DNA from: Patescibacteria group bacterium
GTDB taxonomy: Bacteria > Patescibacteriota > Microgenomatia > UBA8517
Assembly: GCA_035291665.1 (NCBI GenBank)
Contig: DATDRP010000004.1
Location: forward strand, 22,272 to 86,271
Reading direction: 5' to 3'
DNA length: 64,000 nucleotides
In this document: positions 1 through 64,000 of the stretch, piece by piece
Layout: the number at the start of each line of letters is the position of its first letter
How positions within the stretch are numbered: the stretch's first letter is position 1
Program-made: the position numbers and the translations under genes
The notes under the pieces: generated by a model
Seen by the model: the letters and a program-made list of their open reading frames with translations, nothing else
Database searches by the model: none
What the model was told of the DNA's origin: nothing

Positions 1-1
1 G

Positions 2-397
2 GCGGTTGATATTCTGGCTTCATCATCAGTTGCGCTTGATCCGGGTCTGGTTGGCCAATTTCACTATGAAGTTGTCATAAATGCAAGAAATATTCTGAAA
101 CGTGCCGAAAGTTTGGAAAGAATAGTTTCACTGGTAGGGGAAGCTGAACTCTCGCGCGAAGATCAAATTTCTTATCGCCGGGCAAAGAGAATAAAAAATT
201 ATATGACGCAAAACTTTTTCGTTGCGGAAACGCAAAGAGGTGAAAAAGGTGATTATGTGTTACTGGACGTGGCCTTGAAAGATTTAAATGGAATTATTAT
301 GGGTAAGTATGACAAAGTACCGGAAGATGAGTTTTTATATATTAGTACTATTTCTGATATAAAAAATGCTGATCAGGCCGCTTATTTTAACAATTAA
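2..397 (+). CDS. atpD: F0F1 ATP synthase beta subunit, C-terminal part (5' end lies outside the window)
   Basis: Frame-2 translation reads ...SSVALDPGLVGQFHYEVVINARNILKRAESLERIVSLVGEAELSREDQISYRRAKRIKNYMTQNFFVAETQRG... This matches the conserved C-terminal helical domain of the F1 beta subunit (the DELSEEDK/RARKI/FFVAE pattern). The reading frame is open from position 2. Confidence 0.8.
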   Translation, partial: AVDILASSSVALDPGLVGQFHYEVVINARNILKRAESLERIVSLVGEAELSREDQISYRRAKRIKNYMTQNFFVAETQRGEKGDYVLLDVALKDLNGIIMGKYDKVPEDEFLYISTISDIKNADQAAYFNN

Positions 398-617
398 ACA
401 AAGGCAGGGTGATATTTTTCGTGGTGAAGTTGAATATGTGACTTCCATAAACGATAAAGGCAGATTTGATGTCTTACCCGAACATACGAATTTTATCTCA
501 CTGATAAAAGATTTTATAAAATATAAAATCTCAGGCGGTGATATAAAAAATATGAAGATCGAAAATGCTGTTATGAGAGTCTACGAAAGCAAAGTTGATA
601 TCTTCTTAGGTATATGA
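366..617 (+). CDS. atpC: ATP synthase epsilon subunit
   Basis: The 83-aa product overlaps the atpD end as in F-type ATPase operons. The segment ...GRFDVLPEHTNFISLIKDFIKYK... resembles the epsilon-chain beta-sandwich. The true start could be a non-ATG codon nearby. Confidence 0.65.
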   Translation: MLIRPLILTIKQRQGDIFRGEVEYVTSINDKGRFDVLPEHTNFISLIKDFIKYKISGGDIKNMKIENAVMRVYESKVDIFLGI

Positions 618-623
618 AATTCT

Positions 624-809
624 ATGCATATACTATTATATAATGAGGTTTACGCCCAATATGTGCTGACTACAAGAATATTATGCAAATTGCTTTCGGA
701 TATAAAACTCCCGAATAAGATAATTACCGTATTATTAAACAATATAGAAGAATTCAGTATTAATATTATAAGATCGACAAAAATCTTCGATGGCAAACAG
801 TTTACTTGA
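624..809 (+). CDS. hypothetical small protein (doubtful)
   Basis: 61-aa ORF in an AT-rich region with no recognisable motif. Confidence 0.15.
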   Translation: MHILLYNEVYAQYVLTTRILCKLLSDIKLPNKIITVLLNNIEEFSINIIRSTKIFDGKQFT

Positions 810-1247
810 CTGCTAATAAAATAAAAGGGTATTTTGTATTAATTTGTTGGGACTTTATCAAATATTAAAGGTGGGGAGGGGCAAAAGGATTAAATGCCAG
901 ACAACTTATTAGAGGTGGTCTGGTAAGACTTATAATATTGTCGCAAAAAAGTATATAGTACGATTCCGGTACTTGCTTGGAATCTGCGTAATTCTTACGA
1001 AATTATTTGATTGAAGGGAAGTATAACACCAATGTCAAGGAGTGCGGGGAGTCGAATTATGGTGCTTTAATTCGGCTGAATGTCGCAGATAATTACCATT
1101 AGGGAATATGCTGGGACTTGGATAAGATATTTGCATTGATTGTAGTTGCAAATTACTTAATATCCCAATATCCTAATCTCCTAATATCTTTTTCATTTTC
1201 CTCTTCTTTGAACTTACAATCCTTTGTCATATAATTAAGTACAAAAT

Positions 1248-4200
1248 ATGACTGAAATTAGAAAGTTACATAAAGCCGGATCAAGAAGAATCAGCTACAA
1301 TCATTCGGAAGTTGAGAAATACTGGCAAAAAGTTTGGGATAAAGAAGGTCTGTACACTCCCGATATTCATAAATCTGAAAACAAATTTTATAACCTTTGG
1401 ATGTTTCCCTATCCTTCGGCAGAAGGAGTTCATGTAGGAACTATCTTTTCATCAACAGGGAGTGACGTTTACGGGAGATTTATGCGTATGAACGGATATT
1501 CTGTTTTTCAACCGATTGGTTTTGATTCGTTTGGCATTCACTCTGAAAATTACGCGATTAAAATAGGGGAAAATCCACGGTTTACACTAGGTAGAACTCT
1601 GCCACACTTCAAGAATCAATTCAAAATGATAGGTCATGAGTATGATTGGACTAAAACAGTGACAACGTCCGATATAGATTACTATAGATGGACACAGTGG
1701 ATATTTGTTGAATTGTTTAAAAGCGGTCTTGCATATCGCAAATATGTCAAGGTAAATTGGTGCCCTTCGTGTAAAACTGTGATTTCGGATGAACAGGTTG
1801 TAACACCTGCCCAAGCAGGTAAGGATCCAAGGGATGAGAATGGGGAGATCGTTAAAGAGGAAGAGGGGATGCGGGTTTGCGAAAGATGCGGCTTTTTGGT
1901 TCAGGATAAAGAACTTGAACAGTGGATGTTTCGGATTACTGATTATGCAGACCGGCTTCTTGACGGTCTTGGGGGTATTGATTGGCCGGAAAAAATAAAA
2001 ACCGCGCAAAAGAATTGGATTGGAAAAAGTACCGGGGCGCTTTTGACTTTTAACCTACAACCTACAACCCACCCCCCTGCGCACAAGGCTTCGGAAGGGC
2101 AAAGTATCCTACAACCAATTACAGTCTTTACAACCCGGCCAGATACGGTATTTGGTGCAACATTTATGGTGGTTGCCCCGGAATATGCGCAAAAATATCT
2201 ACTTAAATATATATCTGAAGATAAAATAAACGATGTAACAAAATATATCAATATATCCTTAAAGAAAACAAAGGACATCAGACTATTAAATAAGGAAAAA
2301 ACCGGCATTGAAACGGGATTGTTTGCTCTTAATCCGGCAACCAAGAAAGATATTCCTATTTATGTAGCCGATTATGTATTATCAGATTACGGGACAGGGG
2401 CAATTATGGCAGTTCCTGCTCATGATGAAAGAGATTTTGCATTTGCGAAGAAATTTAATCTACCGATTCATAAGGTAATAGATCAGACCTTGGAAACGCA
2501 TACGGTTTTGATAAAAAACAGCTTGGAGGATGGTTTTTCCGATGAAATTCAAAAAAACAATTGGTATCTGACTGATTATTTTGATTGGGGTTATGGATTA
2601 GTTCTTCCAGCTTCAGATGAGCACAAATTAATTGAGGTCATTCAAAAGTTTCTAAAATCTGGTCCTTGGTATGTGCATACCGACGGAAGTCTTAAAGCTG
2701 TTATTTTTAAAGATAAAGTTTTCAGTATCGAAAATGAAAATGAGCAGGCGAAAGATTATGCAAGAGAAATTTCTGTTACTGAAGAACAAATAGACTGGGA
2801 CAACAAGGATAACTATATGTTTTGCCACAATAAGAATGGGGTATTAGTCGATTCCGGTTCATGGAATGGTTTGAAGTATCCGGAAGATTACGAAAAGATA
2901 CTCTCTGATGTAGAAAAAAATGGCTGGGGGGAAAGAAAATCACAGTATCATCTTCGGGATTGGCTGATAAGCCGTCAACGATATTGGGGACCACCGATAC
3001 CGATGGTATTTTGTAGTAACTGTAAGAGTAAGGGTAAGAGTTGGTTTACATCTGAAAAATTTGATAACTACAAAAAACATATTAGAAATTCGAAATTAGA
3101 AATTAGAAATTTCGACGATTGGTCATCGTCAGGCTGGTATCCGGAAGAGAATCTTCCTGTTGAGCTTCCCGATATTCAAAATTATCAGCCTGAAGGCAAC
3201 GGCCGGGGGCCTTTGGCGAATCATCCTGAATTTTACAAAACTAAATGCCCGGAATGCGCAAGTGTTGCTAGAAGGGAAACCGATGTATCGGATACTTTTC
3301 TTGATAGTGCATGGTATTTTCTTCGTTATCCAAGCGTAAGAATAGAAGATCAGGAGAGTAGAAGAGTAGAAGATAAAAACAACTTACCTCTTACAACCGA
3401 CAACTTACAACTTCCCTGGTCACCGGAGGTAACCAGGGAATGGCTTCCGGTTGATCTTTACTTCGGCGGAGCAGAGCATGCTGTACTTCACCTTATGTAC
3501 GCGCGGTTCGTTTGGAAAGTATTGCGGGATTTGGGATATCTTGATTCCCAAAATGACGAACCCTTCCCGCGCTTTTTTGCACACGGATTGATGATAAAAG
3601 ACGGTGCCAAAATGAGTAAAAGCAAAGGCAACGTTGTCAACCCTGACGATTATGTGGAGAAATACGGCGCAGATACTTTACGGTTATACCTGATGTTCAT
3701 GGGACCGATGGATGGATATCCCGATTTCCGGGATACCGGTATCGAGGGAATGAGAAGATTTATCGAAAAACTTTATCAAGTTTTTCAAATGTCAGACGAC
3801 AAATATCAAATCACAAATAAAAATAAATTAGAGATAAAACAACATCAAACTATAAAAAAGGTGACCGAAGAGATACAACAATTCAAATACAACACTGCAA
3901 TTGCAGCGATTATGGAATACGTGAACTCGCTCCGCGAGTCAATTTCCAATTCCAAATTTCTAATTTCTAAACAACCAAAAAATTTGACAATAAAGCGATT
4001 CAGTGGTGATAAAATGGAAGAATCACCCACTTCTCAGGTTCTACAACCTACAACCTACAACCTATATCTACAAACTCTTGCACTTCTACTTGCTCCTTTT
4101 GCTCCGCACATAACCGAAGAGGTATGGCATAAAATCCTCGGTCACAAAAGTTCTATTCATCTTGCAAAATGGCCAAAATACGATTCGGAATTGGTTAAAG

Positions 4201-4400
4201 AGGAAACTATAACTATTCCGGTTCAAATTAATGGAAAACTAAGAGGCACAATTCAAATTGAGGCTGGTAAGTCAAATGATAAAGAATATGTTTTGAGCTT
4301 AGCCAAGGAAAATGAAAAAGTAAACAAATGGCTGAGTGCAGGAACGGTTAAAAAAGAGATTTATATTGAAGGTAGACTGGTGAATTATGTGGTCAGTTGA
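1248..4400 (+). CDS. leuS: leucyl-tRNA synthetase with several lineage-specific in-frame insertions
   Basis: 1050 aa. The N-terminal class-I catalytic core, the CP1 editing region (TRPDT), GGAEHAVLHLMYARF and the KMSKSKGN motif are all present. Low-complexity inserts such as LQPTT repeats and IRNSKLEIRNF interrupt the conserved blocks. Confidence 0.95.
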   Translation: MTEIRKLHKAGSRRISYNHSEVEKYWQKVWDKEGLYTPDIHKSENKFYNLWMFPYPSAEGVHVGTIFSSTGSDVYGRFMRMNGYSVFQPIGFDSFGIHSENYAIKIGENPRFTLGRTLPHFKNQFKMIGHEYDWTKTVTTSDIDYYRWTQWIFVELFKSGLAYRKYVKVNWCPSCKTVISDEQVVTPAQAGKDPRDENGEIVKEEEGMRVCERCGFLVQDKELEQWMFRITDYADRLLDGLGGIDWPEKIKTAQKNWIGKSTGALLTFNLQPTTHPPAHKASEGQSILQPITVFTTRPDTVFGATFMVVAPEYAQKYLLKYISEDKINDVTKYINISLKKTKDIRLLNKEKTGIETGLFALNPATKKDIPIYVADYVLSDYGTGAIMAVPAHDERDFAFAKKFNLPIHKVIDQTLETHTVLIKNSLEDGFSDEIQKNNWYLTDYFDWGYGLVLPASDEHKLIEVIQKFLKSGPWYVHTDGSLKAVIFKDKVFSIENENEQAKDYAREISVTEEQIDWDNKDNYMFCHNKNGVLVDSGSWNGLKYPEDYEKILSDVEKNGWGERKSQYHLRDWLISRQRYWGPPIPMVFCSNCKSKGKSWFTSEKFDNYKKHIRNSKLEIRNFDDWSSSGWYPEENLPVELPDIQNYQPEGNGRGPLANHPEFYKTKCPECASVARRETDVSDTFLDSAWYFLRYPSVRIEDQESRRVEDKNNLPLTTDNLQLPWSPEVTREWLPVDLYFGGAEHAVLHLMYARFVWKVLRDLGYLDSQNDEPFPRFFAHGLMIKDGAKMSKSKGNVVNPDDYVEKYGADTLRLYLMFMGPMDGYPDFRDTGIEGMRRFIEKLYQVFQMSDDKYQITNKNKLEIKQHQTIKKVTEEIQQFKYNTAIAAIMEYVNSLRESISNSKFLISKQPKNLTIKRFSGDKMEESPTSQVLQPTTYNLYLQTLALLLAPFAPHITEEVWHKILGHKSSIHLAKWPKYDSELVKEETITIPVQINGKLRGTIQIEAGKSNDKEYVLSLAKENEKVNKWLSAGTVKKEIYIEGRLVNYVVS

Positions 4401-4493
4401 TCGAAATAACCAGATGTTTCATCGAGAATTTCTTTAAAGACCCCTTCGGTTGCGAAGTTATATTAAACCTATATACAATGATTCAGGTGGACT

Positions 4494-5228
4494 ATGTTAA
4501 AAGATGAGGATGGCTTAACCGATGGTGATGGTTATATGGAATTTGAGGACAAGGACACCGACTCCAAAAAAACCTCGTTTGATTTTGAGAAATTTATTAA
4601 CAAGTATAAAGTACCGCTGGCGATTTTTTTACTGGGGCTCACCCTGACGGGTCTGGGGATATTCTTCCTTAAAAATGATAGTCCGACGGGAAGACAGAAG
4701 ATCGAAGTTCTAAGCACGGCTACAGAAAGCCAAAAGACAGAAAACAAAATCGTTGTCGAAATTGCAGGTGCCGTTAAAAAACCCGGAGTTTATACTTTTG
4801 AAAATTCAGATGTCAGAATAATCGACTTAATTTCTGTGTCCGGGGGATTTTCGGATGATGCCGACACTGTTTGGATTGACAAAGTAGTAAACAAAGCAGC
4901 AAAACTTAGTGACGGTGCCAAGTATTATATTAAGTCAGTGAATGATATGGACACTCCCGGTCCCGGTAAGCAAATAGAAGAAGAGAGTGCTAATAATTTA
5001 GATATATATCAAAGTGAATCACCTGTTTTTGGGGGCAGTAACGAAGGTTTAACCAATATTAATACAGCGTCAATTGACGAACTCGATAAACTACCCGGAA
5101 TAGGCCCTGTATACGGGAAAAGTATTGTTGAACACAGGCCTTACTCAGATATTAATGAGCTAGTCACTAAAAGTGCTTTGAAGCAGTATGTCTTCGATAA
5201 GATAAAAGAACTGGTTACCGTTAATTAA
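4494..5228 (+). CDS. comEA: competence protein ComEA (SLBB domain plus helix-hairpin-helix DNA-binding domain)
   Basis: N-terminal TM helix, an SLBB-like segment (KIVVEIAGAVKKPGVYTF) and a C-terminal HhH motif (NINTASIDELDKLPGIGPVYGKSIVEHR). Confidence 0.8.
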   Translation: MLKDEDGLTDGDGYMEFEDKDTDSKKTSFDFEKFINKYKVPLAIFLLGLTLTGLGIFFLKNDSPTGRQKIEVLSTATESQKTENKIVVEIAGAVKKPGVYTFENSDVRIIDLISVSGGFSDDADTVWIDKVVNKAAKLSDGAKYYIKSVNDMDTPGPGKQIEEESANNLDIYQSESPVFGGSNEGLTNINTASIDELDKLPGIGPVYGKSIVEHRPYSDINELVTKSALKQYVFDKIKELVTVN

Positions 5229-5242
5229 TCATAAGATCTTAC

Positions 5243-6340
5243 GTGTTAAGAACAAAAGTAAAAAAGTATGACGTCCGGGAGATGGTGATTTTTATCACAA
5301 TTACTGTGATTGTAAGTCTCAAGATTGTTGTATTTTACAATTCTCAAAATAGATTGCCGGATGGGACTAAAATTAAGTTATCCGGTAAATTGACCAGCGA
5401 ACCGATACAGTATGATACGTCACAAGGGGTTTTCTTTTTGGGATATAAATTTTATTTACCTTTACAGCCAAAACTTAGTTATGGCGATGAAATAGTTGTT
5501 GTTGGGGTAACCGAAAAAGATAAATTGAAAAGTCCTCAACTGGTCCAAAACATCTCGGGTCGAATGGTGTATCAATTCCGTAATAAAATTCTGGGTTTTT
5601 ATAACAGAAGCCTTCCAAAAGACCATGCGGCACTCGTTGCCGGGGTGGTACTCGGAGCAAAATCAGGAATAGGGTACGACCTTTGGGAAAAGTTTAAATC
5701 CAGTGGAACCGCACATGTTGTCGTTGCTTCAGGTATGAATGTTACACTTGTTGCGGGATTTCTCCTGAATTTCCTTCTTCTATTTATCAAAAGACAATAT
5801 GCAATAGTATTTGCGATTATTGGTGTATGGCTGTATGCAGTGTTAAGCGGATTTGAAGCTCCGATCGTTCGTGCCTGTGTGATGGGATCTATTGCATTTA
5901 CCGCGCAAGAGTTGGGAAAACGGAATTTTGCCTATCGATCGTTATTCCTCACAGGATTTGTAATGTTATTTATTAACCCCTCATGGTTTTTTGATTTGGG
6001 ATTCTGGCTCTCATTCTTAGCAACGCTTGCGATCTTAAAATTTGAAAAGCCGATTGAATACAGGCTTCGTAAGATACCGGTTAAAGCTTTCCGTCAGGAT
6101 CTGTCAACCACACTTGCTGCCCAGATTGGTGTTTTTCCAATTCTTTATTATTTCTTCGGACAATTTAATATTTTCTCGCCTTTAATAAATGCAGTTGTTT
6201 TATGGACAATTGTACCGATAACCTTAATTGGTATGATATCCGGTTTGATTTCACTGGTATATGAACCCATCGGTACATTGATACTATATTTATCGTATCC
6301 GTTAACGAGTTGGTTTTTGACTGTCGTTAACCTCGTTTAA
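5243..6340 (+). CDS. comEC: ComEC/Rec2 membrane channel portion (competence domain), separate ORF
   Basis: Polytopic membrane protein with the ComEC competence-domain signature ...SSGTAHVVVASGMNVTLVAGFLLNFLL... It ends 17 bp before the MBL-domain ORF. Confidence 0.7.
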   Translation: MLRTKVKKYDVREMVIFITITVIVSLKIVVFYNSQNRLPDGTKIKLSGKLTSEPIQYDTSQGVFFLGYKFYLPLQPKLSYGDEIVVVGVTEKDKLKSPQLVQNISGRMVYQFRNKILGFYNRSLPKDHAALVAGVVLGAKSGIGYDLWEKFKSSGTAHVVVASGMNVTLVAGFLLNFLLLFIKRQYAIVFAIIGVWLYAVLSGFEAPIVRACVMGSIAFTAQELGKRNFAYRSLFLTGFVMLFINPSWFFDLGFWLSFLATLAILKFEKPIEYRLRKIPVKAFRQDLSTTLAAQIGVFPILYYFFGQFNIFSPLINAVVLWTIVPITLIGMISGLISLVYEPIGTLILYLSYPLTSWFLTVVNLV

Positions 6341-6356
6341 TTAGTTTTTAAAGAAA

Positions 6357-7259
6357 ATGGAAAGAAAATGGAAAATACTTTTTTCGATATTGATGCTTTG
6401 TTGCCTCACAGTCTGGTTATCAGTCTTTACAAGCAAGAGAAACCTTCATCTGATTGCTTGTGATGTCGGACAGGGAGACGCAACGCTCATTGTTTATAAA
6501 AAATATGACATTTTGATCGATGGCGGACCGAATAATAAAGTATTGGGCTGTCTATCGAAATATATGCCTTTTTGGGATAGAACAATCGAGATGGTAATTC
6601 TGACGCACCCGCAAAAAGACCATTACTTTGGACTGATAGAAGTGATGGCCAACTATAAAGTTGATTATTTCTTAGCAAATTCGATTGAATCAAGCAGTGA
6701 TGACTATCAAGTGCTAAAAAATGCAGTAGGGAGTAAGCCTACCAGAGTGGTTTCACCTGTCTTAGGCAATAGTTATAGATTGGATTTGATGTATTTGGAT
6801 ATACTTAACCCATCTCACGAGTTTATTGCACAAAATAGCCTTAAAAATAATGAGTCTGAAGGGCAGGTGCTTGGGACTTCAACAACGACAATGGATCCCA
6901 ATGAATTTTCAATTGTATTTGAGCTTAAATTTAAGGATTTTACCGGCATATTAACGGGGGACCTGAGCCCTGAAAAATCGAATGAAATAGCCTCGCTTAT
7001 AACCAATTTGGGTAATAAACCGGTTAACTATATCAAAATACCACATCATGGATCAAAGAACGGTTTATCCGAAAACTTATTGAGAATTCTTCAACCTCAG
7101 ATTGCAACGATCTCTGTAGGTAAAAATAACAGTTATGGCCACCCCAGCCCGGAAATTCTGAAAATGTTAAGTGATCAAAATGTTAAAACATTTCGAACGG
7201 ACGAGAGCGGGGATATTGTCATAGAAACCGATGGGGAGAAAATATGGGTGAATAAGTAG
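6357..7259 (+). CDS. comEC: ComEC C-terminal metallo-beta-lactamase domain, separate ORF
   Basis: HLIACDVGQGDATLIVYK, ILTHPQKDHYFGL (HxHxDH-like) and IPHHGSKNG motifs are typical of the ComEC MBL nuclease domain. An N-terminal TM helix is present. Confidence 0.75.
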   Translation: MERKWKILFSILMLCCLTVWLSVFTSKRNLHLIACDVGQGDATLIVYKKYDILIDGGPNNKVLGCLSKYMPFWDRTIEMVILTHPQKDHYFGLIEVMANYKVDYFLANSIESSSDDYQVLKNAVGSKPTRVVSPVLGNSYRLDLMYLDILNPSHEFIAQNSLKNNESEGQVLGTSTTTMDPNEFSIVFELKFKDFTGILTGDLSPEKSNEIASLITNLGNKPVNYIKIPHHGSKNGLSENLLRILQPQIATISVGKNNSYGHPSPEILKMLSDQNVKTFRTDESGDIVIETDGEKIWVNK

Positions 7260-7261
7260 GG

Positions 7262-7385
7262 AAAAGTTGTAGGGTGTAGGAAATAGGTTGTAGGAAATAA
7301 GAAGTAGGTTGTAGGAGATGGGAAATATAGTAATTAAGTAATTAAGAGAAAGAAATGGGTTGTGAGAAGTGAGATGTGAGTGGTG
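7262..7385. repeat. intergenic array of short degenerate tandem repeats: (taggttgtagga)x3, (taattaag)x2, (gtgag[a/t])x4
   Basis: Direct reading of the sequence. aggttgtag is the reverse complement of the ctacaacct motif repeated inside leuS and near 49141. Confidence 0.7.
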
Positions 7386-7414
7386 AGTATTAAGAATTTT
7401 AGACTAGAAATTTA

Positions 7415-7654
7415 CTACTGGGTACCACCCTTGGGAGGTTGTTTTGCAATCGTCAGGTCGGTATATGCCCGAAGTAAAAATCTAAAGGTGTTTTCGTATT
7501 TTATCTCTGATAAAATTACAATATCCTCTTCACTAAAACCATACTTAGGATCCCTAAGAATCCCTTCTCTTTTGACGGGATCACTTAGATCCAAACGACC
7601 ACGCTGTATAATAAAATCACTAGCTAGCTTTCCTAAGGATTCTTTTCCTGGCAT
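7415..7654 (-). CDS. hypothetical small protein (79 aa)
   Basis: Balanced charged composition. It overlaps a less protein-like plus-strand ORF (7380..7706). No motif was recognised. Confidence 0.25.
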   Translation of the reverse strand: MPGKESLGKLASDFIIQRGRLDLSDPVKREGILRDPKYGFSEEDIVILSEIKYENTFRFLLRAYTDLTIAKQPPKGGTQ

Positions 7655-7733
7655 AATTGAGACGAATTATATCACGCAAGGCATAAAAGATGCTAAAATA
7701 TATTGATTTTCATTTGATAAACAGTTTAAACCT

Positions 7734-7916
7734 GCGCCTGTAGTTTAAAGGATAAAACTTTGGGTTTTCGATACCTAAAGGTAATGAAGTTCAGCCCTCG
7801 TAGCTTAACGGACAAAGTGACAGTTTCCGGAACTGTTGATGCCAGTTCAATTCTGGCCGAGGGCACAGATCGGATTAACCCAATGACTGGAGGTTCGATT
7901 CCTCTCAGGCGCACCA
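7734..7916 (+). other. tRNA-like outer gene: tRNA-Arg(TCG) 5' half and 3' half separated by a ~105-nt insert that contains tRNA-Arg(CCG)
   Basis: - 5' half: acceptor GCGCCTG, D-arm GTTT/AAAGGATA/AAAC, anticodon arm TGGGT-TTTCGAT-ACCTA.
- 3' half at 7888..7916: T-arm GGAGG-TTCGATT-CCTCT, acceptor CAGGCGC (perfect complement of the 5' acceptor strand), discriminator A and an encoded CCA. A T8 run follows. Confidence 0.3.
7794..7865 (+). tRNA. tRNA-Arg (anticodon CCG)
   Basis: Manual cloverleaf: GCCCTCG / TA / GCTT-AACGGACA-AAGT / G / ACAGT-TTCCGGA-ACTGT / TGAT / GCCAG-TTCAATT-CTGGC / CGAGGGC / A. U33 and A37 are present, there is a GG in the D-loop, and no CCA is encoded. Confidence 0.8.
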
Positions 7917-8030
7917 GTTTTTTTTGAGCGCCAGTTGTCGAACGCGGAATTTTCAAGTTCGAAAGGACAATGCCTTTTGGAGGCAATAGCCAGTGAGATT
8001 CACGATAGCGAAAGGATTCATAATCAAAAA

Positions 8031-9881
8031 ATGGATATTAAATCACAAATAATAAACTCTCTTCGTAAGGTAACGGGTGAGGAAGTGATGAAACTCGATG
8101 TACCTGAAAGGGAAGAGTATGGAGAATACTCCTCAAACATAGCGATGCAAATATTTGCAGGGGTAAAAGACCCGCCTGCCGGACTGGCAGGGCAAGAGAG
8201 TGGAAGAGTGGAAGATAAGGGAAATGTCATTGTGAATCCGAGCTTGTCGGGGACGAAGCAATCTTATTATAACAACCCCCGTCAGTTAGCAGAAGAGATA
8301 GTGAATAAATTAAATAACGATAAGGAACTTCTTGAAGTTGTCGAAAAAATTGATGTTGCCGGACCGGGTTTTATCAATTTCCATCTAAAACCTGACGCTT
8401 TGACAACAATTCTACGGGGGGTTTTGGAAGAGGGAAGTGATTACGGTCGTCTTTTTGTTAATAAAAATAAAAAGCTTTCATTTGAGTTTGGTCAACCGAA
8501 TACTCATAAACTGCCCCATATCGGCCATTTGTTCTCATACATTTTGGGATCATCCCTGTCAAACATCCTGGAAGAAACGGGCTACGAAATTCGCCGCGCA
8601 AATTATCAAGGGGACATTGGTCCTCATGTGGCAAAGTGTCTATGGGCATTTCTTAAAGAAAACCCAACGGTACCAGAGGACCTGGAAGGTAAAGTTAAAT
8701 TACTCCAATTAATGTACCAGCATGGAAGTGCCGCCTATGAAAAAGGTGGTACGGAGAAAGACGAAATTGATAAATTAAATCAGGACATTTACAACAATGT
8801 ACCGGAGGTACAGGAAATTCTTACAAAAACAAGAGAGTGGAGTAAAACTTATTATAAACAATTTGAAAAAAGATTAGATATTGAATTTGATCGATATTAT
8901 TATGAATCGGAAGTCCATCAAAAAGGATATGAATTGGTTAAAAATAATATCGGTAAAGTATTTTCGGAAAGCGAAGGTGCAGTTATTTATGAAGGAAGTA
9001 AAGCCGGACTCCACGACCGGGTTTTTATCACTTCCAGGAATACTCCAACATATGAAGCAAAGGACGTTTGTCTTGAGATCCTGAAATATGAAGAATTTCC
9101 ATATGACAAACTGATTATCACAACCGCAAGTGAACAAAATGAGTATTTCAAGGTAATTTTTTCTGCTATTGAAAAAGTTATGCCCGAACTTAAAGGAAAG
9201 CTTGAACATATCGGTTTCGGAATGGTAAACCTGAAATCCGGTAAAATGGCTTCGAGAACCGGCGAAATTATCGGTGCTGTTGATCTTGTTGACATGGTCG
9301 TAGCCGAAATCAGGAAAATTGTTGAGGATCGAAAAGACCTTTCGGAAGCTGAAAAAGAAGAGATTGCCGAAAGTGTCGGAATAGGCGCTGTAAAATATTC
9401 GTTTTTGAAGAATTCACCGCTCAAAGATACGAAGTTTGACATTAAAGAGAGTATTTCCAAGGAGGGCAATTCCGGGCCATATCTGCAATATACTTATGCA
9501 AGAACGCAGAGCGTTTTGGAAAAAGCGAAAAAACCGTCTACAGCCAACAGTCTACAGATAACAGAAAAACAAAAAACTGTAGACAGTAGTCTGTCAGCTT
9601 TAAGCTTGAACGAAGAAGAATTAAATATTCTTCGTTCACTTCTTCATTTTCCCGAAGCTGTCGAGGCTTCAGCTATCAGTTATTCACCCAATTTAATATG
9701 TAATTATGTTTATGATCTGGCTCAGAAATATAATACTTTTTATAACAAGCACGATATTTTGGAGCAAAGAACAAAAGATAAAAAGGTAAGCGAATACCGA
9801 TTATCATTAACAAAGGCAGTTGGGATAGTGATTGAAAATAGCCTCAAACTGCTCGGGATAAAAACACTCCTTAAAATGTAA
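8031..9881 (+). CDS. argS: arginyl-tRNA synthetase (an alternative upstream ATG at 7935 would add 32 aa)
   Basis: The N-terminal Arg_tRNA_synt_N-like segment (MDIKSQIINSLRK...VPEREEYGEYSSNIAM), the class-I motif PHIGHL and the C-terminal DALR anticodon-binding domain are present. A low-complexity insert ...GQESGRVEDKGN... also occurs. Confidence 0.9.
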   Translation: MDIKSQIINSLRKVTGEEVMKLDVPEREEYGEYSSNIAMQIFAGVKDPPAGLAGQESGRVEDKGNVIVNPSLSGTKQSYYNNPRQLAEEIVNKLNNDKELLEVVEKIDVAGPGFINFHLKPDALTTILRGVLEEGSDYGRLFVNKNKKLSFEFGQPNTHKLPHIGHLFSYILGSSLSNILEETGYEIRRANYQGDIGPHVAKCLWAFLKENPTVPEDLEGKVKLLQLMYQHGSAAYEKGGTEKDEIDKLNQDIYNNVPEVQEILTKTREWSKTYYKQFEKRLDIEFDRYYYESEVHQKGYELVKNNIGKVFSESEGAVIYEGSKAGLHDRVFITSRNTPTYEAKDVCLEILKYEEFPYDKLIITTASEQNEYFKVIFSAIEKVMPELKGKLEHIGFGMVNLKSGKMASRTGEIIGAVDLVDMVVAEIRKIVEDRKDLSEAEKEEIAESVGIGAVKYSFLKNSPLKDTKFDIKESISKEGNSGPYLQYTYARTQSVLEKAKKPSTANSLQITEKQKTVDSSLSALSLNEEELNILRSLLHFPEAVEASAISYSPNLICNYVYDLAQKYNTFYNKHDILEQRTKDKKVSEYRLSLTKAVGIVIENSLKLLGIKTLLKM

Positions 9882-9927
9882 TTTTGGCTCTATTGCAAAA
9901 GAAGCAAAACGAAGAACCTAATATCAA

Positions 9928-10383
9928 TTATTTTCTGCGAGCAATGAACGCATAATCGCATCTACCTACCTCGACGAAAAACGCAGTTGAGTAAAAATTG
10001 ATCTTTGGACAATTAACTTTTTCATCTGATCCGATGGAAAGAATTTTTTTCTTATCGGAATTATCAAGAGAATGTTGAGGATCAGTCAGACTAATTTTTG
10101 TAATTAAGCCCTTTTCAACAACTTCAACCTCTGCCGGATTGGAAAATACTTTTGGAAATTGCTTAGAGGTGGATTTACCGGCTTTACAGTCAATCATCCA
10201 TTCCAAAGTCCTTAAGCGGCGGTCAACAATTAAGATCGGACTGTCAAAACTGCGGGGAAATAAAACCAATTGCGAATTTGGGGGACAATCATCAATTATT
10301 CCTTGTACAAATTCTCCCTGCGGATACACCATACCCACATTTCCTTTGTAAGCAACACCGATTTTTTCTTTATTATCAATCAT
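9928..10383 (-). CDS. hypothetical protein
   Basis: 151-aa ORF convergent with argS. No recognisable motif. Confidence 0.45.
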   Translation of the reverse strand: MIDNKEKIGVAYKGNVGMVYPQGEFVQGIIDDCPPNSQLVLFPRSFDSPILIVDRRLRTLEWMIDCKAGKSTSKQFPKVFSNPAEVEVVEKGLITKISLTDPQHSLDNSDKKKILSIGSDEKVNCPKINFYSTAFFVEVGRCDYAFIARRK

Positions 10384-10520
10384 ATTGTCCTATAATACAT
10401 ATTATATTACCAGATTATATTTTTTACCAGCGGAGAGGTTTTGTGAGTTATGGGGAACGATAAGTCCTTATTTTAATTGACATCCGATGAATAACCAGTT
10501 GTTATACTATTTTATATATA

Positions 10521-10548
10521 ATCATACATTAATATAATAATGTATTGA
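10521..10548. promoter_or_regulatory. AT-rich inverted repeat ATACATTA-N6-TAATGTAT in the long leader upstream of the P-type ATPase; candidate operator
   Basis: Perfect 8-bp inverted repeat read directly from the sequence, ~170 bp upstream of the ATPase start. Confidence 0.2.
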
Positions 10549-10714
10549 TATAGTAATATATTTAATGATCGCAGAAAATATAGCTTTTTGATGTCTTCTT
10601 CCTTAGAACATTTTAATAAAACACTGAATTATCAACTCCTTGTTTGGATTTTTTGCTGGAGAAATACAATTTAAGACCAATGACAAATGTAAGCCATATT
10701 AATATAATGAATTA

Positions 10715-13237
10715 ATGAACCATTCGGATTATGCAAGTTTGGATATAAATCAAGTGTATGGCAAATTGAAAAGCGGTAAAGAGGGTTTGACTGCTGAAGA
10801 GGCAGCAAGGAGGATCTTAATATACGGTCCGAATGCAATAAAATCAACTCAGGTTACTTATTTCCAAATATTCTTACGGCAGCTCAAGTCTCCCTTTGTG
10901 TATCTTCTCTTTGGAGCATCGGTTATATCATTTATCCTTAAAGAATTTGTGGATTCGGGTATGATTTTGGGATTTATTCTGATCAATACAGTCCTGGGGT
11001 TCTATCAGGAATACCGCTCGGAGCAAACTATTAGATTATTGAAAAAATATCTTGTCTCAAAATTGAAGATTATTCGCGACGGCGTTGAAATTATTCTTGA
11101 TGTGACAGAACTTGTACCCGGGGATTTAATTAATTTTGAACCAGGCGATATTCTTCCCTGCGATGTGAGGTTTATTGAAACCCAAAGCATGTCGATAGAT
11201 GAATCGGTTTTAACAGGTGAGTCCTTACCGGTTGAAAAATATAGTATTGTCCAGGAAGGATTGTCAGATGATATTTATAAACTACGGAATATCGGATTCT
11301 CCGGAACAACAGTAATCGGGGGATCCGGTAAGGGGATTGTAATTGCCACAGGTGAAAAAATGGTCTATGCAAAAATTGCAGACCTCGCCGCGAAAACCAG
11401 CAAGTCCAGCTCGTTCGAAAGCGAAATAAAAAGGTTTTCTGCTTTAACTTTAAAAGTTGTTGCCACAACCCTTATTATAGTAATTGCAGTTAGCCTTGCG
11501 ATAAAAGAAAAACCCAGTATATCCGAGCTCGCCCTTTTTTCCGTTGCCCTAGCAGTTTCCGTAATTCCCGAAGCACTCCCTGTGGTTTCAACTTTTTCAC
11601 TTTCAATCGGGGCGTCGAAACTGACTAAGAAAAACGTCGTTGTCCGGCGGCTTTCTGCTGTAGAAGACTTGGGGGAAATCAAAGTCCTTTGCAGTGATAA
11701 AACAGGGACTCTTACGGAAAATAAATTGACGATTGACGAAATTTATTCACAGAAAATTAATAAGACTTTGATATTGGCATATTTGTCGTCGGTTGTATCA
11801 AAAATGTCAAGAAATTCCGGTAATATTGCTTTTGAACACGCAATCAAAGAGGAAATTGACAGGCTGCGGTTGAATGGTGAATTAAGTCTTAACAGAATCA
11901 TCAAAAGCATTCCCTTCGATCCGGTCAGAAAAAGAATGAGCAGCATGGTTTTAAACGATAAAAAATATTATATTGTCAGCAAAGGTTCGTTTGAACAAAT
12001 TAAAGATATTTGTAAAATCCCGGAAAAAGATTTGAATGGTTTTGAAAAATGGTTAGCCGAGAAAGGGAAAGAGGGAAGAAGGGTGCTGGCAGTTTGCTCG
12101 AAGGCTGTGCCATCAAAGAATGCTGATATATCCAAATCCGAAAAAGAGATGGAATTTATCGGAATGATTTCTTTCATCGACCCGATAAAACCCTCTGCAC
12201 ATCTGGCAATTGCCAAAGCCAAGGAATTGGGTGTTTTGGTTAAGATCTTAACCGGCGATACAAAAGAAGTTGCGTATGATGTTGCGAAAAAAATCAATCT
12301 GATTGAGACAGAGAATGAGGTGATCACCGGTGAAGAGTTTTCAAAACTGAATATCGATGAAAAACACAAAGCGGTTGTGGATTACCAAGTCTTTGCGAGA
12401 GTTTTGCCTGAGCAAAAGTACGAAATAATAAATTTATTGAAAGAAAAATATTTCGTCGGTTTTTTGGGGGAGGGAATTAATGATGCCCCAGCCCTTAAGG
12501 CGTCTAATGTGGCAATCGTCGTTCAGGGTGCGGCTGATGTGGCCAAGGAGTCGTCCGATATTGTACTTCTCAAAAAAGGTTTGGAAGTAATCATGGATGG
12601 TATCGAGGAGGGCAGAAAAGTTTTTATTAATACATCAAAGTATATAACTTCGACGATGACATCGAATTTTGGAAATTTCTTTGCGGTTGCTTTCGTTTCT
12701 CTTTTTATAGATTTTTTACCGATGCTTCCTTTACAATTACTTCTCCTGAACTTGCTATCGGATTTTCCAATGATTTTTGTAGCTACTGATAATGTGGACC
12801 CCGAGCTTCTGAAATACCCCATGAAGTACGATCTGAAGTCGTTTCTTCTGATATCGCTACTTTTGGGAGCTATTTCGACTGCATTTGATTTTATTTACTT
12901 TGCCAGCTTCCTTCCGTTCGGGGCAAAGACTCTCCAAACGTCTTGGTTCATCGGAAGTGTACTAACCGAAATACTTTTTATTTATTCCATAAGAAGCAGA
13001 AGGTTTCTCTTAAAAGCAAAACCGGCGTCGGGATTGTTGATCCTTTTATCCGTGATTGCGATAGGATTTACTTTTGGGATTCCATATACAAACTTGGGGG
13101 ATAAAGTATTTGGATTTATAAAACCCGATTTTGTACAGGTTACGAGAATCGTAGTGATCGCAGGAATATATTTGATTCTGACTGAAGCCGCGAAACTAAC
13201 TTTTTTCAAGTATTCTTCCAGTAAAGTTACTTCCTGA
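10715..13237 (+). CDS. cation-transporting P-type ATPase (P2-type; Ca2+/Mg2+ class)
   Basis: Cation-ATPase N-terminal domain (LTAEEAARRIL.YGPN), TGES actuator motif (LTGESLPVEK), phosphorylation site CSDKTGTLT, hinge GEGINDAPALK and about 10 TM segments. Confidence 0.9.
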   Translation: MNHSDYASLDINQVYGKLKSGKEGLTAEEAARRILIYGPNAIKSTQVTYFQIFLRQLKSPFVYLLFGASVISFILKEFVDSGMILGFILINTVLGFYQEYRSEQTIRLLKKYLVSKLKIIRDGVEIILDVTELVPGDLINFEPGDILPCDVRFIETQSMSIDESVLTGESLPVEKYSIVQEGLSDDIYKLRNIGFSGTTVIGGSGKGIVIATGEKMVYAKIADLAAKTSKSSSFESEIKRFSALTLKVVATTLIIVIAVSLAIKEKPSISELALFSVALAVSVIPEALPVVSTFSLSIGASKLTKKNVVVRRLSAVEDLGEIKVLCSDKTGTLTENKLTIDEIYSQKINKTLILAYLSSVVSKMSRNSGNIAFEHAIKEEIDRLRLNGELSLNRIIKSIPFDPVRKRMSSMVLNDKKYYIVSKGSFEQIKDICKIPEKDLNGFEKWLAEKGKEGRRVLAVCSKAVPSKNADISKSEKEMEFIGMISFIDPIKPSAHLAIAKAKELGVLVKILTGDTKEVAYDVAKKINLIETENEVITGEEFSKLNIDEKHKAVVDYQVFARVLPEQKYEIINLLKEKYFVGFLGEGINDAPALKASNVAIVVQGAADVAKESSDIVLLKKGLEVIMDGIEEGRKVFINTSKYITSTMTSNFGNFFAVAFVSLFIDFLPMLPLQLLLLNLLSDFPMIFVATDNVDPELLKYPMKYDLKSFLLISLLLGAISTAFDFIYFASFLPFGAKTLQTSWFIGSVLTEILFIYSIRSRRFLLKAKPASGLLILLSVIAIGFTFGIPYTNLGDKVFGFIKPDFVQVTRIVVIAGIYLILTEAAKLTFFKYSSSKVTS

Positions 13238-13240
13238 AGA

Positions 13241-13272
13241 CTTCACCGGTAGTTGCGACCGGGTGAAGCAGT
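13241..13272 (+). terminator. possible stem-loop terminator after the ATPase gene (cttcaccgg-N9-ccgggtgaag)
   Basis: 9-bp inverted repeat with one bulge immediately after the stop codon. No strong U-tract follows. Confidence 0.3.
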
Positions 13273-13360
13273 GTCAGCAGTTTAAACATAAACTCCCTGT
13301 CAAAATATCTTTGTAAACTGTCCTACAGAAAATTATTACATTTATGTTAAAATAATTGGT

Positions 13361-13660
13361 ATGGAAAAGAATTTCTCAAGCTGGAGAGAAGCAAAAAAAG
13401 GTCTTCAACCTGTATTGGAAAGTTTGCATTTATCGGCAAAAGTAGAAGCAAGAATTGCCAACGGCGGTTCCTACTTAGTCCCCGGTGAAGACGGTAAACT
13501 GACAGTAGTTTTTGACAATGTTGCAACTGAAGAACAAAAAAGAAAAGCTTTGTATCACATAAAAGGTTTGGCTAACACATCTACTCAGCTTTCGCATGCA
13601 TTATTACAAAGAATTGACACACGGGAAGGCAGGGGTGCACATGGTGGTGGCAGGTCCTAA
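13361..13660 (+). CDS. hypothetical protein
   Basis: 99-aa ORF with no known motif. Confidence 0.4.
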   Translation: MEKNFSSWREAKKGLQPVLESLHLSAKVEARIANGGSYLVPGEDGKLTVVFDNVATEEQKRKALYHIKGLANTSTQLSHALLQRIDTREGRGAHGGGRS

Positions 13661-13783
13661 TCCCTTTAATATTAGCTTCAAATAACCTCTTTTTCCGTAC
13701 AACCACTCTGCGACGGGACACTCTTAACCCCGTACTTTTGAGACCTCATGAGAGCCATATTGACCTAAATTACATCATATTGT

Positions 13784-14239
13784 TTGAAAGTTGTTAACAG
13801 AGGATATTTATCCTATAATACAAGTATGAATTATTTTGGTTCAGAAAGCGGCTGCTTGCATGGGGGTGAAGTATGTCTTCATAAATACAAGATACCTGTA
13901 GTGAGGGAAGGAGAAGGTGCTTGTCCCTTGGGTTTAGTACTACATACTAATAGCACAGCCCAAATACAAGGAAGATGTCTTTGTGTCAACCTTGAAGGTA
14001 AAGTAAGAGATCCTTATACGGAAATGGAAGTATTTTATGTACAGGGCAGAGAAAGACCATTGGCCGAATGCCACTTCAAGAATAAAGGAAAATATTGTAC
14101 CGGGATCTCGAATGGCGGACGGGAAAGAGAGGAAAACAAAGTACCCGCTCCACAAAAAAAGCAAAATAATGAAGAGCTTATCCCGTTTGATGGCACAATA
14201 TTTGATGTAAAGAGGGTGCCTAATAAGATAAGAATTTAA
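13784..14239 (+). CDS. hypothetical Cys-rich protein
   Basis: 151 aa with multiple Cys (CLHGGEVC, GRCLCVN, ECHFKNKGKYC). No signal peptide is apparent. Confidence 0.4.
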   Translation: MKVVNRGYLSYNTSMNYFGSESGCLHGGEVCLHKYKIPVVREGEGACPLGLVLHTNSTAQIQGRCLCVNLEGKVRDPYTEMEVFYVQGRERPLAECHFKNKGKYCTGISNGGREREENKVPAPQKKQNNEELIPFDGTIFDVKRVPNKIRI

Positions 14240-14241
14240 TT

Positions 14242-14775
14242 ATGGCAGATGGAAAAGACAGAAAAATATTTTGGAATGAATATTGTAAAAGTTATTGTCG
14301 ATATTCAATAGATGCTAATGACGATGAATTAAAAATACCTGATTCTGCGGAAGTTGGTTCTGGGATCAGGCTCGATTGTCGATATACAGGCAAAAGAGTG
14401 TTGTTGACAGTACAACGAGCAACCCATGGTGGAAGGATCTTAGGATGTAATGTTTCTGAAAACGAATGCCGTAAGGCTGTAAAAGATAATAAAAAAGCAT
14501 ATACAGGCGTTAGTTTTGTACCGAACCATTCCTATTTTCCAGGAAAAGTAACGGATCAACCATCCTCAGAACCGATCAGTTTCTATCCGGGATTATTTGA
14601 AAAATCAAGTGAGGAAGAAACAACACATGACCAGGCGAGACTGAATTACGAAAAACTTGCGAAAGCTAGAAAAATACTTCACGGTAAACTTGGAAGATAT
14701 GAAACAGTAGAACTTGAGAATGGTGATGTGGTGATTAGAGATTCAAGAAATAATACTTTTCGTACATACAGTTAG
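14242..14775 (+). CDS. hypothetical protein
   Basis: 177-aa ORF that starts 3 nt after the previous stop and is Cys-containing. The two look like an operon. Confidence 0.45.
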   Translation: MADGKDRKIFWNEYCKSYCRYSIDANDDELKIPDSAEVGSGIRLDCRYTGKRVLLTVQRATHGGRILGCNVSENECRKAVKDNKKAYTGVSFVPNHSYFPGKVTDQPSSEPISFYPGLFEKSSEEETTHDQARLNYEKLAKARKILHGKLGRYETVELENGDVVIRDSRNNTFRTYS

Positions 14776-14779
14776 TTTT

Positions 14780-15454
14780 TCAGGGATTAAAATCTTTTTT
14801 CTCTTGTATCGGTCCGAGATCTTCTCTCATCGCAATTACGGGATTGATCATTGTATGTTTACCGTACCTGATATCGTTGAAAACCAACGCTGTTACACCA
14901 ATTCCGACTATAATACCAAACCATTGTGCATAGCTCCTCTCATCAGCCGGCATCGATAAAACCTTTGGCAAATCATACATCCACACAAACCCAAGCACAT
15001 TCCATATATCTTTTAATGCCTGAACATTTCTAATCGATTTGTCTCTCACGTCAGATCTTTTTTGAAAGTAAGCAACATCGATGGTTTTTAGAAGCGCCAT
15101 ACCATATGCAAAATACTGTACTAAATCACCCGAGGATGTAACTTGTACGTTTTGAAGCACATTGGACGCGATTTCAGCAACCTTGTGTGTTTTTTGCTGC
15201 CAATCAGGATTTAATAAGTTAGGATCATTCAAAACATTAACTACGATTCTTGAACCGATTTCAATTATCTCTCTGCCTCCATCGGTAGCGATTGCGCCTG
15301 CAATAGTTAATAGAGCACCGGTGGTATTCGGTCCCTTTTTTTCCACAGGCGGAGGGGTTTTATAAGGTTTACCATCGATAGTCGTTATCTCAGGGACAAT
15401 TGGAGGGGTTGCCCTTTTTGATTTTCTCGTAAGAAATCTTTCAATCATAGTCAA
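14780..15454 (-). CDS. hypothetical protein (predicted membrane-associated)
   Basis: 224-aa ORF with hydrophobic segments and no recognised family. Confidence 0.45.
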   Translation of the reverse strand: MTMIERFLTRKSKRATPPIVPEITTIDGKPYKTPPPVEKKGPNTTGALLTIAGAIATDGGREIIEIGSRIVVNVLNDPNLLNPDWQQKTHKVAEIASNVLQNVQVTSSGDLVQYFAYGMALLKTIDVAYFQKRSDVRDKSIRNVQALKDIWNVLGFVWMYDLPKVLSMPADERSYAQWFGIIVGIGVTALVFNDIRYGKHTMINPVIAMREDLGPIQEKKDFNP

Positions 15455-15521
15455 AATTTGAATAATGAATATTTTATCCTATAAGGTTGTCTAACTCAAT
15501 ATTTATTGTATAATTGCGGAT

Positions 15522-16241
15522 ATGGGAAGAAAAGAAGATTTAAATGTCTTATCGAAATTTTATCGGGAAGGATCAACTATTCATCCGGCATTTGTTGAAC
15601 TATCAAGATTGAAGTTAGTGAGAGAACAGGACGATTTATCTTTTAATTTGTGTCCAAGTTGTCCCCATTTATGCCCGGGAAGTAAACTTAAAAATCCACC
15701 GTTTCCCGATTGTCAAGAATGTAAGCTTCCGGTTAATACAGACCGAAATTTCCTGGAACTTGTGAAACTGATTTTTAACAAAGCGAGAATTGTAAGTACC
15801 GAAAAAATTAAAGATTCTGATCCGTCACTTCCTTCAGGATCTGCGATAAATGCGGTTCGCACTGTTATCGACGTTCCGGGCAGCACTAATCACATACCCC
15901 ATATCGGGACCATAAGTATTACACATTATTATGACCAGCAGGTCCAATTTGGTATGTATGAGATTAAAACAGATTCCGATAAAGATCAAACACTTTTTCC
16001 AAGTACAGTAGTCAGAAAGAAAGTCGATATTAATAAAGAACAGTGGCAAAGAATCCGGAACAATCAAAGAAAGGGATCACCAACAGATGTGGCAGTAGAA
16101 TTGAATGTAGAATTACCTCCCAATCCAACATCTAAAATTTTGAAGGGTTTGAAAGAGGAAAGTAAGAAAAGGGGTAGAGGTATTACAGCGAATGAGTCTG
16201 AAGAGAGCTTACTAGATAAGATATTTGGCAAGAAAAAATAA
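15522..16241 (+). CDS. hypothetical Cys-rich protein
   Basis: 239 aa. CPSCPHLCPG...PDCQECKLP suggests a zinc-ribbon-like N-terminus. Confidence 0.45.
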   Translation: MGRKEDLNVLSKFYREGSTIHPAFVELSRLKLVREQDDLSFNLCPSCPHLCPGSKLKNPPFPDCQECKLPVNTDRNFLELVKLIFNKARIVSTEKIKDSDPSLPSGSAINAVRTVIDVPGSTNHIPHIGTISITHYYDQQVQFGMYEIKTDSDKDQTLFPSTVVRKKVDINKEQWQRIRNNQRKGSPTDVAVELNVELPPNPTSKILKGLKEESKKRGRGITANESEESLLDKIFGKKK

Positions 16242-16326
16242 ACCCTCTAAATTTATTTCCGCGCTATAAGAGATTGGGGGAAATGAGCTTAAAGAGTATA
16301 CTTTTAAATCAAATTTTATGGATTTA

Positions 16327-17154
16327 TTACTTTTTTTGTGTTGATTGCTGCCATTCCCGATATTCTCTTGGGAATTTTCTAATAATAAATTCTCGATTAG
16401 CCGGATTGCCACCGATAGCCATCCGAATAATATCGTTATCTGGGTAATTAATATTTACCAATGCTTGCATACCTGCATTTACATCACCTTTCTCAAATAA
16501 TTTCTTGGCTTTTACTGTGGTTTCCTGCCTTCTTATTTCATCGCCGGATTTATTACTCTCATGTAAATTTATGATAGGTTTTGCAACTATCTCGCCTCCT
16601 TGTTGAGCTTTTTCAACGAAAAAACCCATTACCCCATCGATAAATTGTTTACCACTGGTCTCGTGTGCCGCTAATCCTAATGCCACAATTACATGGGCGG
16701 TTCTTAAATTAAGCGAACCATCATTTATTGAAAACCAAGTTTTCCAATCGAAAAGAGGCTTTTCACCTGCCAAATTACCATTGATAGCATGATAAACAAC
16801 TTCCCCTGATAAAATTTTTAAGCCTGTTGAGAAAATTTTTTTTGGTACATTTCTGTCCGGATCTTTTTCCACAAGTTCCTCCAAACCGAATATTGCACCT
16901 GTTATGTGACCTTTCATTACTGCCCAATCAGCATTGGAATTTGGATCTGGGGACTGACCTGTACAGGCTACGAGGGTGAGAGGCAATAATAGAGCTGCCG
17001 TTTTAATATAACCCCGGTTATCTTCGACAACATCCTTTAATATCTGTCGAGTAGATAATCCCGGTATTTTTTCTCCGTTCAATCCAAACGGATCGTCGGG
17101 ATGACCCAATTGAACGGTTTGGTCCGGAGTTATATTTGAAAATCTTTCTGGCAT
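16327..17154 (-). CDS. hypothetical protein
   Basis: 275-aa ORF with no confident family assignment. Confidence 0.45.
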   Translation of the reverse strand: MPERFSNITPDQTVQLGHPDDPFGLNGEKIPGLSTRQILKDVVEDNRGYIKTAALLLPLTLVACTGQSPDPNSNADWAVMKGHITGAIFGLEELVEKDPDRNVPKKIFSTGLKILSGEVVYHAINGNLAGEKPLFDWKTWFSINDGSLNLRTAHVIVALGLAAHETSGKQFIDGVMGFFVEKAQQGGEIVAKPIINLHESNKSGDEIRRQETTVKAKKLFEKGDVNAGMQALVNINYPDNDIIRMAIGGNPANREFIIRKFPREYREWQQSTQKK

Positions 17155-17312
17155 GAGATTATTATAAATTATAGGTCTTTTGTAGTCAATTATAATTGAA
17201 AAAACAGTTATGTAAAGAATTGATGATTAATAATATTTGAGAGCTTTTGAGAATGTTTAAGCGTGTATTATTGTTGACTTAATTAACTTAATATTATATA
17301 TTACTTTATATT

Positions 17313-18503
17313 ATGGGATTGGAATCATTAATAAATAAATTTAGAAAACAAAAACCGATTACACCCCAGCAAAGTCTGGCTCTTAAACAGCGACAAGAGA
17401 TAGCAGGTTCAATTAGAGGTGAAATCGTAAATCACACAAGGGGTCGGTTGGCCGATGCAGAACCACAGGCATTGCAAATGGGTTATCCAAATGCTTCATT
17501 GATGCAAGATACTAATGTCTGGTACGCAAGACAACTTGGAGAGATGGGTGTAGGTACAAAACTTCCCCTGATTGAAATAAAGGGGTCTTATTTTATCGGA
17601 TTAATTGAAACCGTTCTTGATCAAATGATAGAAGGTGGAAACATTATGATTCCTCTTGCGGAAACTTCTTCAAGAATTGCTGCAATTGTAAAAGAGGAAG
17701 ATCCGTATAAAAGAGCCGAAGCAGCTTTTGATATATGTAACGATGTCGTCAAGGGTCGTAATAAACGAAAAGCAAAAAATGGTTTGGAGAAATTGACCAA
17801 ATTGAATATCTATGAGCCCTTTATTGATGCCTTGAGTGAAATAGGTTCAAGAAAAGATGTAGTTTTGGATAGTATAATTGGTCTTCAGGATGCTACAAAA
17901 ATCACTGAAGCAAGTGTACACAGCATTCACGACAGTTTGTTATCCAAAAAGAATCAGTTGGAAAATAGTGTTAAAGTATATGATTCTAAAGTAGGAGTAC
18001 AGGATAATTTAATGAGAATAAAAGATGAAGCGTATGGTGCGGTTTCGGAAATGCTGGATAGGATATCCAAAGGTGAAAAAGTTGGTGACGAATTGCCCAG
18101 GCGTGCCAATGCTGCCATAGCAGAGTTAGCTAATGAATTAGATAACGGATTAGATTCAAATAAAGCTGCACAACAGACTGTTCGACAAGCAGGGAATAGA
18201 CAAGTAGATGCGATGGCGGCGGATACTGTTTTAGGTATTGATAGAGCAACCAGAATTAGTCTTGAAACAACATCGATACTAGGTGTAAGTTGTCCAATGA
18301 CTGGTTTAAAAATGGTATCTGATGCAGATACAGCTGTATCTTGGATGGCTTTGAAGATTGGTGTGGCACTTGTTCGACGCATGAACATACCTATTGATCC
18401 TTCCGGATTGAGTGATCAAAATGTTATGAATGCTATTCAACGCGAATGGGAAAGTACTAAGGGTTACCTTACATCAGGTTCGAAACAAAGCAACCAAGCT
18501 TAA
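17313..18503 (+). CDS. hypothetical protein (predicted helical or coiled-coil)
   Basis: 396-aa ORF transcribed divergently from the 16327..17154 gene. Confidence 0.5.
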   Translation: MGLESLINKFRKQKPITPQQSLALKQRQEIAGSIRGEIVNHTRGRLADAEPQALQMGYPNASLMQDTNVWYARQLGEMGVGTKLPLIEIKGSYFIGLIETVLDQMIEGGNIMIPLAETSSRIAAIVKEEDPYKRAEAAFDICNDVVKGRNKRKAKNGLEKLTKLNIYEPFIDALSEIGSRKDVVLDSIIGLQDATKITEASVHSIHDSLLSKKNQLENSVKVYDSKVGVQDNLMRIKDEAYGAVSEMLDRISKGEKVGDELPRRANAAIAELANELDNGLDSNKAAQQTVRQAGNRQVDAMAADTVLGIDRATRISLETTSILGVSCPMTGLKMVSDADTAVSWMALKIGVALVRRMNIPIDPSGLSDQNVMNAIQREWESTKGYLTSGSKQSNQA

Positions 18504-18576
18504 TAGGTAAATTCAGAAATTTTCAAATACAATCAATTTTTTAAAGATTTGAATATTATTTTTTTAAATAATAAAA

Positions 18577-18798
18577 ATGGAAAATAAAAATAAACCGGTA
18601 GAAGAAAAGACACTTGCAGAGCTACATGATGATCGAAGAGGCTTTTTTTCCGATGAAGTGCTGGAAGAACTGAGAGAAGAAAAATTACGAGAAGGATCAG
18701 AAGGTGCCGATAAAATAAATAAAGCATTTGCCAATTATCAACCCAAGCGTATTCCGGTAAGAAGAGTTGTTAAAGTCAGCGTTCCCAGAAGAGGTTAA
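18577..18798 (+). CDS. hypothetical small charged protein
   Basis: 73 aa, Lys/Glu/Arg-rich. Confidence 0.35.
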   Translation: MENKNKPVEEKTLAELHDDRRGFFSDEVLEELREEKLREGSEGADKINKAFANYQPKRIPVRRVVKVSVPRRG

Positions 18799-18974
18799 GA
18801 ATATCTTCAAAAAAGTTATTAAACCGGGCATCCGATCAATTACTCATAATTTAGCTTCAAATATAGCCGAAAGGTGAACCCCCGGTTCAGTTTGATTATT
18901 TTGATTAATCCGCATTTTAATATTTATATGATTTTATTGTTCTTATTATTATTAATTAATATTATTTTGATAAT

Positions 18975-19010
18975 GGAGTTCTACCTGATGCACGTGCATT
19001 GCATGGGCAC
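18975..19010. repeat. direct repeat copy A: atgcacgtgcattgcatgggcacccaatt, upstream of the 19066 gene
   Basis: Contains the palindromic core TGCACGTGCA. A near-identical copy lies at 19908..19945. Confidence 0.6.
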
Positions 19011-19065
19011 CCAATTATGATGTATATTATTATTGTAAACTACATATTATTAGCCTTCAAATAAG

Positions 19066-19863
19066 ATGAAAACTCATAAAAATCCAAAAAGCAATCTTTC
19101 AAAGAAAGTTTTTGAACTTACTGAAGGTGTAGCAAGCAGATTGACTGATATGGTATTGATAATGCTGTATTACGGATTTGAAGCAGCTTTCTCCAGCCGG
19201 GGGGATCTATGGCAAGCTGGTGAAAAAGTAGTTGGTGATTTTGAATATCTAAACTCTAATTCTATAAAAAATGCCTTGAAGGGTTTGAAAAAACAGGGTT
19301 TTATCGGCAATAAAGGCAGTAGTGAAAATATTTCTGTTATAACAGAAACCGGGAGAAAGAAACTGAACGCAACTATTCCTTTTTACGACAATAAACGTAC
19401 TTGGGATAAACATGTGTATCTTGTTACTTACGACCTACCGGTCAGTAAAAACAATCAACGAAATTATCTCAGGACATATCTCAGGACTATCGGATGTGGA
19501 ATGCTCCAGGAAAGCGTTTGGGTTACACCATATAACCCAACGAAGTTAATTGATGAATTTGTCACGGATTCATTTCTTGAAGACAGTATGATATTGGTAT
19601 CATCATTCGGTAATGATGGTGCAATTGGGGACATGGATTTGCGATCGCTTATGGATAAGGTCTTTAAGCTTTCTGAAATAAACAAAAGATATCGCGATTT
19701 CTTACACCGGACTAATAACGGAGGTTTTACGAAAGAACAATTAATGTTTGGATATTTGGCAATACTGAAGGATGACCCTCAAATACCTTTTGAGTTATTA
19801 CCAGGTGATTGGCTTGGAGGTAAGGCAAATCAAGTTTTCCTCGAGAAGATAAAACAGGGCTAA
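19066..19863 (+). CDS. hypothetical protein, possibly a PaaX-like or Cas2-fold transcriptional regulator
   Basis: 265 aa. The segment HVYLVTYDLPVSKNNQRNYLRTYLRTIGCGMLQESVWVTP resembles the Cas2-like/PaaX C-terminal fold. This is a weak call made from memory only. Confidence 0.4.
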   Translation: MKTHKNPKSNLSKKVFELTEGVASRLTDMVLIMLYYGFEAAFSSRGDLWQAGEKVVGDFEYLNSNSIKNALKGLKKQGFIGNKGSSENISVITETGRKKLNATIPFYDNKRTWDKHVYLVTYDLPVSKNNQRNYLRTYLRTIGCGMLQESVWVTPYNPTKLIDEFVTDSFLEDSMILVSSFGNDGAIGDMDLRSLMDKVFKLSEINKRYRDFLHRTNNGGFTKEQLMFGYLAILKDDPQIPFELLPGDWLGGKANQVFLEKIKQG

Positions 19864-19907
19864 TAAAACATTAAATTCATAAAAATAAGATAAAACAGGG
19901 TGTCTAC

Positions 19908-19945
19908 TCAATGCACGTGCATTTGATAGGCACCCCATTGACCAT
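19908..19945. repeat. direct repeat copy B: atgcacgtgcatttgataggcaccccatt, downstream of the 19066 gene
   Basis: About 25 of 29 positions are identical to copy A, in the same orientation. Confidence 0.6.
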
Positions 19946-20085
19946 AACCATCGATTTGCCGTAACAGCATAACCTATATTTATCCGTCTTTGCAGAAAAC
20001 CGTGAGCGTAAGCTAGTGGAGATTCATTCATCTTTAAATCTGATACTTTAAAGATGGGTAGTCAGACTATATAATCGTTAAGGTC

Positions 20086-21357
20086 ATGAATTACAAACTC
20101 GATAAGCTTCCGAACGGCATCAGATTAATCACCGTAGAAATTCCCAACATGGAATCTGCGACGGTTACTTTGTGGGTTGGAGTCGGTTCGAGGTTTGAAG
20201 AAGATAAAATTGCAGGACTTTCCCATTTTCTGGAGCATATGGTCTTCAAAGGTAGTAAGAAACGCCCGACAGCAAAGAAAATCTCAGAAGCGATTGATGC
20301 CTTCGGCGGAGAATTTAATGCTTCAACTTCAAAAGAGTGGACGAATTTTTATATTAAAGCCCGGAAAGAAAAGGTTGATGTAGCATTTGATGTCTTGTCC
20401 GATATGGTTTTGAACCCCATTTTGTCCGAAAAAGAAATTGAGAAAGAAAAAGGTGTTATTTGCGAGGAAATTTCGATGTACGACGACACTCCAATGGCAA
20501 AAATCGATGATATTTATGAACGATTAATTTTCAAAGGCTCTCGTCTTGGAAGGGATATTATCGGTACAAAAGAAACGGTACGTGGAGTTAAACGTTCGGA
20601 TTTTGATGCATATAGAAAAACCCATTATAAAGGAAGTAATTTTGTAGTAACAGTTGCCGGTGGTATCAAACGTAATGAAGTATTAAAACTTACAAATAAG
20701 TACCTTTCGTCAATGAAGGACGGTAAAAAAGTTGAAGAAGTACTTTACAAATCTCAACAAAAAGTACCGACGGTACTATTGGAAACAAAGAAGAATGAAC
20801 AAGGACATTTAATTCTTGGTTTTTTAGGTGATAAAAGAGACCATAAAGACAAATATGCTGAAGCGGTACTTGCTTCTGTTATCGGAGGAGGAATGAGCGC
20901 TAGAATGTTTACCGAAGTTCGGGAGAAACGGGGACTTGCATATGCGGTACGTACCGGACCGGAACATTTCAAAGAAACCGGTTACTTCGGTACATATGCC
21001 GGAGTAGATTTGAAAAGAATCGATGATGCCATAAAGGTGATACTTGATGAGCATTATAAACTGTCTTCAAAGAAAAAACCGATTTCCAAAAAGGAATTTG
21101 AGAAAGCTAAGGAATTTATGAAAGGTCATTTGGCTTTATCACTGGAAGATACAAAAGCAATCAACGGATTTTTTGGAATGAAAGAGCTGCTATTGGAGAA
21201 AATTGAAACCCCCGATGAAGTAATCAAAAAAGTTGATAAAGTCACACTCGAAGAGGTTTATGCCTACGCTCAAAGAATATTCAAGCCCGAGAGATTATCG
21301 TTGGCTGTCATTGGACCGTTTGACGACGAAAAACGCTTCATGAAGCTGCTTCACTAA
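20086..21357 (+). CDS. M16 family zinc peptidase (insulinase/pitrilysin-like)
   Basis: Inverted zinc-binding motif HFLEHMVFKGS (HxxEH) near the N-terminus and two M16 domains, 423 aa. Confidence 0.85.
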   Translation: MNYKLDKLPNGIRLITVEIPNMESATVTLWVGVGSRFEEDKIAGLSHFLEHMVFKGSKKRPTAKKISEAIDAFGGEFNASTSKEWTNFYIKARKEKVDVAFDVLSDMVLNPILSEKEIEKEKGVICEEISMYDDTPMAKIDDIYERLIFKGSRLGRDIIGTKETVRGVKRSDFDAYRKTHYKGSNFVVTVAGGIKRNEVLKLTNKYLSSMKDGKKVEEVLYKSQQKVPTVLLETKKNEQGHLILGFLGDKRDHKDKYAEAVLASVIGGGMSARMFTEVREKRGLAYAVRTGPEHFKETGYFGTYAGVDLKRIDDAIKVILDEHYKLSSKKKPISKKEFEKAKEFMKGHLALSLEDTKAINGFFGMKELLLEKIETPDEVIKKVDKVTLEEVYAYAQRIFKPERLSLAVIGPFDDEKRFMKLLH

Positions 21358-21383
21358 ATTACCGGCGCGTATACTATTTAAGC

Positions 21384-22229
21384 TTAGGGGTAATTAATAT
21401 TAATCGGTTTATTTGGTTTTGATTTATCTTTTTTTCTGGCAATGATAAAGGCGATGACAAGAATTAGTAATACCAAAATCGATCCACCAATTATAACCAA
21501 TTTATTATTAGGATTGAAAATTCCGGAAGTTGAAGTGTAAACCCTTTCACCTGCGGGTTGGTTAGTGTCGGGGTTTGTTTTCGGATTCAAGGAGGGAAGA
21601 GGTCCTTCCGCATCGATTCCTTCTGTGAGAGACGTTTCATCAACCGAATCTGACCCACCCGTTGAATTCTCCGTGGGAGTAATGAGTAGTGTATCGTTTG
21701 CTTTCGGATCGGTGTTTTGGTATATGTATCCGGAAAAATTAGAAACCCTGCTTAGAATGTCACCTGTACCTTGGGAAACTGCTATGTTTGAATCAACAGT
21801 GCTTCCGGGTTCAAAATAAAACCAGACTTTTGCATTGCCTTCTTTGATTGCCTGGAATTTAATTTTAGCAAGTTCTCCCTTTCCGTTATAAGGTTTGTCG
21901 GGTGAATTAACAACACCGGATACGGTTACGGAACCTGTGTCATTATTGAAAAAAACCGAAGGGAAGTCATCGTAAATATCAGAAGCGTCAATTGCAACTA
22001 CTTTCAAAAGATTTGAATTAAAGAACAGTTTTGCACCCGCACCAAGTGAATTTTCACCATCGGTGTTTATCATTACTGAGATATCAATAACATCATATTT
22101 CTTAAGCGATGCCGATGCTGGATCCAAATAAAATTCCGGATTGGCAGCATGAATCTCACTAAAAGATAACAAAAATAGACTTACCAAAAAGACACTAAAT
22201 ATTTTTAAGTGAAGCACTTTTTTATTCAT
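21384..22229 (-). CDS. membrane-anchored protein with one cohesin-like domain (putative anchoring scaffoldin)
   Basis: Signal peptide, then a ~150-aa beta-sandwich-like segment whose pattern (...GAGAKLFFNSNLLKVVAID...SVFFNNDTGSVTVSGV...GKGELAKIKFQAIKEGNAKVWF) parallels cohesin signatures. A Thr/Ser/Pro/Asn-rich linker, a C-terminal TM helix and a KKDKSK stop-transfer follow. Confidence 0.55.
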   Translation of the reverse strand: MNKKVLHLKIFSVFLVSLFLLSFSEIHAANPEFYLDPASASLKKYDVIDISVMINTDGENSLGAGAKLFFNSNLLKVVAIDASDIYDDFPSVFFNNDTGSVTVSGVVNSPDKPYNGKGELAKIKFQAIKEGNAKVWFYFEPGSTVDSNIAVSQGTGDILSRVSNFSGYIYQNTDPKANDTLLITPTENSTGGSDSVDETSLTEGIDAEGPLPSLNPKTNPDTNQPAGERVYTSTSGIFNPNNKLVIIGGSILVLLILVIAFIIARKKDKSKPNKPININYP

Positions 22230-22253
22230 GTAAGAGATTTTACGAAGCTAAAG

Positions 22254-24500
22254 TTAGAGCTGATCCTTCAATAGATTCCAGTTATGTCTCATGATGACAT
22301 AATCAAGGTTATTAATACTTCCGCTTCGATCCAAGTCAACCAAGGACAGAGCTGTGCCGTAGTTGGGGAGCATATTAAGCGTGTAGTCGATCTCGTTTAT
22401 TTCACCGTCTCCATTAAAGTCTCCGCCCAGAAGTATCGGGTTTGAAAGATCAAGATACGAGTTTGTGGTTGATATTACAACAGGGTTTGTATCGCTTCCG
22501 TATTTTCTCGGGAGATATCCTGCAGTCTGAATCAGGAAAACATAATTACCTGTGGCGATTGATAGGATTGCTTCTCCTGCTGTATTTGTGGTTGCGGTTG
22601 TTTGAGTGATCGTTGTTGTATTGGGTTTACGATAAGAAACTGTGATGTTCGCACTGTTACTTACCCCGGTTCTCAACTTTCCCTGCATCTTGATTTTCAA
22701 AGTAACACTTGATGGAGAAGGAGTATTCGTAGCCGATACCGATGTCGGGGTAGCAGTAGGAGGTACATTTGTAGGTGTTGCGGTTGGTACAGATGTGGGT
22801 GGAACTGCAGTCGGACTGACTATGGCTCCGGGTTGAGAATATACTTCAAATTCTGCAAGCTGGAAGTAGTAATTATTATCAGAAGCATTTATTCTCAACT
22901 TTGTTGCATTAATCCTGACATATCTTGCAGTAACTTGCGTGAAGGAGAATGACTGGACGTTACTTGTCGGAAGCGCATAATTCGTAAGGTTTGCGACAGT
23001 TGTCCAAGTCGAATTATTTTGGGAAACCTGAACTGCAAAGTCGATCGGAAAGCCTTGTCCGACGTTTGAAACGTCATTTCTGGGATAAAGATTGACTTTT
23101 CCAACTGTATAGTTTGTTCCCAAATCAACGGTTATCCATTCAGTATGGGAGACACTCAAATTACTAAAACTACTCCATCCGAATGGTGCTGCGGATGAAC
23201 TTGTGTTTCCGTCAACTGCACCTGTTTTGAACCAACCCCAGTTTTCAATTGAGCTGGATGCCAGAACTGCTTTATTGAGTGCCAAATTCAAGTTTGATTG
23301 AATCGTCGGTGTGGCTGTTGGAATTTGTGTGGGAATAGCAGTTGGCTGTACGGTAGGTTGAACAGTCGGCGTTGCTGTCGGAGTTTGGCTGCCTGTTATT
23401 ATTACGGACGTCCCGTTGACGCTTGTCAGGATATCTACCGGATCTTGAGTATTCCATGTTCCGGTAAGAACCATATTCGAGTCATTTCTACCTCCCGGAG
23501 TAAAGTCGAATGTAATCTGAGATCCGGAACTAACTGCGACTCCTTTGAAAATGATATCCCCAACATGGATATTCGATCCGTTAACAGGAGTGGTTGAGGT
23601 GCCGGATCCGACATTAACTGAAATATACGCAGTTCCGGTCGTATTATTGAAAGTTAGTCTTGGGGTTGAGGTAAATCTTGGTTCATTTCCTTTTACAACA
23701 GTCACGGCTTGAAGTACTGCCGGATTGTAGTTTACTATCGCGTCAATACCGTCAACGTTTTGTCCGGCCGTATCTCCATAGATACTTACTGTAAATTGAG
23801 TGTTCAGCGTCTTTGTGCCAGGATTTGTAAGGAAAAGCCTTGCAGAACTTACTGGATTTACGGTGATATTGGCTGGAGTTGTCTGAACACCGAGCAAAAC
23901 TGATTGCATGTTATATACTTCTGTGGATTGAGACAGGCTTACTACGGCTGTTTGATTTGAGTTTGAAGTATTTTGATCGAATGTCAGCTTTGCGATGTTG
24001 GCTATGCCGGAGAGTGGTGGTGCCGGTTGAGGAGTCGGAGTACTATCGTTATATCCGATTGCGATTACCAACCTGAAGCTACCCGTTGTATTTGCCGAGG
24101 CCATTGAAGTTTTTTGAACGACTGTCCAATATTGGGGGATTACTTGGATTTCTTGAGTAAGTTTGACCATCGTAGGATCAAAATTTCCTTGCAAATCGAC
24201 AAATCCCACCTGTTCACCCTGAGTATTAATATTAAGATCGAGTGTTGTTGAAGGAGGGACGGATGCCGTAGAAGGACTCAAGTAAAGACTAACTGTTGTG
24301 ACAGCCGCCTTCAGCCTAAGTCTGATTTCTCTTTGGACTAAATAAACTCCCACAATTGCAGAGATTGTCAGAAAAATTACCAATCCAAGCTGCATTGGAT
24401 GAAGTTTTTTAAGTTTGGCAAGCAAAACTCGAAACGCTTTTTTTAAGTCGACTACATTTTTTAACATAAATAAAAAATATGTCTTTATTAACAACATCAT
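22254..24500 (-). CDS. scaffoldin-like protein: N-terminal TM anchor, two cohesin-like domains, F5/8-type-C (discoidin/CBM32-like) domain, divergent C-terminal dockerin-like module
   Basis: - Cohesin-like patterns: VGFVDLQGNFDPTMVKL...SGIANIAKLTFD and VDGIDAIVNYNPAVLQAVTV...GDIIFKGVAVSSGSQITFDF.
- Discoidin signature: ...WSSFS...EWITVDLGTNYTVGKVNLYPRND...
- C-terminus: GGDFNGDGEINEIDY...DLDRSGSINNLDYVIM, two Ca-loop-like segments. Confidence 0.6.
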   Translation of the reverse strand: MMLLIKTYFLFMLKNVVDLKKAFRVLLAKLKKLHPMQLGLVIFLTISAIVGVYLVQREIRLRLKAAVTTVSLYLSPSTASVPPSTTLDLNINTQGEQVGFVDLQGNFDPTMVKLTQEIQVIPQYWTVVQKTSMASANTTGSFRLVIAIGYNDSTPTPQPAPPLSGIANIAKLTFDQNTSNSNQTAVVSLSQSTEVYNMQSVLLGVQTTPANITVNPVSSARLFLTNPGTKTLNTQFTVSIYGDTAGQNVDGIDAIVNYNPAVLQAVTVVKGNEPRFTSTPRLTFNNTTGTAYISVNVGSGTSTTPVNGSNIHVGDIIFKGVAVSSGSQITFDFTPGGRNDSNMVLTGTWNTQDPVDILTSVNGTSVIITGSQTPTATPTVQPTVQPTAIPTQIPTATPTIQSNLNLALNKAVLASSSIENWGWFKTGAVDGNTSSSAAPFGWSSFSNLSVSHTEWITVDLGTNYTVGKVNLYPRNDVSNVGQGFPIDFAVQVSQNNSTWTTVANLTNYALPTSNVQSFSFTQVTARYVRINATKLRINASDNNYYFQLAEFEVYSQPGAIVSPTAVPPTSVPTATPTNVPPTATPTSVSATNTPSPSSVTLKIKMQGKLRTGVSNSANITVSYRKPNTTTITQTTATTNTAGEAILSIATGNYVFLIQTAGYLPRKYGSDTNPVVISTTNSYLDLSNPILLGGDFNGDGEINEIDYTLNMLPNYGTALSLVDLDRSGSINNLDYVIMRHNWNLLKDQL

Positions 24501-24532
24501 ATTCCTGTAATGTTGTCAATAGCCTTGTTAGA

Positions 24533-25858
24533 TTATAGACTATAATTCCCAAACCAAACAATATAATCAGCGCCATTTACGATCCCGTCTCTATTAAAAT
24601 CTCCGACAATATTTCCCGAAGTTGTGGGTTTTTGATAGTTTGTAAACCAAATTAAGTAATCGGCGCCGTTTGCCTTGCCGTCTCCATTTGCATCACCGGA
24701 ATTTGACCGAATCGAAGTCGGGTATACCGAAGGCAACTGATCGCTAGCTGGGACAACCACTTCTACATAATTTGACAATACAGATTCCGATCCGTTTATA
24801 TTAACAGCCGAAACGTTATAAATATATGTTTTACCCGATGTAACGCTTGTATCGGTATACGAAGTCTGATTTGCAGTAAAATCGGGGCCGTATCCGCCAT
24901 CGTCGCGCCCAATCCGATAATGGGAAATGTAGGGAGTAGTAGATGAATTCCAGGAAAGCGATACCGATTTTGATGTGATTCCCGTGACTTTCAAATTTGA
25001 AGGAGCACATACAGCGGTTCTTATTACGTTTGCAGACGAGGATACGTTACCGGAATTATCCTGGGCTGTTACTTCATAGCTGTAAGAACCACAAGACAAC
25101 GATTTATCAGTATATTGATAGCTTTCAGTAACTTGATCCATGATCGGAGTGAAGCTGTGAATTTTTGTACCGTTACGCCAAATAGAATAATTCGGAATAT
25201 CGCGATTATCTTTGGATGCAGTGCTTGTCAATTCAAAACTGTATTGCATATAATCTGAAGTGTTCTTAACGGTCAGATACGGCGCAGTCGGAGCAGTTTT
25301 GTCGACAATATTTATTATATTGTAATCAAAAGCTTCCCATTCCTCATTAAATCCAAGGTCGGGATTGAATGCATGGGCGACAACCAAATAATCTCTAACG
25401 GGATATAAATTGCTGTCGAAAGAACAGGTGAATGGAGCTGAGAAGTCAGTACACAGTTCCCAAACGTTTGGTTTATCATAATTTTCTTCCAGTCCGAATT
25501 TGACATATTTGACATCACCTGTAGTTGTGACAGTTATGTTTACCAATCCTTCAGCACTATAACCCTCTTGGGGTGAAGTGACTGTGATTGTGATCAGACC
25601 GAGTGGGGGTGTGGGAAGCGGTGTGACGGTAGGGGTGGGAACTCCGCAAGACCAAATGCAGGATGTATCGTTTGAACAAGATGAGTACTCAAAACTTGAA
25701 CAATAGGAAGGACCTGTACAACAGGAATACGCTTCGGATCTTTCGGCGGTTTTCGGATTTTGTGTAAAAAAGATGGCTATATATAAAGTGACGGATAAGA
25801 TCCCGACTGCGGAAATCTGAAGGAATAACGGTTTTTTTAATTTGTTAAGAAAATGCAT
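24533..25858 (-). CDS. secreted Ig-like/fibronectin-III repeat protein with C-terminal dockerin-like module
   Basis: N-terminal hydrophobic anchor or signal, a Cys-rich segment and Fn3-like repeats (SNLKVTGITSKSVSLSWN...). C-terminal GDANGDGKANGADYLIWFTNY...GDFNRDGIVNGADYIVWFGNY. Confidence 0.65.
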   Translation of the reverse strand: MHFLNKLKKPLFLQISAVGILSVTLYIAIFFTQNPKTAERSEAYSCCTGPSYCSSFEYSSCSNDTSCIWSCGVPTPTVTPLPTPPLGLITITVTSPQEGYSAEGLVNITVTTTGDVKYVKFGLEENYDKPNVWELCTDFSAPFTCSFDSNLYPVRDYLVVAHAFNPDLGFNEEWEAFDYNIINIVDKTAPTAPYLTVKNTSDYMQYSFELTSTASKDNRDIPNYSIWRNGTKIHSFTPIMDQVTESYQYTDKSLSCGSYSYEVTAQDNSGNVSSSANVIRTAVCAPSNLKVTGITSKSVSLSWNSSTTPYISHYRIGRDDGGYGPDFTANQTSYTDTSVTSGKTYIYNVSAVNINGSESVLSNYVEVVVPASDQLPSVYPTSIRSNSGDANGDGKANGADYLIWFTNYQKPTTSGNIVGDFNRDGIVNGADYIVWFGNYSL

Positions 25859-25957
25859 ACTCAGGTTATTTTAAGAATATGCTTAAAAGGAATTGATTGT
25901 CAAACAAAAATATTCAAAGAGGGTAAATGAATTTCGCTATTTATACGTATTTCAAGA

Positions 25958-26074
25958 ATACCCCATCTGAAGGCAATTGCCGAAGGATGGGGATGAATTG
26001 AATTAAGAATGTAACCTCGTTTAGACGGATCCGAAAGGATACCCCGCCTGAAAGCGACAGCGAGAGGGTGGGGA
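25958..26074. repeat. tandem duplicated hairpin element (2 x ~55 bp): taCCCCaTCtgaaggcaattgccgaaggaTGGGG / taCCCCgCCtgaaagcgacagcgagagGGTGGGG
   Basis: Two adjacent stem-loops with 7-bp G/C stems sit in the intergenic gap between two minus-strand dockerin genes. The spurious 60-aa ORF 25900..26082 shows the repeat as HPxAxAFRxGIL x2. Confidence 0.55.
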
Positions 26075-26103
26075 GGTTTCATATCAATGTATAAGAAAAT
26101 AGA

Positions 26104-28005
26104 TCACTTCCCGTAATTTCCGAACCAGATGATGTAATCAGCTCCGTTAACTATGGTATCTCTATTAAAATCTCCTGCTGATGGACCTTGGCTGGTTGTT
26201 TTTTTGTAGTTATTAAACCAGATCAAGTAATCGGCTCCGTTTACTTTTCCGTCGCCATTTGCATCCCCCGGTTTTGAAGTCGCCGTCGGGGTGGCTGTTG
26301 GAGTAACACTCGGTCCGCCGGTTGGCGGAGTAGGAGTAGATGAAGCCTGCGGTGTAGGCGAGGGTGGTATCGAACCGTTTACACTTATAGCTGTTGAAAA
26401 TTCACTTGCCAGTCCCGACCACTCAACCGATTTAACTTTAAACCAGGTATTTGATGTTGATCCTTGGTATCCGATACTGCCTGTATACAACCAGACAAAA
26501 GAGTCGTTCCAATGCTCGGCCGCGGTTGATCCCAGTACTCCTCGGACCAAGCCTGTAAACGAGGTGGGGGTCCTGCCGGTATAACTGACTAGTTCATTTG
26601 GTTTTTCGGATGACAGACCGGATATCTCCAGTGTACCTTGATCTGGAAAACCTGTTGTAGAATCTACATTAATTGAAGTTTGGTTATTTGTAATTTTGCT
26701 GGGAGCGTTCAGGTACGTTAACAATGAGGGGAGCAATGCAATCTGGTTATAAGTTCCCCCCTGGCTGGTGGAACCGTATATTTGATATTCCTTAATTTCC
26801 CGATGGTTAGGAGCGGGTTTAAAAGTGACTATTACATTACCGCCCGACGAAACCGCTTTCATATCAGAAGGTGCGGCGGGTTTCTTAAAAATAACATAGT
26901 AGAGATTTTTGTTTCCAGCTTGGCGAATATCTCCGCTAAATGCAATTTTAGTCGTATCGGGACTGAAGCTGGCGTTGACATAATCCCTGCCCGCATCACT
27001 CCCGTAATTTGCCACTCTTACCGGAGCCGATCCGGAAGTTGTGAGCGGTTGCGGAACACTGAAGACAAGAACGTGACCAACCTCGCCTCCAAGGTTAGCT
27101 CCCAGAACCATCCATTTAGCGTCAGGACTGAAGTTGGTGTGATCGCCATAAACTGCACCGTTTATCATAGTTAATTGTCTGGTTGCCGTATCTCGGGCAA
27201 AAAGAGTATTTGCATATTGAAAATCCGACCCATTCCCTCCGATCCAACCTTGACCTCCACCAATCATATAAGCAGAATCGGACAGGGTAGGATGGTCAAA
27301 AAGTCCTGCCCAGGTTTGGTTCCCTACATTAAGCTGGCCAAGAAATGTACCGGTATTAACATCAAAAACCATCGGTACATCTGTATATTGTTCCCATTGG
27401 CTATTATTAAGATACCAAGCGGCATTGTTACCCAGCCAGCCGTGGGTAACATCAAACCCACCTGACTGTCTGCCGGGGGAAACATAACCACGGCAATTTG
27501 TACCGTCAAGGTTAATGAACTTAACTGTACCTGTCCCGGAGCTGATATCGTTGGAGTTAGCAATACCTGAGAGTGTCCTTCCGTCGGGGCTAAGCATAGA
27601 AAAATAAAAAGGGAGGCAGGATGAGGCATTTGGAATTTGTGAAGATATGTTAGCGGCGATTTCTGTTTGGTAGAGATTTTCTTTTGAATAGTAGAACTTG
27701 CTGTCGTGGCTCCACCATCCCATCAGACCTTCCCCGACACCGCTGGAAGGGGCGCTTAAAGTGTGATTATTGTTTCCGTCAGTATTCATAACGTTATTAG
27801 GTCCGGTGATTATATATTGGCCATTAGGACTGAATGGGTTGGAAGTGTAATAAGAGGTAGGGTAGCTTGCAGAAGTATTAGTCATTCGCCATATTTCAAA
27901 GCCGGTTTCCGGATCGGTAAAGATTTCCTTGGGAGCTGCCTGAACAGGTGAGACAAAGATGGTAATAGTTAATATTGCGATAAAAACCTTAAACCAATGT
28001 GACAT
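26104..28005 (-). CDS. secreted beta-propeller (TolB/WD40-like) plus Fn3-like protein with C-terminal dockerin-like module
   Basis: Signal peptide, repeated propeller-blade-like segments, a Fn3-like domain, a TP-rich linker (TPTATPTATSKP) and GDANGDGKVNGADYLIWFNNY...GDFNRDTIVNGADYIIWFGNYGK. Confidence 0.65.
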   Translation of the reverse strand: MSHWFKVFIAILTITIFVSPVQAAPKEIFTDPETGFEIWRMTNTSASYPTSYYTSNPFSPNGQYIITGPNNVMNTDGNNNHTLSAPSSGVGEGLMGWWSHDSKFYYSKENLYQTEIAANISSQIPNASSCLPFYFSMLSPDGRTLSGIANSNDISSGTGTVKFINLDGTNCRGYVSPGRQSGGFDVTHGWLGNNAAWYLNNSQWEQYTDVPMVFDVNTGTFLGQLNVGNQTWAGLFDHPTLSDSAYMIGGGQGWIGGNGSDFQYANTLFARDTATRQLTMINGAVYGDHTNFSPDAKWMVLGANLGGEVGHVLVFSVPQPLTTSGSAPVRVANYGSDAGRDYVNASFSPDTTKIAFSGDIRQAGNKNLYYVIFKKPAAPSDMKAVSSGGNVIVTFKPAPNHREIKEYQIYGSTSQGGTYNQIALLPSLLTYLNAPSKITNNQTSINVDSTTGFPDQGTLEISGLSSEKPNELVSYTGRTPTSFTGLVRGVLGSTAAEHWNDSFVWLYTGSIGYQGSTSNTWFKVKSVEWSGLASEFSTAISVNGSIPPSPTPQASSTPTPPTGGPSVTPTATPTATSKPGDANGDGKVNGADYLIWFNNYKKTTSQGPSAGDFNRDTIVNGADYIIWFGNYGK

Positions 28006-28058
28006 GGAAGTAATTTAATAATCCATCAAAGTGAGGGTTGATGTCAATAAAATTCAAT

Positions 28059-30686
28059 TTATTTCCCGTAATTCCCGAACCAGATGATGTAATCAGCTCC
28101 GTTAACTATGGTATCTCCATTAAAATCTCCTGCTGATGGACCTTGGCTGGTTGATTTTTTATAGTTATTAAACCAGATCAAGTAATCGGCTCCGTTTACT
28201 TTTCCGTCGCCATTTGCATCCCCCGGTTTTGAAGTCGCCGTCGGGGTGGCTGTCGGTATGATCGTCGGTATGGGAGTAGATATTCCGGTTGGGAAGGCCG
28301 TTGGTATAGGTGTGGATGTTGGTACGGGACTTCCGGTGTGGACTGCTTTGATGGCAATATCTTTATTAAGACCGCTTACGGGTATGGACAATGTACCTCC
28401 AGACGAGATTACACTGGTTGTAACTGCACCGGTATAAGTATTCCAGTACTCAATATTATATGTTCCCGCCTGAAGGTTCGGGATAGAAACGGTCGGATTG
28501 ATCGTCCCTGGTGTACCGGTATTTGACCAAATATAATCCCGATGCTGTACCCAAAGATATGCCCGGTAGCGGTCTCCGCTCACCAGTGCAAAGGCGCGGG
28601 TTTTACCTCCGGTATCGTTTTGGACAGAAAGCGTAGTACCGGTGTATCCGGATGGGGTGTCGGCCGCAGTCATGACGGAGGTGAAATTACTGGTTGAAAA
28701 ACTGATATTCTGAAAGAAATTTTTCATTACAAGTTTTTCCTGATTTACTAAATTTGAATATGAGCTGTCGTTTTGATTGTCATACCAGAATATGGGAGTG
28801 GTAGCCATTGGTGAGAACAGTCCGGTCCAGGCTCCATTATGATGTGCCCGGTGGGCACCCTCTCCGGTGGTTCCCTGCGGATTTGGCTGGTTCCATTCCG
28901 TCGTTCCCACACCGATTTCACCCCAGACAAACGGGCGGGGAGCCGATCCGGGTGTCCAATCGGTGCTGTCGCCGATACCCAAACCGTCGCAGTAATATTT
29001 ACCATACTGTCGGCCGTAGAGACACCAGGCAAAACGATGCACGAAGTTGACTTCATCGTTAGTAAGAGCGGAAGAGTAGCGGCTGATCATCATATAATCA
29101 TGGTAATTGGTGAGGTTGAATGCAGGGGAGGACCAGAATGCCGGACTGAATGCCTGAGATCCCTGGGAAGTGGTGCGCATGTGCTGGTAAATATCGGTTT
29201 GCTTCTGATAATCAGCATACTGTTGGAAGAAATTAAATATTGATGTATTTGGAAGAACATGGCCAAGCTCATTATGGTTTTCCCAGGCAAGAATTGATGT
29301 TGCGTATCCCCACCGGGCCACACGGTAACGGAAATTCCGCTGCCAGCTTTTCAGTACCCACGGTTGCGACCAGTCCCAGGAATCAGGCGATTCAGGGTTA
29401 CCCGGCCAGGTAAACCAGGGACCCGAGCAGGAACAAAGCTGGATATAGACACTATTGGTTACTCCTGCGTCGATATACTGATCTTGCAGCCAGCATTCTT
29501 CCGGATTGAAGTAATTACCTAACGGACGGGGTAGCGTTGTATTCGAATTCGGATCGTTATTGACATTATCCTTGGCGAAATGCCGTTCCATATCACCGTC
29601 TGTTACTATCGAATAAAGGATGTTTCCCTGCGCGTCTACCGGTCCGAATTCAACATCATCAACATAACCACTACCTTGGAAGTAGACTACTAGATCCGAT
29701 GAAGGAGTATATGTGCGTTCTGAAAGGGTATAACTGGTGGAGTTGGCGTCGATCTGGGTGCCGGAGATTACGCTTCCCGGAAGCACCCCATTCAGTGACC
29801 TGAGGGATACGGTGACAGTGCCTTTGGTCCAGACTTTTAATTTATGGGAGCGGTTGGGTTCGGTGACAGCTAAACGTTGATACCAGGCTGTTCCGGGTTG
29901 AGCTGCCCTCATACCGGAATGGGTATTAGTATTGATTGTTACTCCGACGGCAGCCCCGTCTGTCGTGGAAGCATTAATCCAGGTTGTATGAGCGCCTTCG
30001 ACCCCCAGTGAAAAATCATTCTGGTCCCAAATCCGGATCAAATTAATTCCGTACTGCTTATCCTGAACAAATCTGCTTTCGTAGTTATCTCCCCAGGGAT
30101 ACCCGCGGGAAAGGGGGACATATGACGAGCCGTTGTCAAACACCATGTACCGGGGATCCTGTGGATTAGGCTTTATAAATCCCGGATTGGAATTGTCGGC
30201 TGTGATGCTGAAAGTTTGGGCAGAGGTTTGGGTCTTACCTTCTTTATCTTCAGCACTGACAGTATAAGAATAAGTTCCGACCTCCGACCAGGTGAACCGT
30301 CCTTTCCACACGGGAAGACCGGACTTACCCATAACATTTCTGCTTCCGACAATGTGCCGGGTGTAATCCTGGTAAAAGAATGCCGGAAGTACAAGCTGTT
30401 TACCGCTGGGTGTAGTGATGTTGATATTAACGGTTACTCCATCCACACCAAACCATGTCATACGCGACGGGTTTGCTGCCTGGGTGTCAGACGGATCGTA
30501 GAAATAATAAGGATTGGGGTACGTTTTGGATAGATTAAATGAGAATTCGATTTTCTGATATTTTTTAACCGATGCTGACGAAGGAGAAACCGTAACAGGT
30601 CCGGTAACCTGCGGGGCGGCTGCCTTTACCGGTACAGAAGAAATAGCAAGAAATAAAAAAATTAGAATAGCTTTTTTATATAGCAT
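28059..30686 (-). CDS. secreted putative glycoside hydrolase (N-terminal beta-sandwich plus TIM-barrel-like domain) with C-terminal dockerin-like module
   Basis: Signal peptide. An internal segment LAWENHNELGH is reminiscent of a clan GH-A catalytic NE motif, but the family is unassigned. The C-terminal linker and dockerin are nearly identical to those of the 26104 gene. Confidence 0.55.
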   Translation of the reverse strand: MLYKKAILIFLFLAISSVPVKAAAPQVTGPVTVSPSSASVKKYQKIEFSFNLSKTYPNPYYFYDPSDTQAANPSRMTWFGVDGVTVNINITTPSGKQLVLPAFFYQDYTRHIVGSRNVMGKSGLPVWKGRFTWSEVGTYSYTVSAEDKEGKTQTSAQTFSITADNSNPGFIKPNPQDPRYMVFDNGSSYVPLSRGYPWGDNYESRFVQDKQYGINLIRIWDQNDFSLGVEGAHTTWINASTTDGAAVGVTINTNTHSGMRAAQPGTAWYQRLAVTEPNRSHKLKVWTKGTVTVSLRSLNGVLPGSVISGTQIDANSTSYTLSERTYTPSSDLVVYFQGSGYVDDVEFGPVDAQGNILYSIVTDGDMERHFAKDNVNNDPNSNTTLPRPLGNYFNPEECWLQDQYIDAGVTNSVYIQLCSCSGPWFTWPGNPESPDSWDWSQPWVLKSWQRNFRYRVARWGYATSILAWENHNELGHVLPNTSIFNFFQQYADYQKQTDIYQHMRTTSQGSQAFSPAFWSSPAFNLTNYHDYMMISRYSSALTNDEVNFVHRFAWCLYGRQYGKYYCDGLGIGDSTDWTPGSAPRPFVWGEIGVGTTEWNQPNPQGTTGEGAHRAHHNGAWTGLFSPMATTPIFWYDNQNDSSYSNLVNQEKLVMKNFFQNISFSTSNFTSVMTAADTPSGYTGTTLSVQNDTGGKTRAFALVSGDRYRAYLWVQHRDYIWSNTGTPGTINPTVSIPNLQAGTYNIEYWNTYTGAVTTSVISSGGTLSIPVSGLNKDIAIKAVHTGSPVPTSTPIPTAFPTGISTPIPTIIPTATPTATSKPGDANGDGKVNGADYLIWFNNYKKSTSQGPSAGDFNGDTIVNGADYIIWFGNYGK

Positions 30687-30696
30687 TTATTTTGAT

Positions 30697-33342
30697 TTAT
30701 TTTATAGTAATTTGACTCGGATCGGTGGCGAATATCACCGGATCACCTTGGAAAAATTCCACTTTACCTTCAACCCAAATTGATTGGTGAAGCTGGTAGT
30801 CTTTTTCTATATTTGGGAAGTTGCTTAATTGTTCAACCGGGATTAAAACCTGTAACAACTGACTGTGAGGCTCATCGCAACTAAGGTAATAGTAACGGCT
30901 GCTTTTATGAATATATTTTATTTCGCAAGATGTTTTTATGTTTTGGAATTCGTATCCGATTGCGTAAAAGTAGGCAATAGATTGTGGTGGTCCTGATTCG
31001 ATATCAGCACCCAGCTGAATATTGGAAATCCCTGCAACCTCCGGAGATGATATTGTATTTGTATCAGCTTGAGTTCCTACATCTTTCAGAACAAAAATGG
31101 TGTTATTTATACTTTTGACTATAATATATTTTCCGCTTACCAGAACATATGGATTGATTGTCCAACCCCGCCCGTCAGCGTAAAATCCGTCGGGATAGCT
31201 ACGGTTACCACCTTCTGCACAGAGGTTAGTACACCAATGTGTAGTAGTGTTACAATTGCCGCACTGCTCCGCTGAAACGAATGGAGTATAAGAACCATTA
31301 ATAGGGTTTGTAAAAGTGGCACCGCGACTGTCACTTCTGTCAGTGATTTTCAGCCCTTCCAGTACAGCCAACCAGTGTGAGTGAAAAACCATATCACTGG
31401 AACCGGAAACCATACCCTGTTCATCCGTTTGGATATCAATAAACTTAACAAATCGAGCATCACCTCCGGTATATCCGGTGACAGTAGAATTATCCAAGAC
31501 CATTTCACCCATGGTGGCATCCTCACGGTAATCACACCAACCGCTGGCACAGGTTTGACCATTGCTATAGATTATGTACGCCACCTGCTTACCATTAGAA
31601 AGAGTACGGACAGCTGGTTGGGGACCGGAATAAAGCCAACCATTACCAAAAGCTCCAAATTTAATGGCTGGGGTAAACATTCGGGCACCTGTGTCCAAAC
31701 TCAAAGCGAAGAGGGTTTGATAATTAGGATTCGCATCAAGGGTTTGTTTAATACCGGCGTTTGTGGTCGGCATGGGAGAAGCAAAATACATTGCATTGTA
31801 ACCATGGCGCATTCGCATGAGTACAATTCCTGTATTGTCAGCGATGACAGGCCAGTTATGTCGGAATTCGTAACAGGCGCTACCTTCTCCGTCCGAGCCA
31901 CAATACCAATTGTTTGTTGTTGGTTTTACATTCCATCGGAGGGTACTACTACTATTGTTGATCGCTCTGACTCGTAAATCCGGATCAGTTGCATAAACAA
32001 TCACATCATACCGGGCGGAATATGAAGGCATGGTAACTTGATTAATACCTGAACCGGGGTTATACGGCCACCCGCCACCCGGAGAACTAAGGTTCGCTGT
32101 AGAAAGTTTATGTAATTTTCCATCATTGGCGGTAAAATAAACATAGTTTCCAGCAATTAACGGGGAAGTGGTTAAACTTGCTCCGGCATTAAAACTATTG
32201 AGCGTTGTACCGTTTGATCCGTTTAATTTGTATAATGTATTTCCAGATGCAACAAAAACTGCATCTGTACCCGAATCATATGCTGCCGAACTGTTAAGAC
32301 CTCCAAGACTTTTTGTCCAAATATTTGATCCATTGGTAAGATTCAGTGCGTACAAAGTTCCGTTTCCAGCCGGTACATATACTCGATTATTTCCGACAGT
32401 CGGGTAGACTTGATACTCAGAAACGGAATCTACATCGCTTCTCATCCATTGGTAAGCCCAACTATTTGAAAGGTCAACGGTATTCCATCCGGTTCTCTGA
32501 GCGTTAAAAGCGTGTTGGCTCCATTCGGTGGTGGGATTACTTGGCATCAGAGTCGGGGTTGGACCACTTGGTGTGGGGGTTGGCTGTTGGACTGTCGGAG
32601 TCGGAGGGACAGGTGTATTGGTTGCATTGGGAACAGGCGTATTTGTCGGATTGGGTGTGGGATTGGGTCCTGATGTATTTATGGTAATTCTATCAATGTC
32701 GGGTGCATACCCTGTATTATTAAGGAACCTTATAGTGTTATTTCCGGATGCAAGACTTACCGATATAGCTTTTGATGCAACTGTTGTCCAGCTTCCTGAA
32801 TTGGCGAATGAGTACAAAGCTGCAGCACTGCCGTTTATGCTTATTGACACATCCCGGTTGGGATCGCCGCTAATATAATATACAGTCATCGTGTAGGCAG
32901 CTTGTGAAAGAGAACTAATATTATTAAATTGAAGGTAATTCCCCGAACCTCCACCTATCCAGCCTACAATTTGTCCGCCTGAACATGTTGTACAGCTTCT
33001 TGCAGCAACAGCTCCCGCAAATGTATTTGAAGTTGATTCCGCTTCATATGAGGCAGTTCCTCCACCTATCGGAGTTGGAGTGGGGCCAACCTTACCGTAA
33101 TTATTAAACCAGATGAGGTAATCGGCTCCGTTCACTATGGTGTCACCATTAAAATCACCGGCTGATGCTCCCTGACTGGTTGACTTTTTATAATTGTTAA
33201 ACCAGACAATATAGTCGGCTCCATTTACTTTCCCGTCACCATTAGCATCTCCGGGAAGCGGTGATTGAGCTGCAGCATAATTGGAGCATGTTAAAAATAT
33301 TAAGGAAAATACCAATACAATCTTAAAATAAAGATTTCTCAT
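30697..33342 (-). CDS. secreted PQQ-like beta-propeller protein with N-terminal dockerin-like module
   Basis: Signal peptide, then PGDANGDGKVNGADYIVWFNNYKK...GDFNGDTIVNGADYLIWFNNYGK, a TP linker, PQQ-like repeats (YALNLTNGSNIWT...) and a Cys-rich C-terminal domain (WCDYREDATMGEMVLD). Confidence 0.7.
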   Translation of the reverse strand: MRNLYFKIVLVFSLIFLTCSNYAAAQSPLPGDANGDGKVNGADYIVWFNNYKKSTSQGASAGDFNGDTIVNGADYLIWFNNYGKVGPTPTPIGGGTASYEAESTSNTFAGAVAARSCTTCSGGQIVGWIGGGSGNYLQFNNISSLSQAAYTMTVYYISGDPNRDVSISINGSAAALYSFANSGSWTTVASKAISVSLASGNNTIRFLNNTGYAPDIDRITINTSGPNPTPNPTNTPVPNATNTPVPPTPTVQQPTPTPSGPTPTLMPSNPTTEWSQHAFNAQRTGWNTVDLSNSWAYQWMRSDVDSVSEYQVYPTVGNNRVYVPAGNGTLYALNLTNGSNIWTKSLGGLNSSAAYDSGTDAVFVASGNTLYKLNGSNGTTLNSFNAGASLTTSPLIAGNYVYFTANDGKLHKLSTANLSSPGGGWPYNPGSGINQVTMPSYSARYDVIVYATDPDLRVRAINNSSSTLRWNVKPTTNNWYCGSDGEGSACYEFRHNWPVIADNTGIVLMRMRHGYNAMYFASPMPTTNAGIKQTLDANPNYQTLFALSLDTGARMFTPAIKFGAFGNGWLYSGPQPAVRTLSNGKQVAYIIYSNGQTCASGWCDYREDATMGEMVLDNSTVTGYTGGDARFVKFIDIQTDEQGMVSGSSDMVFHSHWLAVLEGLKITDRSDSRGATFTNPINGSYTPFVSAEQCGNCNTTTHWCTNLCAEGGNRSYPDGFYADGRGWTINPYVLVSGKYIIVKSINNTIFVLKDVGTQADTNTISSPEVAGISNIQLGADIESGPPQSIAYFYAIGYEFQNIKTSCEIKYIHKSSRYYYLSCDEPHSQLLQVLIPVEQLSNFPNIEKDYQLHQSIWVEGKVEFFQGDPVIFATDPSQITIK

Positions 33343-33466
33343 ACTATGTACGGAAGTTTAATATACTTCTTAAGTCTATCTTACGAAGAATTTAATTATC
33401 AAGGACTAATTTGTAATTGGCCACAGAAGCCTGATATAAGAGTATATAAATAGTATTGGAAAGTTA
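33343..33466 (-). promoter_or_regulatory. conserved intergenic promoter region upstream of the 30697..33342 gene (duplicate of 37169..37291)
   Basis: The ~120-bp intergenic sequence is about 90% identical to the region upstream of the paralogous PQQ gene. On the minus strand it contains TTGATA...TATATT-like elements. Confidence 0.35.
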
Positions 33467-34699
33467 TTATTTGTTGTAGTTACTAAACCATACAATATAG
33501 TCAGCTCCGTTAACTATGGTATCTCTATTAAAATCTCCTGCTGATGGACCTTGACTGGTTGATTTTTTATAATTTGCAAACCAGATCAAATAATCCGCTC
33601 CGTTAACTTTCCCGTCACCATTTGCATCTCCGGGTTTGGAAGTCGCCGTTGGGGTGGCTGTCGGTATGATTGTCGGTGTGGGAGTAGGAGTATTGATAAC
33701 TCCGGATGTCGGAGTCGGGGAGGGGGGGCGCACTGTTGGTGTGGGAGACGGATTAACAGAAATTCCCGCGTTGGTCAGAATTTCCGTATCAGAAAAGAGT
33801 GTAAACGTTTGTGCGTATTTGCTGTTCATTGGTTCCATGAAGAGCTTATTTGAAAGCATGCCGTTAAGAACCGTACCCATATGACTGTCACTCATTACAG
33901 CGTTGTGAGGTTCATTATTGAATGAAGTAAGGCTTATTGTTTCGCCGGCAATCGTAAAACTGGTTCCGGCAAGTTGTGTACTTGCCCATTTATTAAAATC
34001 AAATAACGCGAGATTCCGTTGGGAAGCAATTGTTGCTATTCCCTGATTGACTGTATTAATAGCCTGGGTGGCACGTTGGCGTCCGGTTGCATTTGGGTAA
34101 AGCGATTGGATAAGCAAAAACTGCCCGGGATCACCGATGTTGGCAATTATTATTGGTATGTTTTTGGTGTTCAGGATTGTATCAACAGCGGTAGTAATAT
34201 TTGCAAGAATTCCGTTTATTTTTGATTGAATTTGGGCATCAGTCATTGTGCCGTTGTAAATTGGATCGTACGTGGCAACAGCAGGGTTAGGACTGAAATC
34301 ATTTGTTCCGATCCAAATTACTGCATGGGTAACCAATCCTTGTTGTACTTGTGAAGCCAAACCTGTATGTTGTCCCGAAGTAATCATGGATGACGCGTTA
34401 GCGGCAGTTCTTGCCCAATTGTATGCATACCCGCACCGTCTTGGTTCCGAACGGCATCCCCAAGCTCCCGCATTAACACCCCGGTATTTCACCAAAAGCT
34501 CTAACCAATTATAAGTTGTTGCACTATAGCTTCCACCCCGGTTATCATCAGCCCTGTATTCATCGGTATTGCTATCACCCAATATACCCAGCCCGGTAAT
34601 CGGCGCCCCTAATACTTTACCTGTAAAAAAGAGCTGGAAAATGAGTACCAGTAAGAAAATTTTAATTTTTGAGTTTTTCAATTTCAATTTAAGGTTCAT
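33467..34699 (-). CDS. secreted SGNH/GDSL-family hydrolase (esterase/lipase-like) with C-terminal dockerin-like module
   Basis: Signal peptide, a GDSNTD block-I motif (ILGDSNTDEY) and WIGTNDF. C-terminal TPTPT linker and dockerin. Confidence 0.7.
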   Translation of the reverse strand: MNLKLKLKNSKIKIFLLVLIFQLFFTGKVLGAPITGLGILGDSNTDEYRADDNRGGSYSATTYNWLELLVKYRGVNAGAWGCRSEPRRCGYAYNWARTAANASSMITSGQHTGLASQVQQGLVTHAVIWIGTNDFSPNPAVATYDPIYNGTMTDAQIQSKINGILANITTAVDTILNTKNIPIIIANIGDPGQFLLIQSLYPNATGRQRATQAINTVNQGIATIASQRNLALFDFNKWASTQLAGTSFTIAGETISLTSFNNEPHNAVMSDSHMGTVLNGMLSNKLFMEPMNSKYAQTFTLFSDTEILTNAGISVNPSPTPTVRPPSPTPTSGVINTPTPTPTIIPTATPTATSKPGDANGDGKVNGADYLIWFANYKKSTSQGPSAGDFNRDTIVNGADYIVWFSNYNK

Positions 34700-34855
34700 A
34701 TAATTTTCCGCTTAGTAATTTCTTGGTTATTGCTATTATTTATATTACCCTGTTATGGAATATTTTTAAACTGTCTTTAAAAAACCCTTCCTGGGCGGTG
34801 AGTATTTCATAAGTAAAGAGAGCGGCCTTTGAAAACCATAGATATTAAAGTTGGA

Positions 34856-37168
34856 TCATTCGACTATTTCTAACTGCCTTGGATCAGTCAGTATGATTTC
34901 CGGGTCAACGTTTTCGGGCCAATAAAGAGTTATTTTACCTGTTACCTGGACATTTTTACCCTTTAACGTCATTGGATCAAAAGTAAATTTTGACAGGTCT
35001 TGTGCAAAAATCCGAAGCAACAAATATCCGTCATGCGGATCAGTAAATCCAAGGTAAATCGCTTTCGGTAGATTATCTTTCGCTGAAACGATGCGTCCGG
35101 TTATGGTTACAACTTTATTAATATAGTTATCTGCTTCGTCATAAGTTATAACCGGGATTCCAGAATCGCTATTTTGTACTCCCAGGACTGTTTGATCTGA
35201 ACCAGTATCTGTTATCAGATTTTCGCTATCGGCATTTGCTGTTGGGCTGCCGTTTTCAAAAACCATTAAAGCGCCGTCGTTGGTTTTAAGAAGAACCTGA
35301 TTTGCGGATACGATTGTATACGGGCTAGAACCCCCATTTCTGTCGTTCATATACTCGTAAAAACCCGGAGGGTATGATCTTGTATCGCCATATGAATAAA
35401 GACCTTGCGAACAATATCTTGATGATGATAACGTGCAGCTGCTTTGACATACGGGAGGATTCGAGCAGCCCGGGTAATCGCAAGGAGACGTACAGCCGGC
35501 AACCCCGCCGGGACAGGTACATTGTCTCCAGATAACAAACGGTACATTTTCACTTGCAATTGGATTTGTAAATGTTAAACCCAAGTTTGAACTTCTATTC
35601 GTGATTCTAGCTGCAGCGTTAATCAACCAATGTCCATGAAAAATAATATCTTTAGACATCGTCAAATTCATCATCTCGTCGGTTTGGGTGTCCTGATATT
35701 TGATAAACCGTACATCTCCTGCCTGGTAACCGGAAACGGAGCTCGCATCCAAAACCATTTCACCCATTGTTGCATCCTCCCGGCCGTCGCACCATTGTCC
35801 GCTCGGCGGCGGGCAATTGCCGGGCGTAGAACAGCCTCCGCAGGTTAAAGCATTCCGCCAGATGATATAAACTACTTCTTTCCCGTCGCTCGTGATTGCA
35901 ACTACCGGCTTCGGGCCTAGCGATAAACTGCCTCCATCACCCGAGCCTCCGTTGCCAACTGCAGGCGGTACGTACGATGTTGCATCGCTCCAGCTTGTTG
36001 TTTTGCCTGAAACTGGCCATGCCGGAAGCCCGCTATCCAGATTTATGGCAAATAATGCTTGATCACCGGGTTTACCCTGAAGGTAACTTTTAATCTCACT
36101 ATTAGTATTGGGAAACATCTTATCCGTCCAAGTTGTCCATGGCAAGCGATACCGGACAAAGACTATGCCGTGGTTTTCAGCCACCACAGGCCAACTGTTG
36201 TTAAATTCTATTGATCCGGCAGAGTAAGTATTGATGGTAGGTTTAACTTTCCAAACCTGCGCCCCTGTTACTGCATTCACAGCATGTACATACAAATCCT
36301 GTGAATTGGCAATCAACAAATTCCGAGATGTTGAATAAGCTGGAGCGGTTACCAAAGTGTTGCCGGAATTATATGACCATACTTGCGTCATGTTGTCGGT
36401 ATTTACGGAAATTAAATTGGTAACAGCGGATAAATAAATTCTGTTATTAACAAGAAGGGGAGCGTAATTCAAAGCCTTCCCTGAGTTGAAAGTTCCGGTG
36501 ATTGCCCCGGTCGAGGCGTTGATTTTGTATAAATTGCCATTTGTTGAGGCAACATAAAGAAGCTCATTATTATAAACCGGCGAGGAATTCAGAGCTCCAA
36601 GTGCTGTATTCGACCACATAACGTTTCCGTTCGTTTTGTTCAAAGCATAAACTCCACCTTCTGAAACCATATAAATTCTACTTCCGCCGGTTATCGGTTG
36701 GACCAATCCCGGGACGCTCAAATGTCCTGTCTGAGTTTTTGCATCACTACCAGACCCGTTCCATTGCCAAATATGTTTCCAAGGTAAAGCTACAGTTTGG
36801 GTGGTAAAATTTGTCCTTTGTACGTCGTGTCCGAATTGAGTCCACTCACTTATTGTTGCCGGAACCGGAGTAGGTGTTGGTCCGGATGGTGTTGGAGTGG
36901 GCGAGATCCGTCCGTAATTATTAAACCAGATGAGGTAATCGGCTCCGTTTACCATGGTATCCCCATTAAAATCACCGGCTAGTGCGCCCTGACTAGTCGA
37001 CTTTTTATAGTTATTAAACCAGACCAAATAATCAGCTCCGTTTACTTTCCCGTCACCATTTGCATCTCCGGGTAGGGAAGATTGAGCTAATGCATAATTG
37101 GAACACGAAAGTAATAGTATTGAGGATATCAGTATCGTTTTAAGATGTAGATTACTAATCTTTTTCAT
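34856..37168 (-). CDS. secreted PQQ-like beta-propeller protein with N-terminal dockerin-like module (paralog of 30697..33342)
   Basis: Same architecture as its paralog, and they share WCDGREDATMGEMVLD and N-terminal dockerin sequences. Confidence 0.7.
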   Translation of the reverse strand: MKKISNLHLKTILISSILLLSCSNYALAQSSLPGDANGDGKVNGADYLVWFNNYKKSTSQGALAGDFNGDTMVNGADYLIWFNNYGRISPTPTPSGPTPTPVPATISEWTQFGHDVQRTNFTTQTVALPWKHIWQWNGSGSDAKTQTGHLSVPGLVQPITGGSRIYMVSEGGVYALNKTNGNVMWSNTALGALNSSPVYNNELLYVASTNGNLYKINASTGAITGTFNSGKALNYAPLLVNNRIYLSAVTNLISVNTDNMTQVWSYNSGNTLVTAPAYSTSRNLLIANSQDLYVHAVNAVTGAQVWKVKPTINTYSAGSIEFNNSWPVVAENHGIVFVRYRLPWTTWTDKMFPNTNSEIKSYLQGKPGDQALFAINLDSGLPAWPVSGKTTSWSDATSYVPPAVGNGGSGDGGSLSLGPKPVVAITSDGKEVVYIIWRNALTCGGCSTPGNCPPPSGQWCDGREDATMGEMVLDASSVSGYQAGDVRFIKYQDTQTDEMMNLTMSKDIIFHGHWLINAAARITNRSSNLGLTFTNPIASENVPFVIWRQCTCPGGVAGCTSPCDYPGCSNPPVCQSSCTLSSSRYCSQGLYSYGDTRSYPPGFYEYMNDRNGGSSPYTIVSANQVLLKTNDGALMVFENGSPTANADSENLITDTGSDQTVLGVQNSDSGIPVITYDEADNYINKVVTITGRIVSAKDNLPKAIYLGFTDPHDGYLLLRIFAQDLSKFTFDPMTLKGKNVQVTGKITLYWPENVDPEIILTDPRQLEIVE

Positions 37169-37291
37169 ACTATATACGGAAGTTTTGTATAATTGTTAAG
37201 TCTATCTTACGAAGAATTTGATTATCAAGGACTAATTTGAGTTTAGCCACCAGCAAACGATATACATATATATAGTAGTATGGTAAAGGTA
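37169..37291 (-). promoter_or_regulatory. conserved intergenic promoter region upstream of the 34856..37168 gene (duplicate of 33343..33466)
   Basis: See the 33343..33466 entry. Confidence 0.35.
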
Positions 37292-39649
37292 CTATTTGTT
37301 GTAGTTACTAAACCAGACAATATAGTCGGCTCCGTTAACTATCGTATCTCCATTAAAATCTCCGGCTGATGGGCCTTGTGTCGTTGACTTTTTATAGTTA
37401 TTAAACCAAACCAAATAATCGGCTCCGTTTACTTTTCCGTCACCATTGGCATCCCCCGGTTTTGCAGCATTTGTAGGAGTAGCAGTTGGAGTAAGACTGG
37501 GTCCGCCGGTTGGGGGAATAGGGGTCGGACTGATCGGGGAGATTTGGGTTGGTACAACAAGGTAAAGGGGAAATCGGGTATCTGTAGAAACCCGGACCGT
37601 ACCCGCATTTGCATCAAATACCGTGTTAAGCTGTACCACTGTTCCGTCATCGTTCACACCGGATATATTTAGATTTTTACCACCGGTTGCAAAGGTAATG
37701 GTAAAAGAGGTAGGAACAACCAAACGCGTATTTGATTCACTACCCCAACTGGTCACTGTTTCACCGTCGACCGTACCGGTGAATCCCGCAGCATTGGTAA
37801 CAGTCTGGTAAGAGTGAACAAACAGTTTGGCCGATCCGGAGAATAAGGGATAATTGGCATCACTCCTGATCATAACTAATGCGTTTTCCATAGGTGTTAC
37901 CCCTGACAGGGTCATCGGACCGATGGTGGTGTTTTTAAGATCGTTGACTAAACCGACGACTGCCGGGGCGTTAATTGTCACGCCGGTGCTTTTGGCAAAT
38001 ACCTGGCCTCCCGGAATCTGTATACCTGCTGCAAATTGTGTATCTGTTACTTTAGGATAATTACTAACATTTTGTGGAGAACCAAAGCTCATATAGAGCC
38101 GTTTGAGCCAATATCCGCGTTCAGAACCATCCCAGCCGTTTTGAAAGGAAAATGGAGAGAGAGCTAGTGATCCTTTAGACACTTGTTGGGCAAGATATTG
38201 AGAATTTTCAAATACGGAAACATGTTTTTCCGGCAGAGGATTTATAAACCTATATTCGACGATTGGCCCTGCTAATAGATCGCCCAAGCGGCGTGACGGA
38301 GCACCTACATGATGGTGGATATACTGGATACCTGACGCTTTTGCCTGATATAACGCTTGAGATTCATTGAAAACCAAAAATCCCGATGTTTGTTGCAGAC
38401 TATGGACAATAGCCTCCAGGATTGTCCTCTCGTAATCCCAGCGGTTAAGACCGTAATCGCCGACTTCCGGAACAGTGAATGGTGTATTTTCTAAACGACT
38501 GCCATCCATCGCCATACTCCAAAAGAAACCATTCGGATCCCGAAGAATACTTGTGCGCGTCTGGTAATTAGGCGGGTTGGTGATGGCATCACCTGAAGGA
38601 ACCCGTGCATAAATATGGCGGGAAGAAATATTGGTATTGGCAAGCACATGCCCGTCCATATAATTAAAAGTATTCATTACAACCAGAATATTGGGATTTA
38701 AGGATTTGAACCAGTCATACATATCTTTTGAATATTCGATCTCAGTATCACTCATAAACTTCACGAAATTTGATTTGTCTGTTGTAGTCCACCCATTGTA
38801 TGTGCTTTTTGCAGGAAACTGATTACCGGGAAGTGTCCAGCCTTTACCGGCATAATACGTACGGATCTTCGTATCAAGCTCCGGTTTCCAATACGCATTG
38901 GGGTCTGACGGATTAAGGATATTGTCAAACCATCCATTATGGCTGAAATATGCATCGGACAATCCATCTTCATTATACGGTTGCCAGATTATTCCGGGAT
39001 TATCTTTATATTTGATGCCTGTCTGGGTATTGATCCGATCGGCAAACCGTAGAATATGGACCTTTGCGATTTTATCTCGAAATTCCCTGCTCCAACTCAT
39101 ACCAAATGATCTGTAAACACCGACCGGATATCCTGACCGTGCTGCTGCATTTTCAAAAAAGAAACCTCCCATCCAGATCTGCATTCCCATTTGGTTGGCC
39201 CGGGCAATGGTTTTATCAAGCTGTACCATGCATTTTTCGGAAAGATCAGTTCCGGTTGGACCAGCCCAACAGCTATAACTGGCTGCGGAAGTGGTCATAT
39301 CCTTGACGTCATATCCCATCACACGTATAGTATTGAAACCTGCTGCGGCAATTCGTTTGATAGTTTTCAGATTATCTTCATCCGTCATATAACTGGTTGC
39401 GCCGATAGCAGCTGAGCCTTCATTTAATCCGGTACCAAAAATAATGAATTCCTTGCCACTGCGCATTAGTTTGCCGTTTTCAACAGTTAACCAGGATGTG
39501 ATTGGTGGCCGAGATGGTGCAGCCGCCTGACCGAAACTGCTGTCCCAGGCTGGATTCCAATCGATAAGCACAGATTGGGCATTTAGTGATGAAATAGGAA
39601 ATAAAAGAAAGAAAGAGGTCACCAGAAAACAGCGAAAAAAAGTTTTCAT
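37292..39649 (-). CDS. secreted glycoside hydrolase family 5-like protein with C-terminal dockerin-like module
   Basis: Signal peptide. GH5-like blocks AGFNTIRVMGYD and IWQPYNEDG (NE acid/base) in a TIM-barrel-sized N-domain. C-terminal beta-rich domain, linker and dockerin. Confidence 0.55.
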   Translation of the reverse strand: MKTFFRCFLVTSFFLLFPISSLNAQSVLIDWNPAWDSSFGQAAAPSRPPITSWLTVENGKLMRSGKEFIIFGTGLNEGSAAIGATSYMTDEDNLKTIKRIAAAGFNTIRVMGYDVKDMTTSAASYSCWAGPTGTDLSEKCMVQLDKTIARANQMGMQIWMGGFFFENAAARSGYPVGVYRSFGMSWSREFRDKIAKVHILRFADRINTQTGIKYKDNPGIIWQPYNEDGLSDAYFSHNGWFDNILNPSDPNAYWKPELDTKIRTYYAGKGWTLPGNQFPAKSTYNGWTTTDKSNFVKFMSDTEIEYSKDMYDWFKSLNPNILVVMNTFNYMDGHVLANTNISSRHIYARVPSGDAITNPPNYQTRTSILRDPNGFFWSMAMDGSRLENTPFTVPEVGDYGLNRWDYERTILEAIVHSLQQTSGFLVFNESQALYQAKASGIQYIHHHVGAPSRRLGDLLAGPIVEYRFINPLPEKHVSVFENSQYLAQQVSKGSLALSPFSFQNGWDGSERGYWLKRLYMSFGSPQNVSNYPKVTDTQFAAGIQIPGGQVFAKSTGVTINAPAVVGLVNDLKNTTIGPMTLSGVTPMENALVMIRSDANYPLFSGSAKLFVHSYQTVTNAAGFTGTVDGETVTSWGSESNTRLVVPTSFTITFATGGKNLNISGVNDDGTVVQLNTVFDANAGTVRVSTDTRFPLYLVVPTQISPISPTPIPPTGGPSLTPTATPTNAAKPGDANGDGKVNGADYLVWFNNYKKSTTQGPSAGDFNGDTIVNGADYIVWFSNYNK

Positions 39650-39733
39650 AATAAAGCCTTATATCATTTTGTTGCGGTTGAACATTGAAGTCAAGTGGTG
39701 TCAATGTTGTTTATCTCGAATATTAACAAAAAC

Positions 39734-40897
39734 TTACTTTCCGTAATTACCAAACCAAACTAAATAGTCTCCACCATTAACAAATCCATCCTCGTTAAAG
39801 TCTCCTGCTAATGCTCCCTGGCTGGTTGATTTTTTATAGTTATTAAACCAGACCAAATAATCCGCTCCGTTTACTTTCCCGTCGCCATTAGCATCCCCCG
39901 GTTTTACAGCAATTATCGGGGTAGCTGTTGGAGTAAGACTGGGTCCGCCGGTTGGGGGAGTAGAAGCACCGGGGATTGAACTTGCAATCCAAACAGATCC
40001 TTGCCGAAGATCGCCGGTTATACCGTTACCACTAGCGTCATTCAAAATATATCCCGTCCCATTACCCTCATCCAGGTGATATAAAAGTAGTGTATTTATA
40101 TCATTAATGTATGGATTTGAGGGAGGAGTAAAACTTCCCTGATACCGTAAATTATTTGAGATCCTCAGTTCATCAAAATAACCGTTGTATGATGGATATT
40201 GACTTCCTGCATCATGTTTTTCAGCAGCAATGACAAGGTATGGGTCGCTCTCATTACAACTCGGTCCGGTTGAAAGATTAGTACAGCAGGTTGAACAGGG
40301 GACTGCGTTATCGGGATAAGATATTACTCCGTCAGGTCCGTCTGCTTCTGCCCTGACAATCCCGTCAACAAAGATCCACATATATCCATCCGATATTCGT
40401 CTCTCAATGGCAACATGGTGCCAAATGTCGTCAAGTACGGTATTACCACCGCAGATTGTGCGGTTTCCCGTACCGTTACCGCTGACGCCGAAAACCAATT
40501 TTCCGCCGGCAATTGATAAGCCGAATTTTCTGTCCTGGTTAAATCGGTCGCGGTCGATGACAATATTTCCGAATATCCAGTTGTCATTTGTTCCGCATGC
40601 GACGGATGAAGATGTATTATCAGCGCTTTTTGCTCTCATCCAAAATTCCAATGTAAAATCAGTATCTCCGATATCAGCAGCAGTACTTTCTGAATTTTGA
40701 CCATTAATTGGAATTTTAATCCGATCGAGCTGATTTGTGCCGGTTCCGTTAAACTTGAGAGCCGATCCAAAATCTGCGTAAGCTTTATTAAAGTTTGATA
40801 TTAAAAGAAAGAAAGCCGTAAGAAAAATAGTTAATAATCTCAACTGAAGGCTAATTGTAATTTTGTTTTTGAAGCGCTTTGTTAACATGATGTTCAA
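39734..40897 (-). CDS. secreted LamG/concanavalin-A-like lectin domain protein with C-terminal dockerin-like module
   Basis: Signal peptide. LamG-like pattern (LEFWMRAKS...DDIWHHVAIER...FDELRISN). C-terminal linker and dockerin (GDANGDGKVNGADYLVWFNNY...GDFNEDGFVNGGDYLVWFGNYGK). Confidence 0.7.
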   Translation of the reverse strand: MNIMLTKRFKNKITISLQLRLLTIFLTAFFLLISNFNKAYADFGSALKFNGTGTNQLDRIKIPINGQNSESTAADIGDTDFTLEFWMRAKSADNTSSSVACGTNDNWIFGNIVIDRDRFNQDRKFGLSIAGGKLVFGVSGNGTGNRTICGGNTVLDDIWHHVAIERRISDGYMWIFVDGIVRAEADGPDGVISYPDNAVPCSTCCTNLSTGPSCNESDPYLVIAAEKHDAGSQYPSYNGYFDELRISNNLRYQGSFTPPSNPYINDINTLLLYHLDEGNGTGYILNDASGNGITGDLRQGSVWIASSIPGASTPPTGGPSLTPTATPIIAVKPGDANGDGKVNGADYLVWFNNYKKSTSQGALAGDFNEDGFVNGGDYLVWFGNYGK

Positions 40898-41018
40898 GTA
40901 TCAGGGAAAATAAAACCATAATCAATGGTATTTTTATCAACTACTGGACAGTGAAGGGGAGTTATTGGATAATGTAAGGAATTTGTTTGTGGGTAAGAAA
41001 TATTAATTTTTAATATAT

Positions 41019-42128
41019 ATGAAAGGACTCGAATTTCCGATAATAGGCACAAAAGCTTCTTCAACCGGTGATGTATATTCCAATTCAGGGAGCGGAAAAA
41101 TCGAAAAATTTGATATCAATTCACCGGGCGGCAGGAAAGAATATTTTGAGGCAAAAGTCGGAGATGAGATCAATCATATCAAAGATTTCTTAAAAGACAG
41201 GACTTTTATTGCCTATATGCTTGGTAAAAAGGGGTCCGGTAAAGGTACGTATTCAAAACTTTTAACTGAGGTTTTTGGTGAAGATAAAATGGTAACAGTA
41301 TCTGTTGGGGATTTGATTCGGGAAGCCGATGATTGGGAAAATTTCAAAAAAACCGAGAAATATGAAAAATTACGGAAATACTATCGGGGGTATGTTTCAT
41401 TTGATGAGGCAGTTAAGGCGCACCTTTCCAGAAGTACTTCAAAATTGCTGCCAACAGAATTTATTCTGGCTCTGGTTAAAGCTCACATTGACGGATTACA
41501 GCGTAAATCAATTTTTATTGACGGATTGCCAAGGGATTTGGATCAGGTATCCTACTCGCTTTATTTTCGCGACTTAATTGCTTACCGGGATGACCCCGAT
41601 ATGTTTGTCTTGATTGATATTCCGGAATCAGTAATCGACGCCAGAATAAAAACAAGGGTTATCTGCCCAAAATGCAGCCTATCGCGTAATTTGAAACTTC
41701 TTCCGACCAATAATGTCGGTTTTGATTCCAAAAAAAGAAAGTTTTATTTACTTTGTGATAACACTGATTGTGAAGGTAACGGTACAGAAATAATGGTAGG
41801 AAAAGAGGGAGATGACAAAGGCATAGATCCGATCAGGAAGCGGTTGGATAAAGATGAAGAAATTCTCAAAAAAGCATTCGATCTTTACGGTATTCCGAAG
41901 ATACTGCTTCGTAACCACGTACCGGCAACAGAGGCAGGCAAGTACTTTGATAGTTACGAGCTCACACCTGATTTTGATTATACGATCGACAAAAAAGGCA
42001 AAATTAAAAAGACCGAAAAACATTGGACGTTTAAGGACGATAACGGTATTGAATCGTACTCTCTTATGGCAGCAGCGGTTGTTGCAGTCTTCATAAAGCA
42101 GCTTGCAGAAGTATTAGGGGAAATTTAA
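41019..42128 (+). CDS. adk: adenylate kinase family protein with N- and C-terminal extensions and a Cys4 zinc LID
   Basis: - P-loop: GKKGSGKGT.
- NMP-binding core: FILALVKAHIDGLQRKSIFIDGLPRDLDQ.
- LID: ICPKCS...CDNTDC.
- C-terminal: RKRLDKDEEILKKAFDLY.
These are collinear with canonical Adk, but the protein is 369 aa. Confidence 0.7.
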   Translation: MKGLEFPIIGTKASSTGDVYSNSGSGKIEKFDINSPGGRKEYFEAKVGDEINHIKDFLKDRTFIAYMLGKKGSGKGTYSKLLTEVFGEDKMVTVSVGDLIREADDWENFKKTEKYEKLRKYYRGYVSFDEAVKAHLSRSTSKLLPTEFILALVKAHIDGLQRKSIFIDGLPRDLDQVSYSLYFRDLIAYRDDPDMFVLIDIPESVIDARIKTRVICPKCSLSRNLKLLPTNNVGFDSKKRKFYLLCDNTDCEGNGTEIMVGKEGDDKGIDPIRKRLDKDEEILKKAFDLYGIPKILLRNHVPATEAGKYFDSYELTPDFDYTIDKKGKIKKTEKHWTFKDDNGIESYSLMAAAVVAVFIKQLAEVLGEI

Positions 42129-42134
42129 ACCTCT

Positions 42135-42195
42135 TCTCTCGTATCACGTATCACGTTTCTCGTATTTCGTTTTTCGTATTTAGTTTTGTACAATG
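42135..42195. repeat. short degenerate tandem repeat (cgtatcacgtatcacgtttctcgtatttcgtttttcgtattt)
   Basis: Direct reading. It lies in the gap between adk and the GGDEF gene. Confidence 0.6.
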
Positions 42196-42200
42196 GATAG

Positions 42201-43142
42201 ATGGATGAGAATGCTGAAAATCCGATTGATGTTCATGATACCCTGGAACGTCGGGAATCACCCGTGATAAAACCTCTTTATGATTTGAGAAGTCCTGTTA
42301 TAACCCCTAAATTTATATTAGGAAGCTTGGATCTTGATATTAAAAATGCATCTGATCAATATAAACCCAAGTTAACATTAAGGAAGAATTATTATACAAG
42401 ACTTTTTGAAACAGAGTTTCGTAGTCTTCAAACGGAAAAGATCGAAAACCCCAAGGAAGTTGAAAAACAGTTTATTAAAAAAACCAAAGAACTTTTGGAT
42501 CAAAAAATGGGTATGGCTGTAACAAGGGAAGAAGTTGACAGAGCCCAAGCCAATAGCGAGTATTTTGACGGAATGATTTCTGATGCAAGAGAGGGCAGGG
42601 ATCCTTTGACCGGTTTGTACAACAGATATGGATTTGTTGAGATGATGACGCAAATTATGAGAGACCCCGTAAAAATGTATGGAGAACAAGGTGCAAAACA
42701 TTTAATGGATAAAAAGGTTGCAGTTATTATTACTGATATTGATGATTTTGGTTTGTTTAACAAAAAACATGGTATGGAAGTTGGGGATGCAGTATTGGAA
42801 ACAACAGCATTGGCTATGCGTGAAGGAGTAAGACCATCAGATGTAGTTTGCCGGCATGGCGGAGAAGAAAATGTGGTTGTTGCATTTGATGTTGACCCAA
42901 AGCTAATTTATAAAAGGATGAATGAAAAGCTCAATAATTTCGGAAATACTTTTGGAATTACTTTTAGTGCAGGCGCAGTCGAAGTAGAATGGGAAGAACT
43001 AAAGAAAATTTTTACTGCAGAAGGCGCTTGGGAAGATAAAGCAAAACAATTTGACAATTTAATTTTAAAACAAGCCGACAATGAATTGAGAATTGTAAAA
43101 AGCCGGGGTAAAAATAATATCAAAGTAGCCGGGACTGATTGA
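42201..43142 (+). CDS. GGDEF-domain protein (putative diguanylate cyclase)
   Basis: LTGLYNRYGF, an I-site RPSD and the A-site RHGGEEN (GGEEF variant) with canonical spacing. Confidence 0.65.
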   Translation: MDENAENPIDVHDTLERRESPVIKPLYDLRSPVITPKFILGSLDLDIKNASDQYKPKLTLRKNYYTRLFETEFRSLQTEKIENPKEVEKQFIKKTKELLDQKMGMAVTREEVDRAQANSEYFDGMISDAREGRDPLTGLYNRYGFVEMMTQIMRDPVKMYGEQGAKHLMDKKVAVIITDIDDFGLFNKKHGMEVGDAVLETTALAMREGVRPSDVVCRHGGEENVVVAFDVDPKLIYKRMNEKLNNFGNTFGITFSAGAVEVEWEELKKIFTAEGAWEDKAKQFDNLILKQADNELRIVKSRGKNNIKVAGTD

Positions 43143-43164
43143 TTAAGTTATAACAGCGTTCAAG

Positions 43165-43262
43165 AAAACCACGTTCAGTTTACATGAACGTGGATGAATT
43201 GAACTGTGATATGTCATCCTCCTTAGGGGAACCCCCGAGTTGACTCGGGGGAGGATGTCATG
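43165..43262. terminator. compound stem-loop region (ccacgttca-N7-tgaacgtgg, then cccccgagt-tga-ctcggggg nested in gtcatcctcc/ggaggatgtc); likely a bidirectional terminator
   Basis: Perfect 9-bp and 8-9-bp inverted repeats located between the GGDEF gene and a weak minus-strand ORF. Confidence 0.45.
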
Positions 43263-43774
43263 GAGTTTCTTTAAATGATATTCCCCAAGTATTGATGCAA
43301 ACCCGGTTTTGCTCGAAGTATCTTTCCCGGATCTGCTTGGAGGTTAAAAAAGCATTGCAATTCGGTACCAGAGGTACAACCCCGTTGGTTGGTTTGACTC
43401 CGAATTCTTCTGGAGAATTGCTCATACACATATGTCCGCAGGTATTGAATCCTGTTTCCGAGTGGAAATTACAGGTAATAAAAGATCTTTGTACTGGAGT
43501 AAAAGTGAGCCTTCTATCTACCATATAACTACAATAATATTGGCAATTATACGACTATGAGTCAACTAATATTATATGATATAAAGTATCAAATAGTGCA
43601 ACATAATAAATCAGGAATTCGATAATATAGGTATTAAATTAATTATACTCGTGAAATAAAAACTCAAAAAATTTAAAAAAAGGGATTTGGTTTTACTGAC
43701 GTTGAAGCAAATTTAAACTGCATTTTTAAGAGGCAACTCTAATTGTAGTCATATACCAAAATAAATATCAAGAA

Positions 43775-44110
43775 TTGAATTATTATAGACATAAATTGTT
43801 TAGTGTAAGGGTGGCAGAAATATATAACGGCTACGATAGAATTATGGCGTTGCCCCGTAACCAGAGGATTCAGGATGAGGAGGGAGACGTGCGGGAAGTT
43901 CAAGAACTACTGGGTTTTGATAATCCAAAATTAGCGAAACAATTAATTCAAAGAGGAGTCGATTTGAATGCATTAAGCATAAATGTAGATGAAGCAATGC
44001 TTACTTTTGGACCGGAAGTTGTTAAAAAGTTTCTTTGCTCCCGTTTTGTGAGACGTGACGGTCGAATAAAAAGTCACAAATTAGCCCCTGCGATAAAAAA
44101 CGGAGTCTGA
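43775..44110 (+). CDS. hypothetical protein
   Basis: 111-aa ORF with no motif recognised. Confidence 0.4.
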   Translation: MNYYRHKLFSVRVAEIYNGYDRIMALPRNQRIQDEEGDVREVQELLGFDNPKLAKQLIQRGVDLNALSINVDEAMLTFGPEVVKKFLCSRFVRRDGRIKSHKLAPAIKNGV

Positions 44111-44163
44111 CTAAAAAGAAACACTCTTCACAATTGCTTCAAAGTGTTAAAATACTTCAACTA

Positions 44164-44235
44164 CGGGGTGTAGTGAATCGGTATCACGCTACGTTCGGGA
44201 CGTAGAAACACTGGGTTCAATTCCCAGCACCCCGA
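44164..44235 (+). tRNA. tRNA-Pro (anticodon CGG)
   Basis: Manual cloverleaf: CGGGGTG / TA / GTGA-ATCGGTA-TCAC / G / CTACG-TTCGGGA-CGTAG / AAACA / CTGGG-TTCAATT-CCCAG / CACCCCG / A. The C1-G72 pair is typical of tRNA-Pro. Confidence 0.8.
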
Positions 44236-44335
44236 CAAATCATGACAATTTCAGTAACGCTTCCCGGAAGGAACAAAATTTGTTAAACAAATTTACAAAT
44301 CCGGGCACCCCGACTGATGTGGATTTGGCATGCTA

Positions 44336-44956
44336 TTATGATTTGAGTATTTCCTGAAGTTTATCGACGCTATTACAAAATACTAGTTCATCAATTTTAT
44401 CCATAAATCTTTCAGATTCATCTTTTACCGCTTCGGAATAATTACCTTTTTGGGTTTTCTCGTTTAACGATCTTTCGTCTGCCCTAAAAAACAGTATTAT
44501 ATTAATCATCGTAGGTAAAGTATTAGTTGAGAATTGGTGTTGAAGTCTATCATTCCCAGCGGGTAAATGAATCAATTCTAAGCCTTTTATCAATGCATCA
44601 CAGGCGGCAACTACCGCTATTTGTGGAAGATACATAGGAGGTAAATTAGGATCTTTTTGAAAATTTTTTGTAAGATCATTCTTTGTGAATTTGTTCATGG
44701 TATACCCTCTTGGTAGGTTAAGTGGGCGATAGGGAGTACTGCCTTTTTGCGATTGAATAAAATTGGTTATTTCCCCGGCAATGAAAATTGAGGCATTCAG
44801 ATTATCAATTAAATGATTTGCTATTTCTTTTTCCTTCACTACAACCGGATGTTTGCCAAGCATTTCAACTAATTGCTCGAACGTGGTTTCTTTACTTTTA
44901 ATCATAACTTGTTCGGAAAAGTAGCTCATAGTACTGCAACCGTTTATTGTAGTCAA
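44336..44956 (-). CDS. hypothetical protein
   Basis: 206-aa ORF with no recognised family. Confidence 0.45.
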   Translation of the reverse strand: MTTINGCSTMSYFSEQVMIKSKETTFEQLVEMLGKHPVVVKEKEIANHLIDNLNASIFIAGEITNFIQSQKGSTPYRPLNLPRGYTMNKFTKNDLTKNFQKDPNLPPMYLPQIAVVAACDALIKGLELIHLPAGNDRLQHQFSTNTLPTMINIILFFRADERSLNEKTQKGNYSEAVKDESERFMDKIDELVFCNSVDKLQEILKS

Positions 44957-44964
44957 ATTCTGGT

Positions 44965-45609
44965 TTAATAAGTTTTCAGGTCTACCGGTTTATTTGGATC
45001 AGTAGTTGGGGTGGGTTCTGTCAGATTCAGCTCCTTACTGGCCTGCTCATAAATTTCAGTATAAAGATTTCCGTTTTGTATTATTCTTGAAACTGTCATA
45101 GAAAAAACACCGATATTAACAAGCCAGATCAAAAGGAGTATCAAAATTCCCAAAACCGGTGTAAATAAGTTGCGTTTTACGACAACTGTTTTTCCGATTA
45201 AATCATGCCAAGTGCGCTTTTTTTGATCCTTGAACATATGAAAATATCCCAAGCCAAAAAAAGCACCGGAAACAACATAACCGACCGTCAGCCGAAAGAT
45301 TGATTCCCAAAAGGTCAAAAACATTCCATCGCTTTTAATAATCTTTTGGGCTGTGAGAATCTTTCCGAATGTACCGCCAAAACGAGATGTAAGAAATGCT
45401 TCAACCGGAAGGATCAGAACGGTCGTTGTTAGAAAGAAGATCATCAAGTTAAGAATTCCGTTTAAAAGCTGGTTCATTTCAGTACTGAAGCTGACAGAGT
45501 ACAAGAGAAATAAGAAAACAAGAGAAAATAAACCAGCATCAATTAGCTTTGAAATTAACCGGTCATAAAAGGTTGAGTATTTATTATTATTTTTCATTTT
45601 CTTTTTCAA
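44965..45609 (-). CDS. RDD-family membrane protein
   Basis: TM helices plus the conserved C-terminal WHDLIGKTVVV motif typical of the RDD family. Confidence 0.6.
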   Translation of the reverse strand: MKKKMKNNNKYSTFYDRLISKLIDAGLFSLVFLFLLYSVSFSTEMNQLLNGILNLMIFFLTTTVLILPVEAFLTSRFGGTFGKILTAQKIIKSDGMFLTFWESIFRLTVGYVVSGAFFGLGYFHMFKDQKKRTWHDLIGKTVVVKRNLFTPVLGILILLLIWLVNIGVFSMTVSRIIQNGNLYTEIYEQASKELNLTEPTPTTDPNKPVDLKTY

Positions 45610-46624
45610 ACAACAGATAATCTGAATAAAGCTGATTCCAATTTGAGTAATTAAAGACTGTCAAAGTTGCCCGCAGGATCATACTCAATGCTAAAAACAG
45701 TAAGAAGGCCAGGCATATTAAAATGATAAGTATTATCGAAATTTCACCCGATTTTTTATAAATAAAATAGGTGATTAGGGATGGAACGCCGAGTGAAACA
45801 CCAAGGATGATTATGCTTAAGCAGCCTACGGCCATTGTGATTGCTTGGTTTACAATTCCGGTTACGATTGTCGGGATTAAGGAATTTTTCCCCATCCGGA
45901 TAGCCGTTGACCAAGCTTTTGTTGGTGAGTAATTTTCCAAAACAATCAACCGTTCAGCGTAGATACGGCTTATGGTAAGAAGCATAATAGCTGCGAAAAA
46001 TAAAATTACAGAAGAAATGCCTCCGATGATGATCCATAATGTTTTTAATATTTCAAAACTTTTCAAAATATAAAAAATAACTGCCCAAACCATAGGTATT
46101 ACAGTTACCAATCCAAAGCTTAAAAGTCCCAACAATAAAGAAAAATATATAAGATTTTTAAGCCTTTTTATTCCTTGTGGGGAAGTGTTTTCCAGTGTTG
46201 GTGTTTCTTTTTTGGTAAGAGCCATATCAAGGCCGGCGATAAGTGATCCTTTTGCCCAATTAGTTATTAAGAGACTTACTGATATACCCAAAATAATAAG
46301 AAGTAAAGTAAGAAGTGCAATGAGTACCCAGGTTCCGATTGGAATGGAAACTGCCCAATCCCGGAGATTGCCGGTGAATGTGCCCAAAACTGAGTTAGCC
46401 ATATCAGGTAAATTTTCATCAGGTTTTAGAGGGTTTTCCATTTCCAAGTTTTGTGGATTTTCAATGGAATCGGATAGGGAATTGGCAATTCTATATGACC
46501 CGGCACCCGTGGAACTTGATAGAATGAAACCCAAAATCCATAACCATTTATACTTTTTTACGATTTCAAACGATGTTTTTATGTATTTTGAATAATCAGG
46601 AAGTTTCATATTATGCTCTGACAA
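45587..46624 (-). CDS. hypothetical polytopic membrane protein
   Basis: 345 aa with about 6 predicted TM segments. It overlaps its neighbours by a few codons, which suggests an operon. Confidence 0.5.
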   Translation of the reverse strand: MSEHNMKLPDYSKYIKTSFEIVKKYKWLWILGFILSSSTGAGSYRIANSLSDSIENPQNLEMENPLKPDENLPDMANSVLGTFTGNLRDWAVSIPIGTWVLIALLTLLLIILGISVSLLITNWAKGSLIAGLDMALTKKETPTLENTSPQGIKRLKNLIYFSLLLGLLSFGLVTVIPMVWAVIFYILKSFEILKTLWIIIGGISSVILFFAAIMLLTISRIYAERLIVLENYSPTKAWSTAIRMGKNSLIPTIVTGIVNQAITMAVGCLSIIILGVSLGVPSLITYFIYKKSGEISIILIILICLAFLLFLALSMILRATLTVFNYSNWNQLYSDYLLFEKENEK

Positions 46625-47348
46625 CTATTGTACCAGCTATTTTGTCATGCCAGGTCTGTTTTTCCTTATCTTTGATCGCAACAACATATCCGAGTCCGAA
46701 TAATATAGATGACAAGAATTTACCGACAAACTCCCTAAGAAATGCTTTAATATACCCGGGCGCTTCGTCGGTCTCTTTATCTACAACTTTGATCTTGAGA
46801 ATTGCCTTACCCGGTGTTGCGCCGGATTTTCCGATGAAATAAATAGGGTAAAGTACTCCCACCAGCCATCCAATGGATGACAAGGCAATATTAACGGGGT
46901 CAGTTTGGGCAGGGATTGTAAAATTCGGGTTAATCGGAAGGCTTGAGGTGGCAGCTAAGTTTGTTGAATCAGAAAACGCTTTTAATATTTGAGTAAAATA
47001 AGGAAGATTAAAAACAGCGGTTATAAGACTGATGATAATTCCGTCGACAAGAATTGCAAAATACCGTCTCGGAATCGAAGCGTAAATTGATTCGATACCC
47101 GGTTCGGTTTTCTGGGTGATGATTTTTGCCTGGCTTATTGTTTTGAGTTCCGACGGGGAAGCATTTACAACTGTTTGTTCAGGTAAATCAGATTGTTCGT
47201 ATTCAGCCTGTAATTCTGCTTCCTTTTTCTCGGGGAACTGATTTGAAAAAGACATAGTGTTTTTCACTGTTTGTCCCGAGTTCATCGTATCGGATGCAGT
47301 TGGGTTTTGTGAGTCATCAGCCTGAACTTTATTTGGATTTTTCTCCAT
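46611..47348 (-). CDS. RDD-family membrane protein with Ser/Thr/Gln-rich N-terminal region
   Basis: RRYFAILVDGII...GATPGKAILKIKVVDKE...TWHDKIAGTIVV (RDD signature). Confidence 0.6.
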   Translation of the reverse strand: MEKNPNKVQADDSQNPTASDTMNSGQTVKNTMSFSNQFPEKKEAELQAEYEQSDLPEQTVVNASPSELKTISQAKIITQKTEPGIESIYASIPRRYFAILVDGIIISLITAVFNLPYFTQILKAFSDSTNLAATSSLPINPNFTIPAQTDPVNIALSSIGWLVGVLYPIYFIGKSGATPGKAILKIKVVDKETDEAPGYIKAFLREFVGKFLSSILFGLGYVVAIKDKEKQTWHDKIAGTIVVRA

Positions 47349-47523
47349 CTTGATTTCACCTGTATTTAAGTCTATTTGATTTTCCGATTGCTTGTCAATC
47401 GTGTTTGGAATTGCAATGTTTTAAAGGACTAATAGCTATTATGGTTGAGATCGGTACCGAACCTGTAAATTTCAAATCACAAAAATATGCGGTGTTAAGA
47501 TAGAATCTATTTACTGTATATAA

Positions 47524-47895
47524 ATGAGAAGTGAAATTGTGAACGGCAGATACAAAACCAAACCGATCTTCAGGCCTACGGAAGAGGCAGCGTTTGGAAA
47601 TATTGACGCCGAAAAGGATATCTATGAACTTTTCAGAATGTTTTCCGGTGTTGACTCACAAAATAAGAAGCCAGCTCTTGAGCAAATGTTGGTTTTTTGG
47701 CTGCATTATCCATGTCGACTTCCCCAACATGAAATTGCAGTACACTTGGGAATAAGCGATAAGGCTGCCAATAATAGAATTTACGAAGCAAGAAAGAAGG
47801 CATTAAAAGTATTGGGTAATAAACTTACGGAAAGAGAATTTGAAGAAAAGTGGAATATGAGGTTAAATAGCGATAAGGGTAAAACATTTGAATGA
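47524..47895 (+). CDS. small HTH DNA-binding protein (sigma-70 region-4/LuxR-like helix-turn-helix)
   Basis: The segment LPQHEIAVHLGISDKAANNRIYEARKKALKVLG is HTH-like. It overlaps the rsmI start by 4 nt. Confidence 0.45.
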   Translation: MRSEIVNGRYKTKPIFRPTEEAAFGNIDAEKDIYELFRMFSGVDSQNKKPALEQMLVFWLHYPCRLPQHEIAVHLGISDKAANNRIYEARKKALKVLGNKLTEREFEEKWNMRLNSDKGKTFE

Positions 47896-48581
47896 CAGGA
47901 ATACTCTACATAGTTGCAACACCAATCGGAAACCTTGAAGACATTACACTTCGGGCAATCAAAACGCTTAAAAGTGTTGATATCGTCTTGGCTGAAGATA
48001 CAAGAGTTTCAAAGAAATTATTGGATTCCCTATATTCCATACACCATATACCAAGTACTAAATTGGTGAGTTATCACCAGCACTCAAACGAGACAAAGAA
48101 GTTGTGGATATTAAATGAGCTTTTGGGTGGCAAAGATATAGCTTTGGTTACAGATGCCGGAACTCCAGGGATTTCGGATCCGGGTAACGAACTTATTTCA
48201 TACCTTTTACTACATTATCCCGATTTAAAAATAATTCCCATACCCGGACCAAGTGCAATAACAACAACACTTTCTGTAACAGGTTTTGATGTTAACAGAT
48301 TTGTATTTATTGGTTTTATGCCGAAAAAGAAAAAAAATAAACTTCTGACGTGGCTGAAAGAGGGTAAAACCACCTTTGCTTACTATGACTCGCCTCATAG
48401 AGTAATAAAAAATCTTGAGGAAATAAAAACGTTATTCGGATCTGATATAAAAGTATTTGTGGCACGGGAACTTACCAAAATTCACGAAACTTTATATCGG
48501 GGTGCAATTGATGAAGTAATCGCAAAACTGCAAAACGATGTATTGAAAGGTGAGTTGGTGGTTGTGGTCAATCGAAATTAA
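47892..48581 (+). CDS. rsmI: 16S rRNA (cytidine1402-2'-O)-methyltransferase
   Basis: The N-terminal LYIVATPIGNLEDITLRAIKTLKSVDIVLAEDTRVSKKLL is diagnostic of RsmI-type tetrapyrrole-methylase-fold MTases. Confidence 0.85.
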   Translation: MTGILYIVATPIGNLEDITLRAIKTLKSVDIVLAEDTRVSKKLLDSLYSIHHIPSTKLVSYHQHSNETKKLWILNELLGGKDIALVTDAGTPGISDPGNELISYLLLHYPDLKIIPIPGPSAITTTLSVTGFDVNRFVFIGFMPKKKKNKLLTWLKEGKTTFAYYDSPHRVIKNLEEIKTLFGSDIKVFVARELTKIHETLYRGAIDEVIAKLQNDVLKGELVVVVNRN

Positions 48582-48847
48582 ACTTGATTCCACTTATTCA
48601 ATTTTCTGAAAATACTTTTGGAGGTTTGGAAACTTGAGGAAATTTTATTATCGAGAAAGTTTTCGATCATGATGCGAGTTCAAGGCTGCCTCATTTCGTC
48701 TATTACCTCGATTCCTTTTTTATGTGCCTCTGGGGGGAATTGACAATTTCGATTCGATCGGAATTGGTTGTTCTCCCGAATCCCTGCCTGCCGTAGGCAG
48801 GTTACCCTGACGTGTACTTTGTACACTTATATAAGTTGCAGATTTTG

Positions 48848-48919
48848 TGTCCCTGGGTAGAATCGAACTACCATTTAAGGTTTAGGAAACCTCCGTTCTG
48901 TCCGTTGAACTACAGGGAC
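48848..48919 (-). tRNA. tRNA-Arg (anticodon CCT)
   Basis: Reverse-complement cloverleaf: GTCCCTG / TA / GTTC-AACGGACA-GAAC / G / GAGGT-TTCCTAA-ACCTT / AAAT / GGTAG-TTCGATT-CTACC / CAGGGAC / A. The D-loop is identical to that of tRNA-Arg(CCG) at 7794. Confidence 0.75.
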
Positions 48920-49174
48920 AAGTTTGATTTTTGATCTGCAACTCATACAGGACAGGTCAATTCCTGTCCGCCTGTCCCGTTAGAAGCGCAAGCTTTCTAA
49001 TGGGATTGAGCTACAGAGGCGTATCCAGACATATTTTATCATGATAAAGGATAAATCCGCTATGGATTTGATAAGAGATTGTATATTTTGGAATGTAACT
49101 ACCGGTGTATGATGGAGTTGTTTCCTATGTTTTTTTCTACCTACAACCGACAACCTAAAACCTATTTCCTAAAC

Positions 49175-50389
49175 TTACTTTATCGTTAAGTAGTATAAAT
49201 TTGGAGTTGTTGTTGCTCCGCCGAGGTTTGTGAGAATCAATAACCTGTCCTGACTCATAATTGAAAATGCAAAAGGGGAGAGATAGCTCCCATGATAGAT
49301 TTCCTGACGATTTGTACCGTCATAATCCAATATGGTAATTTTATCTTCTTCCGAAAGGACCAGATGCCGGGAGGTTGGGAACCACATCAGTTTACGGGTA
49401 GCGGTACTTATGACTCCGTCACCCACGACAAGATTTTTGGAATCCTCATCGATCAAAAAGTTTTTATCTTCTTTGATGTCATAAACATAAGTATGACCAT
49501 CCGTAAGATTGCGGTTTTGTTCCTGTGAAGATGATCCGGGTAGAGGTTTAACCAGATCATTGGGAATTGTTGCTGAACCGCTAGCAGTATAAACAAGCAT
49601 GTCTTCGTCCGGTGAGAATAGTATGGAAGAGGCCTTTCTGTTTAGGATTGATTCAAGCTCATCCGGAAGCTTTTTCATTTTATTTTGAAGTATTAGTTTT
49701 GTTTCATCATCCCATTCCTTTAAAGTAAGCTGTTTGGTTGCAATAATATTTACCCGTTGAGATTGGGGAGTAAATGTACCGGCATCAAGAAGATACGCAC
49801 CATTCAATGTTGTCAGTAAAATTTGTCTTCCGTCAGGAGACCAAGTCCAGCTGGCATTAGTAAGATTTCCATCGGTCACCTGCCTTGGGTCACGGGTAAA
49901 ACCGATAGGCAAGTTTACTGTTTCCATCACCCACAAGCCAAGTTTATCTGAATTATCTCCCGTTAAATCAGGAAGTACCGCGTAGGCAATTTTACCCATA
50001 TCGGTAGTAGATACCGGATTAGTACTACCGTAAAAAGTTATTGCTGAGAGGGACGGTGCGGATTTGAAAAGTGTAGCGGTAATTTCCGTTACTTCCTCTT
50101 CCTTGATATCAATTCTTTTATTCCAGGTGATGTAACCTTCTTTTTTTATTTCCACATCGTATGAATTGGGGCTTAAAGTGAGGGTAGTATTAGTTGCACT
50201 TTCCAGATTGCCATTCATAAAAATTTGAGCTGAATCAGGTGTGGATTTTGCAACAAGGATTCCGTGGGGTTCAAGTTTTCCGTCGTCGGGATTAAATCTG
50301 AAGCCTCTCGCGTACATTACAGCAAAGTAAGCTCCGAATCCGACAACGAAAAGAGTTAATAGAAATATTAAAATGCGAGTTCTAGCCAT
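49175..50389 (-). CDS. membrane-anchored PEGA-like domain plus beta-propeller (TolB-like) protein
   Basis: N-terminal TM helix, a PEGA-like beta-sandwich (IFMNGN...YDVEIKKEGY) and a WSPDGRQILLT propeller signature. Confidence 0.45.
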   Translation of the reverse strand: MARTRILIFLLTLFVVGFGAYFAVMYARGFRFNPDDGKLEPHGILVAKSTPDSAQIFMNGNLESATNTTLTLSPNSYDVEIKKEGYITWNKRIDIKEEEVTEITATLFKSAPSLSAITFYGSTNPVSTTDMGKIAYAVLPDLTGDNSDKLGLWVMETVNLPIGFTRDPRQVTDGNLTNASWTWSPDGRQILLTTLNGAYLLDAGTFTPQSQRVNIIATKQLTLKEWDDETKLILQNKMKKLPDELESILNRKASSILFSPDEDMLVYTASGSATIPNDLVKPLPGSSSQEQNRNLTDGHTYVYDIKEDKNFLIDEDSKNLVVGDGVISTATRKLMWFPTSRHLVLSEEDKITILDYDGTNRQEIYHGSYLSPFAFSIMSQDRLLILTNLGGATTTPNLYYLTIK

Positions 50390-50501
50390 GATCAGTTAAG
50401 AATAATTATATATGAAATGTATTTTTTATAACAGTTGTTGAGAGGAGGTTATGCTGGTTTTGGATTTTTATAAAATGCGTCGGTTATTGTTTTAAATCTG
50501 A

Positions 50502-50867
50502 TCAATATTTTTTTATAGTCCAAGGCATTGCCATCACTTGCGCTCCACGGTTTGTTCCAAAACTGGTTCTCAATTTTCCGTCATACCTGAAAGTTCCTTT
50601 TTTTGGCAAAAGCATCTCCGTAACAATACCATATTTATCAAGCACCTTTACAAAAACCTGGTCGTTTTTGTGTATTCCATATTCAATTATTTCTCCTCTT
50701 ACATCGGATGCAGCTCCCTGGTTTTTCGAATGTACGTAAACTCTATCACCGACATCTGCCCCCAAATATTGTCGAGCAACTAATGGAACAATAGATAAGG
50801 CGCATCCGCAACTGAGTTCAGCAGCATAAGCAAAATCTTCGGCTTTTGATTTTATTTTCTCAATCAT
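50502..50867 (-). CDS. hypothetical protein, paralog A of a tandem pair
   Basis: 121 aa. It shares YLGADVGDRVYV...GTFRYDGKLRTSFG..R with its neighbour (QGAEVGDVVVI...GTFRPDGKIRTSMG). Confidence 0.5.
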   Translation of the reverse strand: MIEKIKSKAEDFAYAAELSCGCALSIVPLVARQYLGADVGDRVYVHSKNQGAASDVRGEIIEYGIHKNDQVFVKVLDKYGIVTEMLLPKKGTFRYDGKLRTSFGTNRGAQVMAMPWTIKKY

Positions 50868-50885
50868 AATAAGACATTATTACTA

Positions 50886-51263
50886 TCAAGAATTATTAGT
50901 TCTTTTGAAATCAGATTTGGACGGATAAAAATTTGGTCTCAGACTGTCCGGTAAAGCTACGATCCTTATGCTTCTGTGAAATCCCATACTTGTTCTGATT
51001 TTTCCATCAGGTCGAAAAGTACCTATTTGCGGAACTGATTGCTCCACTTCATAACCCTCGTTCGTCAGGATTTTAACGTAAGTTTCATTGTTGCTTTTTC
51101 TTCTGCCGTAGCCAACTACCATACCTTCTACCGAAAGATGATGGGATCTGGAATCAAACTCTCTGCTTATTACAACTACATCACCGACTTCAGCACCTTG
51201 ATATTGTCTTATAAGTTTCTTTAAAGCGGTGACGGCAGACTTATCCTTTTGTTCGGAACTCAT
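50886..51263 (-). CDS. hypothetical protein, paralog B of a tandem pair
   Basis: 125 aa. See the previous entry. Confidence 0.5.
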   Translation of the reverse strand: MSSEQKDKSAVTALKKLIRQYQGAEVGDVVVISREFDSRSHHLSVEGMVVGYGRRKSNNETYVKILTNEGYEVEQSVPQIGTFRPDGKIRTSMGFHRSIRIVALPDSLRPNFYPSKSDFKRTNNS

Positions 51264-51625
51264 AACGACCTATATTATATTCCGGCTGAATATGAAGTCA
51301 AGAATTCCAAGAACTTAGAGAATAGCGAAAAGAGAAAAGCAGGGGAACATATCAACAAATTGAAAATCGGAAATAATTTTAAAATTTTTTAGTTTTCTGA
51401 GTGTTTTACCTTCTTGTTAGTGATTGATCTAATTAATATAATGACTCAAATGATGAGCCTTGATTAATGTATCGGAATATGTTGAAAGCATAACAAAGTA
51501 TATAAGCGAAAAGGGAAAAGTAAAAAAGCGATACGTAACAAGTCACAAGTGACAAGAAGAAGAAACCAAGTGTTCAAAAAACCTAGCAATTTGTAAATAA
51601 TTTAATAATTTAGCAATTTAATTGT

Positions 51626-52633
51626 ATGTTTAGAAAAAAACTGGCTATAGATCTTGGAACGGCCAATACCCTTGTATGGGTTGCTGGTGAGGGAATAGTG
51701 GCCAATGAACCGACGGTTGTGGCAATTTCTGCTGACGACAACCGTGTTGTTGCGGTTGGGGAGGATGCCAAAAGGATGCTGGGAAGAACTCCGGAAGCGC
51801 TCATCGCCAGTAGACCAATGCGTGAGGGGGTAATTGCTGACTATCAGGTAACCGAAGCAATGCTCAAATACTTCATCGGGAATGCAATCGGGCGTTTTAT
51901 AATTCTTAAGCCTGATGTAATGATATGCGTTCCAGCCGGTTGCACCCAGGTTGAACGGCGGGCTGCTCTGGATGCAACTCTTTCAGCGGGAGCCTCGCAT
52001 GCGTATTTGATTGACGAACCTTTGGCAGCTGCAATTGGAGCCGGAGTACCAGTGTCGGCACCCAGCGGGAATATGATATTAGATATCGGCGGAGGCGCTG
52101 CTGAGGCAGCTGTGATTTCTTTGGGGGGAGTTGTTGTTCATAAAAGCGTACGTGTTGCCGGAAATAAGATCGATGAAGCTATTCAGGAGTATTTAAAAAC
52201 AAAATTCAATCTTATAGTCGGAGATCAAACTGCAGAGCACCTGAAAATAAAAATAGGATCTGCTTTGAAACTTAAAAAAGAGGAGAAGATGGAAATATCC
52301 GGACGAGATTTGGTTTTCGGACTCCCCAGAAGTGTTATTGTAGGTTCAAACGATATCACACTTGCGATCAGAGCCACTCTGATGCAAATTATAGGAGCTG
52401 TAAAAGGAGTTTTGGAGGACACACCACCGGAATTGGCGGCAGATATTATTGATAAAGGGATTACGATGAGCGGCGGCACCTCGTCTTTACGGAATTTTGA
52501 TCAGTTAATCGTTGAAGAAACGGGTGTTCCTGCGCACGTTGCAGAAGACCCTTTGCTTTGCGTTGTACGAGGCACCGGAGTCGTTTTGGAGAATATTGAT
52601 CTTTGGAAGAGGAGTGTTACCTCAAGGACATAG
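51626..52633 (+). CDS. mreB: rod-shape-determining actin homologue MreB
   Basis: LAIDLGTANTLVWV, a phosphate-1/2 actin fold and DEPLAAAIGAG across 335 aa. Confidence 0.9.
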   Translation: MFRKKLAIDLGTANTLVWVAGEGIVANEPTVVAISADDNRVVAVGEDAKRMLGRTPEALIASRPMREGVIADYQVTEAMLKYFIGNAIGRFIILKPDVMICVPAGCTQVERRAALDATLSAGASHAYLIDEPLAAAIGAGVPVSAPSGNMILDIGGGAAEAAVISLGGVVVHKSVRVAGNKIDEAIQEYLKTKFNLIVGDQTAEHLKIKIGSALKLKKEEKMEISGRDLVFGLPRSVIVGSNDITLAIRATLMQIIGAVKGVLEDTPPELAADIIDKGITMSGGTSSLRNFDQLIVEETGVPAHVAEDPLLCVVRGTGVVLENIDLWKRSVTSRT

Positions 52634-52976
52634 TAACCTCTAGTAAATTGCGGTACAAAATAAATATTGGGGACAAGTTGAGCATAACCTATTTTGTTTA
52701 GCCTTATTTATTGTTCAAGTATTTTATACAAATTCGTGGATATCTTGATAAAATAGAATAAAGTAGATAGTATATAGTAATTGAGATAAAATAGTGAAAT
52801 TTAAGAAATATTCAAAGAAAAAGTAAGATAATTTTCAATAATATAGGTTGAATTAATTTTGAATTTAGAGGGATATGAATTGACTTCCTGCCAAGCGAAA
52901 TACATTATTTCATGGTAAAATTTGATAATGTACCGGAGGAATTGAGCTTTAATCAATTTTTTTTCAAATAATTAAT

Positions 52977-53918
52977 ATGACAAAAACCCCGTCGGATGGC
53001 AATATTTTGGGAATAACATTGACTGGCAATCAGAAGATGGATCTGCTAAGTGAGATCGAATATTTTTTAGTTAAAAAAGATAAAAGAGGTAGCAGATCAG
53101 CTTCAGTTTTCGGCCGATTTATACCCGGAAAACTTTTTATTACAACGCCAAATCCCGAACAGATGGTTATTGCATCCCAAGACCCCAAATTTAAAAAAAT
53201 ACTTTTAGCCTCAGACGTGAGGCTGTGTGATGGTGTGGGATTAGCCGCCTGGTCAAAATTTTTGAATCTCCCAAAGACAAATGTCCAAGTTTTGAAACCC
53301 ATATTTTACTTACTACAGGGTTTGTATATTGAAATGTCGATAATCTTCAATAGAAATATGCTTGAAAAACACCAAACTGTTATAAAAGGAAGGGAAATGT
53401 TTCTTGATTTACTACGACTAGCCAATAAACACCAATGGAAAATATTTTTGCTTGGTGGAAGAAAATCAGTAAACGAAAAAGCTGTTTCTGTCTTAACGAA
53501 AAAATACAAAAAAATAATATTCCAGGAAGAATCCGGCCCACTTTTAAATGTCAATGGTGTACCGTTGAACGGCGAAGAGTTACGAGTCGATCAAATTGCC
53601 GTACAAAAAATTAATAAGTTTAAACCAGACCTTTTGTTTGTCGGGTTTGGTGCACCCAAACAGGAAAAATGGGTTTATCAACGGCTAGCAAAGCTAAATA
53701 TTAGCGGTACAATGGTTATTGGAGGCACATTGGATCAAATTGCCGGTACAAGACTGAATGTACCATCACTTATAAATAATTTTGGTTTGGAATGGTTGTG
53801 GAGACTTTTTACCGGTTCGCAAAATTTGGAAAGAATATATAACGCTGTCATCCGTTTTCCGATTTTGGTTTATCAGGAGAAATTAAGAATGAACTTAGTG
53901 AGAGGGTTTGAGAATTGA
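52977..53918 (+). CDS. WecB/TagA/CpsF-family glycosyltransferase (N-acetylmannosaminyltransferase-like)
   Basis: The segments ...TPNPEQMVIASQDPKFKKILLASDVRLCDGVGL... and ...KPDLLFVGFGAPKQEKW... match the family core. One internal insertion is present. Confidence 0.65.
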   Translation: MTKTPSDGNILGITLTGNQKMDLLSEIEYFLVKKDKRGSRSASVFGRFIPGKLFITTPNPEQMVIASQDPKFKKILLASDVRLCDGVGLAAWSKFLNLPKTNVQVLKPIFYLLQGLYIEMSIIFNRNMLEKHQTVIKGREMFLDLLRLANKHQWKIFLLGGRKSVNEKAVSVLTKKYKKIIFQEESGPLLNVNGVPLNGEELRVDQIAVQKINKFKPDLLFVGFGAPKQEKWVYQRLAKLNISGTMVIGGTLDQIAGTRLNVPSLINNFGLEWLWRLFTGSQNLERIYNAVIRFPILVYQEKLRMNLVRGFEN

Positions 53919-53966
53919 ATTTATGTATCATATCAATTATTAAAAAACTAGAAAGGTGGTGTTAGC

Positions 53967-54188
53967 ATGACAGGTATAAAAGTTGAGTTGGAAGGAGGAC
54001 CGGTTATAGAAGGACAGGAATATCCGAGAATTACTCCCGACGGAAGAGTTATCGCAGCTGATCCGAGTAAAGTTCACACGATGCGTAGGGGTTTCGCATT
54101 TAATCACGACGGAACAGCAAAATCTACGGCAGAAATAGAAGGAAAGAATTTTGTTCCCGGACCTGATGATGGCTATAAGCTGGGATAA
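53967..54188 (+). CDS. hypothetical small protein
   Basis: 73 aa with protein-like composition, located between the tagA-like gene and fni. Confidence 0.35.
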   Translation: MTGIKVELEGGPVIEGQEYPRITPDGRVIAADPSKVHTMRRGFAFNHDGTAKSTAEIEGKNFVPGPDDGYKLG

Positions 54189-54216
54189 ATTAAAAATAAT
54201 CATCTACAATTAGTTT

Positions 54217-55305
54217 GTGACATCCAACAATATTTCTCAACGAAAAGTCGATCATCTGAAAATCGCACTTTCGGATCAGGTTCAGATTGGCTCTGCCGGT
54301 TTTAAAAATTATTCTTTTACTCATAATGCTTTACCTGAATTGAATTTTGAAGATATTGACACCTCAACCGAATTCTTGGGTAAGAAAGTTAATTATCCGT
54401 TTTTTATTTCTTGCATGACGGGTGGTGTCGAAAAAGGATCAATTATTAACAAAAATTTGGCTATTGCTGCCCAAAAACACAAAATCCCGATGGGAGTGGG
54501 CTCCCAACGCTCAGCAATAGAAAATCCTGAATATGCAAAATCATATGCGGTTGTTCGTAAGTACGCAGTTGATATCCCTGTTATGGCAAATGTCGGACTT
54601 GTACAGCTGAATTATGGATTTGGATTAAAGGAGATTGAGGCAATAATAAAAATGGTAGATGCGGATGCTTTAGTATTTCACATCAATCCGGTTCAGGAAG
54701 TAATACAACCCGAAGGCGACCGGAATTTTGGAAAATTAATTGGAAAGCTTGAGAAAATAATCGATAAGATAAAAGTACCGGTTATTGCGAAAGAAGTCGG
54801 GTTCGGTTTGTCGTTTGAAGTAGTGGAAAAGTTATATCAGGCGGGAGTGAGAATTTTTGATACTGCTGGTTGGGGAGGCACAAATTGGGCAATGGTTGAG
54901 GGTTTAAGAGAGAAGGCAGATCTGAAACTGGCTCAATTATTTTCAAATTGGGGAATACCGACTACAGAATCGATTATACAATGCAAGAAGTTTTCTGATA
55001 GCTTGCAAAAACGGACCCTGAAATTGGGAAAAAGTAACAGTAATAGTAAGAGTAAGAGGAGGGAAGATGTTGTTATATTAGGCTCCGGTGGAGTCAGATC
55101 CGGGGTTGATGTAGCCAAAGCCCTCGCACTTGGTGCAGATTTGGCAGGAATTGCCGCTCCTTTTGCCAAAAAGGCGCTTGTTTCGGCTCACGAGGTTGAA
55201 AAATTAATTTTAAGCTACGCAACTGAGCTGCGGGTGGCTATGTTTGCCACCGGTTCAAAAAATATCAAAAAACTGAAAAATACGAGGCTTCTAAAATTGA
55301 AATAA
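54217..55305 (+). CDS. fni: isopentenyl-diphosphate delta-isomerase type 2 (FMN-dependent), with an in-frame low-complexity insertion
   Basis: RKVDHLKIAL, FISCMTGG, MGVGSQR, VIAKEVGFG and ILGSGGVRSGVDVAKALALGA are collinear with IDI-2. The insert KLGKSNSNSKSKRRED is encoded by an (agtaaN)n repeat. Confidence 0.88.
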   Translation: MTSNNISQRKVDHLKIALSDQVQIGSAGFKNYSFTHNALPELNFEDIDTSTEFLGKKVNYPFFISCMTGGVEKGSIINKNLAIAAQKHKIPMGVGSQRSAIENPEYAKSYAVVRKYAVDIPVMANVGLVQLNYGFGLKEIEAIIKMVDADALVFHINPVQEVIQPEGDRNFGKLIGKLEKIIDKIKVPVIAKEVGFGLSFEVVEKLYQAGVRIFDTAGWGGTNWAMVEGLREKADLKLAQLFSNWGIPTTESIIQCKKFSDSLQKRTLKLGKSNSNSKSKRREDVVILGSGGVRSGVDVAKALALGADLAGIAAPFAKKALVSAHEVEKLILSYATELRVAMFATGSKNIKKLKNTRLLKLK

Positions 55306-55384
55306 TCCTCTTCGCTATTGTATAATATAGGATATATTCTATCTTGATTGTTTGTGAGATTAAATAGTAAGGAAAATATATAAT

Positions 55385-56275
55385 ATGGCTGTAGAAAATA
55401 GCCGTTTCCTACAAACTATAGAAAGCCAAGCATTTGCTGTTCATGCTGATGTTGCGAAATTCTTAACTCTTTTTTTTATTTCAACGGGTGAAATTCCTTC
55501 ACCAAAAAGGATAAATCTGCTTTATAGTTTTGTTAAACTTTCCCTTGAACAGGGGAGTGGCGGTTTTGACGCGCTTGCTGACAAAGTAGCTTTATCGGGT
55601 TCTTCACATTCAGTTATTACAAAAACTTACTGGCAGGATAGGCAAGTTGAAAGTTTTAAGGGAATTTTGGATAAAGCAAACTTTACATATTCATCGAAAA
55701 ATCAAATAACAGCTTCAAAAGAAGCAATGGCCTCATGGTGGAAAGTTTTTCATTACCACGAGTTGAATTCGAGAGGGGTTGAACCACCGTTTCCTTTGAG
55801 GGCTGAGTTTATATCTGAAGCCGAAGAAGATAATATCAGGTATCGTGAATCTACAAACGGGAGTTATGTGAACGCTATGCTTGGGATTGTGCGGCCTGCA
55901 ACGGATGAAAAAATAAAAAAAGAGAATGAGAAAATATTGAATGGAGTAATGAAGCCGGTGTTAATGGCTTATCAGGCAGTAACAGACGGCACGCAACTGG
56001 ATTTGGAATGTCAGAAACAAAAACCCTGTCTGATAAATTTAAATGAAGCCGGATTAGAAGGATTAAGTAAACCCCAAAGATTGGAGAGGTTGAAGAGTTT
56101 AATCCAACATGAAGTCAAAAGATATTTGGTGGATTTGGAATTTCCTATGAAAATTTTTGGAATGGGAATGAGAAAAAAATTTACTGGATTTGCGATTAAT
56201 CTTAATTTAATACTGGAAATGACGAAATATCAGGAAAATGGATTCAAGAAGGAACGTTACCCTCAGATGGTTTGA
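55385..56275 (+). CDS. hypothetical protein
   Basis: 296-aa ORF with no recognised family. Confidence 0.45.
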   Translation: MAVENSRFLQTIESQAFAVHADVAKFLTLFFISTGEIPSPKRINLLYSFVKLSLEQGSGGFDALADKVALSGSSHSVITKTYWQDRQVESFKGILDKANFTYSSKNQITASKEAMASWWKVFHYHELNSRGVEPPFPLRAEFISEAEEDNIRYRESTNGSYVNAMLGIVRPATDEKIKKENEKILNGVMKPVLMAYQAVTDGTQLDLECQKQKPCLINLNEAGLEGLSKPQRLERLKSLIQHEVKRYLVDLEFPMKIFGMGMRKKFTGFAINLNLILEMTKYQENGFKKERYPQMV

Positions 56276-56468
56276 TATATCTCAAAGTTATGTCTATTTG
56301 TCCTTCATTTTTAATATAAATCCCTATTGACAAGAAGTGTTTGTCTTTGATACCTTGTGTATAGGATAAATAGATTAAAGTAGTAGATCAGGCACAAAAC
56401 TAGTACTAAATAGTAGTAAATGTATAGCGTAACATCTTAGTATCCTATATACTCGAAATTTTTGAAAT

Positions 56469-56681
56469 ATGGCCGAGCCAAAGAAAAAAATAAAACTTGA
56501 TGAACTTCCGGACCTTCTTACCGTTAGGGAGGTTGCTGACATACTTCGGGTTTCACCTCTAACAATTAAAAGATGGGGAAAGCGTGGAAAATTACCGGCA
56601 ATAAGAATCAACTCCAGAGGGGATCGGAGATATAAAAAAGAAGCCGTATTGTGGCTTTTAGGCATCCAAGAGAAAGAATAA
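56469..56681 (+). CDS. excisionase/MerR-like helix-turn-helix DNA-binding protein
   Basis: The segment LTVREVADILRVSPLTIKRWGKRGKLPAIRI matches the HTH_17/excisionase family pattern. Confidence 0.55.
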   Translation: MAEPKKKIKLDELPDLLTVREVADILRVSPLTIKRWGKRGKLPAIRINSRGDRRYKKEAVLWLLGIQEKE

Positions 56682-56815
56682 GGATAGCTTTTCAAAACAA
56701 CCTCAGATATTAATTTAGTATTCTTGCCCCGCAAAATCGCTCTTTCGACGTAAACGCGAAGCATTTGAGAGAAAGTAAGATATTTTCTTACGTACAAGAA
56801 CAGTCCTTGCAACAA

Positions 56816-57514
56816 TTAAAGTAAAAATTTCTGAATGATTCCTTTTGCCAATATAATGATTGTCTTATAGAGAATTTTGATGTCGTCTGAAATTGTTCCC
56901 GAATTGATATATTTTTTATCGAGCTCCATCCATTCGGAAAAACTCATACTGTGAGCGCCTGAGACGACCCAGGAACTGGTGATCCCCGGTTTGACCAGTC
57001 TTCGTACTTTATGAACATTTTTAAGCTTGTTCTCTTCGTCAACCGGCAATGGGCGCGGGCCGACTATGCTCATTTCACCTTTGAGTACATTCCAAAGCTG
57101 CGGAATTTCATCAAGTCCTGTTTGAAATAAAATTTTTCCAATCGGTGTCAAGCGGGGATCGTTTCTGATTTTGAATACAGGTCCATCAGCTTCGTTGAGC
57201 TTTTTAAATTTTACTTGAAGCTTATGGGAGCCTTCTTTCATGGTACGGAACTTGAACATCCTGAAATTTTTGCCGTTTTTTCCAACCCTTTCCTGAATAA
57301 AAATTACGGGTCCGCCGTTTGCGAGCTTGAGAAGCAGGAAAATAATTAAATTAGGAGGCAGTAAAATAATCAGTCCCAGAATTGAAAGCGTCAGATCAAA
57401 AAGCCTTTTGCTCAAAGAAACATGATATAAACTAACGGTAGATTTGTTTGACATCACGTAAGTATAAATGCAGAAGCGCGTGGATGTGAAGAATTGAATG
57501 TAAATTGATTGCAA
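56816..57514 (-). CDS. bacterial sugar transferase (polyprenyl-phosphate hexose-1-phosphate transferase, WbaP/PglC family)
   Basis: N-terminal TM helix and the catalytic-domain motifs KLRTMK-like (FKFRTMK) and SIVGPRPLP. Confidence 0.85.
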   Translation of the reverse strand: MQSIYIQFFTSTRFCIYTYVMSNKSTVSLYHVSLSKRLFDLTLSILGLIILLPPNLIIFLLLKLANGGPVIFIQERVGKNGKNFRMFKFRTMKEGSHKLQVKFKKLNEADGPVFKIRNDPRLTPIGKILFQTGLDEIPQLWNVLKGEMSIVGPRPLPVDEENKLKNVHKVRRLVKPGITSSWVVSGAHSMSFSEWMELDKKYINSGTISDDIKILYKTIIILAKGIIQKFLL

Positions 57515-57576
57515 TAGATTACTAATATTCTCGCCAATAACTTTTCTATGAAGACTTAAATTAAGATTTAGTATCT

Positions 57577-57981
57577 CTAATGGATCAATTGACGGTTCAT
57601 GGGAATTACAGGAATATTAAAATCATCAAGATATTTCTCATCTGGATGCGCAACGAACCCCATTGAATTCCAGAATTTTATATCAATTGTTGCATCTTTC
57701 TTATTCGGGAGATAAGAAGCACGAACTTCAGCGAAATCTCCTCTTTGCAGCAATTTTATATACGACTCTACAAGCATCCTTCTATGATTTACATCTTTTG
57801 CTGAAGCTTCGACAATTGTTCCTGATTTCTCTGATACTGTTCCTATGAGATATCCAACCCTGTTCCCGTCAGTGTCATATACATGCAGAACTTGAATTTT
57901 TCCGTCTACATCCTGCACTACAATACGATCTTGATCAAGACCAATAATTTTACGATCTTTTGGTGACTCGCTGGCTGACAT
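57577..57981 (-). CDS. hypothetical protein
   Basis: 134-aa ORF with no confident family. Confidence 0.4.
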   Translation of the reverse strand: MSASESPKDRKIIGLDQDRIVVQDVDGKIQVLHVYDTDGNRVGYLIGTVSEKSGTIVEASAKDVNHRRMLVESYIKLLQRGDFAEVRASYLPNKKDATIDIKFWNSMGFVAHPDEKYLDDFNIPVIPMNRQLIH

Positions 57982-58167
57982 ATTATTAGCGCGACTTTAT
58001 CACAACTTAGTTTGTAAGACAACTTTTTACAATATCTTTTATGAAGAAGTAGTCGAAAAGACAACCAATTGAAGCTATTAAATTCAATAATTATTATTGA
58101 CAATTGAAACATTATAAAATAATAACGTTCTGCTTTGTGCGAGGAATAATAATTTTATTTAAAATAA

Positions 58168-59154
58168 GTGAAATATTCATATCATAAAAGATTGCCAAAA
58201 AAACACGGATTTGGGATGCACTTCTCAATAGTGATTCCAACACGGAACAGGTGTTTATTTTTGGAAAGTTTGTTGAAAAATATATCCCGACTTGAATATG
58301 ACAAAAATAAGATTGAGCTGATCGTTGTTGATAACAGGAGTATTGATGACACTCGAAAAATTGTAAAAATATTTATAAAAAATAATCCTAAGCTCACGAC
58401 TTATTATTTATATAAAGCAGAAATAGGACCATCGTATGCGAGAAACTCCGGTATTAAAAAAGCGAAATTTTCTCATGTTGTATGCATCGATGACGATGTT
58501 TTGATAGAAAAAGACCTTCTTTTGAGGCTTGCTTCGATATTTGAAAGACATCCGAAGGCAGCACTCGTGGGCGGAAAAAACATTGCCATATCGCCTTACA
58601 ACAAAAGATTAGAATATTTTATGAAGCTATTAAACAAAGATGTTTGGGTGTTTGCCCATACTGTACGGAAAGAAAAAAGCGTATCTGAACTTCAATATCC
58701 GGATATGCTTATGTCGGCTTGTATTTGCATAAATAGAAATGTTTTTGATGGTTTTTTTTCTGAAAATTTTGGCAGGGAATATGGAAATTTTATGATTTTT
58801 GCAGAAGATACGGAATTATGTTTCAGGTTAATCCTTGAAGGTAAAATTGTAATTTATGACCCATCACTGGTAAGCAAACATGTGATATCGGAAAATAAGC
58901 TTACCTTCAAATATATTTTAAAAAGATTTTATCAAACGGGGGTTGAGCAAAGAATTCTTGATGATATGTTATCGAAAAAAGGATTGAGTATGATCTTCCA
59001 AAAAAACTTATATGAAATATACGGATATGTAAAATTGGCTATGAAGCTAAAAAACATTGAATGTATTGTAGTATTAGCAAAAGAAATTACTCTTTTATTG
59101 GGATATAAATCATTGAGAGCCAAAGAAATATTAAAGGAAATTAATCTGCATTAG
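58168..59154 (+). CDS. glycosyltransferase family 2
   Basis: FSIVIPTRNR...ELIVVDNRSIDDT...DDDV (DxD), a GT-A fold signature. Confidence 0.8.
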   Translation: MKYSYHKRLPKKHGFGMHFSIVIPTRNRCLFLESLLKNISRLEYDKNKIELIVVDNRSIDDTRKIVKIFIKNNPKLTTYYLYKAEIGPSYARNSGIKKAKFSHVVCIDDDVLIEKDLLLRLASIFERHPKAALVGGKNIAISPYNKRLEYFMKLLNKDVWVFAHTVRKEKSVSELQYPDMLMSACICINRNVFDGFFSENFGREYGNFMIFAEDTELCFRLILEGKIVIYDPSLVSKHVISENKLTFKYILKRFYQTGVEQRILDDMLSKKGLSMIFQKNLYEIYGYVKLAMKLKNIECIVVLAKEITLLLGYKSLRAKEILKEINLH

Positions 59155-59182
59155 TTTCCGAATGTGTTTTTACCGTGGGAGT

Positions 59183-59902
59183 TTACAAAGTAAAACTGAA
59201 AAGTACAAGTTCAAAAAATCCTTGAAGAGCTCCATTGAATATTTTCAGACCATTTGTTTTTTTATGAGGATTTCTGTATTCAACCGGTATGTGGTGCAAA
59301 TTAATTTTATCCTTTGCAGCCAGTATTGAGAGATGTATATTCGGTGCAAAAACTTCAGTTTTCACTTTTGGAAGCAGCTTGCGAAGATATGAAGTCTTTA
59401 TCAATCGAAAAGGAATATTTGCATCTTTGATATGGACTCTGAAAGATAAAGTTATCCAGTATTTAATTACTGCGGTTAAAATTTTACGAAAAAACGGATC
59501 GTCTCTTCTTTCACGATGCCCCAAAATAAAAGGGGAGGTGTTTCTGACATCCCAAAGCTTGTAAAAATCACTTGGAGTGAAATGGCAATCCGAATCAGTC
59601 TGAAAAACCCAAAAATGTTTTGATTTTACTGCCAAATCATACCCGGACCTTATCGTTTTTCCATGACCTTCATTAATTTTATTGATAATTTTCAGGAATT
59701 TATATTTTTTCTTGAGTTTGCCAAGTAAATATTTTGTTTTATCTGTTGATCCGTCGTTGACCACAAGCATTTCCGAAAAAGGTAACGATTTTATAACCGG
59801 TGCCCAGGATGTGATACAGCGTGTAATATTTTTTTCTTCATTAAAAGCAGGGATTATGAATATTACAGTTTCTTTTCGTTTCAATTTTGTTATCCTATTC
59901 AC
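59183..59902 (-). CDS. glycosyltransferase family 2 (Dpm1/GtrB-like)
   Basis: IIPAFNEEKNI...LVVNDGSTDKT...QTDSDC, a GT-A fold. Confidence 0.8.
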   Translation of the reverse strand: MNRITKLKRKETVIFIIPAFNEEKNITRCITSWAPVIKSLPFSEMLVVNDGSTDKTKYLLGKLKKKYKFLKIINKINEGHGKTIRSGYDLAVKSKHFWVFQTDSDCHFTPSDFYKLWDVRNTSPFILGHRERRDDPFFRKILTAVIKYWITLSFRVHIKDANIPFRLIKTSYLRKLLPKVKTEVFAPNIHLSILAAKDKINLHHIPVEYRNPHKKTNGLKIFNGALQGFFELVLFSFTL

Positions 59903-59905
59903 AGA

Positions 59906-60724
59906 ATGAAATACAAAAAATCCTTTACGTCTTCAAGAATATACCAGCTTATTTCTAAAGAGAAGGTGGAATATCTGCGTTATTATTTTGATTTTTTATG
60001 GGCGATGACCGAAAAAGAAATTAAGGCCCGCTACAAAAAAGCTGTTTTCGGATTTTTATGGGTGATTCTTAATCCGATTTTACAAATGGTAGTGATAGGA
60101 TTAATTTTTTCTTATTTTATTAAAATTCCAAACTATTTCTTATTCTTGTTCTCGGGACTTCTGCCATGGCAATTTTTTTCCTTATCGCTTTCAAAAGCAA
60201 CTCCTTCAATTGTCTACGAGCGGACACTTCTACAAAAAGCCAGGTTTCCAATTGAAGCCATTCCACTCTCGTTGATTTTATCAAATTTTATCAATATGAT
60301 TATTTCATTTGTTCTCTTGATCATCGTATTATCTTTTTGGCAAAAAGTTATATTCCCTCAGATATTACTACTCATTCCTGCTTTATTATGGCTTTTAATT
60401 TTTACAATAGGATTATCGCTTCTGACGACCAGCTTGAATGTAAAGTGGAGAGATGTGAGTTTTTTTATACAAACTGTGCTTATATTATGGTTTTATGCAA
60501 CTCCCATTTTATATCATCTTTCTCTAATACCGCGAATCCTACATCCTGTCTTTAATTTGAACCCTTTAACTTCAGTTTTTGAGTTGGTGCACATCTCACT
60601 TATAAATCAGGGATTTTTAGATTTTCAAACTCTGCTACTTAATTTATTATTGACGATTATAGTACTTATTGCCGGGATACTGGTTTTTAGGAAAGAGAGT
60701 AAATATTTTAGCGATTGGCTATGA
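59906..60724 (+). CDS. ABC-2 type polysaccharide/teichoic-acid export permease (Wzm/TagG-like)
   Basis: The signature EIKARYKKAVFGFLWVILNPILQM and 6 TM segments. Confidence 0.85.
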   Translation: MKYKKSFTSSRIYQLISKEKVEYLRYYFDFLWAMTEKEIKARYKKAVFGFLWVILNPILQMVVIGLIFSYFIKIPNYFLFLFSGLLPWQFFSLSLSKATPSIVYERTLLQKARFPIEAIPLSLILSNFINMIISFVLLIIVLSFWQKVIFPQILLLIPALLWLLIFTIGLSLLTTSLNVKWRDVSFFIQTVLILWFYATPILYHLSLIPRILHPVFNLNPLTSVFELVHISLINQGFLDFQTLLLNLLLTIIVLIAGILVFRKESKYFSDWL

Positions 60725-61455
60725 GAAATTCTTATGTAATTGAAGTCAAAAATATTGGTAAAAAGTACATTCTGCACCACGAAAAACCCACTTTGGTTGA
60801 AAGTGTAATTGCAAAAAGTAAGAAGGAGGAATTTTGGGCATTAAGACATGTCAATTTGAATGTTAGAAAGGGCGAGCGAGTGGGTATAATTGGTTCAAAC
60901 GGTTCAGGAAAAACTACACTTCTTAGAATAATTGTAGGAATAACCAATCCAACAGAAGGCAGTGTAGAAACTTCTGGGAAAATAGTTTCACTTATTGATT
61001 TGGAGGCAGGTTTCCATCCTGAATTAACAGGAGAAGAAAATATTTATTTGAACGGAATGCTCGTTGGAATGTCAAAAAAGGAGATCGGTCTAAAATACAG
61101 AAAAATTATAAGTTTTTCCGGAATCGGTAAATTTATAGACACTCCGTATTATATGTATTCGTCCGGGATGAAATTAAGACTCGGTTTTTCTGTTGCAATA
61201 AATTCCGATCCGGAAATTTTGATATTGGATGAAAATATATCGGTAGGAGATCAGGAATTCAGAGAGGAATCGTTCAAGAAATTGAATGAACTATTCAGGA
61301 ACAAGAAGACAATAATAACAGTTTCGCATGACCTTTGGTTTATCAAAAACAGTTGCGACCGAATCATTTGGTTCGATAGAGGAATTATAAAAAAAGACAG
61401 TAGGGGAAAAGGTATTTTGCGCCAATATCAGGAGTATTCGAGTAGAAATAATTAA
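60715..61455 (+). CDS. ABC transporter ATP-binding protein (Wzt/TagH-like)
   Basis: Walker A GSNGSGKTTLL, the signature YSSGMKLRL and Walker B ILILDE. It overlaps the permease by 10 nt. Confidence 0.85.
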   Translation: MAMRNSYVIEVKNIGKKYILHHEKPTLVESVIAKSKKEEFWALRHVNLNVRKGERVGIIGSNGSGKTTLLRIIVGITNPTEGSVETSGKIVSLIDLEAGFHPELTGEENIYLNGMLVGMSKKEIGLKYRKIISFSGIGKFIDTPYYMYSSGMKLRLGFSVAINSDPEILILDENISVGDQEFREESFKKLNELFRNKKTIITVSHDLWFIKNSCDRIIWFDRGIIKKDSRGKGILRQYQEYSSRNN

Positions 61456-61514
61456 TCCTCCAATATTTGTCAAAATGGAATTAAGATCTACGTGTCCAAA
61501 TAAAATGAAATAAT

Positions 61515-62792
61515 TTATTTTTCAGTTCCGGAAATAATATGTGTGTTTGTCTTGTGAATCGGTTTTAGAAATTTCTGAATATTCGCTTTTGCTTTTTCGT
61601 AACTGTATTTTTCCTTTACGGTTATTATCGCACTAGAGGTTATTTTCTTAATCTCAGCTGAATTTAGATTTCGAACCTGTCTGAGTGAATTGAGAATTTC
61701 ATCCTGACCAGGAGATGTTAAAAAACCGTTTTTTCCATGCTTTATGATTTCCTTTCCGCCACCTTTATTGCTGGCTATAACGATAAATCCCATGGCCATA
61801 GCCTCGATGGTAGTAAGTCCGAATGGTTCATGTCTCGACGGAAAAACTGCAATTCCTTTAAGATTTGTCAATAATTCAATCAGGGTTTCTTTTTGGTCAA
61901 ACCTGGGAAAGACGAAAATTCGCTCAAAAATATTCTGTGGAATTTTTAGTGTGCCTAGAAATTGATCGAACGAAACCTTAGTATTGCGCACAAGAAAGTT
62001 GTTTTTTTTATCACCGATTAGAAACAATTTAATATTACGATCTTTTCTTGCTAACGTTGCGAATGCGCGGATTAATAAATCAACCCCTTTTCGATATTCC
62101 AAACGTCCAAAATGAATCAGGTTATTCGAATTTAATTTTTTGTAATTTATGTAAATATTTGGGTCAATAAAGTTAGGTAATATTGAAACATTTTCAGATA
62201 GTTGAGGAAATAATTTTGATACATAATCTTTTACATTTTTACTGCATGCGATGTATCTACCGGTCTTGAATTGAATAAATTTGTGCTCCAATAAGGATAG
62301 GAGTCGATCATCAGTATTTGGCCGATTATATTTATTGATAGAACTTTGTAAACCCTGCAGATATAAATAAGAAATGGGTTCTTTGTAAAAAAGTCTAATT
62401 AAGAATGCAGGAAAATCATATGAGGGGGAGTGAATTGCGTCAAATTTATATTTTTTATGATATTCACGGAAATATAATAATGAAAATACGTTCCAATCGA
62501 TTACGAATATTAGGTGTGGAATAAATCTCTTTAAAAAACTTCTTATTACCCCAAAAGGGATCCTGTAATATATAAAATTAAATATTTTATTTTCAGTTTT
62601 AAACGGTACATAAATGACGGTAAATTTGTCTTTGTTATCAATTTTGCGAAGAGTATCCGATGGGTTACAAGTAAATACAAAAACCTTATATCCCAGACTT
62701 GAAAGTATCTGAGCTAATCCCAAATTAAAAGTCGCAATTCCACCCCAATTAGTAAATGGAGGAAATTCGGGGGAAATAATTGCAATGTTCAT
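61515..62792 (-). CDS. glycosyltransferase family 4 (GT-B, group 1)
   Basis: C-terminal EPFGLTTIEAMAMGFIVIAS (EX7E motif region). Confidence 0.8.
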   Translation of the reverse strand: MNIAIISPEFPPFTNWGGIATFNLGLAQILSSLGYKVFVFTCNPSDTLRKIDNKDKFTVIYVPFKTENKIFNFIYYRIPFGVIRSFLKRFIPHLIFVIDWNVFSLLYFREYHKKYKFDAIHSPSYDFPAFLIRLFYKEPISYLYLQGLQSSINKYNRPNTDDRLLSLLEHKFIQFKTGRYIACSKNVKDYVSKLFPQLSENVSILPNFIDPNIYINYKKLNSNNLIHFGRLEYRKGVDLLIRAFATLARKDRNIKLFLIGDKKNNFLVRNTKVSFDQFLGTLKIPQNIFERIFVFPRFDQKETLIELLTNLKGIAVFPSRHEPFGLTTIEAMAMGFIVIASNKGGGKEIIKHGKNGFLTSPGQDEILNSLRQVRNLNSAEIKKITSSAIITVKEKYSYEKAKANIQKFLKPIHKTNTHIISGTEK

Positions 62793-62888
62793 TTTTTATT
62801 GAGTCCGACTGAATGGTTTCTCTTTTGATTTTTTATTCAAAATTAAAGATTTGACTGATAAGAGTTCAGTATTGCAGTGCATATTAAA

Positions 62889-63914
62889 TTAATTGATCAC
62901 CTTTACGATATCAGATACCTTTTTCTCCCAGCTATTGTTCTTAGCCAACAACTTTTGTTTTAATTGATAATTTCGAGGCCATGCATTAGACAATAACGAT
63001 TTGATTATATTTTCCCATTCTTTACTACTGTTACCGATTTTTACAAATCTTGGAAATCTTTTTAATTCTTTAATGGGGGTAGAAACAACAGGTATCCCGA
63101 TATAAAAATATTCAAACACTTTCATCGGATAACTATATTTATTAAAATTCATTGAAACATCGTAAGGTATGACTCCCATATCGAAATATTTAATTATTTC
63201 TTTTACAACCTTTTTGCTTGAAGTTCTTGGTATCATATAGACATTTTGTAAAGAAATTAATATTTTAATATTCTCTTCTAATTTTGTTTTTAGTTTATCT
63301 TCACCCGTCTGTTCAAAAGATTTAGTAAATACGAAAGAAATATGAGGTAGCCTGCGAATAGTGTTTATAAGAAGATCGTAATCCAATCTAAAATTCAAAT
63401 TTCCTATATAACCAACAATTGGCTTCGGAATTTTTTTAAATATTTGTTTTAACTTATCTAATTCTCCTTTTTCATAATTCGATGGAGTCTGGTTTTTTTG
63501 ATATGTATCCAAATCAAAACCCTGGGGTACAATAGATGTTGGGGTTTTTGTTTTGCGTTTAAGATTATAAAGTGTGTGCGAGTTAACAAAAAAATAATCA
63601 ACTTTTTTTATTAACCTTCTTTCTGATTCGTGAACTATTTTTGCGAGTTTATTATTCGAGGAGGTAAAAAAATCGACACAGTCATATAAAGTAATAGATT
63701 TGTTTTTCATAAAGTTAGCTAATAAATAATTTTGAAAGTCGAAATTCCAGATAATGGGCTTTTCAAAATGCAATCTTATCCAAGTCGCTAAAATAAAGCT
63801 ACTTATAAAAATATCAATAGAAGCTATTGTTTGATATCTATGAAATCTTAGTGGTGTTAGCCTGACAGGGTAGTGTACAAAAATTTGTGAACTCTTTTTT
63901 AACACTTCACTCAT
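62889..63914 (-). CDS. glycosyltransferase, group 1-like (GT-B)
   Basis: C-terminal FEYFYIGIPVVST-like block and the overall GT-B layout. This is a weaker match. Confidence 0.5.
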   Translation of the reverse strand: MSEVLKKSSQIFVHYPVRLTPLRFHRYQTIASIDIFISSFILATWIRLHFEKPIIWNFDFQNYLLANFMKNKSITLYDCVDFFTSSNNKLAKIVHESERRLIKKVDYFFVNSHTLYNLKRKTKTPTSIVPQGFDLDTYQKNQTPSNYEKGELDKLKQIFKKIPKPIVGYIGNLNFRLDYDLLINTIRRLPHISFVFTKSFEQTGEDKLKTKLEENIKILISLQNVYMIPRTSSKKVVKEIIKYFDMGVIPYDVSMNFNKYSYPMKVFEYFYIGIPVVSTPIKELKRFPRFVKIGNSSKEWENIIKSLLSNAWPRNYQLKQKLLAKNNSWEKKVSDIVKVIN

Positions 63915-64000
63915 AAATGTGGCTGAAAGTTTATGTTTCGGTTTACTCCTAAAGACCCACTTAGAGTTTTGTAACGGGATTATTATAACAATGTACCCCT

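Follow-up and report, generated by a model that had tools for sequence, protein, structure and literature searches.

A tRNA-Arg(CCG) gene nested within a second tRNA-Arg-like gene in a Patescibacteria genome

The nested tRNA genes and their linkers

The window (the whole stretch of DNA that was analysed, 64,000 nucleotides) contains a tRNA-Arg(CCG) gene lying between the two halves of another tRNA-Arg-like gene. The nested arrangement was defined as an intact tRNA-Arg(CCG) within two tRNA-Arg-like halves whose acceptor strands pair, and the window matches both composite patterns. The features are as follows.

7734-7772, + strand: 5' half of the outer tRNA-Arg-like gene (direct reading; ARAGORN -io)
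7734-7740, + strand: outer acceptor stem, 5' strand GCGCCTG, with U8 and A9 next (direct reading)
7743-7758, + strand: outer D arm, GTTT/AAAGGATA/AAAC (direct reading)
7760-7765, + strand: outer anticodon stem, 5' strand TTGGG(T) (TGGGT at 7761-7765)
7766-7772, + strand: outer anticodon loop TTTCGAT, with TCG at 7768-7770
7773-7793, + strand: 5' linker, the leader of the inner tRNA (direct reading, ARAGORN, fold)
7794-7865, + strand: inner tRNA-Arg(CCG), a full canonical cloverleaf; CCA is not encoded (ARAGORN, Rfam)
7866-7877, + strand: 3' linker, the trailer of the inner tRNA, CAGATCGGATTA
7878-7916, + strand: 3' half of the outer tRNA-Arg-like gene (direct reading, ARAGORN, alignment A3)
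7878-7883, + strand: outer anticodon stem, original 3' strand (A)CCCAA
7884-7888, + strand: outer variable loop TGACT, of the normal 5 nt
7889-7905, + strand: outer T arm GGAGG/TTCGATT/CCTCT
7906-7912, + strand: outer acceptor stem, 3' strand CAGGCGC
7913 and 7914-7916, + strand: outer discriminator A and encoded CCA
7918-7925, + strand: T8 run, adjoining the outer acceptor and T-arm helices (direct reading)

The inner gene is a complete tRNA, as an earlier sequence-only reading of this DNA had proposed. ARAGORN called tRNA-Arg(CCG) at 7794-7866 with default settings, and the Rfam model RF00005 matched 7794-7865 with 65 bits (E = 1e-13, model positions 1-71 of 71), above the gathering score of 29 bits; the gene also has the cloverleaf and the 7-nt anticodon loop required of a tRNA call. 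Its four stems are all paired, and its cloverleaf is retained in the MFE fold of the whole 183-nt unit. The inner and outer tRNAs of the window share 62% identity.

The elements that the sequence-only reading had listed for the two outer halves were all recovered by direct reading. It had also described the CCA as followed by the T8 run; both are present but not contiguous, G7917 lying between them. The T8 run is likely to serve as the intrinsic-terminator tail of the whole nested unit; it was absent from the output of a simple terminator scan. The suggested check with the intron options of ARAGORN recovered the outer gene with -io, whereas default settings and the plain intron option missed it. 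The -io call was a tRNA-Arg(tcg) spanning 7734-7916, with a 105-nt insert (7773-7877) between positions 38 and 39; it is placed there because a second copy of the anticodon-stem 3' strand, ACCCAA (7878-7883), follows the insert and pairs perfectly. This agrees with the insert length of about 105 nt given earlier, but its location in the variable loop is not supported. The distal CCCAA (7879-7883) aligns with the anticodon-stem 3' strand of all relatives and is followed by a normal variable loop, which puts the break at the 3' edge of the anticodon loop.

No RF00005 match to the outer halves (7734-7916) was obtained in the Rfam scan even at E ≤ 10, and the sole Rfam match on the outer 3' half was a weak one to the tmRNA tRNA-like domain (7889-7935, 12.5 bits). 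Covariance models that score only the inner tRNA had been named beforehand as an argument against the outer gene, and RF00005 did leave the outer halves unmatched; however, a contiguous model is unable to bridge a 105-nt insert, and thus this outcome is not decisive.

When the insert was deleted in silico, default ARAGORN called tRNA-Arg(TCG) with an anticodon stem of 6 bp. All four stems of this spliced form are paired (0 mismatches, 1 G.U pair), and it keeps U8, A14, G18G19, A20, U33, C35, G36, A37, the T-loop, A73 and CCA. If it is a pseudogene, this mismatch-free state suggests that the event was recent or that the halves are under selection. Its anticodon arm is not canonical, having neither a 5-bp stem nor a 7-nt loop: there are 9 nt between the conserved strands TTGGG and CCCAA, and the arm is two bases longer than in the intact gene of L210 and in eight other outer genes (A3). 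The identity tRNA-Arg(TCG) proposed for the outer gene is thus plausible, with a body of Arg type, but uncertain because the loop region is non-canonical. In A3 the columns of the window outer gene match up one by one with those of nine other outer genes. Its spliced form shares 79% identity with the spliced outer gene of L196 and 76% with the intact L210 tRNA-Arg(CCG). Its body belongs to a GCGCC-type tRNA-Arg lineage, whose members in relatives include CCG and GCG isoacceptors.

The 5' linker opens with ACCTAA (7773-7778), which is able to close the anticodon stem locally with one G.U pair, and a 4-bp mini-hairpin (TACC-TAAA-GGTA) lies at 7772-7783. This linker aligns with the 5' arm of the hairpin element GGTACGTAA.../GGCACGTAA... 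in L196 and L200 (alignment A1). The candidate pair ACCTAA/ACCCAA was weakened as a clean target-site duplication, since ACCTAA aligns with this hairpin arm of the L196/L200 insert. ATCGGA in the 3' linker is able to pair with UUCGAU of the outer loop; the extra 6-bp pairing alone was matched by 168 of 1000 shuffles. A candidate compensatory change preserving this junction helix relative to L196 was dropped, as the helix alone is not significant. The window linkers have no significant leader-trailer complementarity (z = +1.2, 25-nt flanks), and no second copy of either was found in the 64 kb at up to 3 mismatches.

Chance and assembly error were both considered as sources of the arrangement. 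The composite patterns spanning both tRNAs gave one match in the window and 0 in 100 shuffles, which excludes chance. The window sequence, nested region included, recurs at 100% identity over 17-20 kb in two independent Logan assemblies (L008 and L009), which excludes an assembly artefact.

Nested loci and intact relatives in other genomes

At least about 16 further loci with the nested arrangement, nearly all from CPR/Patescibacteria, were found by protein-anchored look-ups and by two pattern scans that demanded an inner CCG anticodon. At least eight of them are in GTDB genomes, including Patescibacteria, Parcubacteria, Saccharibacteria, Peribacteraceae and one Omnitrophota. The ten matches in JGI metagenomes reduce to eight distinct loci, L195, L199 and L204 being one and the same. 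The window unit aligns with L196 and L200 along its full length, through the outer gene, the linker and the inner tRNA (A1).

The recurrent inserts are about 100-140 nt long and contain a whole tRNA-Arg(CCG) of 72-75 nt, usually with complementary flanks and sometimes with an extra hairpin. At the other loci the insertion point is usually in a palindromic anticodon loop (YTCC|GGA), most often exactly at C35|G36. The leader and trailer of the inner tRNA are significantly complementary to each other at 8 of 12 other nested loci; for example, the terminal complementary arms are 12 bp in L112 and 10 bp in L183. The flanks differ in sequence between families, which indicates conservation of structure rather than of sequence. 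Some copies are flanked by short direct repeats (GGTTCA in L112, ACCYAA in the window), and in several outer genes there are inserts made of a hairpin alone, whose arms are those of the tRNA inserts.

The arm motif CCCCGCAC/GTGCGGGG was rejected as a genome-wide REP-like repeat, being confined to the nested region in 13 loci, and the arm motifs are not dispersed within the 8 kb surrounding the nested loci. On viral contigs, the first scan pattern (TTCGA...YTCCGGA...GGTTCRAWTCC) gave 62 matches, all of them tandem tRNAs or chance, and stricter patterns were substituted; the stricter pattern gave three matches there, none of which was a tRNA within a tRNA. Most matches of the genome scan were false as well, arising from a Streptomyces tRNA-Met context, from the T loop of tRNA-Ser and tRNA-Gly themselves, or from archaeal intron-containing tRNAs. 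Nothing similar to the 183-nt unit was found in phage records. Att-type partial duplications of tRNA-Arg(CCG) were met at L180 and L198. No account of a bacterial tRNA gene enclosing another tRNA was found in the literature searched.

The comparison with relatives that the sequence-only reading had recommended was informative, and an orthologous Microgenomates tRNA cluster (comF - Ser - Ser - Arg GCG - Ser - Arg CCG - NUDIX) yielded intact, interrupted and half-lost outer-type genes. In L210 the outer-type gene is an intact Arg(CCG), 88% identical to the spliced L196 outer gene. The genes of L196, L200 and L201 are interrupted; L212 has the outer 5' half and the inner tRNA, the 3' half being absent; and L206 has a single tRNA, 85% identical to the L196 inner tRNA. 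The outer 5' half of the window matches that of L212, and the inner tRNA is 78% identical to the L212 inner tRNA. The encoded CCA was rejected as a mark of special or foreign outer genes: it is also present in intact relatives of the same lineage (L210 Arg(CCG), L212 Arg(GCG)), and the neighbouring tRNA-Ser genes do not encode it. As judged from these sequences, the CCA is ancestral to the GCGCC-type lineage and not special to the nested state.

The genomic site of the window differs from the sites of these relatives. No tRNA was found upstream of argS in six syntenic argS loci (L002-L007, ArgS identity about 55%). The contig of an ArgS relative with 92% identity (P0006) has no sequence upstream of argS, and its first 1154 bp mismatch the window and are possibly chimeric. 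The window encodes its own ArgRS (ArgS) at 8031-9881. No record was found for this exact protein or for its 634-aa form, and no ArgS was found beside the other nested loci.

The inner tRNAs have 1 mismatch in total over 12 loci (in L202). Among 16 outer genes, by contrast, full pairing was seen in only 5, and the rest show mismatches, a disrupted T stem, lost arms or additional hairpin inserts. For example, parts of the anticodon arm are missing from the outer genes of L145, L197 and L205, and the T stem is broken in the L195-type outer gene. The outer acceptor and T stems of L145 and L197 persist without the anticodon arm. Identity is higher for the inner than for the outer genes both between L203 and L096 (95% versus 71%) and between L201 and L202 (85% versus 69%), so that in both pairs the insert is more conserved than its host gene. 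Compensatory change across loci was seen in 15 of 21 outer pairs. Moreover, L196 and L200 share a locus and a homologous insert, and their outer stems are separated by several changes that are fully compensatory; these would mean selection on the outer structure after insertion, provided that both inherited the insert from a common ancestor.

Origin of the arrangement and fate of the outer halves

Signs of splicing and of known mobile elements were also sought. With permissive thresholds, Rfam matched no group I intron or other ribozyme family, whether for the window region or for eight nested loci. Inspection of the folds and co-folds of the window, L196, L200, L201 and L202 revealed no bulge-helix-bulge (3-4-3) motif; what forms is a plain helix whose internal loops are asymmetric. 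Splicing endonuclease, RNA ligase, integrase and transposase were absent from the 40 window proteins scanned against Pfam, and from the surroundings of the other nested units (ten units for integrase). The inserted segment is a complete different tRNA and not the 3' fragment of an integrase-type att duplication. The several copies characteristic of MITE-like elements were not found either (window linkers over 64 kb; arm motifs over 13 loci), and the terminal inverted repeats expected of such elements reach significance at 8 of 12 other nested loci, though not at that of the window.

The best explanation, to which a probability of about 0.6 might be given, is that a small insert with a functional tRNA-Arg(CCG) disrupted a resident tRNA-Arg, the outer halves being a remnant that would now act as leader, trailer and terminator. 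The sequence-only reading had offered a non-canonical intron, disruption by an insertion and a nested processing arrangement; disruption by insertion is favoured by the comparative evidence, which includes the uninterrupted gene of L210, the interrupted genes of L196, L200 and L201, and the decayed genes of L212, L205 and L195. On this view, the insert of about 105 nt would have entered a resident GCGCC-type Microgenomates tRNA-Arg at the 3' edge of the anticodon loop, leaving the inner gene as the functional one and the outer halves as leftovers of the disrupted gene. A single transcript might start upstream of 7734 and end in the T8 run (7918-7925), with the outer halves forming a 60-nt leader and a 51-nt trailer that could pair through the 7-bp acceptor helix and UUGGGUU/AACCCAA. 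RNase P would then cleave at 7793/7794 and RNase Z 3' of A7865, after which the CCA-adding enzyme would finish tRNA-Arg(CCG), and leader and trailer would be discarded. Since the insert supplies the function that it destroyed, the host gene would be free to decay. The host gene visibly decays, and the insert is therefore probably not removed by splicing. Comparison with the relatives further suggests that CPR inserts recur in tRNA-Arg genes and bring about an in-place replacement of the tRNA gene.

It is unlikely that the outer gene still yields a functional tRNA-Arg(UCG), from which RNase P and RNase Z would excise the embedded tRNA and whose pieces would either act as a two-piece tRNA or be trimmed and ligated. 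In the two-piece case, the 7-bp acceptor stem together with pairing of the linkers might hold the halves to each other, with the proximal ACCUAA closing the anticodon stem in cis; the proximal ACCTAA does complete the anticodon hairpin of the 5' piece. The four paired stems, the Arg identity elements (A20, C35, G36, A73) and the CCA are consistent with this, as are the five fully paired outer genes elsewhere and the compensatory change in their pairs. CGA codons are used at 3.6 per 1000, so that some tRNA must read CGA; the relatives have Arg(GCG), not ACG, and a UCG reader is thus probably needed. However, the insert of most relatives splits the anticodon (C35|G36), which would leave a two-piece product unable to decode, and we know of no bacterial enzyme set that removes an insert of this type. 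Bulge-helix-bulge motif and ribozyme are both absent, and the window outer gene has two extra anticodon-arm bases. The outer genes are also clearly dispensable, with the 3' half absent in L212, arm parts missing in L145, L197 and L205, and the T stem broken in the L195-type gene. Cleavage by RNase P and RNase Z leaves 3'-OH and 5'-P ends, and the outer products would bear tails of 21 nt and 12 nt. It seems quite improbable that a working outer tRNA-Arg(UCG), two-piece or ligated after such excision, is made here, with one transcript giving two arginine tRNAs.

There is also a small chance that the outer halves are no longer tRNA but have been selected as an expression and processing scaffold. 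Such a scaffold would consist of a promoter-proximal leader, a leader-trailer clamp presenting the inner tRNA to RNase P and RNase Z, and a terminator made of the acceptor and T-arm helices with the T8 run. The significant leader-trailer complementarity of most nested loci, with sequences differing by family, would fit a clamp, and the outer acceptor helix forms in the whole-unit MFE fold (z = -3.4). The T8 run 3' of the outer gene, and the acceptor and T stems that outlast the anticodon arm in L145 and L197, point in the same direction. Yet the inner-type tRNA works without the outer 3' half (L212) or without any outer gene (L206), the window linkers are not significantly complementary, and ordinary tRNAs of the same genomes need no scaffold. 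A one-off local rearrangement unrelated to the other nested loci, such as a partial duplication or a deletion among tandemly arrayed tRNA-Arg genes, or what remains of integrase-mediated recombination at a tRNA attachment site, is very improbable. It would agree with the existence of the att-type duplications at L180 and L198, with the lack of strong terminal repeats in the window insert and with the distinct genomic site; but the full-length alignment with L196 and L200 and the similarity of both the outer 5' half and the inner tRNA to L212 argue against it. The same is true of the insert, a complete different tRNA rather than a 3' fragment, and of the absence of integrase from the window proteins scanned.

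Implications and comparison with known systems

If an insert carrying a tRNA disrupted and replaced the resident gene, the locus represents a route of tRNA gene turnover that is apparently undescribed: a new copy lands in the anticodon loop of a resident gene of the same identity and takes over. Once fixed, an insert of this kind would not easily be lost, which might be a simple "addictive" strategy for a very small genetic element. The preferred palindrome TCC|GGA in the tRNA-Arg(CCG) anticodon loop implies a site-specific activity in CPR bacteria, either enzymatic or recombinational. For genome annotation, standard tRNA finders show only the inner gene, and intron-tolerant settings can report a "tRNA-Arg(TCG)" that may be non-functional; the tRNA complement of small CPR genomes may be misjudged under either setting. 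If a functional outer tRNA were true instead, the locus would provide the first bacterial example of a split or "tRNA-punctuated" tRNA and a test of tolerated interruption, and the hairpin and tRNA inserts of CPR would be removed at the RNA level by a new bacterial pathway.

Disrupted tRNA genes are known from Archaea, including non-canonical bulge-helix-bulge introns, the transposing introns of Thermoproteales, and split and tri-split tRNAs (Fujishima et al. 2009, 2010, summarised in PMC10714607 and PMC4033280). The archaeal genes are similar in having short inserts at the anticodon, D or T loop with complementary flanks, and the inserts move between tRNA genes, several of them being possible in one gene. 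The present case differs in that it belongs to Bacteria, with no bulge-helix-bulge at the junction and no splicing endonuclease seen; moreover, the insert is a whole tRNA of the same amino-acid identity, and the host gene decays. Bacterial group I introns also sit in anticodon loops, such as those of tRNA-Leu(UAA), tRNA-fMet, tRNA-Arg(CCU) and tRNA-Ile, and are about 200 nt or longer. They resemble the present inserts as mobile anticodon-loop insertions in bacterial tRNA genes that are conserved beyond their host genes; however, the inserts here are 105-140 nt including the tRNA, match no ribozyme, and do not keep the host intact.

Integrative elements in tRNA genes span kilobases, carry their own integrase gene and repair the tRNA gene by supplying a 3' fragment. 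Williams is said to have described in 2002 their use of tRNA genes as att sites, with crossover in the anticodon or T loop. Symmetric anticodon-loop or T-loop targets and short duplications of tRNA sequence are common to both cases, whereas the insert here is about 100 nt, has no integrase nearby, is a complete different tRNA and leaves the host split. The intervening sequences (IVS) of rRNA are excised by RNase III. The rRNA genes of CPR contain numerous intervening sequences and introns (Tsurumaki et al. 2022, cited in PMC10714607). These are similar in the organism group and as hairpin-like inserts in structural RNA genes, whereas in the present case both target and cargo are tRNA, with no sign that the host RNA stays functional. 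MITE, REP and PATE elements are likewise small and protein-free, with terminal complementary arms and, in some cases, flanking direct repeats. Unlike these elements, the present inserts occur in one copy per sampled locus, their target is specific to tRNA-Arg, and their cargo replaces the function of the target.

Anatomy of the nested tRNA-Arg unit

An intact tRNA-Arg(CCG) is enclosed by a split tRNA-Arg-type gene in the window, and homologous units exist elsewhere. The complete tRNA between two tRNA halves, as proposed by the sequence-only reading, was borne out by direct reading of 7734-7925, by ARAGORN and by the tRNA model of Rfam (65 bits for the inner gene).

Elements of the nested unit in the window, in order
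From 7734: outer tRNA 5' half; acceptor GCGCCTG, D arm, TTGGGT, loop TTTCGAT (direct reading of 7734-7925)
Next 21 nt: 5' linker between the outer 5' half and the inner tRNA (direct reading)
7794-7865: complete inner tRNA-Arg(CCG) (ARAGORN and Rfam tRNA model)
Next 12 nt: 3' linker between the inner tRNA and the outer 3' half (direct reading)
Then: outer tRNA 3' half; ACCCAA, TGACT, T arm, CAGGCGC, A, CCA (direct reading)
To 7925: G, then T8 (direct reading)

The Rfam model scored the inner gene but did not see the outer one in the window search, and default ARAGORN also missed it. Only when the overlap option was added to the intron option did ARAGORN call a tRNA-Arg(tcg) at 7734-7916, in which a 105-nt insert (7773-7877) separates positions 38 and 39. 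The outer anticodon stem could be closed in two ways: its 3' strand is either the proximal ACCTA(A), as in the sequence-only reading, or the distal ACCCA(A), which gives perfect pairing. After in-silico removal of the insert, default ARAGORN called tRNA-Arg(tcg) for both stem versions, but with a 6-bp anticodon stem; the proposed tRNA-Arg(TCG) identity is plausible, and the anticodon arm is non-canonical. In the fold of the 183-nt RNA (-62.1 kcal/mol, z = -3.4), both the outer acceptor helix and the inner cloverleaf are preserved. Composite patterns over both tRNAs had a single match in the window and none in shuffled sequences. CCA is encoded in the outer gene; it is absent from the inner tRNA and from the other two tRNAs of the window.

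The insert had been placed in the variable loop, which the alignment of spliced outer genes does not support. In this alignment, the TTGGG and CCCAA of the window correspond to the anticodon-stem strands of all the others and TGACT to their variable loops, and the interruption therefore sits at the anticodon loop. Between the stem strands are 9 nt (TTTTCGATA) in the window versus 7 in the others, so that exact excision of 7773-7877 yields no canonical arm.

Two independent Logan assemblies (L008 and L009) show zero mismatches to the window over 17-20 kb with the nested region covered, and the unit is therefore not an artefact; the same protein is also carried by an NCBI MAG. The competence genes comEA and comEC adjoin the nested locus. 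ArgS (8031-9881) lies just 3' of the unit, and its best named relatives are from Woesebacteria and other Patescibacteria (~54% identity), which marks the organism as a Microgenomates-type CPR bacterium from a sparsely sampled group. No tRNA was found 5' of argS, with or without intron options, at six loci of relatives (ArgS ~55% identity) that share the gene order comEA - comEC - MBL-fold - small ORF - argS; therefore, the unit arrived here in the lineage of the window or was lost elsewhere. The only 92%-identical ArgS relative is carried by a 2.2-kb ENA contig (L001, k141_917075). The last 1056 bp of this contig are 99.3% identical to the window and its first 1154 bp match nothing in it, so that it probably represents either a chimera or a recombinant strain.

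Of the window proteins, 40 were scanned, and they comprise housekeeping proteins, hypothetical proteins and surface proteins with dockerin domains. The minus strand at 22254-40897 holds a run of eight consecutive large ORFs (387-881 aa); seven have a dockerin type I domain, beside F5/8 type C, fn3, CBM6, PQQ-propeller, GDSL-lipase or laminin-G modules. Such a cluster of putative surface or secreted proteins is unusual for a CPR genome. The protein at 19066-19863 (+) has PaaX central Cas2-like and PaaX C-terminal domains, with a weak Cas2 match.

Recurrence of the unit and the orthologous locus

Two large scans were carried out as single runs with exact patterns that required a CCG inner anticodon, and their results cover CCG inner genes only. 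One searched GTDB (one genome per species) for cases in which another T loop comes too soon after the anticodon loop and T loop of a tRNA-Arg(CCG); most matches were false positives, and at least eight were true nested units. The other searched JGI metagenomes with a stricter pattern, and 10 of the 12 matches were nested.

Nested units (GTDB entries are among the matches listed)
L096, L126: Patescibacteria (GTDB)
L112, L183: Parcubacteria (GTDB)
L145, L174: Saccharibacteria; L174 partly masked (GTDB)
L142: Peribacteraceae (GTDB)
L113: Ca. Velamenicoccus, Omnitrophota (GTDB)
L195, L199, L204 (one locus), L196, L197, L200, L201, L202, L203, L205: JGI metagenomes

Every nested unit from the two scans has an intact tRNA-Arg(CCG) as its inner gene, enclosed by halves with a T arm and complementary acceptor strands. 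The neighbours are ordinary housekeeping genes, and no Rfam ribozyme or intron family matched among the nested loci searched. In L096, an 854-aa protein (2047-4608, minus strand) with an intein containing a LAGLIDADG homing-endonuclease domain is encoded ~1.8 kb from the nested tRNA.

The rejected matches included L078, L085, L089, L117 and ~15 other Streptomyces loci, which share a conserved context with TCCGGA...TTCRA at a fixed distance 5' of a tRNA-Met. Ordinary partial duplications of the attachment-site type form a distinct class: a Micavibrio MAG (L180) repeats the 3' 45 nt of tRNA-Arg(CCG) in tandem, and a metagenome contig (L198) has a hybrid tRNA-Arg(CCG) with a foreign 3' portion, then the displaced original.

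L196, the one metagenome contig placed taxonomically, carries beside its tRNAs a ComF whose named relatives are in Gottesmanbacteria and Daviesbacteria (Microgenomates). L196, L200 and L201 share the cluster Ser(GCT), Ser(TGA), Arg(GCG), Ser(CGA), nested Arg(CCG), Ser(GGA), and further states were obtained from contigs of ComF relatives.

States of the tRNA-Arg(CCG) position in the cluster
L210 (GCA_040961665.1): uninterrupted tRNA-Arg(CCG), 88% identical to the spliced L196 outer gene, CCA included
L196, L200, L201: interrupted (nested)
L212: outer 5' half GCGCCTG TA GTTT AACGGATA..., as in the window, with extra inserts and the inner tRNA
L206: one tRNA only, 85% identical to the L196 inner gene

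The outer 3' half is missing from L212 because a NUDIX gene begins 2 nt past the inner tRNA. An intact version of the host gene thus exists at an orthologous site, and these states show that the outer type is a genuine tRNA lineage which can be interrupted and then lost. The encoded CCA, present in the L210 Arg(CCG) and the L212 Arg(GCG) and absent from the adjacent tRNA-Ser genes, is a property of this lineage. Near the comF-tRNA cluster of relatives were also found "23S rRNA intervening sequence protein" family genes (L206 997-1371; L209 1-246 and 771-1136) and a small GIY-YIG nuclease (L208 7750-8001).

Insertion sites and decay of the host gene

The outer-gene junctions and stems were parsed by hand, least certainly in L113, L142 and L174. 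Each outer gene whose anticodon arm could be read is also a tRNA-Arg(CCG), split in the loop between YTCC and GGA (L096, L183, L174, L203/L195, L201, L202, L196, L200 and L142); the core of the split loop, TCCGGA, is a 6-bp palindrome. Other insertions are in the T loop (L112, whose insert has 12-bp complementary arms at its ends and a copy of GGTTCA on either side), in the variable region (L113), or replace the whole anticodon arm (L145). Complementary arms flank the inner tRNA in most units and differ in sequence from family to family (CCCCGCAC/GTGCGGGG, GCCCG/CGGGC, GGCACGT/ACGTGCC and CCCTGCACCAAA/TTTGGTGCAGGG); no arm motif was found in the surroundings of the nested loci. Several of the outer genes considered (L096, L183, L174, L195, L142, L126, L205, L196 and L200) also have 30-40 nt hairpin-only inserts, located after position 26 or within the D or anticodon loop (for example, CCCCAGCACC-AGAGCGAAGCTC-GGTGCGGGG). 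These resemble "empty" versions of the tRNA insert, because their arms match those around the inner tRNA of the same family.

The inner genes have one stem mismatch in total (n = 12), whereas 5 of 16 outer genes are fully paired (window, L196, L201, L202 and L183). The others have C.A or other mismatches (L200, L096, L112, L113, L126), a broken T stem (L203/L195), or missing arms (L145, L197, L205, L142, L126, L212). The inner genes are thus under constraint, and the outer genes decay. In L210 and the nine best outer genes, 97% of cells are paired and 15 of 21 pairs show compensatory change. This shows descent from diverse real tRNA-Arg genes, the changes themselves being undated. The insert is far better conserved than the host gene between L203 and L096 (inner 95%, outer 71% identity) and between L201 and L202 (85%, 69%). 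L203 (1-395) and L195 (1339-1733) are 100% identical over 395 bp, including the insert, outer 3' half and downstream flank, and only 64% identical upstream of the anticodon stem; this is either a recent recombination with its breakpoint in the tRNA or an assembly chimera.

The arrangement probably arose when a small tRNA-bearing segment entered the anticodon-loop region. A site-specific event, either cut-and-insert or recombination, is suggested by the palindrome preference, the complementary arms at the insert ends and the short direct repeats seen in some cases. The L203/L195 block suggests that spread between relatives may take place with the tRNA halves serving as homology arms. The competence genes of these bacteria also bear on the insertion route. 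The whole unit would be one transcript ending at the T8 run. tRNAs without an encoded CCA are normally released by RNase P and RNase Z in bacteria, with later CCA addition, and the inner tRNA would be freed in this way, the outer halves being leader and trailer. Dependence of the cell on the inner copy would explain the persistence of the insert.

A functional outer tRNA, in two pieces or spliced, seems unlikely. The outer stems of the window are without defect and retain the Arg identity elements, and CGA (3.6 per 1000 codons in the window) requires a reader. Eight Microgenomates-type clusters (L196, L200, L201, L206, L207, L208, L210, L212) contain tRNA-Arg(GCG), not tRNA-Arg(ACG), which suggests that CGN decoding is not inosine-based and that a separate UCG reader of CGA is needed. 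A body of the type GCGCC..., GGAGG TTCGATT CCTC., ...GGCGCA CCA is common to the CCG and GCG isoacceptors of relatives, and a UCG isoacceptor of this type is plausible in the window; equally, its outer loop may be a mutated junction. Provided that the insert predates their split, the pair L196 and L200 makes the strongest case for selection on the outer gene: both genes diverged similarly (77% vs 74%), and the outer stems differ at several places in a compensatory way. However, the anticodon arm is non-canonical, outer genes are clearly dispensable elsewhere, and bacteria are not known to have machinery for such maturation. No integrase, transposase, RNA ligase or splicing endonuclease was among the 40 proteins scanned in the 64 kb analysed.

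Selection of the outer halves as a scaffold is similarly doubtful. Leader-trailer pairing is conserved at other loci, being better than shuffles at 8 of 12 (z = -2.6 to -5.6); however, the window is not among them, and its insert is the shortest, with the weakest flanking complementarity, of those examined. An unrelated local rearrangement is highly improbable, since the window unit aligns with L196 and L200 from end to end, through the outer 5' half, the linker start (TACCTAAAG against TACGTAA / CACGTAAAG), inner tRNA, trailer and outer 3' half. Its spliced outer gene is 79% identical to that of L196 and 76% to the intact L210 gene, and its inner gene is 78% identical to that of L212. The most probable reading of the window copy is a recent gene disruption, not an exotic functional tRNA.

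Relation to known systems

The nested arrangement is related to disrupted tRNA genes and to small inserts in structural RNA genes, and its interest lies in its recurrence. A full-text literature search found no description of a tRNA nested in a tRNA gene of this kind; the only paper found that ties disrupted tRNAs to CPR concerns archaeal tRNAs and CPR rRNA introns. Some features are shared with the disrupted tRNA genes and transposing tRNA introns of archaea, the group I introns that interrupt anticodon loops in bacteria, tRNA genes used as integrase attachment sites, the rRNA inserts of CPR bacteria, and MITE-like elements. However, the nested units unite four features that none of these systems has together: an insert of ~100 nt, a full tRNA cargo for the same amino acid, a preference for the anticodon loop of its own gene, and decay of the host.

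Follow-up and report, generated by a model that had tools for sequence, protein, structure and literature searches.

Ten co-directional open reading frames (ORFs) occupy positions 21384..40897 on the minus strand of the window, which is the whole 64-kb stretch of DNA that was analysed, and are separated by intergenic gaps of 10-245 nt. An earlier note on this DNA had described ten consecutive genes for secreted proteins; all ten were recovered on the minus strand with identical coordinates, and hydropathy analysis found a hydrophobic N-terminal export or anchor segment in 10/10 of the encoded proteins (P1-P10), in line with predicted export. A census of the window that combined HMM searches with a motif scan located three cohesins and nine dockerins, every one of them within the cluster. 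The earlier note had considered that the modules might be a generic sorting signal found genome-wide on unrelated proteins; no dockerin or cohesin was found outside the cluster in the 64-kb window by either the motif scan or the HMM census, which argues against this for the window. Searches of the cluster proteins against Pfam and NCBIfam gave no match to an SLH domain or LPXTG motif. A scan for promoters and terminators gave counts at chance level, and Rfam and tRNA scans returned three tRNAs only, without rRNA.

Cohesins of the predicted anchor and adaptor

The predicted cohesins are carried by P1 and P2, which have the following features:

21384..22229, minus strand: P1 (281 aa), anchor, with a signal peptide at aa 1-28
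21714..22142, minus strand: predicted type-I-like cohesin of P1, single (aa ~30-172)
Between the P1 cohesin and TM helix: disordered linker rich in P, T and N
21441..21497, minus strand: strong C-terminal TM helix of P1 (aa 245-263; hydropathy)
Basic tail of P1: RKKDKSK
22254..24500, minus strand: P2 (748 aa), scaffoldin-like adaptor, with an N-terminal signal-anchor at aa 37-55
23847..24311, minus strand: putative cohesin a of P2 (aa ~64-218)
23394..23831, minus strand: putative cohesin b of P2 (aa ~224-369)
Between cohesin b and the discoidin domain: PT linker of P2
22866..23261, minus strand: discoidin/F5_F8_type_C domain of P2 (aa 414-545; Pfam, 72.5 bits)
Between the discoidin domain and the dockerin: beta-sandwich of P2
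22272..22433, minus strand: divergent asymmetric dockerin of P2 (aa ~690-743; Dockerin_1, 21.8 bits)

A protein identical to P1 has already been named [quoted passage not shown] by NCBI. Structural evidence for this assignment came from an AF2 model of P1, in which the ectodomain has a pLDDT of 80-90. When the model was compared with the PDB using Foldseek, the top 50 matches were all cohesins. The best match was 1g1k (E 1.5e-9, target TM 0.76), the type I cohesins 1aoh and 1ohz superpose on the model, and the A. fulgidus cohesin 2xdh is also among the fold matches; the identity of P1 to clostridial cohesins is only 10-21%. As modelled, the P1 ectodomain is a cohesin fold, and this, together with the C-terminal TM helix, agrees with the cohesin-like beta-sandwich and TM anchor that had been proposed for P1.

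As single sequences, P1 and P2 gave no cohesin match in Pfam (PF00963, E<=1), NCBIfam or the PDB. PF00963 matched only their homologs, namely 6/6 P1 homologs (best E-value 2.2e-9) and 4/7 members of the P2 family (best E-value 1.1e-10), a family of seven sequences comprising orthologs drawn from related loci, so that membership of P1 and P2 in the cohesin sequence family is by transitive homology. Profile comparison suggests that P2 carries two cohesin modules: using hhalign, cohesin b aligned to the P1-family profile with a probability of 97.6% (E 3.8e-12), and the profile of cohesin a aligned to the P1 family with a probability of 96.2% (E 2.6e-9). The best PDB match of the cohesin a profile is the cohesin CaCohA2. 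Since the AF2 model of P2, built from a 3-sequence alignment, has a mean pLDDT of 44, it is the profile evidence that carries the fold assignment of the P2 cohesins. The two domains, the discoidin domain and the divergent dockerin together give P2 the composition originally described. It had also been suggested that the cohesin-like segments might be unrelated beta-sandwiches; cohesins make up all of the top 50 PDB matches to the P1 model, and the P2 domains match cohesin profiles. The discoidin domain of P2 is an insertion unique to the source lineage and is missing from P2 orthologs.

Dockerins and cargo proteins

The remaining eight proteins each combine one dockerin with other domains:

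24533..25858, minus strand: P3 (441 aa), N-terminal TM/signal-anchor, Cys-rich stretch, Ig-like and Fn3 domains (fn3, 32.6 bits)
24539..24700, minus strand: C-terminal dockerin of P3 (aa 387-440; Dockerin_1, 23.4 bits)
26104..28005, minus strand: P4 (633 aa), signal peptide, PD40/TolB-like propeller region, Fn3-like region
26110..26271, minus strand: C-terminal dockerin of P4 (aa 579-632; Dockerin_1, 27.3 bits)
28059..30686, minus strand: P5 (875 aa), signal peptide, DUF5060 Ig-like domain, clan GH-A-like TIM barrel
TIM barrel of P5: WENHNE with putative acid/base E473, nucleophile candidate E590, inserted beta-sandwich
28065..28226, minus strand: C-terminal dockerin of P5 (aa 821-874)
30697..33342, minus strand: P6 (881 aa), signal peptide, CBM6/35, PT linker, PQQ/BamB-like beta-propeller, C-terminal domain
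33094..33255, minus strand: N-terminal dockerin of P6 (aa 30-83; Dockerin_1, 25.6 bits)
33467..34699, minus strand: P7 (410 aa), signal peptide, SGNH/GDSL esterase, PT linker
33473..33634, minus strand: C-terminal dockerin of P7 (aa 356-409; Dockerin_1, 22.9 bits)
34856..37168, minus strand: P8 (770 aa), signal peptide, PQQ/BamB-like beta-propeller, C-terminal OB-like domain
36911..37072, minus strand: N-terminal dockerin of P8 (aa 33-86; Dockerin_1, 28.0 bits)
37292..39649, minus strand: P9 (785 aa), signal peptide, divergent GH5-like (mannanase-related) TIM barrel, beta-sandwich region
Catalytic-type residues of P9: N226-E227, H345, Y347, E395
37298..37459, minus strand: C-terminal dockerin of P9 (aa 731-784; Dockerin_1, 24.3 bits)
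39734..40897, minus strand: P10 (387 aa), signal peptide, LamG/ConA-like lectin domain, PT linker (Laminin_G_3, 48.7 bits)
39740..39901, minus strand: C-terminal dockerin of P10 (aa 333-386; Dockerin_1, 31.1 bits)

The dockerins of P3-P10 are 54 aa long and lie at the C-terminus in 6/8 proteins and at the N-terminus in P6 and P8, as had been noted. All eight reach the Pfam gathering score for Dockerin_1 (PF00404) of 22.9 bits, with scores of 22.9-31.1 bits; the P2 dockerin, at 21.8 bits, falls slightly under it, and 7/7 members of the P2 family match Dockerin_1 (best E-value 1.6e-5). The HMM check proposed in the earlier note therefore identified the modules as dockerins. NCBIfam "GC-type dockerin" was rejected, with scores of 13-16 bits against a cut-off of 29. 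Direct reading of the sequences revealed two tandem 22-residue segments in 9/9 modules, each with a 12-residue Ca-binding loop followed by a helix. The calcium loop and helix described previously, D1-N3-D5-N9-D12 followed by Y-[LI]-[IV]-W-F-x-N-Y, could be read in every dockerin segment; segment 2 of the P2 dockerin has D-L-D-R-S-G-S-I-N-N-L-D.

Two classes of dockerin can be distinguished. The enzyme-type dockerins are internally symmetric, with 13-16/22 positions identical between segments, whereas the P2-type dockerin is asymmetric (6/22), in keeping with the divergence first noticed in P2, and its family scores 43-102 bits with its own HMM. Protein identity is 67-96% among the eight enzyme-type dockerins and 81-96% among those of P4-P10, with the P3 dockerin the most divergent (67-76% identity to the others). 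Third codon positions of the P4-P10 dockerins are only about 0.5-0.7 identical. The exception is the P4/P5 pair, for which dockerin and linker are 98% identical at the nucleotide level. Apart from P4/P5, this combination of similar protein and divergent third positions is consistent with purifying selection exerted by a common partner, as opposed to copying in the recent past.

Enzyme-like cargo accounts for three of the eight proteins, the putative hydrolases P5, P7 and P9; the rest have lectin, binding or propeller modules. P5, which had been left as an unassigned GH-like domain, appears to be a DUF5060 and GH-A-like enzyme: it matches the PDB entry 9gmj "DUF5060 domain-containing protein" (E 9.9e-20), and W468, E469, N472, E473, H529 and E590 are invariant across seven homologs. 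For P9, PF00150 gave no match to the protein itself but matched 3/20 family members. The P9-family profile matches the GH5 mannanases 1uuq (E 4.1e-18) and 8gf3 (E 3.2e-17), in a match that reaches to the NE motif, and the family shows no variation at N226, E227, Y347 and E395 and very little at H345. P7 scores above the cut-offs of Lipase_GDSL_2 (PF13472, 38.6 bits) and Lipase_GDSL (PF00657, 35.0 bits), with catalytic blocks GDS (aa 41) and GTND (aa 131); no clear block V DxxH motif could be made out when the sequence blocks were inspected. P6 (CBM_6, 29.4 bits; PQQ_2, 46.5 bits) and P8 (PQQ_2, 61.1 bits; BamB structures, E ~1e-11) are paralogs, linked by the repeat families D2/D3/D4, and P4 has one PD40 repeat (22.0 bits against a cut-off of 20.9). 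The domains originally listed (discoidin, SGNH, LamG, two PQQ-like propellers, Fn3, one PD40 repeat and a GH5-like barrel) were thus recovered, and the CBM6/35 of P6 adds to that list. The true start of P10 may be an ATG three codons downstream of the TTG.

A proposed two-tier surface complex and its alternatives

With a probability of roughly 70%, the cluster encodes a two-tier, membrane-anchored cohesin-dockerin surface complex that displays glycan-active proteins, with binding and substrate both presumptive. According to this model, the asymmetric dockerin of P2 would plug into the cohesin of P1, which is retained in the membrane through the C-terminal TM helix, and would thereby hold the adaptor on the cell. 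The symmetric dockerins of P3-P10 would compete for the two cohesins of P2, and possibly for that of P1 too, leading to a heterogeneous complex in which P9, P5 and P7 would be gathered with LamG, CBM6, discoidin, Fn3, PQQ-like and PD40 modules. The target would be an extracellular glycan. This assignment of partners is suggested solely by gene adjacency and dockerin class.

Adjacency recurs in related loci. A gene for two cohesins and a divergent dockerin lies directly upstream of a cohesin-TM gene in 19/19 informative loci, that is, in 6/6 genome loci and 13/13 metagenome loci where the pairing could be judged, and the two genes frequently overlap. The P1 and P2 families are present in Patescibacteria MAGs, and the system was found again in many CPR MAGs. 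Dockerin cargo accompanies the scaffoldin/anchor pair both in the window and at eight related loci (L005, L006, L009, L024, L027, L029, L030 and L034). P5-like or P8-like proteins with the same dockerin type adjoin the pair in L009, L027, L029, L030 and L034; full-length P5 homologs do so in L009, L027, L029 and L034, and full-length P8 homologs in L009 (50% identical) and L030 (37%). Additional carbohydrate-active-like cargo in relatives includes beta-helix lyase folds, a polysaccharide lyase and DUF4434. The earlier view that such an assembly is unexpected in a CPR genome was overstated, given the NCBI name of P1, this recurrence and a previous report of cohesin and dockerin genes in CPR (PMC9123182).

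As to function, we lean toward polysaccharide degradation for nutrient capture over action on the surface glycans of a host or partner cell. The same architecture could instead serve episymbiosis, as a device that attaches to or remodels glycans in the envelope of a host or partner cell, which is possible if somewhat unlikely: the cargo consists mostly of the binding and propeller modules named above, and an epibiotic life is typical of CPR bacteria. In the cultured Saccharibacterium Southlakia, a protein with a dockerin domain is essential and, as its authors speculate, may be directed at host glycans (PMC10633639); a part in cell-cell interaction has been proposed for scaffoldin-like cohesin/dockerin proteins of ANME archaea (PMC9012536), and the P2 discoidin domain and dockerin have weak PDB matches among C. 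perfringens host-glycan enzymes. However, the conserved enzymes are GH-A glycosidases, an esterase and, in relatives, lyases, a repertoire typical of polysaccharide breakdown, and P2 orthologs lack the discoidin domain. Alternatively, the assembly could be flat, with all three cohesins binding enzyme-type dockerins, P1 and P2 separately TM-anchored, and the P2 dockerin binding another partner or none. The N-terminal hydrophobic anchor of P2 is consistent with this arrangement, since tethering by P1 would not be strictly required, as are the relatedness of the P1 cohesin and P2 cohesin b, which makes shared specificity possible, and the two tandem anchor genes in each of L007 and L009. A flat assembly is nevertheless distinctly unlikely given the strict adjacency, often with overlap, of adaptor and anchor genes at every informative locus. 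Moreover, the P2-type dockerin is a distinct conserved class, and in more distant CPR loci the gene for a small dockerin protein lies directly upstream of a cohesin gene.

It is very unlikely that there is no complex and that the dockerins are stand-alone calcium-binding or surface-retention tags near unrelated cohesins, although many non-cellulosomal dockerins are taken to have such a role and hundreds of different proteins carry the subtype (at E<=1e-10, 425 representative clusters, most matching through the dockerin only). The related complete genome CP055307 has six genes with such dockerins and no cohesin in the 21.6-kb stretch examined, and cohesins and dockerins are widespread beyond cellulosome producers (Peer et al. 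2009, as cited in PMC9012536). Set against these data are the co-occurrence of dockerin cargo with the scaffoldin/anchor pair, the apparent purifying selection on the eight dockerins despite diverging synonymous sites, and the mutual binding of archaeal non-cellulosomal pairs in work cited in PMC9012536. Recent transfer of the cluster from Firmicutes as a cellulosome island is hardly credible and was rejected. While the GC content of the cluster (0.42-0.48) exceeds that of the flanks (0.36-0.39), and the cluster sits between M16 peptidase and ADK-like genes that are adjacent in a syntenic relative, the GC excess lies chiefly at second codon positions, and hence reflects amino-acid composition, and GC3, P5 apart, is close to that of the genome. 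Both the P1 and the P2 family are CPR-specific, identity to clostridial cohesins is low (10-21%), and a scan of the borders found no repeats or mobile-element signatures.

To our knowledge, Firmicutes are the only group in which scaffoldin-based cohesin-dockerin complexes have been characterised by experiment; the system of anaerobic fungi is analogous but not related. If real, a conserved two-tier form in CPR would bring the principle to a very large radiation of tiny genomes, most of it uncultured, and the devotion of some 20 kb (about 2% of a 1-Mb genome) to one surface complex implies importance to the cell. The significance is limited by the modules having been annotated automatically and noted once in the CPR literature. 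A four-part core (cohesin anchor, two-cohesin adaptor with dockerin, DUF5060 GH-A enzyme and dockerin-tagged PQQ-like propeller) is found repeatedly among Patescibacteria lineages. It is rather doubtful that this core is a CPR-specific surface nanomachine, the first scaffoldin-based complex outside Firmicutes, that grips and digests host envelope or capsule glycans locally; if it were, it would be a molecular basis of episymbiotic attachment and feeding. The three cohesins and two dockerin classes are clonable parts with which to probe extracellular enzyme organisation in CPR, and perhaps also how CPR bacteria engage hosts or polymers, and they may yield orthogonal cohesin-dockerin pairs for synthetic biology.

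Relation to known cohesin-dockerin systems

In Clostridium perfringens, non-cellulosomal cohesin-dockerin pairing occurs among toxins and glycosidases that are rich in F5/8 type C (CBM32) domains and act on host glycans. Structures of these complexes (2ozn, 2jh2, 2vo8) are among the matches to the P1 model and the P2 discoidin domain and dockerin, weakly so for the window modules; in contrast to the proposed two-tier complex, the C. perfringens enzymes pair mutually, without a scaffoldin and anchor. Archaeal proteins (Archaeoglobus fulgidus; ANME) likewise place cohesins and dockerins in organisms that do not degrade cellulose, and ANME archaea have proteins with one dockerin and several cohesins that have been proposed to act in cell-cell or surface organisation (PMC9012536). 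These belong to another domain of life and have other cargo, with no comparable conserved operon described. The Ruminococcus bromii amylosome is also a small system in which cohesin-dockerin interactions organise non-cellulase enzymes, with some proteins bearing cohesin and dockerin together (PMC4611034), but it is found in a Firmicute, with GH13 amylase cargo and other anchoring. Ca. Shapirobacterales BG1-G2, compared here by description, is a CPR (Microgenomates) bacterium in which cohesin and dockerin genes are expressed, along with GHs and PLs, and were interpreted as a cellulosome (Bell et al. 2022, PMC9123182). That account is one paragraph of domain annotations, without locus architecture, an anchor/adaptor distinction or conservation analysis.

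Relative to the cellulosome of C. (Acetivibrio) thermocellum (CipA, SdbA/OlpB), the cluster comes from a CPR bacterium whose genome is about 1 Mb in size, and the low cohesin identity to clostridial sequences given above sets it further apart. P2 has only two scaffoldin cohesins, compared with 6-9 in classical scaffoldins, anchoring is by TM helices rather than by SLH domains or sortase, and the binding module of P2 is a lineage-specific discoidin/CBM32-like domain rather than CBM3. The cargo of the cluster includes PQQ-like propellers, two with N-terminal dockerins, and no GH9 or GH48 classical cellulases, so that the term cellulosome is unsupported in its strict sense. Of the cellulosome-like complex first proposed, the cohesin and dockerin modules and the two-cohesin scaffoldin stand. 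In C. thermocellum, enzyme dockerins bind scaffoldin cohesins, and the divergent dockerin of the scaffoldin binds the anchor cohesin. The proposed complex would resemble this system in having two dockerin classes and two tiers. The likeness extends to dockerins with a duplicated Ca-binding loop and helix, to enzyme dockerins that are internally symmetric, as are type I dockerins with a dual binding mode, to a carbohydrate-binding module on the scaffoldin, and to the P1 model, which superposes on type I cohesins.

Organization and cargo of the gene cluster

Ten consecutive ORFs occupy 21384..40897, exactly where the earlier note had placed a ten-gene cluster; all are on the minus strand and are separated by intergenic gaps of 10-245 nt. 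Numbered from the low-coordinate end, the encoded proteins are as follows.

P1, minus strand: cohesin-TM anchor
P2, minus strand: 748-aa scaffoldin-like adaptor
P3, minus strand: Fn3 and Ig-like domains, dockerin
P4, minus strand: PD40 (one repeat above threshold), dockerin
P5, 28059..30686, minus strand: DUF5060-type protein, dockerin
P6, minus strand: CBM6/35 and PQQ/BamB-like propeller, dockerin
P7, minus strand: SGNH/GDSL esterase, dockerin
P8, minus strand: PQQ/BamB-like propeller, dockerin
P9, minus strand: putative GH5-like glycosidase, dockerin
P10, 39734..40897, minus strand: LamG/ConA-like domain, dockerin

All ten proteins have a hydrophobic export or anchor segment at the N-terminus; in P1 there is, in addition, a strong TM helix at the C-terminal end (aa 245-263), with RKKDKSK behind it. 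Each dockerin consists of two 22-residue segments, each with a D1-N3-D5-N9-D12 loop and, after it, a Y-[LI]-[IV]-W-F-x-N-Y helix. The modules of P3-P10, previously called dockerin-like, score 22.9-31.1 bits with Pfam Dockerin_1 (PF00404), for which the gathering score is 22.9 bits; P2 scores 21.8 bits. As the earlier note had described, two of the cargo dockerins are N-terminal (P6 and P8, directly behind the signal peptide), and the other six of P3-P10 are C-terminal. A motif scan combined with an HMM census found eight dockerins of the P3-P10 kind (“enzyme-type”), one divergent dockerin and three cohesins in the cluster, and no dockerin or cohesin in any other ORF of the 64-kb window. Within the window, the modules are thus confined to the cluster and are not spread as a generic sorting signal over unrelated genes.

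The cargo domains proposed earlier were largely recovered. A profile of 20 relatives of P9 matches the GH5 beta-mannanases 1uuq (E 4.1e-18) and 8gf3 (E 3.2e-17), and N226-E227, Y347 and E395 are invariant in the family, with H345 nearly invariant; P9, the proposed GH5-like TIM barrel, is predicted to be a divergent clan GH-A, GH5-like glycosidase. The GH-like domain that had been left unassigned is that of P5, which matches a solved “DUF5060 domain-containing protein” (PDB 9gmj, E 9.9e-20). Residues W468-E469-x-x-N472-E473, H529 and E590 are invariant across seven homologs, and are the predicted GH-A acid/base and nucleophile pattern. The SGNH/GDSL esterase, LamG, two PQQ propellers and Fn3 repeats were located in P7, P10, P6/P8 and P3, respectively, while the TolB-like propeller is represented only by the single PD40 repeat of P4. 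Overall, the cargo appears to comprise three catalytic proteins and five with a binding or scaffold role; neither GH9 nor GH48 cellulases were found in the cluster. A Cys-rich stretch in P3 (CCTGPSYCSSFEYSSCSNDTSCIWSCG, aa ~45-75, window 25700..25760) lies directly behind the membrane segment. The P10 ORF begins with TTG, and an ATG three codons downstream (MLTKRF...) yields a more typical signal peptide, suggesting that the true start may be at 40888.

Cohesins, dockerin classes and the adaptor

Searches with single sequences gave no cohesin match for P1 or P2, but PF00963 is matched by 6/6 P1 homologs (best E-value 2.2e-9) and by four of seven members of the P2 family, all seven of which match Dockerin_1. 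The P1 database record reads [quoted passage not shown]. An AlphaFold model of P1, built on the alignment of its six homologs, has an ectodomain pLDDT of 80-90 and a cohesin fold, in line with the beta-sandwich described earlier. Foldseek comparison of this model with the PDB gave 85 matches at E<=0.001; the top 50 are all cohesin modules, the best being 1g1k (E 1.5e-9, TM-score 0.76 normalised to target). The predicted structure of P2, from a 3-sequence alignment, has a mean pLDDT of 44. Profile comparison bears out the two cohesin-like domains proposed for P2: the second (cohesin b) aligns with the P1-family profile with an hhalign probability of 97.6% (E 3.8e-12), and the profile of the first (cohesin a) does so at 96.2% (E 2.6e-9). 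Among PDB sequences, the cohesin a profile matches best with CaCohA2, a cohesin of C. acetobutylicum, in an end-to-end alignment. On these profile matches, both P2 domains are assigned as cohesins.

The dockerins of P4-P10 share 81-96% protein identity, while third-position identity in codons for identical residues is only about 0.5-0.7, indicating that the dockerin sequence has been kept by selection rather than copied recently. P4 and P5 are the exception: their dockerins and PT linkers (26108..26314 and 28063..28269) are 95-98% identical at the nucleotide level, compared with 67-89% for all other dockerin pairs, a pattern suggestive of recent gene conversion between these adjacent genes. 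Upstream of the paralogs P6 and P8 lies a shared 90-nt stretch (33335..33424 and 37161..37250, 88% identity) in which the promoter-like hexamers are also the same. The regulatory region was therefore part of the duplication, and P6 and P8 probably have their own promoters within the cluster.

Enzyme-type dockerins are internally symmetric, with 13-16 of 22 positions identical between segments and the same residues at positions 10-11 and 13-20. The dockerin of P2, rightly described as divergent, is asymmetric (6/22). In cellulosomes, symmetric dockerins are enzyme-borne and have a dual binding mode, while asymmetric dockerins bind in a single mode and serve in anchoring. By analogy, this rule may extend to the two classes in the cluster.

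Orthologs of P2 (P0020 and proteins in the related loci L005-L010) are ~550 aa long and have the same layout without a discoidin domain. The discoidin domain proposed for P2 is present (F5_F8_type_C, 72.5 bits; window 22866..23261), inserted within the PT linker. It is missing from all six aligned orthologs, and is therefore a glycan-binding module that the adaptor gained in this lineage only.

Conservation and genomic setting

A scan of species-representative genomes with the P1 family yielded 14 loci, most of them from Patescibacteria MAGs, but some from Saccharibacteria, Peregrinibacteria and Dojkabacteria and one from a member of the Chloroflexota. A P2 ortholog lies immediately upstream in 6/6 loci with close P1 relatives; in more distant loci, a small dockerin protein is encoded directly upstream of the cohesin gene. 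Among metagenome contigs, a scan with the P2 family identified 16 loci; in 13 of them the sequence continues past the P2-like gene, and in all 13 the next gene, often an overlapping one, encodes a cohesin anchor. Full-length homologs of P5 and P8 (up to 50% identity) adjoin this adaptor-anchor pair in L009, L027, L029, L030 and L034; they carry the same dockerin type, again N-terminal in one propeller. Conserved gene order and cargo thus point to a four-part core, in which the anchor and the adaptor are accompanied by the DUF5060 enzyme and the PQQ-like propeller. Additional cargo in other loci includes beta-helix lyase-like proteins, a polysaccharide lyase and DUF4434. Homologs of P3, P9 and P10 were not found in these related loci, and these three proteins look accessory. 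In two loci, the adaptor gene is followed by a tandem pair of cohesin-TM anchor genes rather than a single one (L007 2084..3809, L009 9157..10891). A further locus (L021 10001..13021) encodes a 1006-aa protein with five tandem dockerins of the window's subtype; its organism has a GC content of 0.50 and is probably not a CPR bacterium, and the neighbourhood otherwise contains ordinary metabolic genes.

The genes flanking the cluster are typical housekeeping genes (leuS, comEA, split comEC, argS, M16 peptidase and an adenylate-kinase-like, or ADK-like, gene), and there is synteny with the complete 0.9-Mb genome CP055307 (locus L019). In CP055307, the M16 and ADK-like genes (50% and 62% protein identity to their counterparts in the window) are adjacent (L019 11710..14059), and six dockerin genes surround them. 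The window has the entire 19.5-kb cluster between M16 (20086..21357) and ADK-like (41019..42128), in the opposite orientation. The site therefore looks like a hotspot of dockerin-gene gain and loss. The reported split of comEC into Competence and Lactamase_B ORFs is found in both genomes (window 5243..7259; L019 3659..5550), and is thus a conserved feature rather than an assembly artefact. Recent transfer of the cluster from Firmicutes is unlikely, given that its GC excess is mainly a second-codon-position effect of P/T/G/A-rich proteins and that no repeats were found at its borders. Only P5 has a clearly raised GC3 (0.48; the other cluster genes have 0.32-0.41 and the flanking genes 0.26-0.40), and it may have been acquired later than its neighbours. 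Beyond the M16 gene lies a gene for a PaaX-like protein with a Cas2-like domain (19066..19863), and beyond the ADK-like gene one for a GGDEF diguanylate cyclase (42201..43142); either could regulate the cluster.

A candidate surface complex and known cohesin-dockerin systems

With module identity, export and anchoring signals and the genetic linkage of the parts established, the cluster supports, in hedged form, the proposal of a cellulosome-like surface complex. The P2 dockerin would dock on the P1 cohesin, tethering the adaptor to the membrane. Apparent translational coupling between the genes of the P2 and P1 families speaks for a stoichiometric P2-P1 interaction. The eight enzyme-type dockerins would then compete for the two cohesins of P2, and possibly for that of P1. 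The main uncertainty for these pairing rules is that P2 has an anchor of its own and that the P1 cohesin is related to cohesin b. The outcome would be a heterogeneous complex gathering hydrolases, an esterase and glycan-binding modules on a glycan substrate, for which polysaccharide, free or from plants, and host-cell surface glycans are both candidates.

Such an assembly is less unexpected in CPR bacteria than the earlier note supposed. Expressed cohesin and dockerin genes of Ca. Shapirobacterales were read as a cellulosome (Bell et al. 2022, PMC9123182), and a dockerin-domain protein is essential in a cultured Saccharibacterium (Wang et al. 2023, PMC10633639). While cohesin and dockerin genes in CPR were thus already known, no description of the anchor/adaptor/cargo architecture or its conservation was found in the literature searched. 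Cohesin-dockerin systems other than cellulosomes have been described from all three domains of life (Peer et al. 2009, as cited in PMC9012536); among them are the amylosome of R. bromii (PMC4611034) and, in ANME archaea, scaffoldin-like proteins (PMC9012536).

In its proposed operation, the cluster resembles the two-tier CipA/SdbA cellulosome of C. thermocellum. It differs in having a scaffoldin with only two cohesins, anchoring by a TM helix rather than by SLH or sortase, and a discoidin domain in place of CBM3. It also lacks cellulases, and includes unusual propeller cargo with N-terminal dockerins.

Follow-up and report, generated by a model that had tools for sequence, protein, structure and literature searches.

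The window, that is, the whole stretch of 64,000 nucleotides that was analysed, belongs to a metagenome-assembled genome of the Patescibacteria and contains ten co-directional genes on the minus strand (21384..40897): an anchor gene, a scaffoldin-like gene and eight genes encoding dockerin-bearing cargo proteins. All ten proteins carry N-terminal export signals or anchors, and three cohesins and about ten dockerins are encoded inside 20 kb. The gaps flanking the scaffoldin gene measure 24-32 nt, the anchor gene beginning 24 nt past the scaffoldin stop codon. A promoter and terminator scan of the cluster returned nothing beyond chance, so that the question of an operon rests on the short gaps and the common strand. 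Rfam and tRNA scans found three tRNAs only, elsewhere in the window. The genes and their modules are:

21384..22229, minus strand: anchor gene, 281 aa, with a signal peptide at residues 1-28 (profile, Kyte-Doolittle)
21441..21497, minus strand: C-terminal TM helix of the anchor, residues 245-263 (Kyte-Doolittle mean 3.28)
21714..22145, minus strand: anchor cohesin, residues 29-172 (cohesin-family profile)
22254..24500, minus strand: scaffoldin-like gene, an intact ORF of 748 aa (domain map by family HMMs)
22257..22436, minus strand: scaffoldin-type dockerin, residues 689-748, two asymmetric Ca-loop repeats
22440..22709, minus strand: X module, residues 598-687, a transthyretin-like/CarboxypepD_reg-like beta sandwich
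22866..23261, minus strand: F5/8 type C (discoidin, CBM32-like) domain, residues 414-545 (PF00754 and PF22633)
23391..23843, minus strand: cohesin 2 (Coh2, D2), residues 220-370 (cohesin-family profile, BLASTP, orthologues)
23847..24311, minus strand: cohesin 1 (Coh1, D1), residues 64-218, with a PT-rich loop insertion (cohesin-family profile)
24333..24404, minus strand: uncharged hydrophobic segment, residues 33-56 (Kyte-Doolittle)
24533..25858, minus strand: cargo 1, 441 aa, N-terminal hydrophobic segment, Cys-rich stretch, Ig-like and fn3 (E 9e-8) domains, C-terminal cargo-type dockerin (Dockerin_1 E 7e-5, cargo-dockerin HMM E 6e-35)
26104..28005, minus strand: cargo 2, 633 aa, signal peptide, PD40-type beta-propeller region, C-terminal cargo-type dockerin
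28059..30686, minus strand: cargo 3, 875 aa, signal peptide, DUF5060-type protein (PDB 9gmj, "DUF5060 domain-containing protein", E 1e-19), C-terminal cargo-type dockerin
30697..33342, minus strand: cargo 4, 881 aa, signal peptide, N-terminal cargo-type dockerin, CBM6/35, PQQ-like beta-propeller
33467..34699, minus strand: cargo 5, 410 aa, signal peptide, SGNH/GDSL hydrolase, C-terminal cargo-type dockerin
34856..37168, minus strand: cargo 6, 770 aa, signal peptide, N-terminal cargo-type dockerin, PQQ-like beta-propeller
37292..39649, minus strand: cargo 7, 785 aa, signal peptide, no recognisable domain, C-terminal cargo-type dockerin
39734..40897, minus strand: cargo 8, 387 aa, signal peptide, LamG/ConA-like lectin domain, C-terminal cargo-type dockerin

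Read from its N-terminus, the 748-aa protein consists of the hydrophobic segment, Coh1, Coh2, a PT linker, the discoidin module, a second PT linker, the X module and the dockerin. Its start codon is M1, M12 or M36, each of which retains the hydrophobic segment, and exactly this protein is called on 6 independent metagenome contigs. The original prediction had listed a hydrophobic segment, two cohesin-like domains, a discoidin domain and a divergent dockerin, all of which were recovered where it had placed them; the 90-residue beta module (residues 598-687) that abuts the dockerin was absent from it. Like a primary scaffoldin, the protein is non-catalytic, carries two cohesins and ends in a dockerin unlike those of the cargo, and its interpretation as a scaffoldin is supported.

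The identification of the cohesins is carried by profiles, orthologues and folds. A profile of 99 cohesin-family proteins, the majority of which bear PF00963, detects Coh2 with E 1.6e-21, Coh1 with E 4.4e-9 and the domain of the 281-aa neighbour with E 5e-34, bearing out the two cohesin-like segments of the original prediction. These three domains are mutually homologous (BLASTP of Coh2 against the neighbour's cohesin, E 2e-8). Coh2 is 35% identical to a protein that carries PF00963 (P0001), the orthologous position matches PF00963 in P0131, P0144 and P0198, and PF00963 is matched by 23 of 28 scaffoldin orthologues, covering both domain positions, which amounts to significant homology to PF00963-matching proteins. 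Against the PDB, a profile of the three window domains matches only cohesin structures, as do the family profiles. The fold search, like the profiles and orthologues, finds cohesins in the scaffoldin, with the nine-stranded beta-sandwich (jelly-roll) of the cohesin fold, the structure model of Coh1 being of moderate confidence and built from a cohesin-rich input alignment. The structure check of the cohesin-like folds was thus positive, and the profile, orthologue and fold evidence agree. Pfam yields no PF00963 match at E<=1 in the 748-aa or the 281-aa protein, NCBIfam yields no cohesin match in these two cohesin-bearing proteins, and single-sequence phmmer searches of the PDB with them find no cohesin. 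A word-indexed homologue search with Coh1 and Coh2 was likewise without matches, their relatives being reached only with alignment queries. Coh1 is the fastest-evolving module of the scaffoldin. Coh2 contains a family-invariant NDSN motif (G-R-N-D-S-N in the window) and an invariant D356..L358 ("DIL"), and it has invariant DSN and G-D-I-L motifs in common with the anchor cohesin, so that the two might bind the same partner.

The C-terminal dockerin consists of two repeats of about 22 residues, each with an EF-hand-like Ca loop of the form D-x-[ND]-x-[DNS]-G-x-[IV]-N-x-x-D and a helix. The loops are DFNGDGEINEID and DLDRSGSINNLD (residues 694-705 and 722-733), and the helices lie at positions 107-117 and 135-143 of the structure model described below. 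The Ca-ligand positions are invariant across 28 family members, PF00404 is matched by 24 of 28 orthologues, and in the window protein itself the Pfam Dockerin_1 model scores 21.8 bits on residues 693-738, against a gathering score of 22.9. The divergence of this dockerin, as originally claimed, holds: it is 33-38% identical to the eight cargo dockerins, which are themselves 64-96% mutually identical. Its repeats have 6 of 22 residues in common, whereas the cargo dockerins are internally symmetric (16 of 22), paralleling the contrast between type II and type I dockerins in CipA-type systems.

The X module, which matches CarboxypepD_reg in three orthologues, is joined to this dockerin without a linker. 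Modelling of the C-terminal 152 residues (pLDDT 95.7, pTM 0.88) predicts an Ig-like X module packed rigidly just upstream of the dockerin, the arrangement of a type II X-Doc dyad. All 8 matches of this model at E<=1e-3 in Foldseek are type II X-Doc dyads, exclusively those of the primary scaffoldins CipA, CipB and ScaA, at a sequence identity of about 20% to the solved X-Docs. The sequence profiles place the module elsewhere: the dockerin family profile has its best matches among type I dockerins (E 1.7e-5 to 1e-3) and reaches the ScaA X-Doc (4wi0, 4u3s) only with E 0.09-0.14, so that membership of a type II dockerin or X-module clade was not found by sequence. The notion of a type-II-like dockerin is strengthened by the modelled architecture and not borne out by the sequence. 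The presumed partner does not look like a type II cohesin either (these are longer, with an extra helix and beta-flaps): the profile of the adjacent anchor cohesin is nearest type I and not type II. Judged by their sequences, the cohesins and the dockerin do not belong to the clostridial type II clades.

The discoidin domain was also correctly foreseen (PF00754 E 4.6e-20, PF22633 E 3e-19); its PF00754 score of 72.5 bits exceeds the gathering score of 28.2. It is flanked by Pro/Thr linkers (about residues 371-403 and 556-596), and its nearest solved relatives are discoidin domains from a Paenibacillus glucanase/chitosanase (4zxe, 2rv9; E about 1e-7). Of about 30 full-length relatives, at least 25 lack the module, which is optional in the family.

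At the other end of the protein, the original prediction of an N-terminal hydrophobic segment is borne out by residues 33-56, which are without charge and include the best 19-mer (residues 37-55, Kyte-Doolittle mean 2.26). Across the family, this segment is 16-30 residues long and follows a basic N-tail of 9-66 residues, lengths that give it the look of an anchor. An invariant Ala follows the segment by 2-13 residues in 28/28 family members (6-13 in 27/28), with S or T at -3 relative to it in 18/28, consistent with a signal peptidase I site and hence a candidate cleavage site. The segment could serve as a signal anchor or, alternatively, form the core of a signal peptide that can be cleaved. 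As an uncleaved anchor, it would give the scaffold a topology unlike that of CipA.

The 281-aa neighbour, described at the outset as a single-cohesin TM protein, does combine a single cohesin with a signal peptide and a C-terminal TM helix, together with a Ser/Thr/Pro-rich linker and a basic tail past the helix, and is labelled "cohesin domain-containing protein" in NCBI. The profile of its cohesin (about 144 residues) matches the type I cohesin of CipC with E 1.7e-6 and the type II, SdbA-type cohesins with E 0.3-0.5; the label "type II" was accordingly dropped for this domain. The layout of hydrophobic segment, two cohesins, X module and dockerin is common to at least 25 clusters at 50% identity. 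An anchor gene of this build (signal peptide, cohesin, C-terminal TM helix) directly follows the scaffoldin gene in 10/10 loci with downstream DNA, a small sample drawn from the matches listed in two scans (at least 13 and at least 5 loci). Distinct species retain the pair of scaffoldin and anchor genes, and one other locus (L010) also contains both dockerin classes in an unchanged gene order. The reading of the neighbour as a ScaB-like anchor therefore keeps its support from synteny with the scaffoldin, while its cohesin is nearer type I than type II in sequence. A 737-aa variant of the scaffoldin is a "discoidin domain-containing protein" in NCBI, a label that overlooks the Coh-Coh-X-Doc architecture, and the literature searched yielded no account of such scaffoldins as a family or of the conserved anchor cohesin beside them. 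The family is thus conserved and apparently undescribed.

Pfam and PDB searches recognised no glycoside hydrolase family and no cellulase among the eight cargo proteins, which are not recognisable as the dockerin-bearing glycoside hydrolases or plant-cell-wall enzymes of a cellulosome. The originally proposed ScaA/CipA-type layout is matched by the cohesins, the distinct dockerin and the X-Doc dyad, and it is not matched by this cargo; the discoidin domain, present here and optional in the family, is a candidate for the substrate-targeting module. The GC content of the cluster is 0.433 against 0.368 elsewhere, which might reflect horizontal transfer, although a Thr/Pro/Gly-rich composition could explain the difference instead.

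We consider it likely that the cluster at 21384..40897 encodes a cohesin-dockerin system in two tiers by which a member of the Patescibacteria (CPR) assembles proteins on its cell surface, the most likely function of the system being that of a surface display complex with non-cellulolytic cargo. The beta-propellers, lectin-like domains, SGNH esterase and DUF5060-type protein of the cargo suggest a role in attachment, or in binding or modifying glycans, rather than one in hydrolysing cellulose. In such a complex, the cargo dockerins would plug into Coh1 and/or Coh2 of the scaffold, and the X-Doc dyad of the scaffold would plug into the membrane-anchored cohesin, as the X-Doc of CipA does into SdbA, OlpB or Orf2p. 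The discoidin module may direct the complex to a glycan, plausibly one of a host cell or of a polymeric substrate. The putative wiring of dockerins to cohesins rests on analogy and synteny. The locus offers two or three cohesins only for eight cargo proteins, which counts against this best explanation. So do the type I affinities of the anchor cohesin and dockerin profiles, the motifs common to Coh2 and the anchor cohesin, and the moderate confidence of the Coh1 model. If the N-terminal segment is an uncleaved anchor, the scaffold would already be membrane-bound, and a second tether through the X-Doc would be unlike the CipA arrangement.

The same modules could be wired differently, a reading that we regard as unlikely but worth weighing. 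The cargo dockerins would then bind the anchor cohesin and/or the variable Coh1, and the X-Doc would bind the Coh2 of another scaffold, or Coh2 as well as the anchor, yielding chains or a lattice of N-terminally anchored scaffolds instead of a simple CipA-on-SdbA stack. Mean identity over five genomes falls from the scaffoldin dockerin (63%) to Coh2 (39%), the anchor (34%) and Coh1 (22%), and the invariant DSN...GDIL is present in Coh2 and the anchor cohesin and lacking in Coh1, both of which speak for this wiring; the hydrophobic segment of 16-30 residues with its basic tail of 9-66 residues also looks like a true anchor. Interfaces are, however, not identifiable from conservation levels alone, and the adjacency of scaffoldin and anchor in 10/10 loci favours a direct partnership of these two. 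Moreover, known X-Doc dyads, such as those of CipA and ScaA, bind the cohesins of anchoring proteins and not those of their own scaffold.

It is improbable that the cohesins and/or the X-Doc act in trans by binding partners on a host cell, making the locus mainly an attachment device. Patescibacteria are widely considered to be epibionts, and both the discoidin of the scaffold and the cargo, rich in lectin-like and beta-propeller domains, would suit such a role. In a Saccharibacterium that has been cultivated, one protein with a dockerin domain proved essential, and host-glycan targeting was proposed for it (PMC10633639). Yet no host partner can be named, and cohesins and two dockerin classes that are co-encoded in one co-directional cluster and jointly conserved are the signature of self-assembly. 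Scarcely credible is the idea that these are generic beta-sandwich and EF-hand-like modules that do not bind each other, in a locus of unrelated surface proteins. It draws on the missing Pfam cohesin match in the window proteins and on a dockerin score slightly under the gathering threshold, but cohesin, dockerin and X-Doc are the common verdict of profiles, orthologues and folds, no Ca-ligand position varies, and about ten dockerins and three cohesins sit inside 20 kb. The two-tier display complex thus remains the preferred reading.

Beyond this locus, we propose only tentatively that Patescibacteria, and among them probably the Microgenomatia, carry a conserved surface organelle in which cohesins and dockerins are arranged hierarchically. 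It would be made of a Coh-Coh-X-Doc scaffoldin and a TM-anchored cohesin, would display non-cellulolytic cargo (lectin-like modules, beta-propellers and an esterase) and would bind or remodel host glycans. If this is true, the X-Doc architecture would be much older, or would have been exchanged with CPR bacteria, and would be part of episymbiotic attachment and feeding. Cellulosome-type assembly, comprising scaffoldin, X-Doc and anchoring cohesin, is a textbook trait of a few cellulolytic Firmicutes, and to our knowledge the X-Doc architecture is otherwise known only from cellulosome scaffoldins with solved structures (C. thermocellum, A. cellulolyticus). The occurrence of cellulosome logic as a conserved gene pair in ultrasmall groundwater Patescibacteria, with at least 25 clusters (50% identity) and 10/10 loci showing it, is relevant to how X-Doc dyads originated in evolution. 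It opens a concrete, testable route to the surface organisation of CPR cells and to their possible engagement with hosts. It may also supply protein engineering with compact new cohesin-dockerin pairs of two putative specificities. Earlier CPR reports comprise domain matches only, namely cohesin- and dockerin-domain proteins detected by metaproteomics in Cand. Shapirobacterales (Microgenomates) (10.1101/2021.08.21.457207) and the dockerin-domain protein of the Saccharibacterium (PMC10633639). The metaproteomic detection lends the two-tier reading independent support.

The modelled X-Doc dyad of the window scaffoldin is alike to those of CipA and CipB from Clostridium (Acetivibrio) thermocellum and ScaA from Acetivibrio cellulolyticus. 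The window scaffoldin has two cohesins where CipA has nine, an optional discoidin/CBM32-like module where CipA-type scaffoldins have CBM3, and, where these have a plain signal peptide, a long hydrophobic segment at the N-terminus that follows a putatively cytoplasmic tail; its host is a member of the Patescibacteria and not a clostridium, and its cargo, unlike that of the CipA type, is non-cellulase. The anchor resembles SdbA, OlpB, Orf2p and the ScaB/ScaC-type proteins in being a surface-tethered cohesin, the presumed X-Doc receptor, encoded beside the scaffoldin gene. It differs from the SdbA/OlpB/Orf2p type in its C-terminal TM helix and basic tail, which take the place of SLH repeats or sortase anchoring, and in its single compact cohesin, nearest to the type I cohesin of CipC. 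The non-cellulosomal cohesins of Archaeoglobus fulgidus (2xdh) and of the Clostridium perfringens toxin complexes (2vo8, 2w1n, 2o4e) mostly form single pairs, whereas the window system appears hierarchical, with two putative specificities, an X-Doc dyad and a dedicated anchor.

The reading of the 748-aa protein as a scaffoldin, likened in the original prediction to the layout of ScaA and CipA, is supported, and is strengthened by an X module overlooked in that prediction and by the synteny of the scaffoldin with its anchor. The locus holds modules of recognisable fold, two dockerin classes, export signals and a conserved gene pair. Ten co-directional genes run from 40897 to 21384: eight encode dockerin-bearing cargo proteins, followed by the scaffoldin and the anchor genes, with gaps of 24–32 nt flanking the scaffoldin gene. 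Six independent metagenome contigs carry a gene call for the identical 748-aa protein, and NCBI has a 737-aa variant from a "Patescibacteria group bacterium" MAG (as "discoidin domain-containing protein"); the organism is therefore a CPR bacterium, and the sequence is real and no assembly oddity. The anchor protein is named "cohesin domain-containing protein" in NCBI, and the product of the upstream gene 26104..28005 is listed there as "dockerin type I domain-containing protein".

Features of the scaffoldin and anchor genes and their products
22254..24500, minus strand: scaffoldin gene, intact 748-aa ORF
21384..22229, minus strand: anchor gene, 281 aa, next gene downstream of the scaffoldin gene
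Scaffoldin residues ~64-218: cohesin Coh1, from mutual homology and profiles
Scaffoldin residues ~220-370: cohesin Coh2, from mutual homology and profiles
Scaffoldin residues 414-545: discoidin domain (PF00754, E 4.6e-20)
Scaffoldin residues 598-687: X module, a 90-residue beta module preceded by the second Pro/Thr linker and followed by the dockerin
Scaffoldin residues 694-705 and 722-733: Ca loops of the dockerin, both canonical
Anchor residues 29-172: cohesin, from mutual homology and profiles

Pfam gives no cohesin match in the scaffoldin or its neighbour even at E ≤ 1, and single-sequence searches of PDB sequences found no cohesin. The two scaffoldin segments and the neighbour's domain are mutually homologous (Coh2 against the neighbour, E 2e-8), a profile of the three matches only cohesin structures in the PDB (E 2.4e-4), and the relatives that it pulls out carry PF00963, which bears out the two cohesin-like segments originally predicted. 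A second search round yielded 99 single-cohesin proteins of ~225 aa, most with PF00963; their profile gives E 5e-34 for the neighbour, 1.6e-21 for Coh2 and 4.4e-9 for Coh1, with zero matches among the eight dockerin proteins. The anchor cohesin profile lies nearest to a type I CipC cohesin (E 1.7e-6), with type II cohesins reaching only E 0.3-0.5. Among the 99 relatives, one of them named Candidatus Daviesbacteria, 92 have an LPxTG near the C-terminus, a motif that suggests sortase-type anchoring, whereas scaffoldin-adjacent anchors finish with a TM helix and basic tail.

With the full-length scaffoldin as query, an exhaustive HMMER search returned many discoidin proteins, and at least 25 of the best 150 representatives (540-600 aa, 30-43% identical to the window protein) share its order of hydrophobic segment, Coh1, Coh2, PT linker, X module and dockerin. 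PF00963 is found in 23 and PF00404 in 24 of 28 aligned members; above-gathering PF00963 matches fall at the Coh1 position in some and at the Coh2 position in others, and the invariant columns include the Ca-ligand positions in the dockerin's two loops. The discoidin domain, as predicted, is present, its closest solved structures being discoidin domains of Paenibacillus glucanase/chitosanase. It occupies a variable slot between Coh2 and X-Doc, the dyad of X module and dockerin (family alignment columns about 500-975; members P0114, P0127 and P0133); the slot is empty in most members, and in a few it is filled by a discoidin, DUF7402 or ConA-like domain (P0127, an unassigned segment then discoidin-like DUF7402; P0114, DUF1349/ConA-like). 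In the part of the literature on CPR scaffoldins, cohesins and dockerins that was covered, the scaffoldin family, X-Doc dyad and anchor pairing were not found described; expression of cohesin- and dockerin-domain proteins by a Microgenomates bacterium has been reported (10.1101/2021.08.21.457207), as has one essential dockerin-domain protein in a Saccharibacterium (PMC10633639).

The hydrophobic segment predicted at the N-terminus spans uncharged residues 33-56 (best 19-mer, residues 37-55, Kyte-Doolittle mean 2.26). Family members have an uncharged segment of 16-30 residues behind a basic tail of 9-66 residues, an anchor-like arrangement. An Ala invariant in 28/28 members follows 2-13 residues past the segment (6-13 in 27/28), and 18/28 have S or T at position -3, a pattern resembling a signal peptidase I site. 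Cleavage of the segment would give a CipA-like layout; without cleavage, the scaffold would be tethered at both ends.

The family alignment was scanned against GTDB genomes and metagenomes, and a few loci were listed. In all ten of those listed that have downstream DNA (the window, L008, L009, L010, L011, L012, L013, L022, L023 and L024), an anchor-type gene directly follows the scaffoldin gene on the same strand, and its product runs from a signal peptide through a cohesin and a linker to a C-terminal TM helix with a basic tail. This synteny strengthens the reading of the neighbour as the scaffoldin's anchor. Three cargo genes lie directly upstream in L010 and encode dockerins that fit the cargo-dockerin profile of the window (1e-17 to 1e-19), so this locus repeats both the two dockerin classes and the gene order. 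Locus L008 (9878..19093) has two tandem scaffoldin genes (products of 573 and 557 aa) ahead of a single anchor gene. Next comes a second mini-cluster, which encodes a 434-aa Coh1-Coh2 protein that lacks an X module and has a different dockerin, a Coh1-like protein of 211 aa and an anchor-like cohesin of 285 aa. The same modules are arranged differently in L025 (6569..12696), where a 1024-aa protein with a cohesin of the anchor type at its N-terminus and a dockerin of the scaffoldin type at its C-terminus is flanked by two further cohesin proteins. The records of L013 and the window bear the title Patescibacteria; L008-L012 come from five MAGs titled "uncultured Gammaproteobacteria" or "Pseudomonadales" (TPA_asm), labels that may be wrong, and the GC of these loci is 0.35 to 0.52. 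In the window, the GC of the cluster (21384..40897) is 0.433 and of the rest 0.368, a difference that could stem either from extracellular proteins rich in Thr, Pro and Gly or from transfer of the cluster into the genome. Plus-strand genes flank the cluster (19066..21357 and 41019..43142), with a PaaX-like regulator and an M16 (pitrilysin) peptidase on one side and an adenylate-kinase-like protein and a GGDEF diguanylate cyclase on the other.

The X module abuts the dockerin without a linker. A model of the 152-residue X-Doc, built from an alignment of 28 orthologues (pLDDT 95.7, pTM 0.88), has only eight Foldseek matches at E ≤ 1e-3, all X-Doc dyads (TM 0.63-0.70), belonging to ScaA of A. cellulolyticus, CipA and CipB. 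The dyad thus looks, and putatively works, like a type II X-Doc. Sequence profiles do not place it in the type II clade: the best matches are type I dockerins, and the ScaA X-Doc reaches only E about 0.1.

In the proposed assembly, the cargo dockerins would bind Coh1 and/or Coh2, the X-Doc dyad would bind the TM-anchored cohesin, and the discoidin module would target glycan. Across five genomes, conservation falls from the scaffoldin dockerin (63%) through Coh2 (39%) and the anchor (34%) to Coh1 (22%). Coh2 has an invariant N-D-S-N and then an invariant D..L ("DIL") across the family; this D-S-N...G-D-I-L motif is common to the anchor cohesins and absent from Coh1. Because of this pattern and the common motif, X-Doc may instead bind Coh2 in self-association, with the cargo held by Coh1 or the anchor.

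Read by eye, every cargo protein but one shows an N-terminal signal peptide with an AXA-like site; the exception has a hydrophobic anchor-like segment in its place. In cargo protein 1 (24533..25858, minus strand), an uncleaved-looking hydrophobic N-terminus precedes a Cys-rich stretch, AYSCCTGPSYCSSFEYSSCSNDTSCIWSCG, and the dockerin has diverged furthest within the cargo class (64-73% identity). Two PQQ-like beta-propeller proteins (30697..33342 and 34856..37168, minus strand) carry the dockerin at the N-terminus, just behind the signal peptide, and not C-terminally. The cargo comprises fn3/Ig, PD40 and PQQ-like propellers, CBM6/35, an SGNH hydrolase, LamG, a DUF5060-type protein and one protein with no recognisable domain. 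As no glycoside hydrolase is recognisable among the eight, "cellulosome" in the strict sense is unsupported, and a surface display or attachment complex fits the cargo better.

The comparison with cellulosomes extends to the dockerins. As predicted, the scaffoldin dockerin (Pfam score 21.8 bits, gathering threshold 22.9) has diverged from its neighbours, with 33-38% identity to the cargo dockerins, which share 64-96% among themselves. Its linker is four residues shorter, and positions 10/11 of the two loops are EI/NL rather than the cargo type GA/GA. Its internal repeats are asymmetric (6/22 identical), whereas those of the cargo dockerins are symmetric (16/22). In cellulosomes, type II dockerins bind in a single mode and type I in dual mode; by analogy, repeat symmetry may be linked to binding mode here, the asymmetric scaffoldin and symmetric cargo dockerins paralleling the single-mode type II and dual-mode type I dockerins of cellulosomes.
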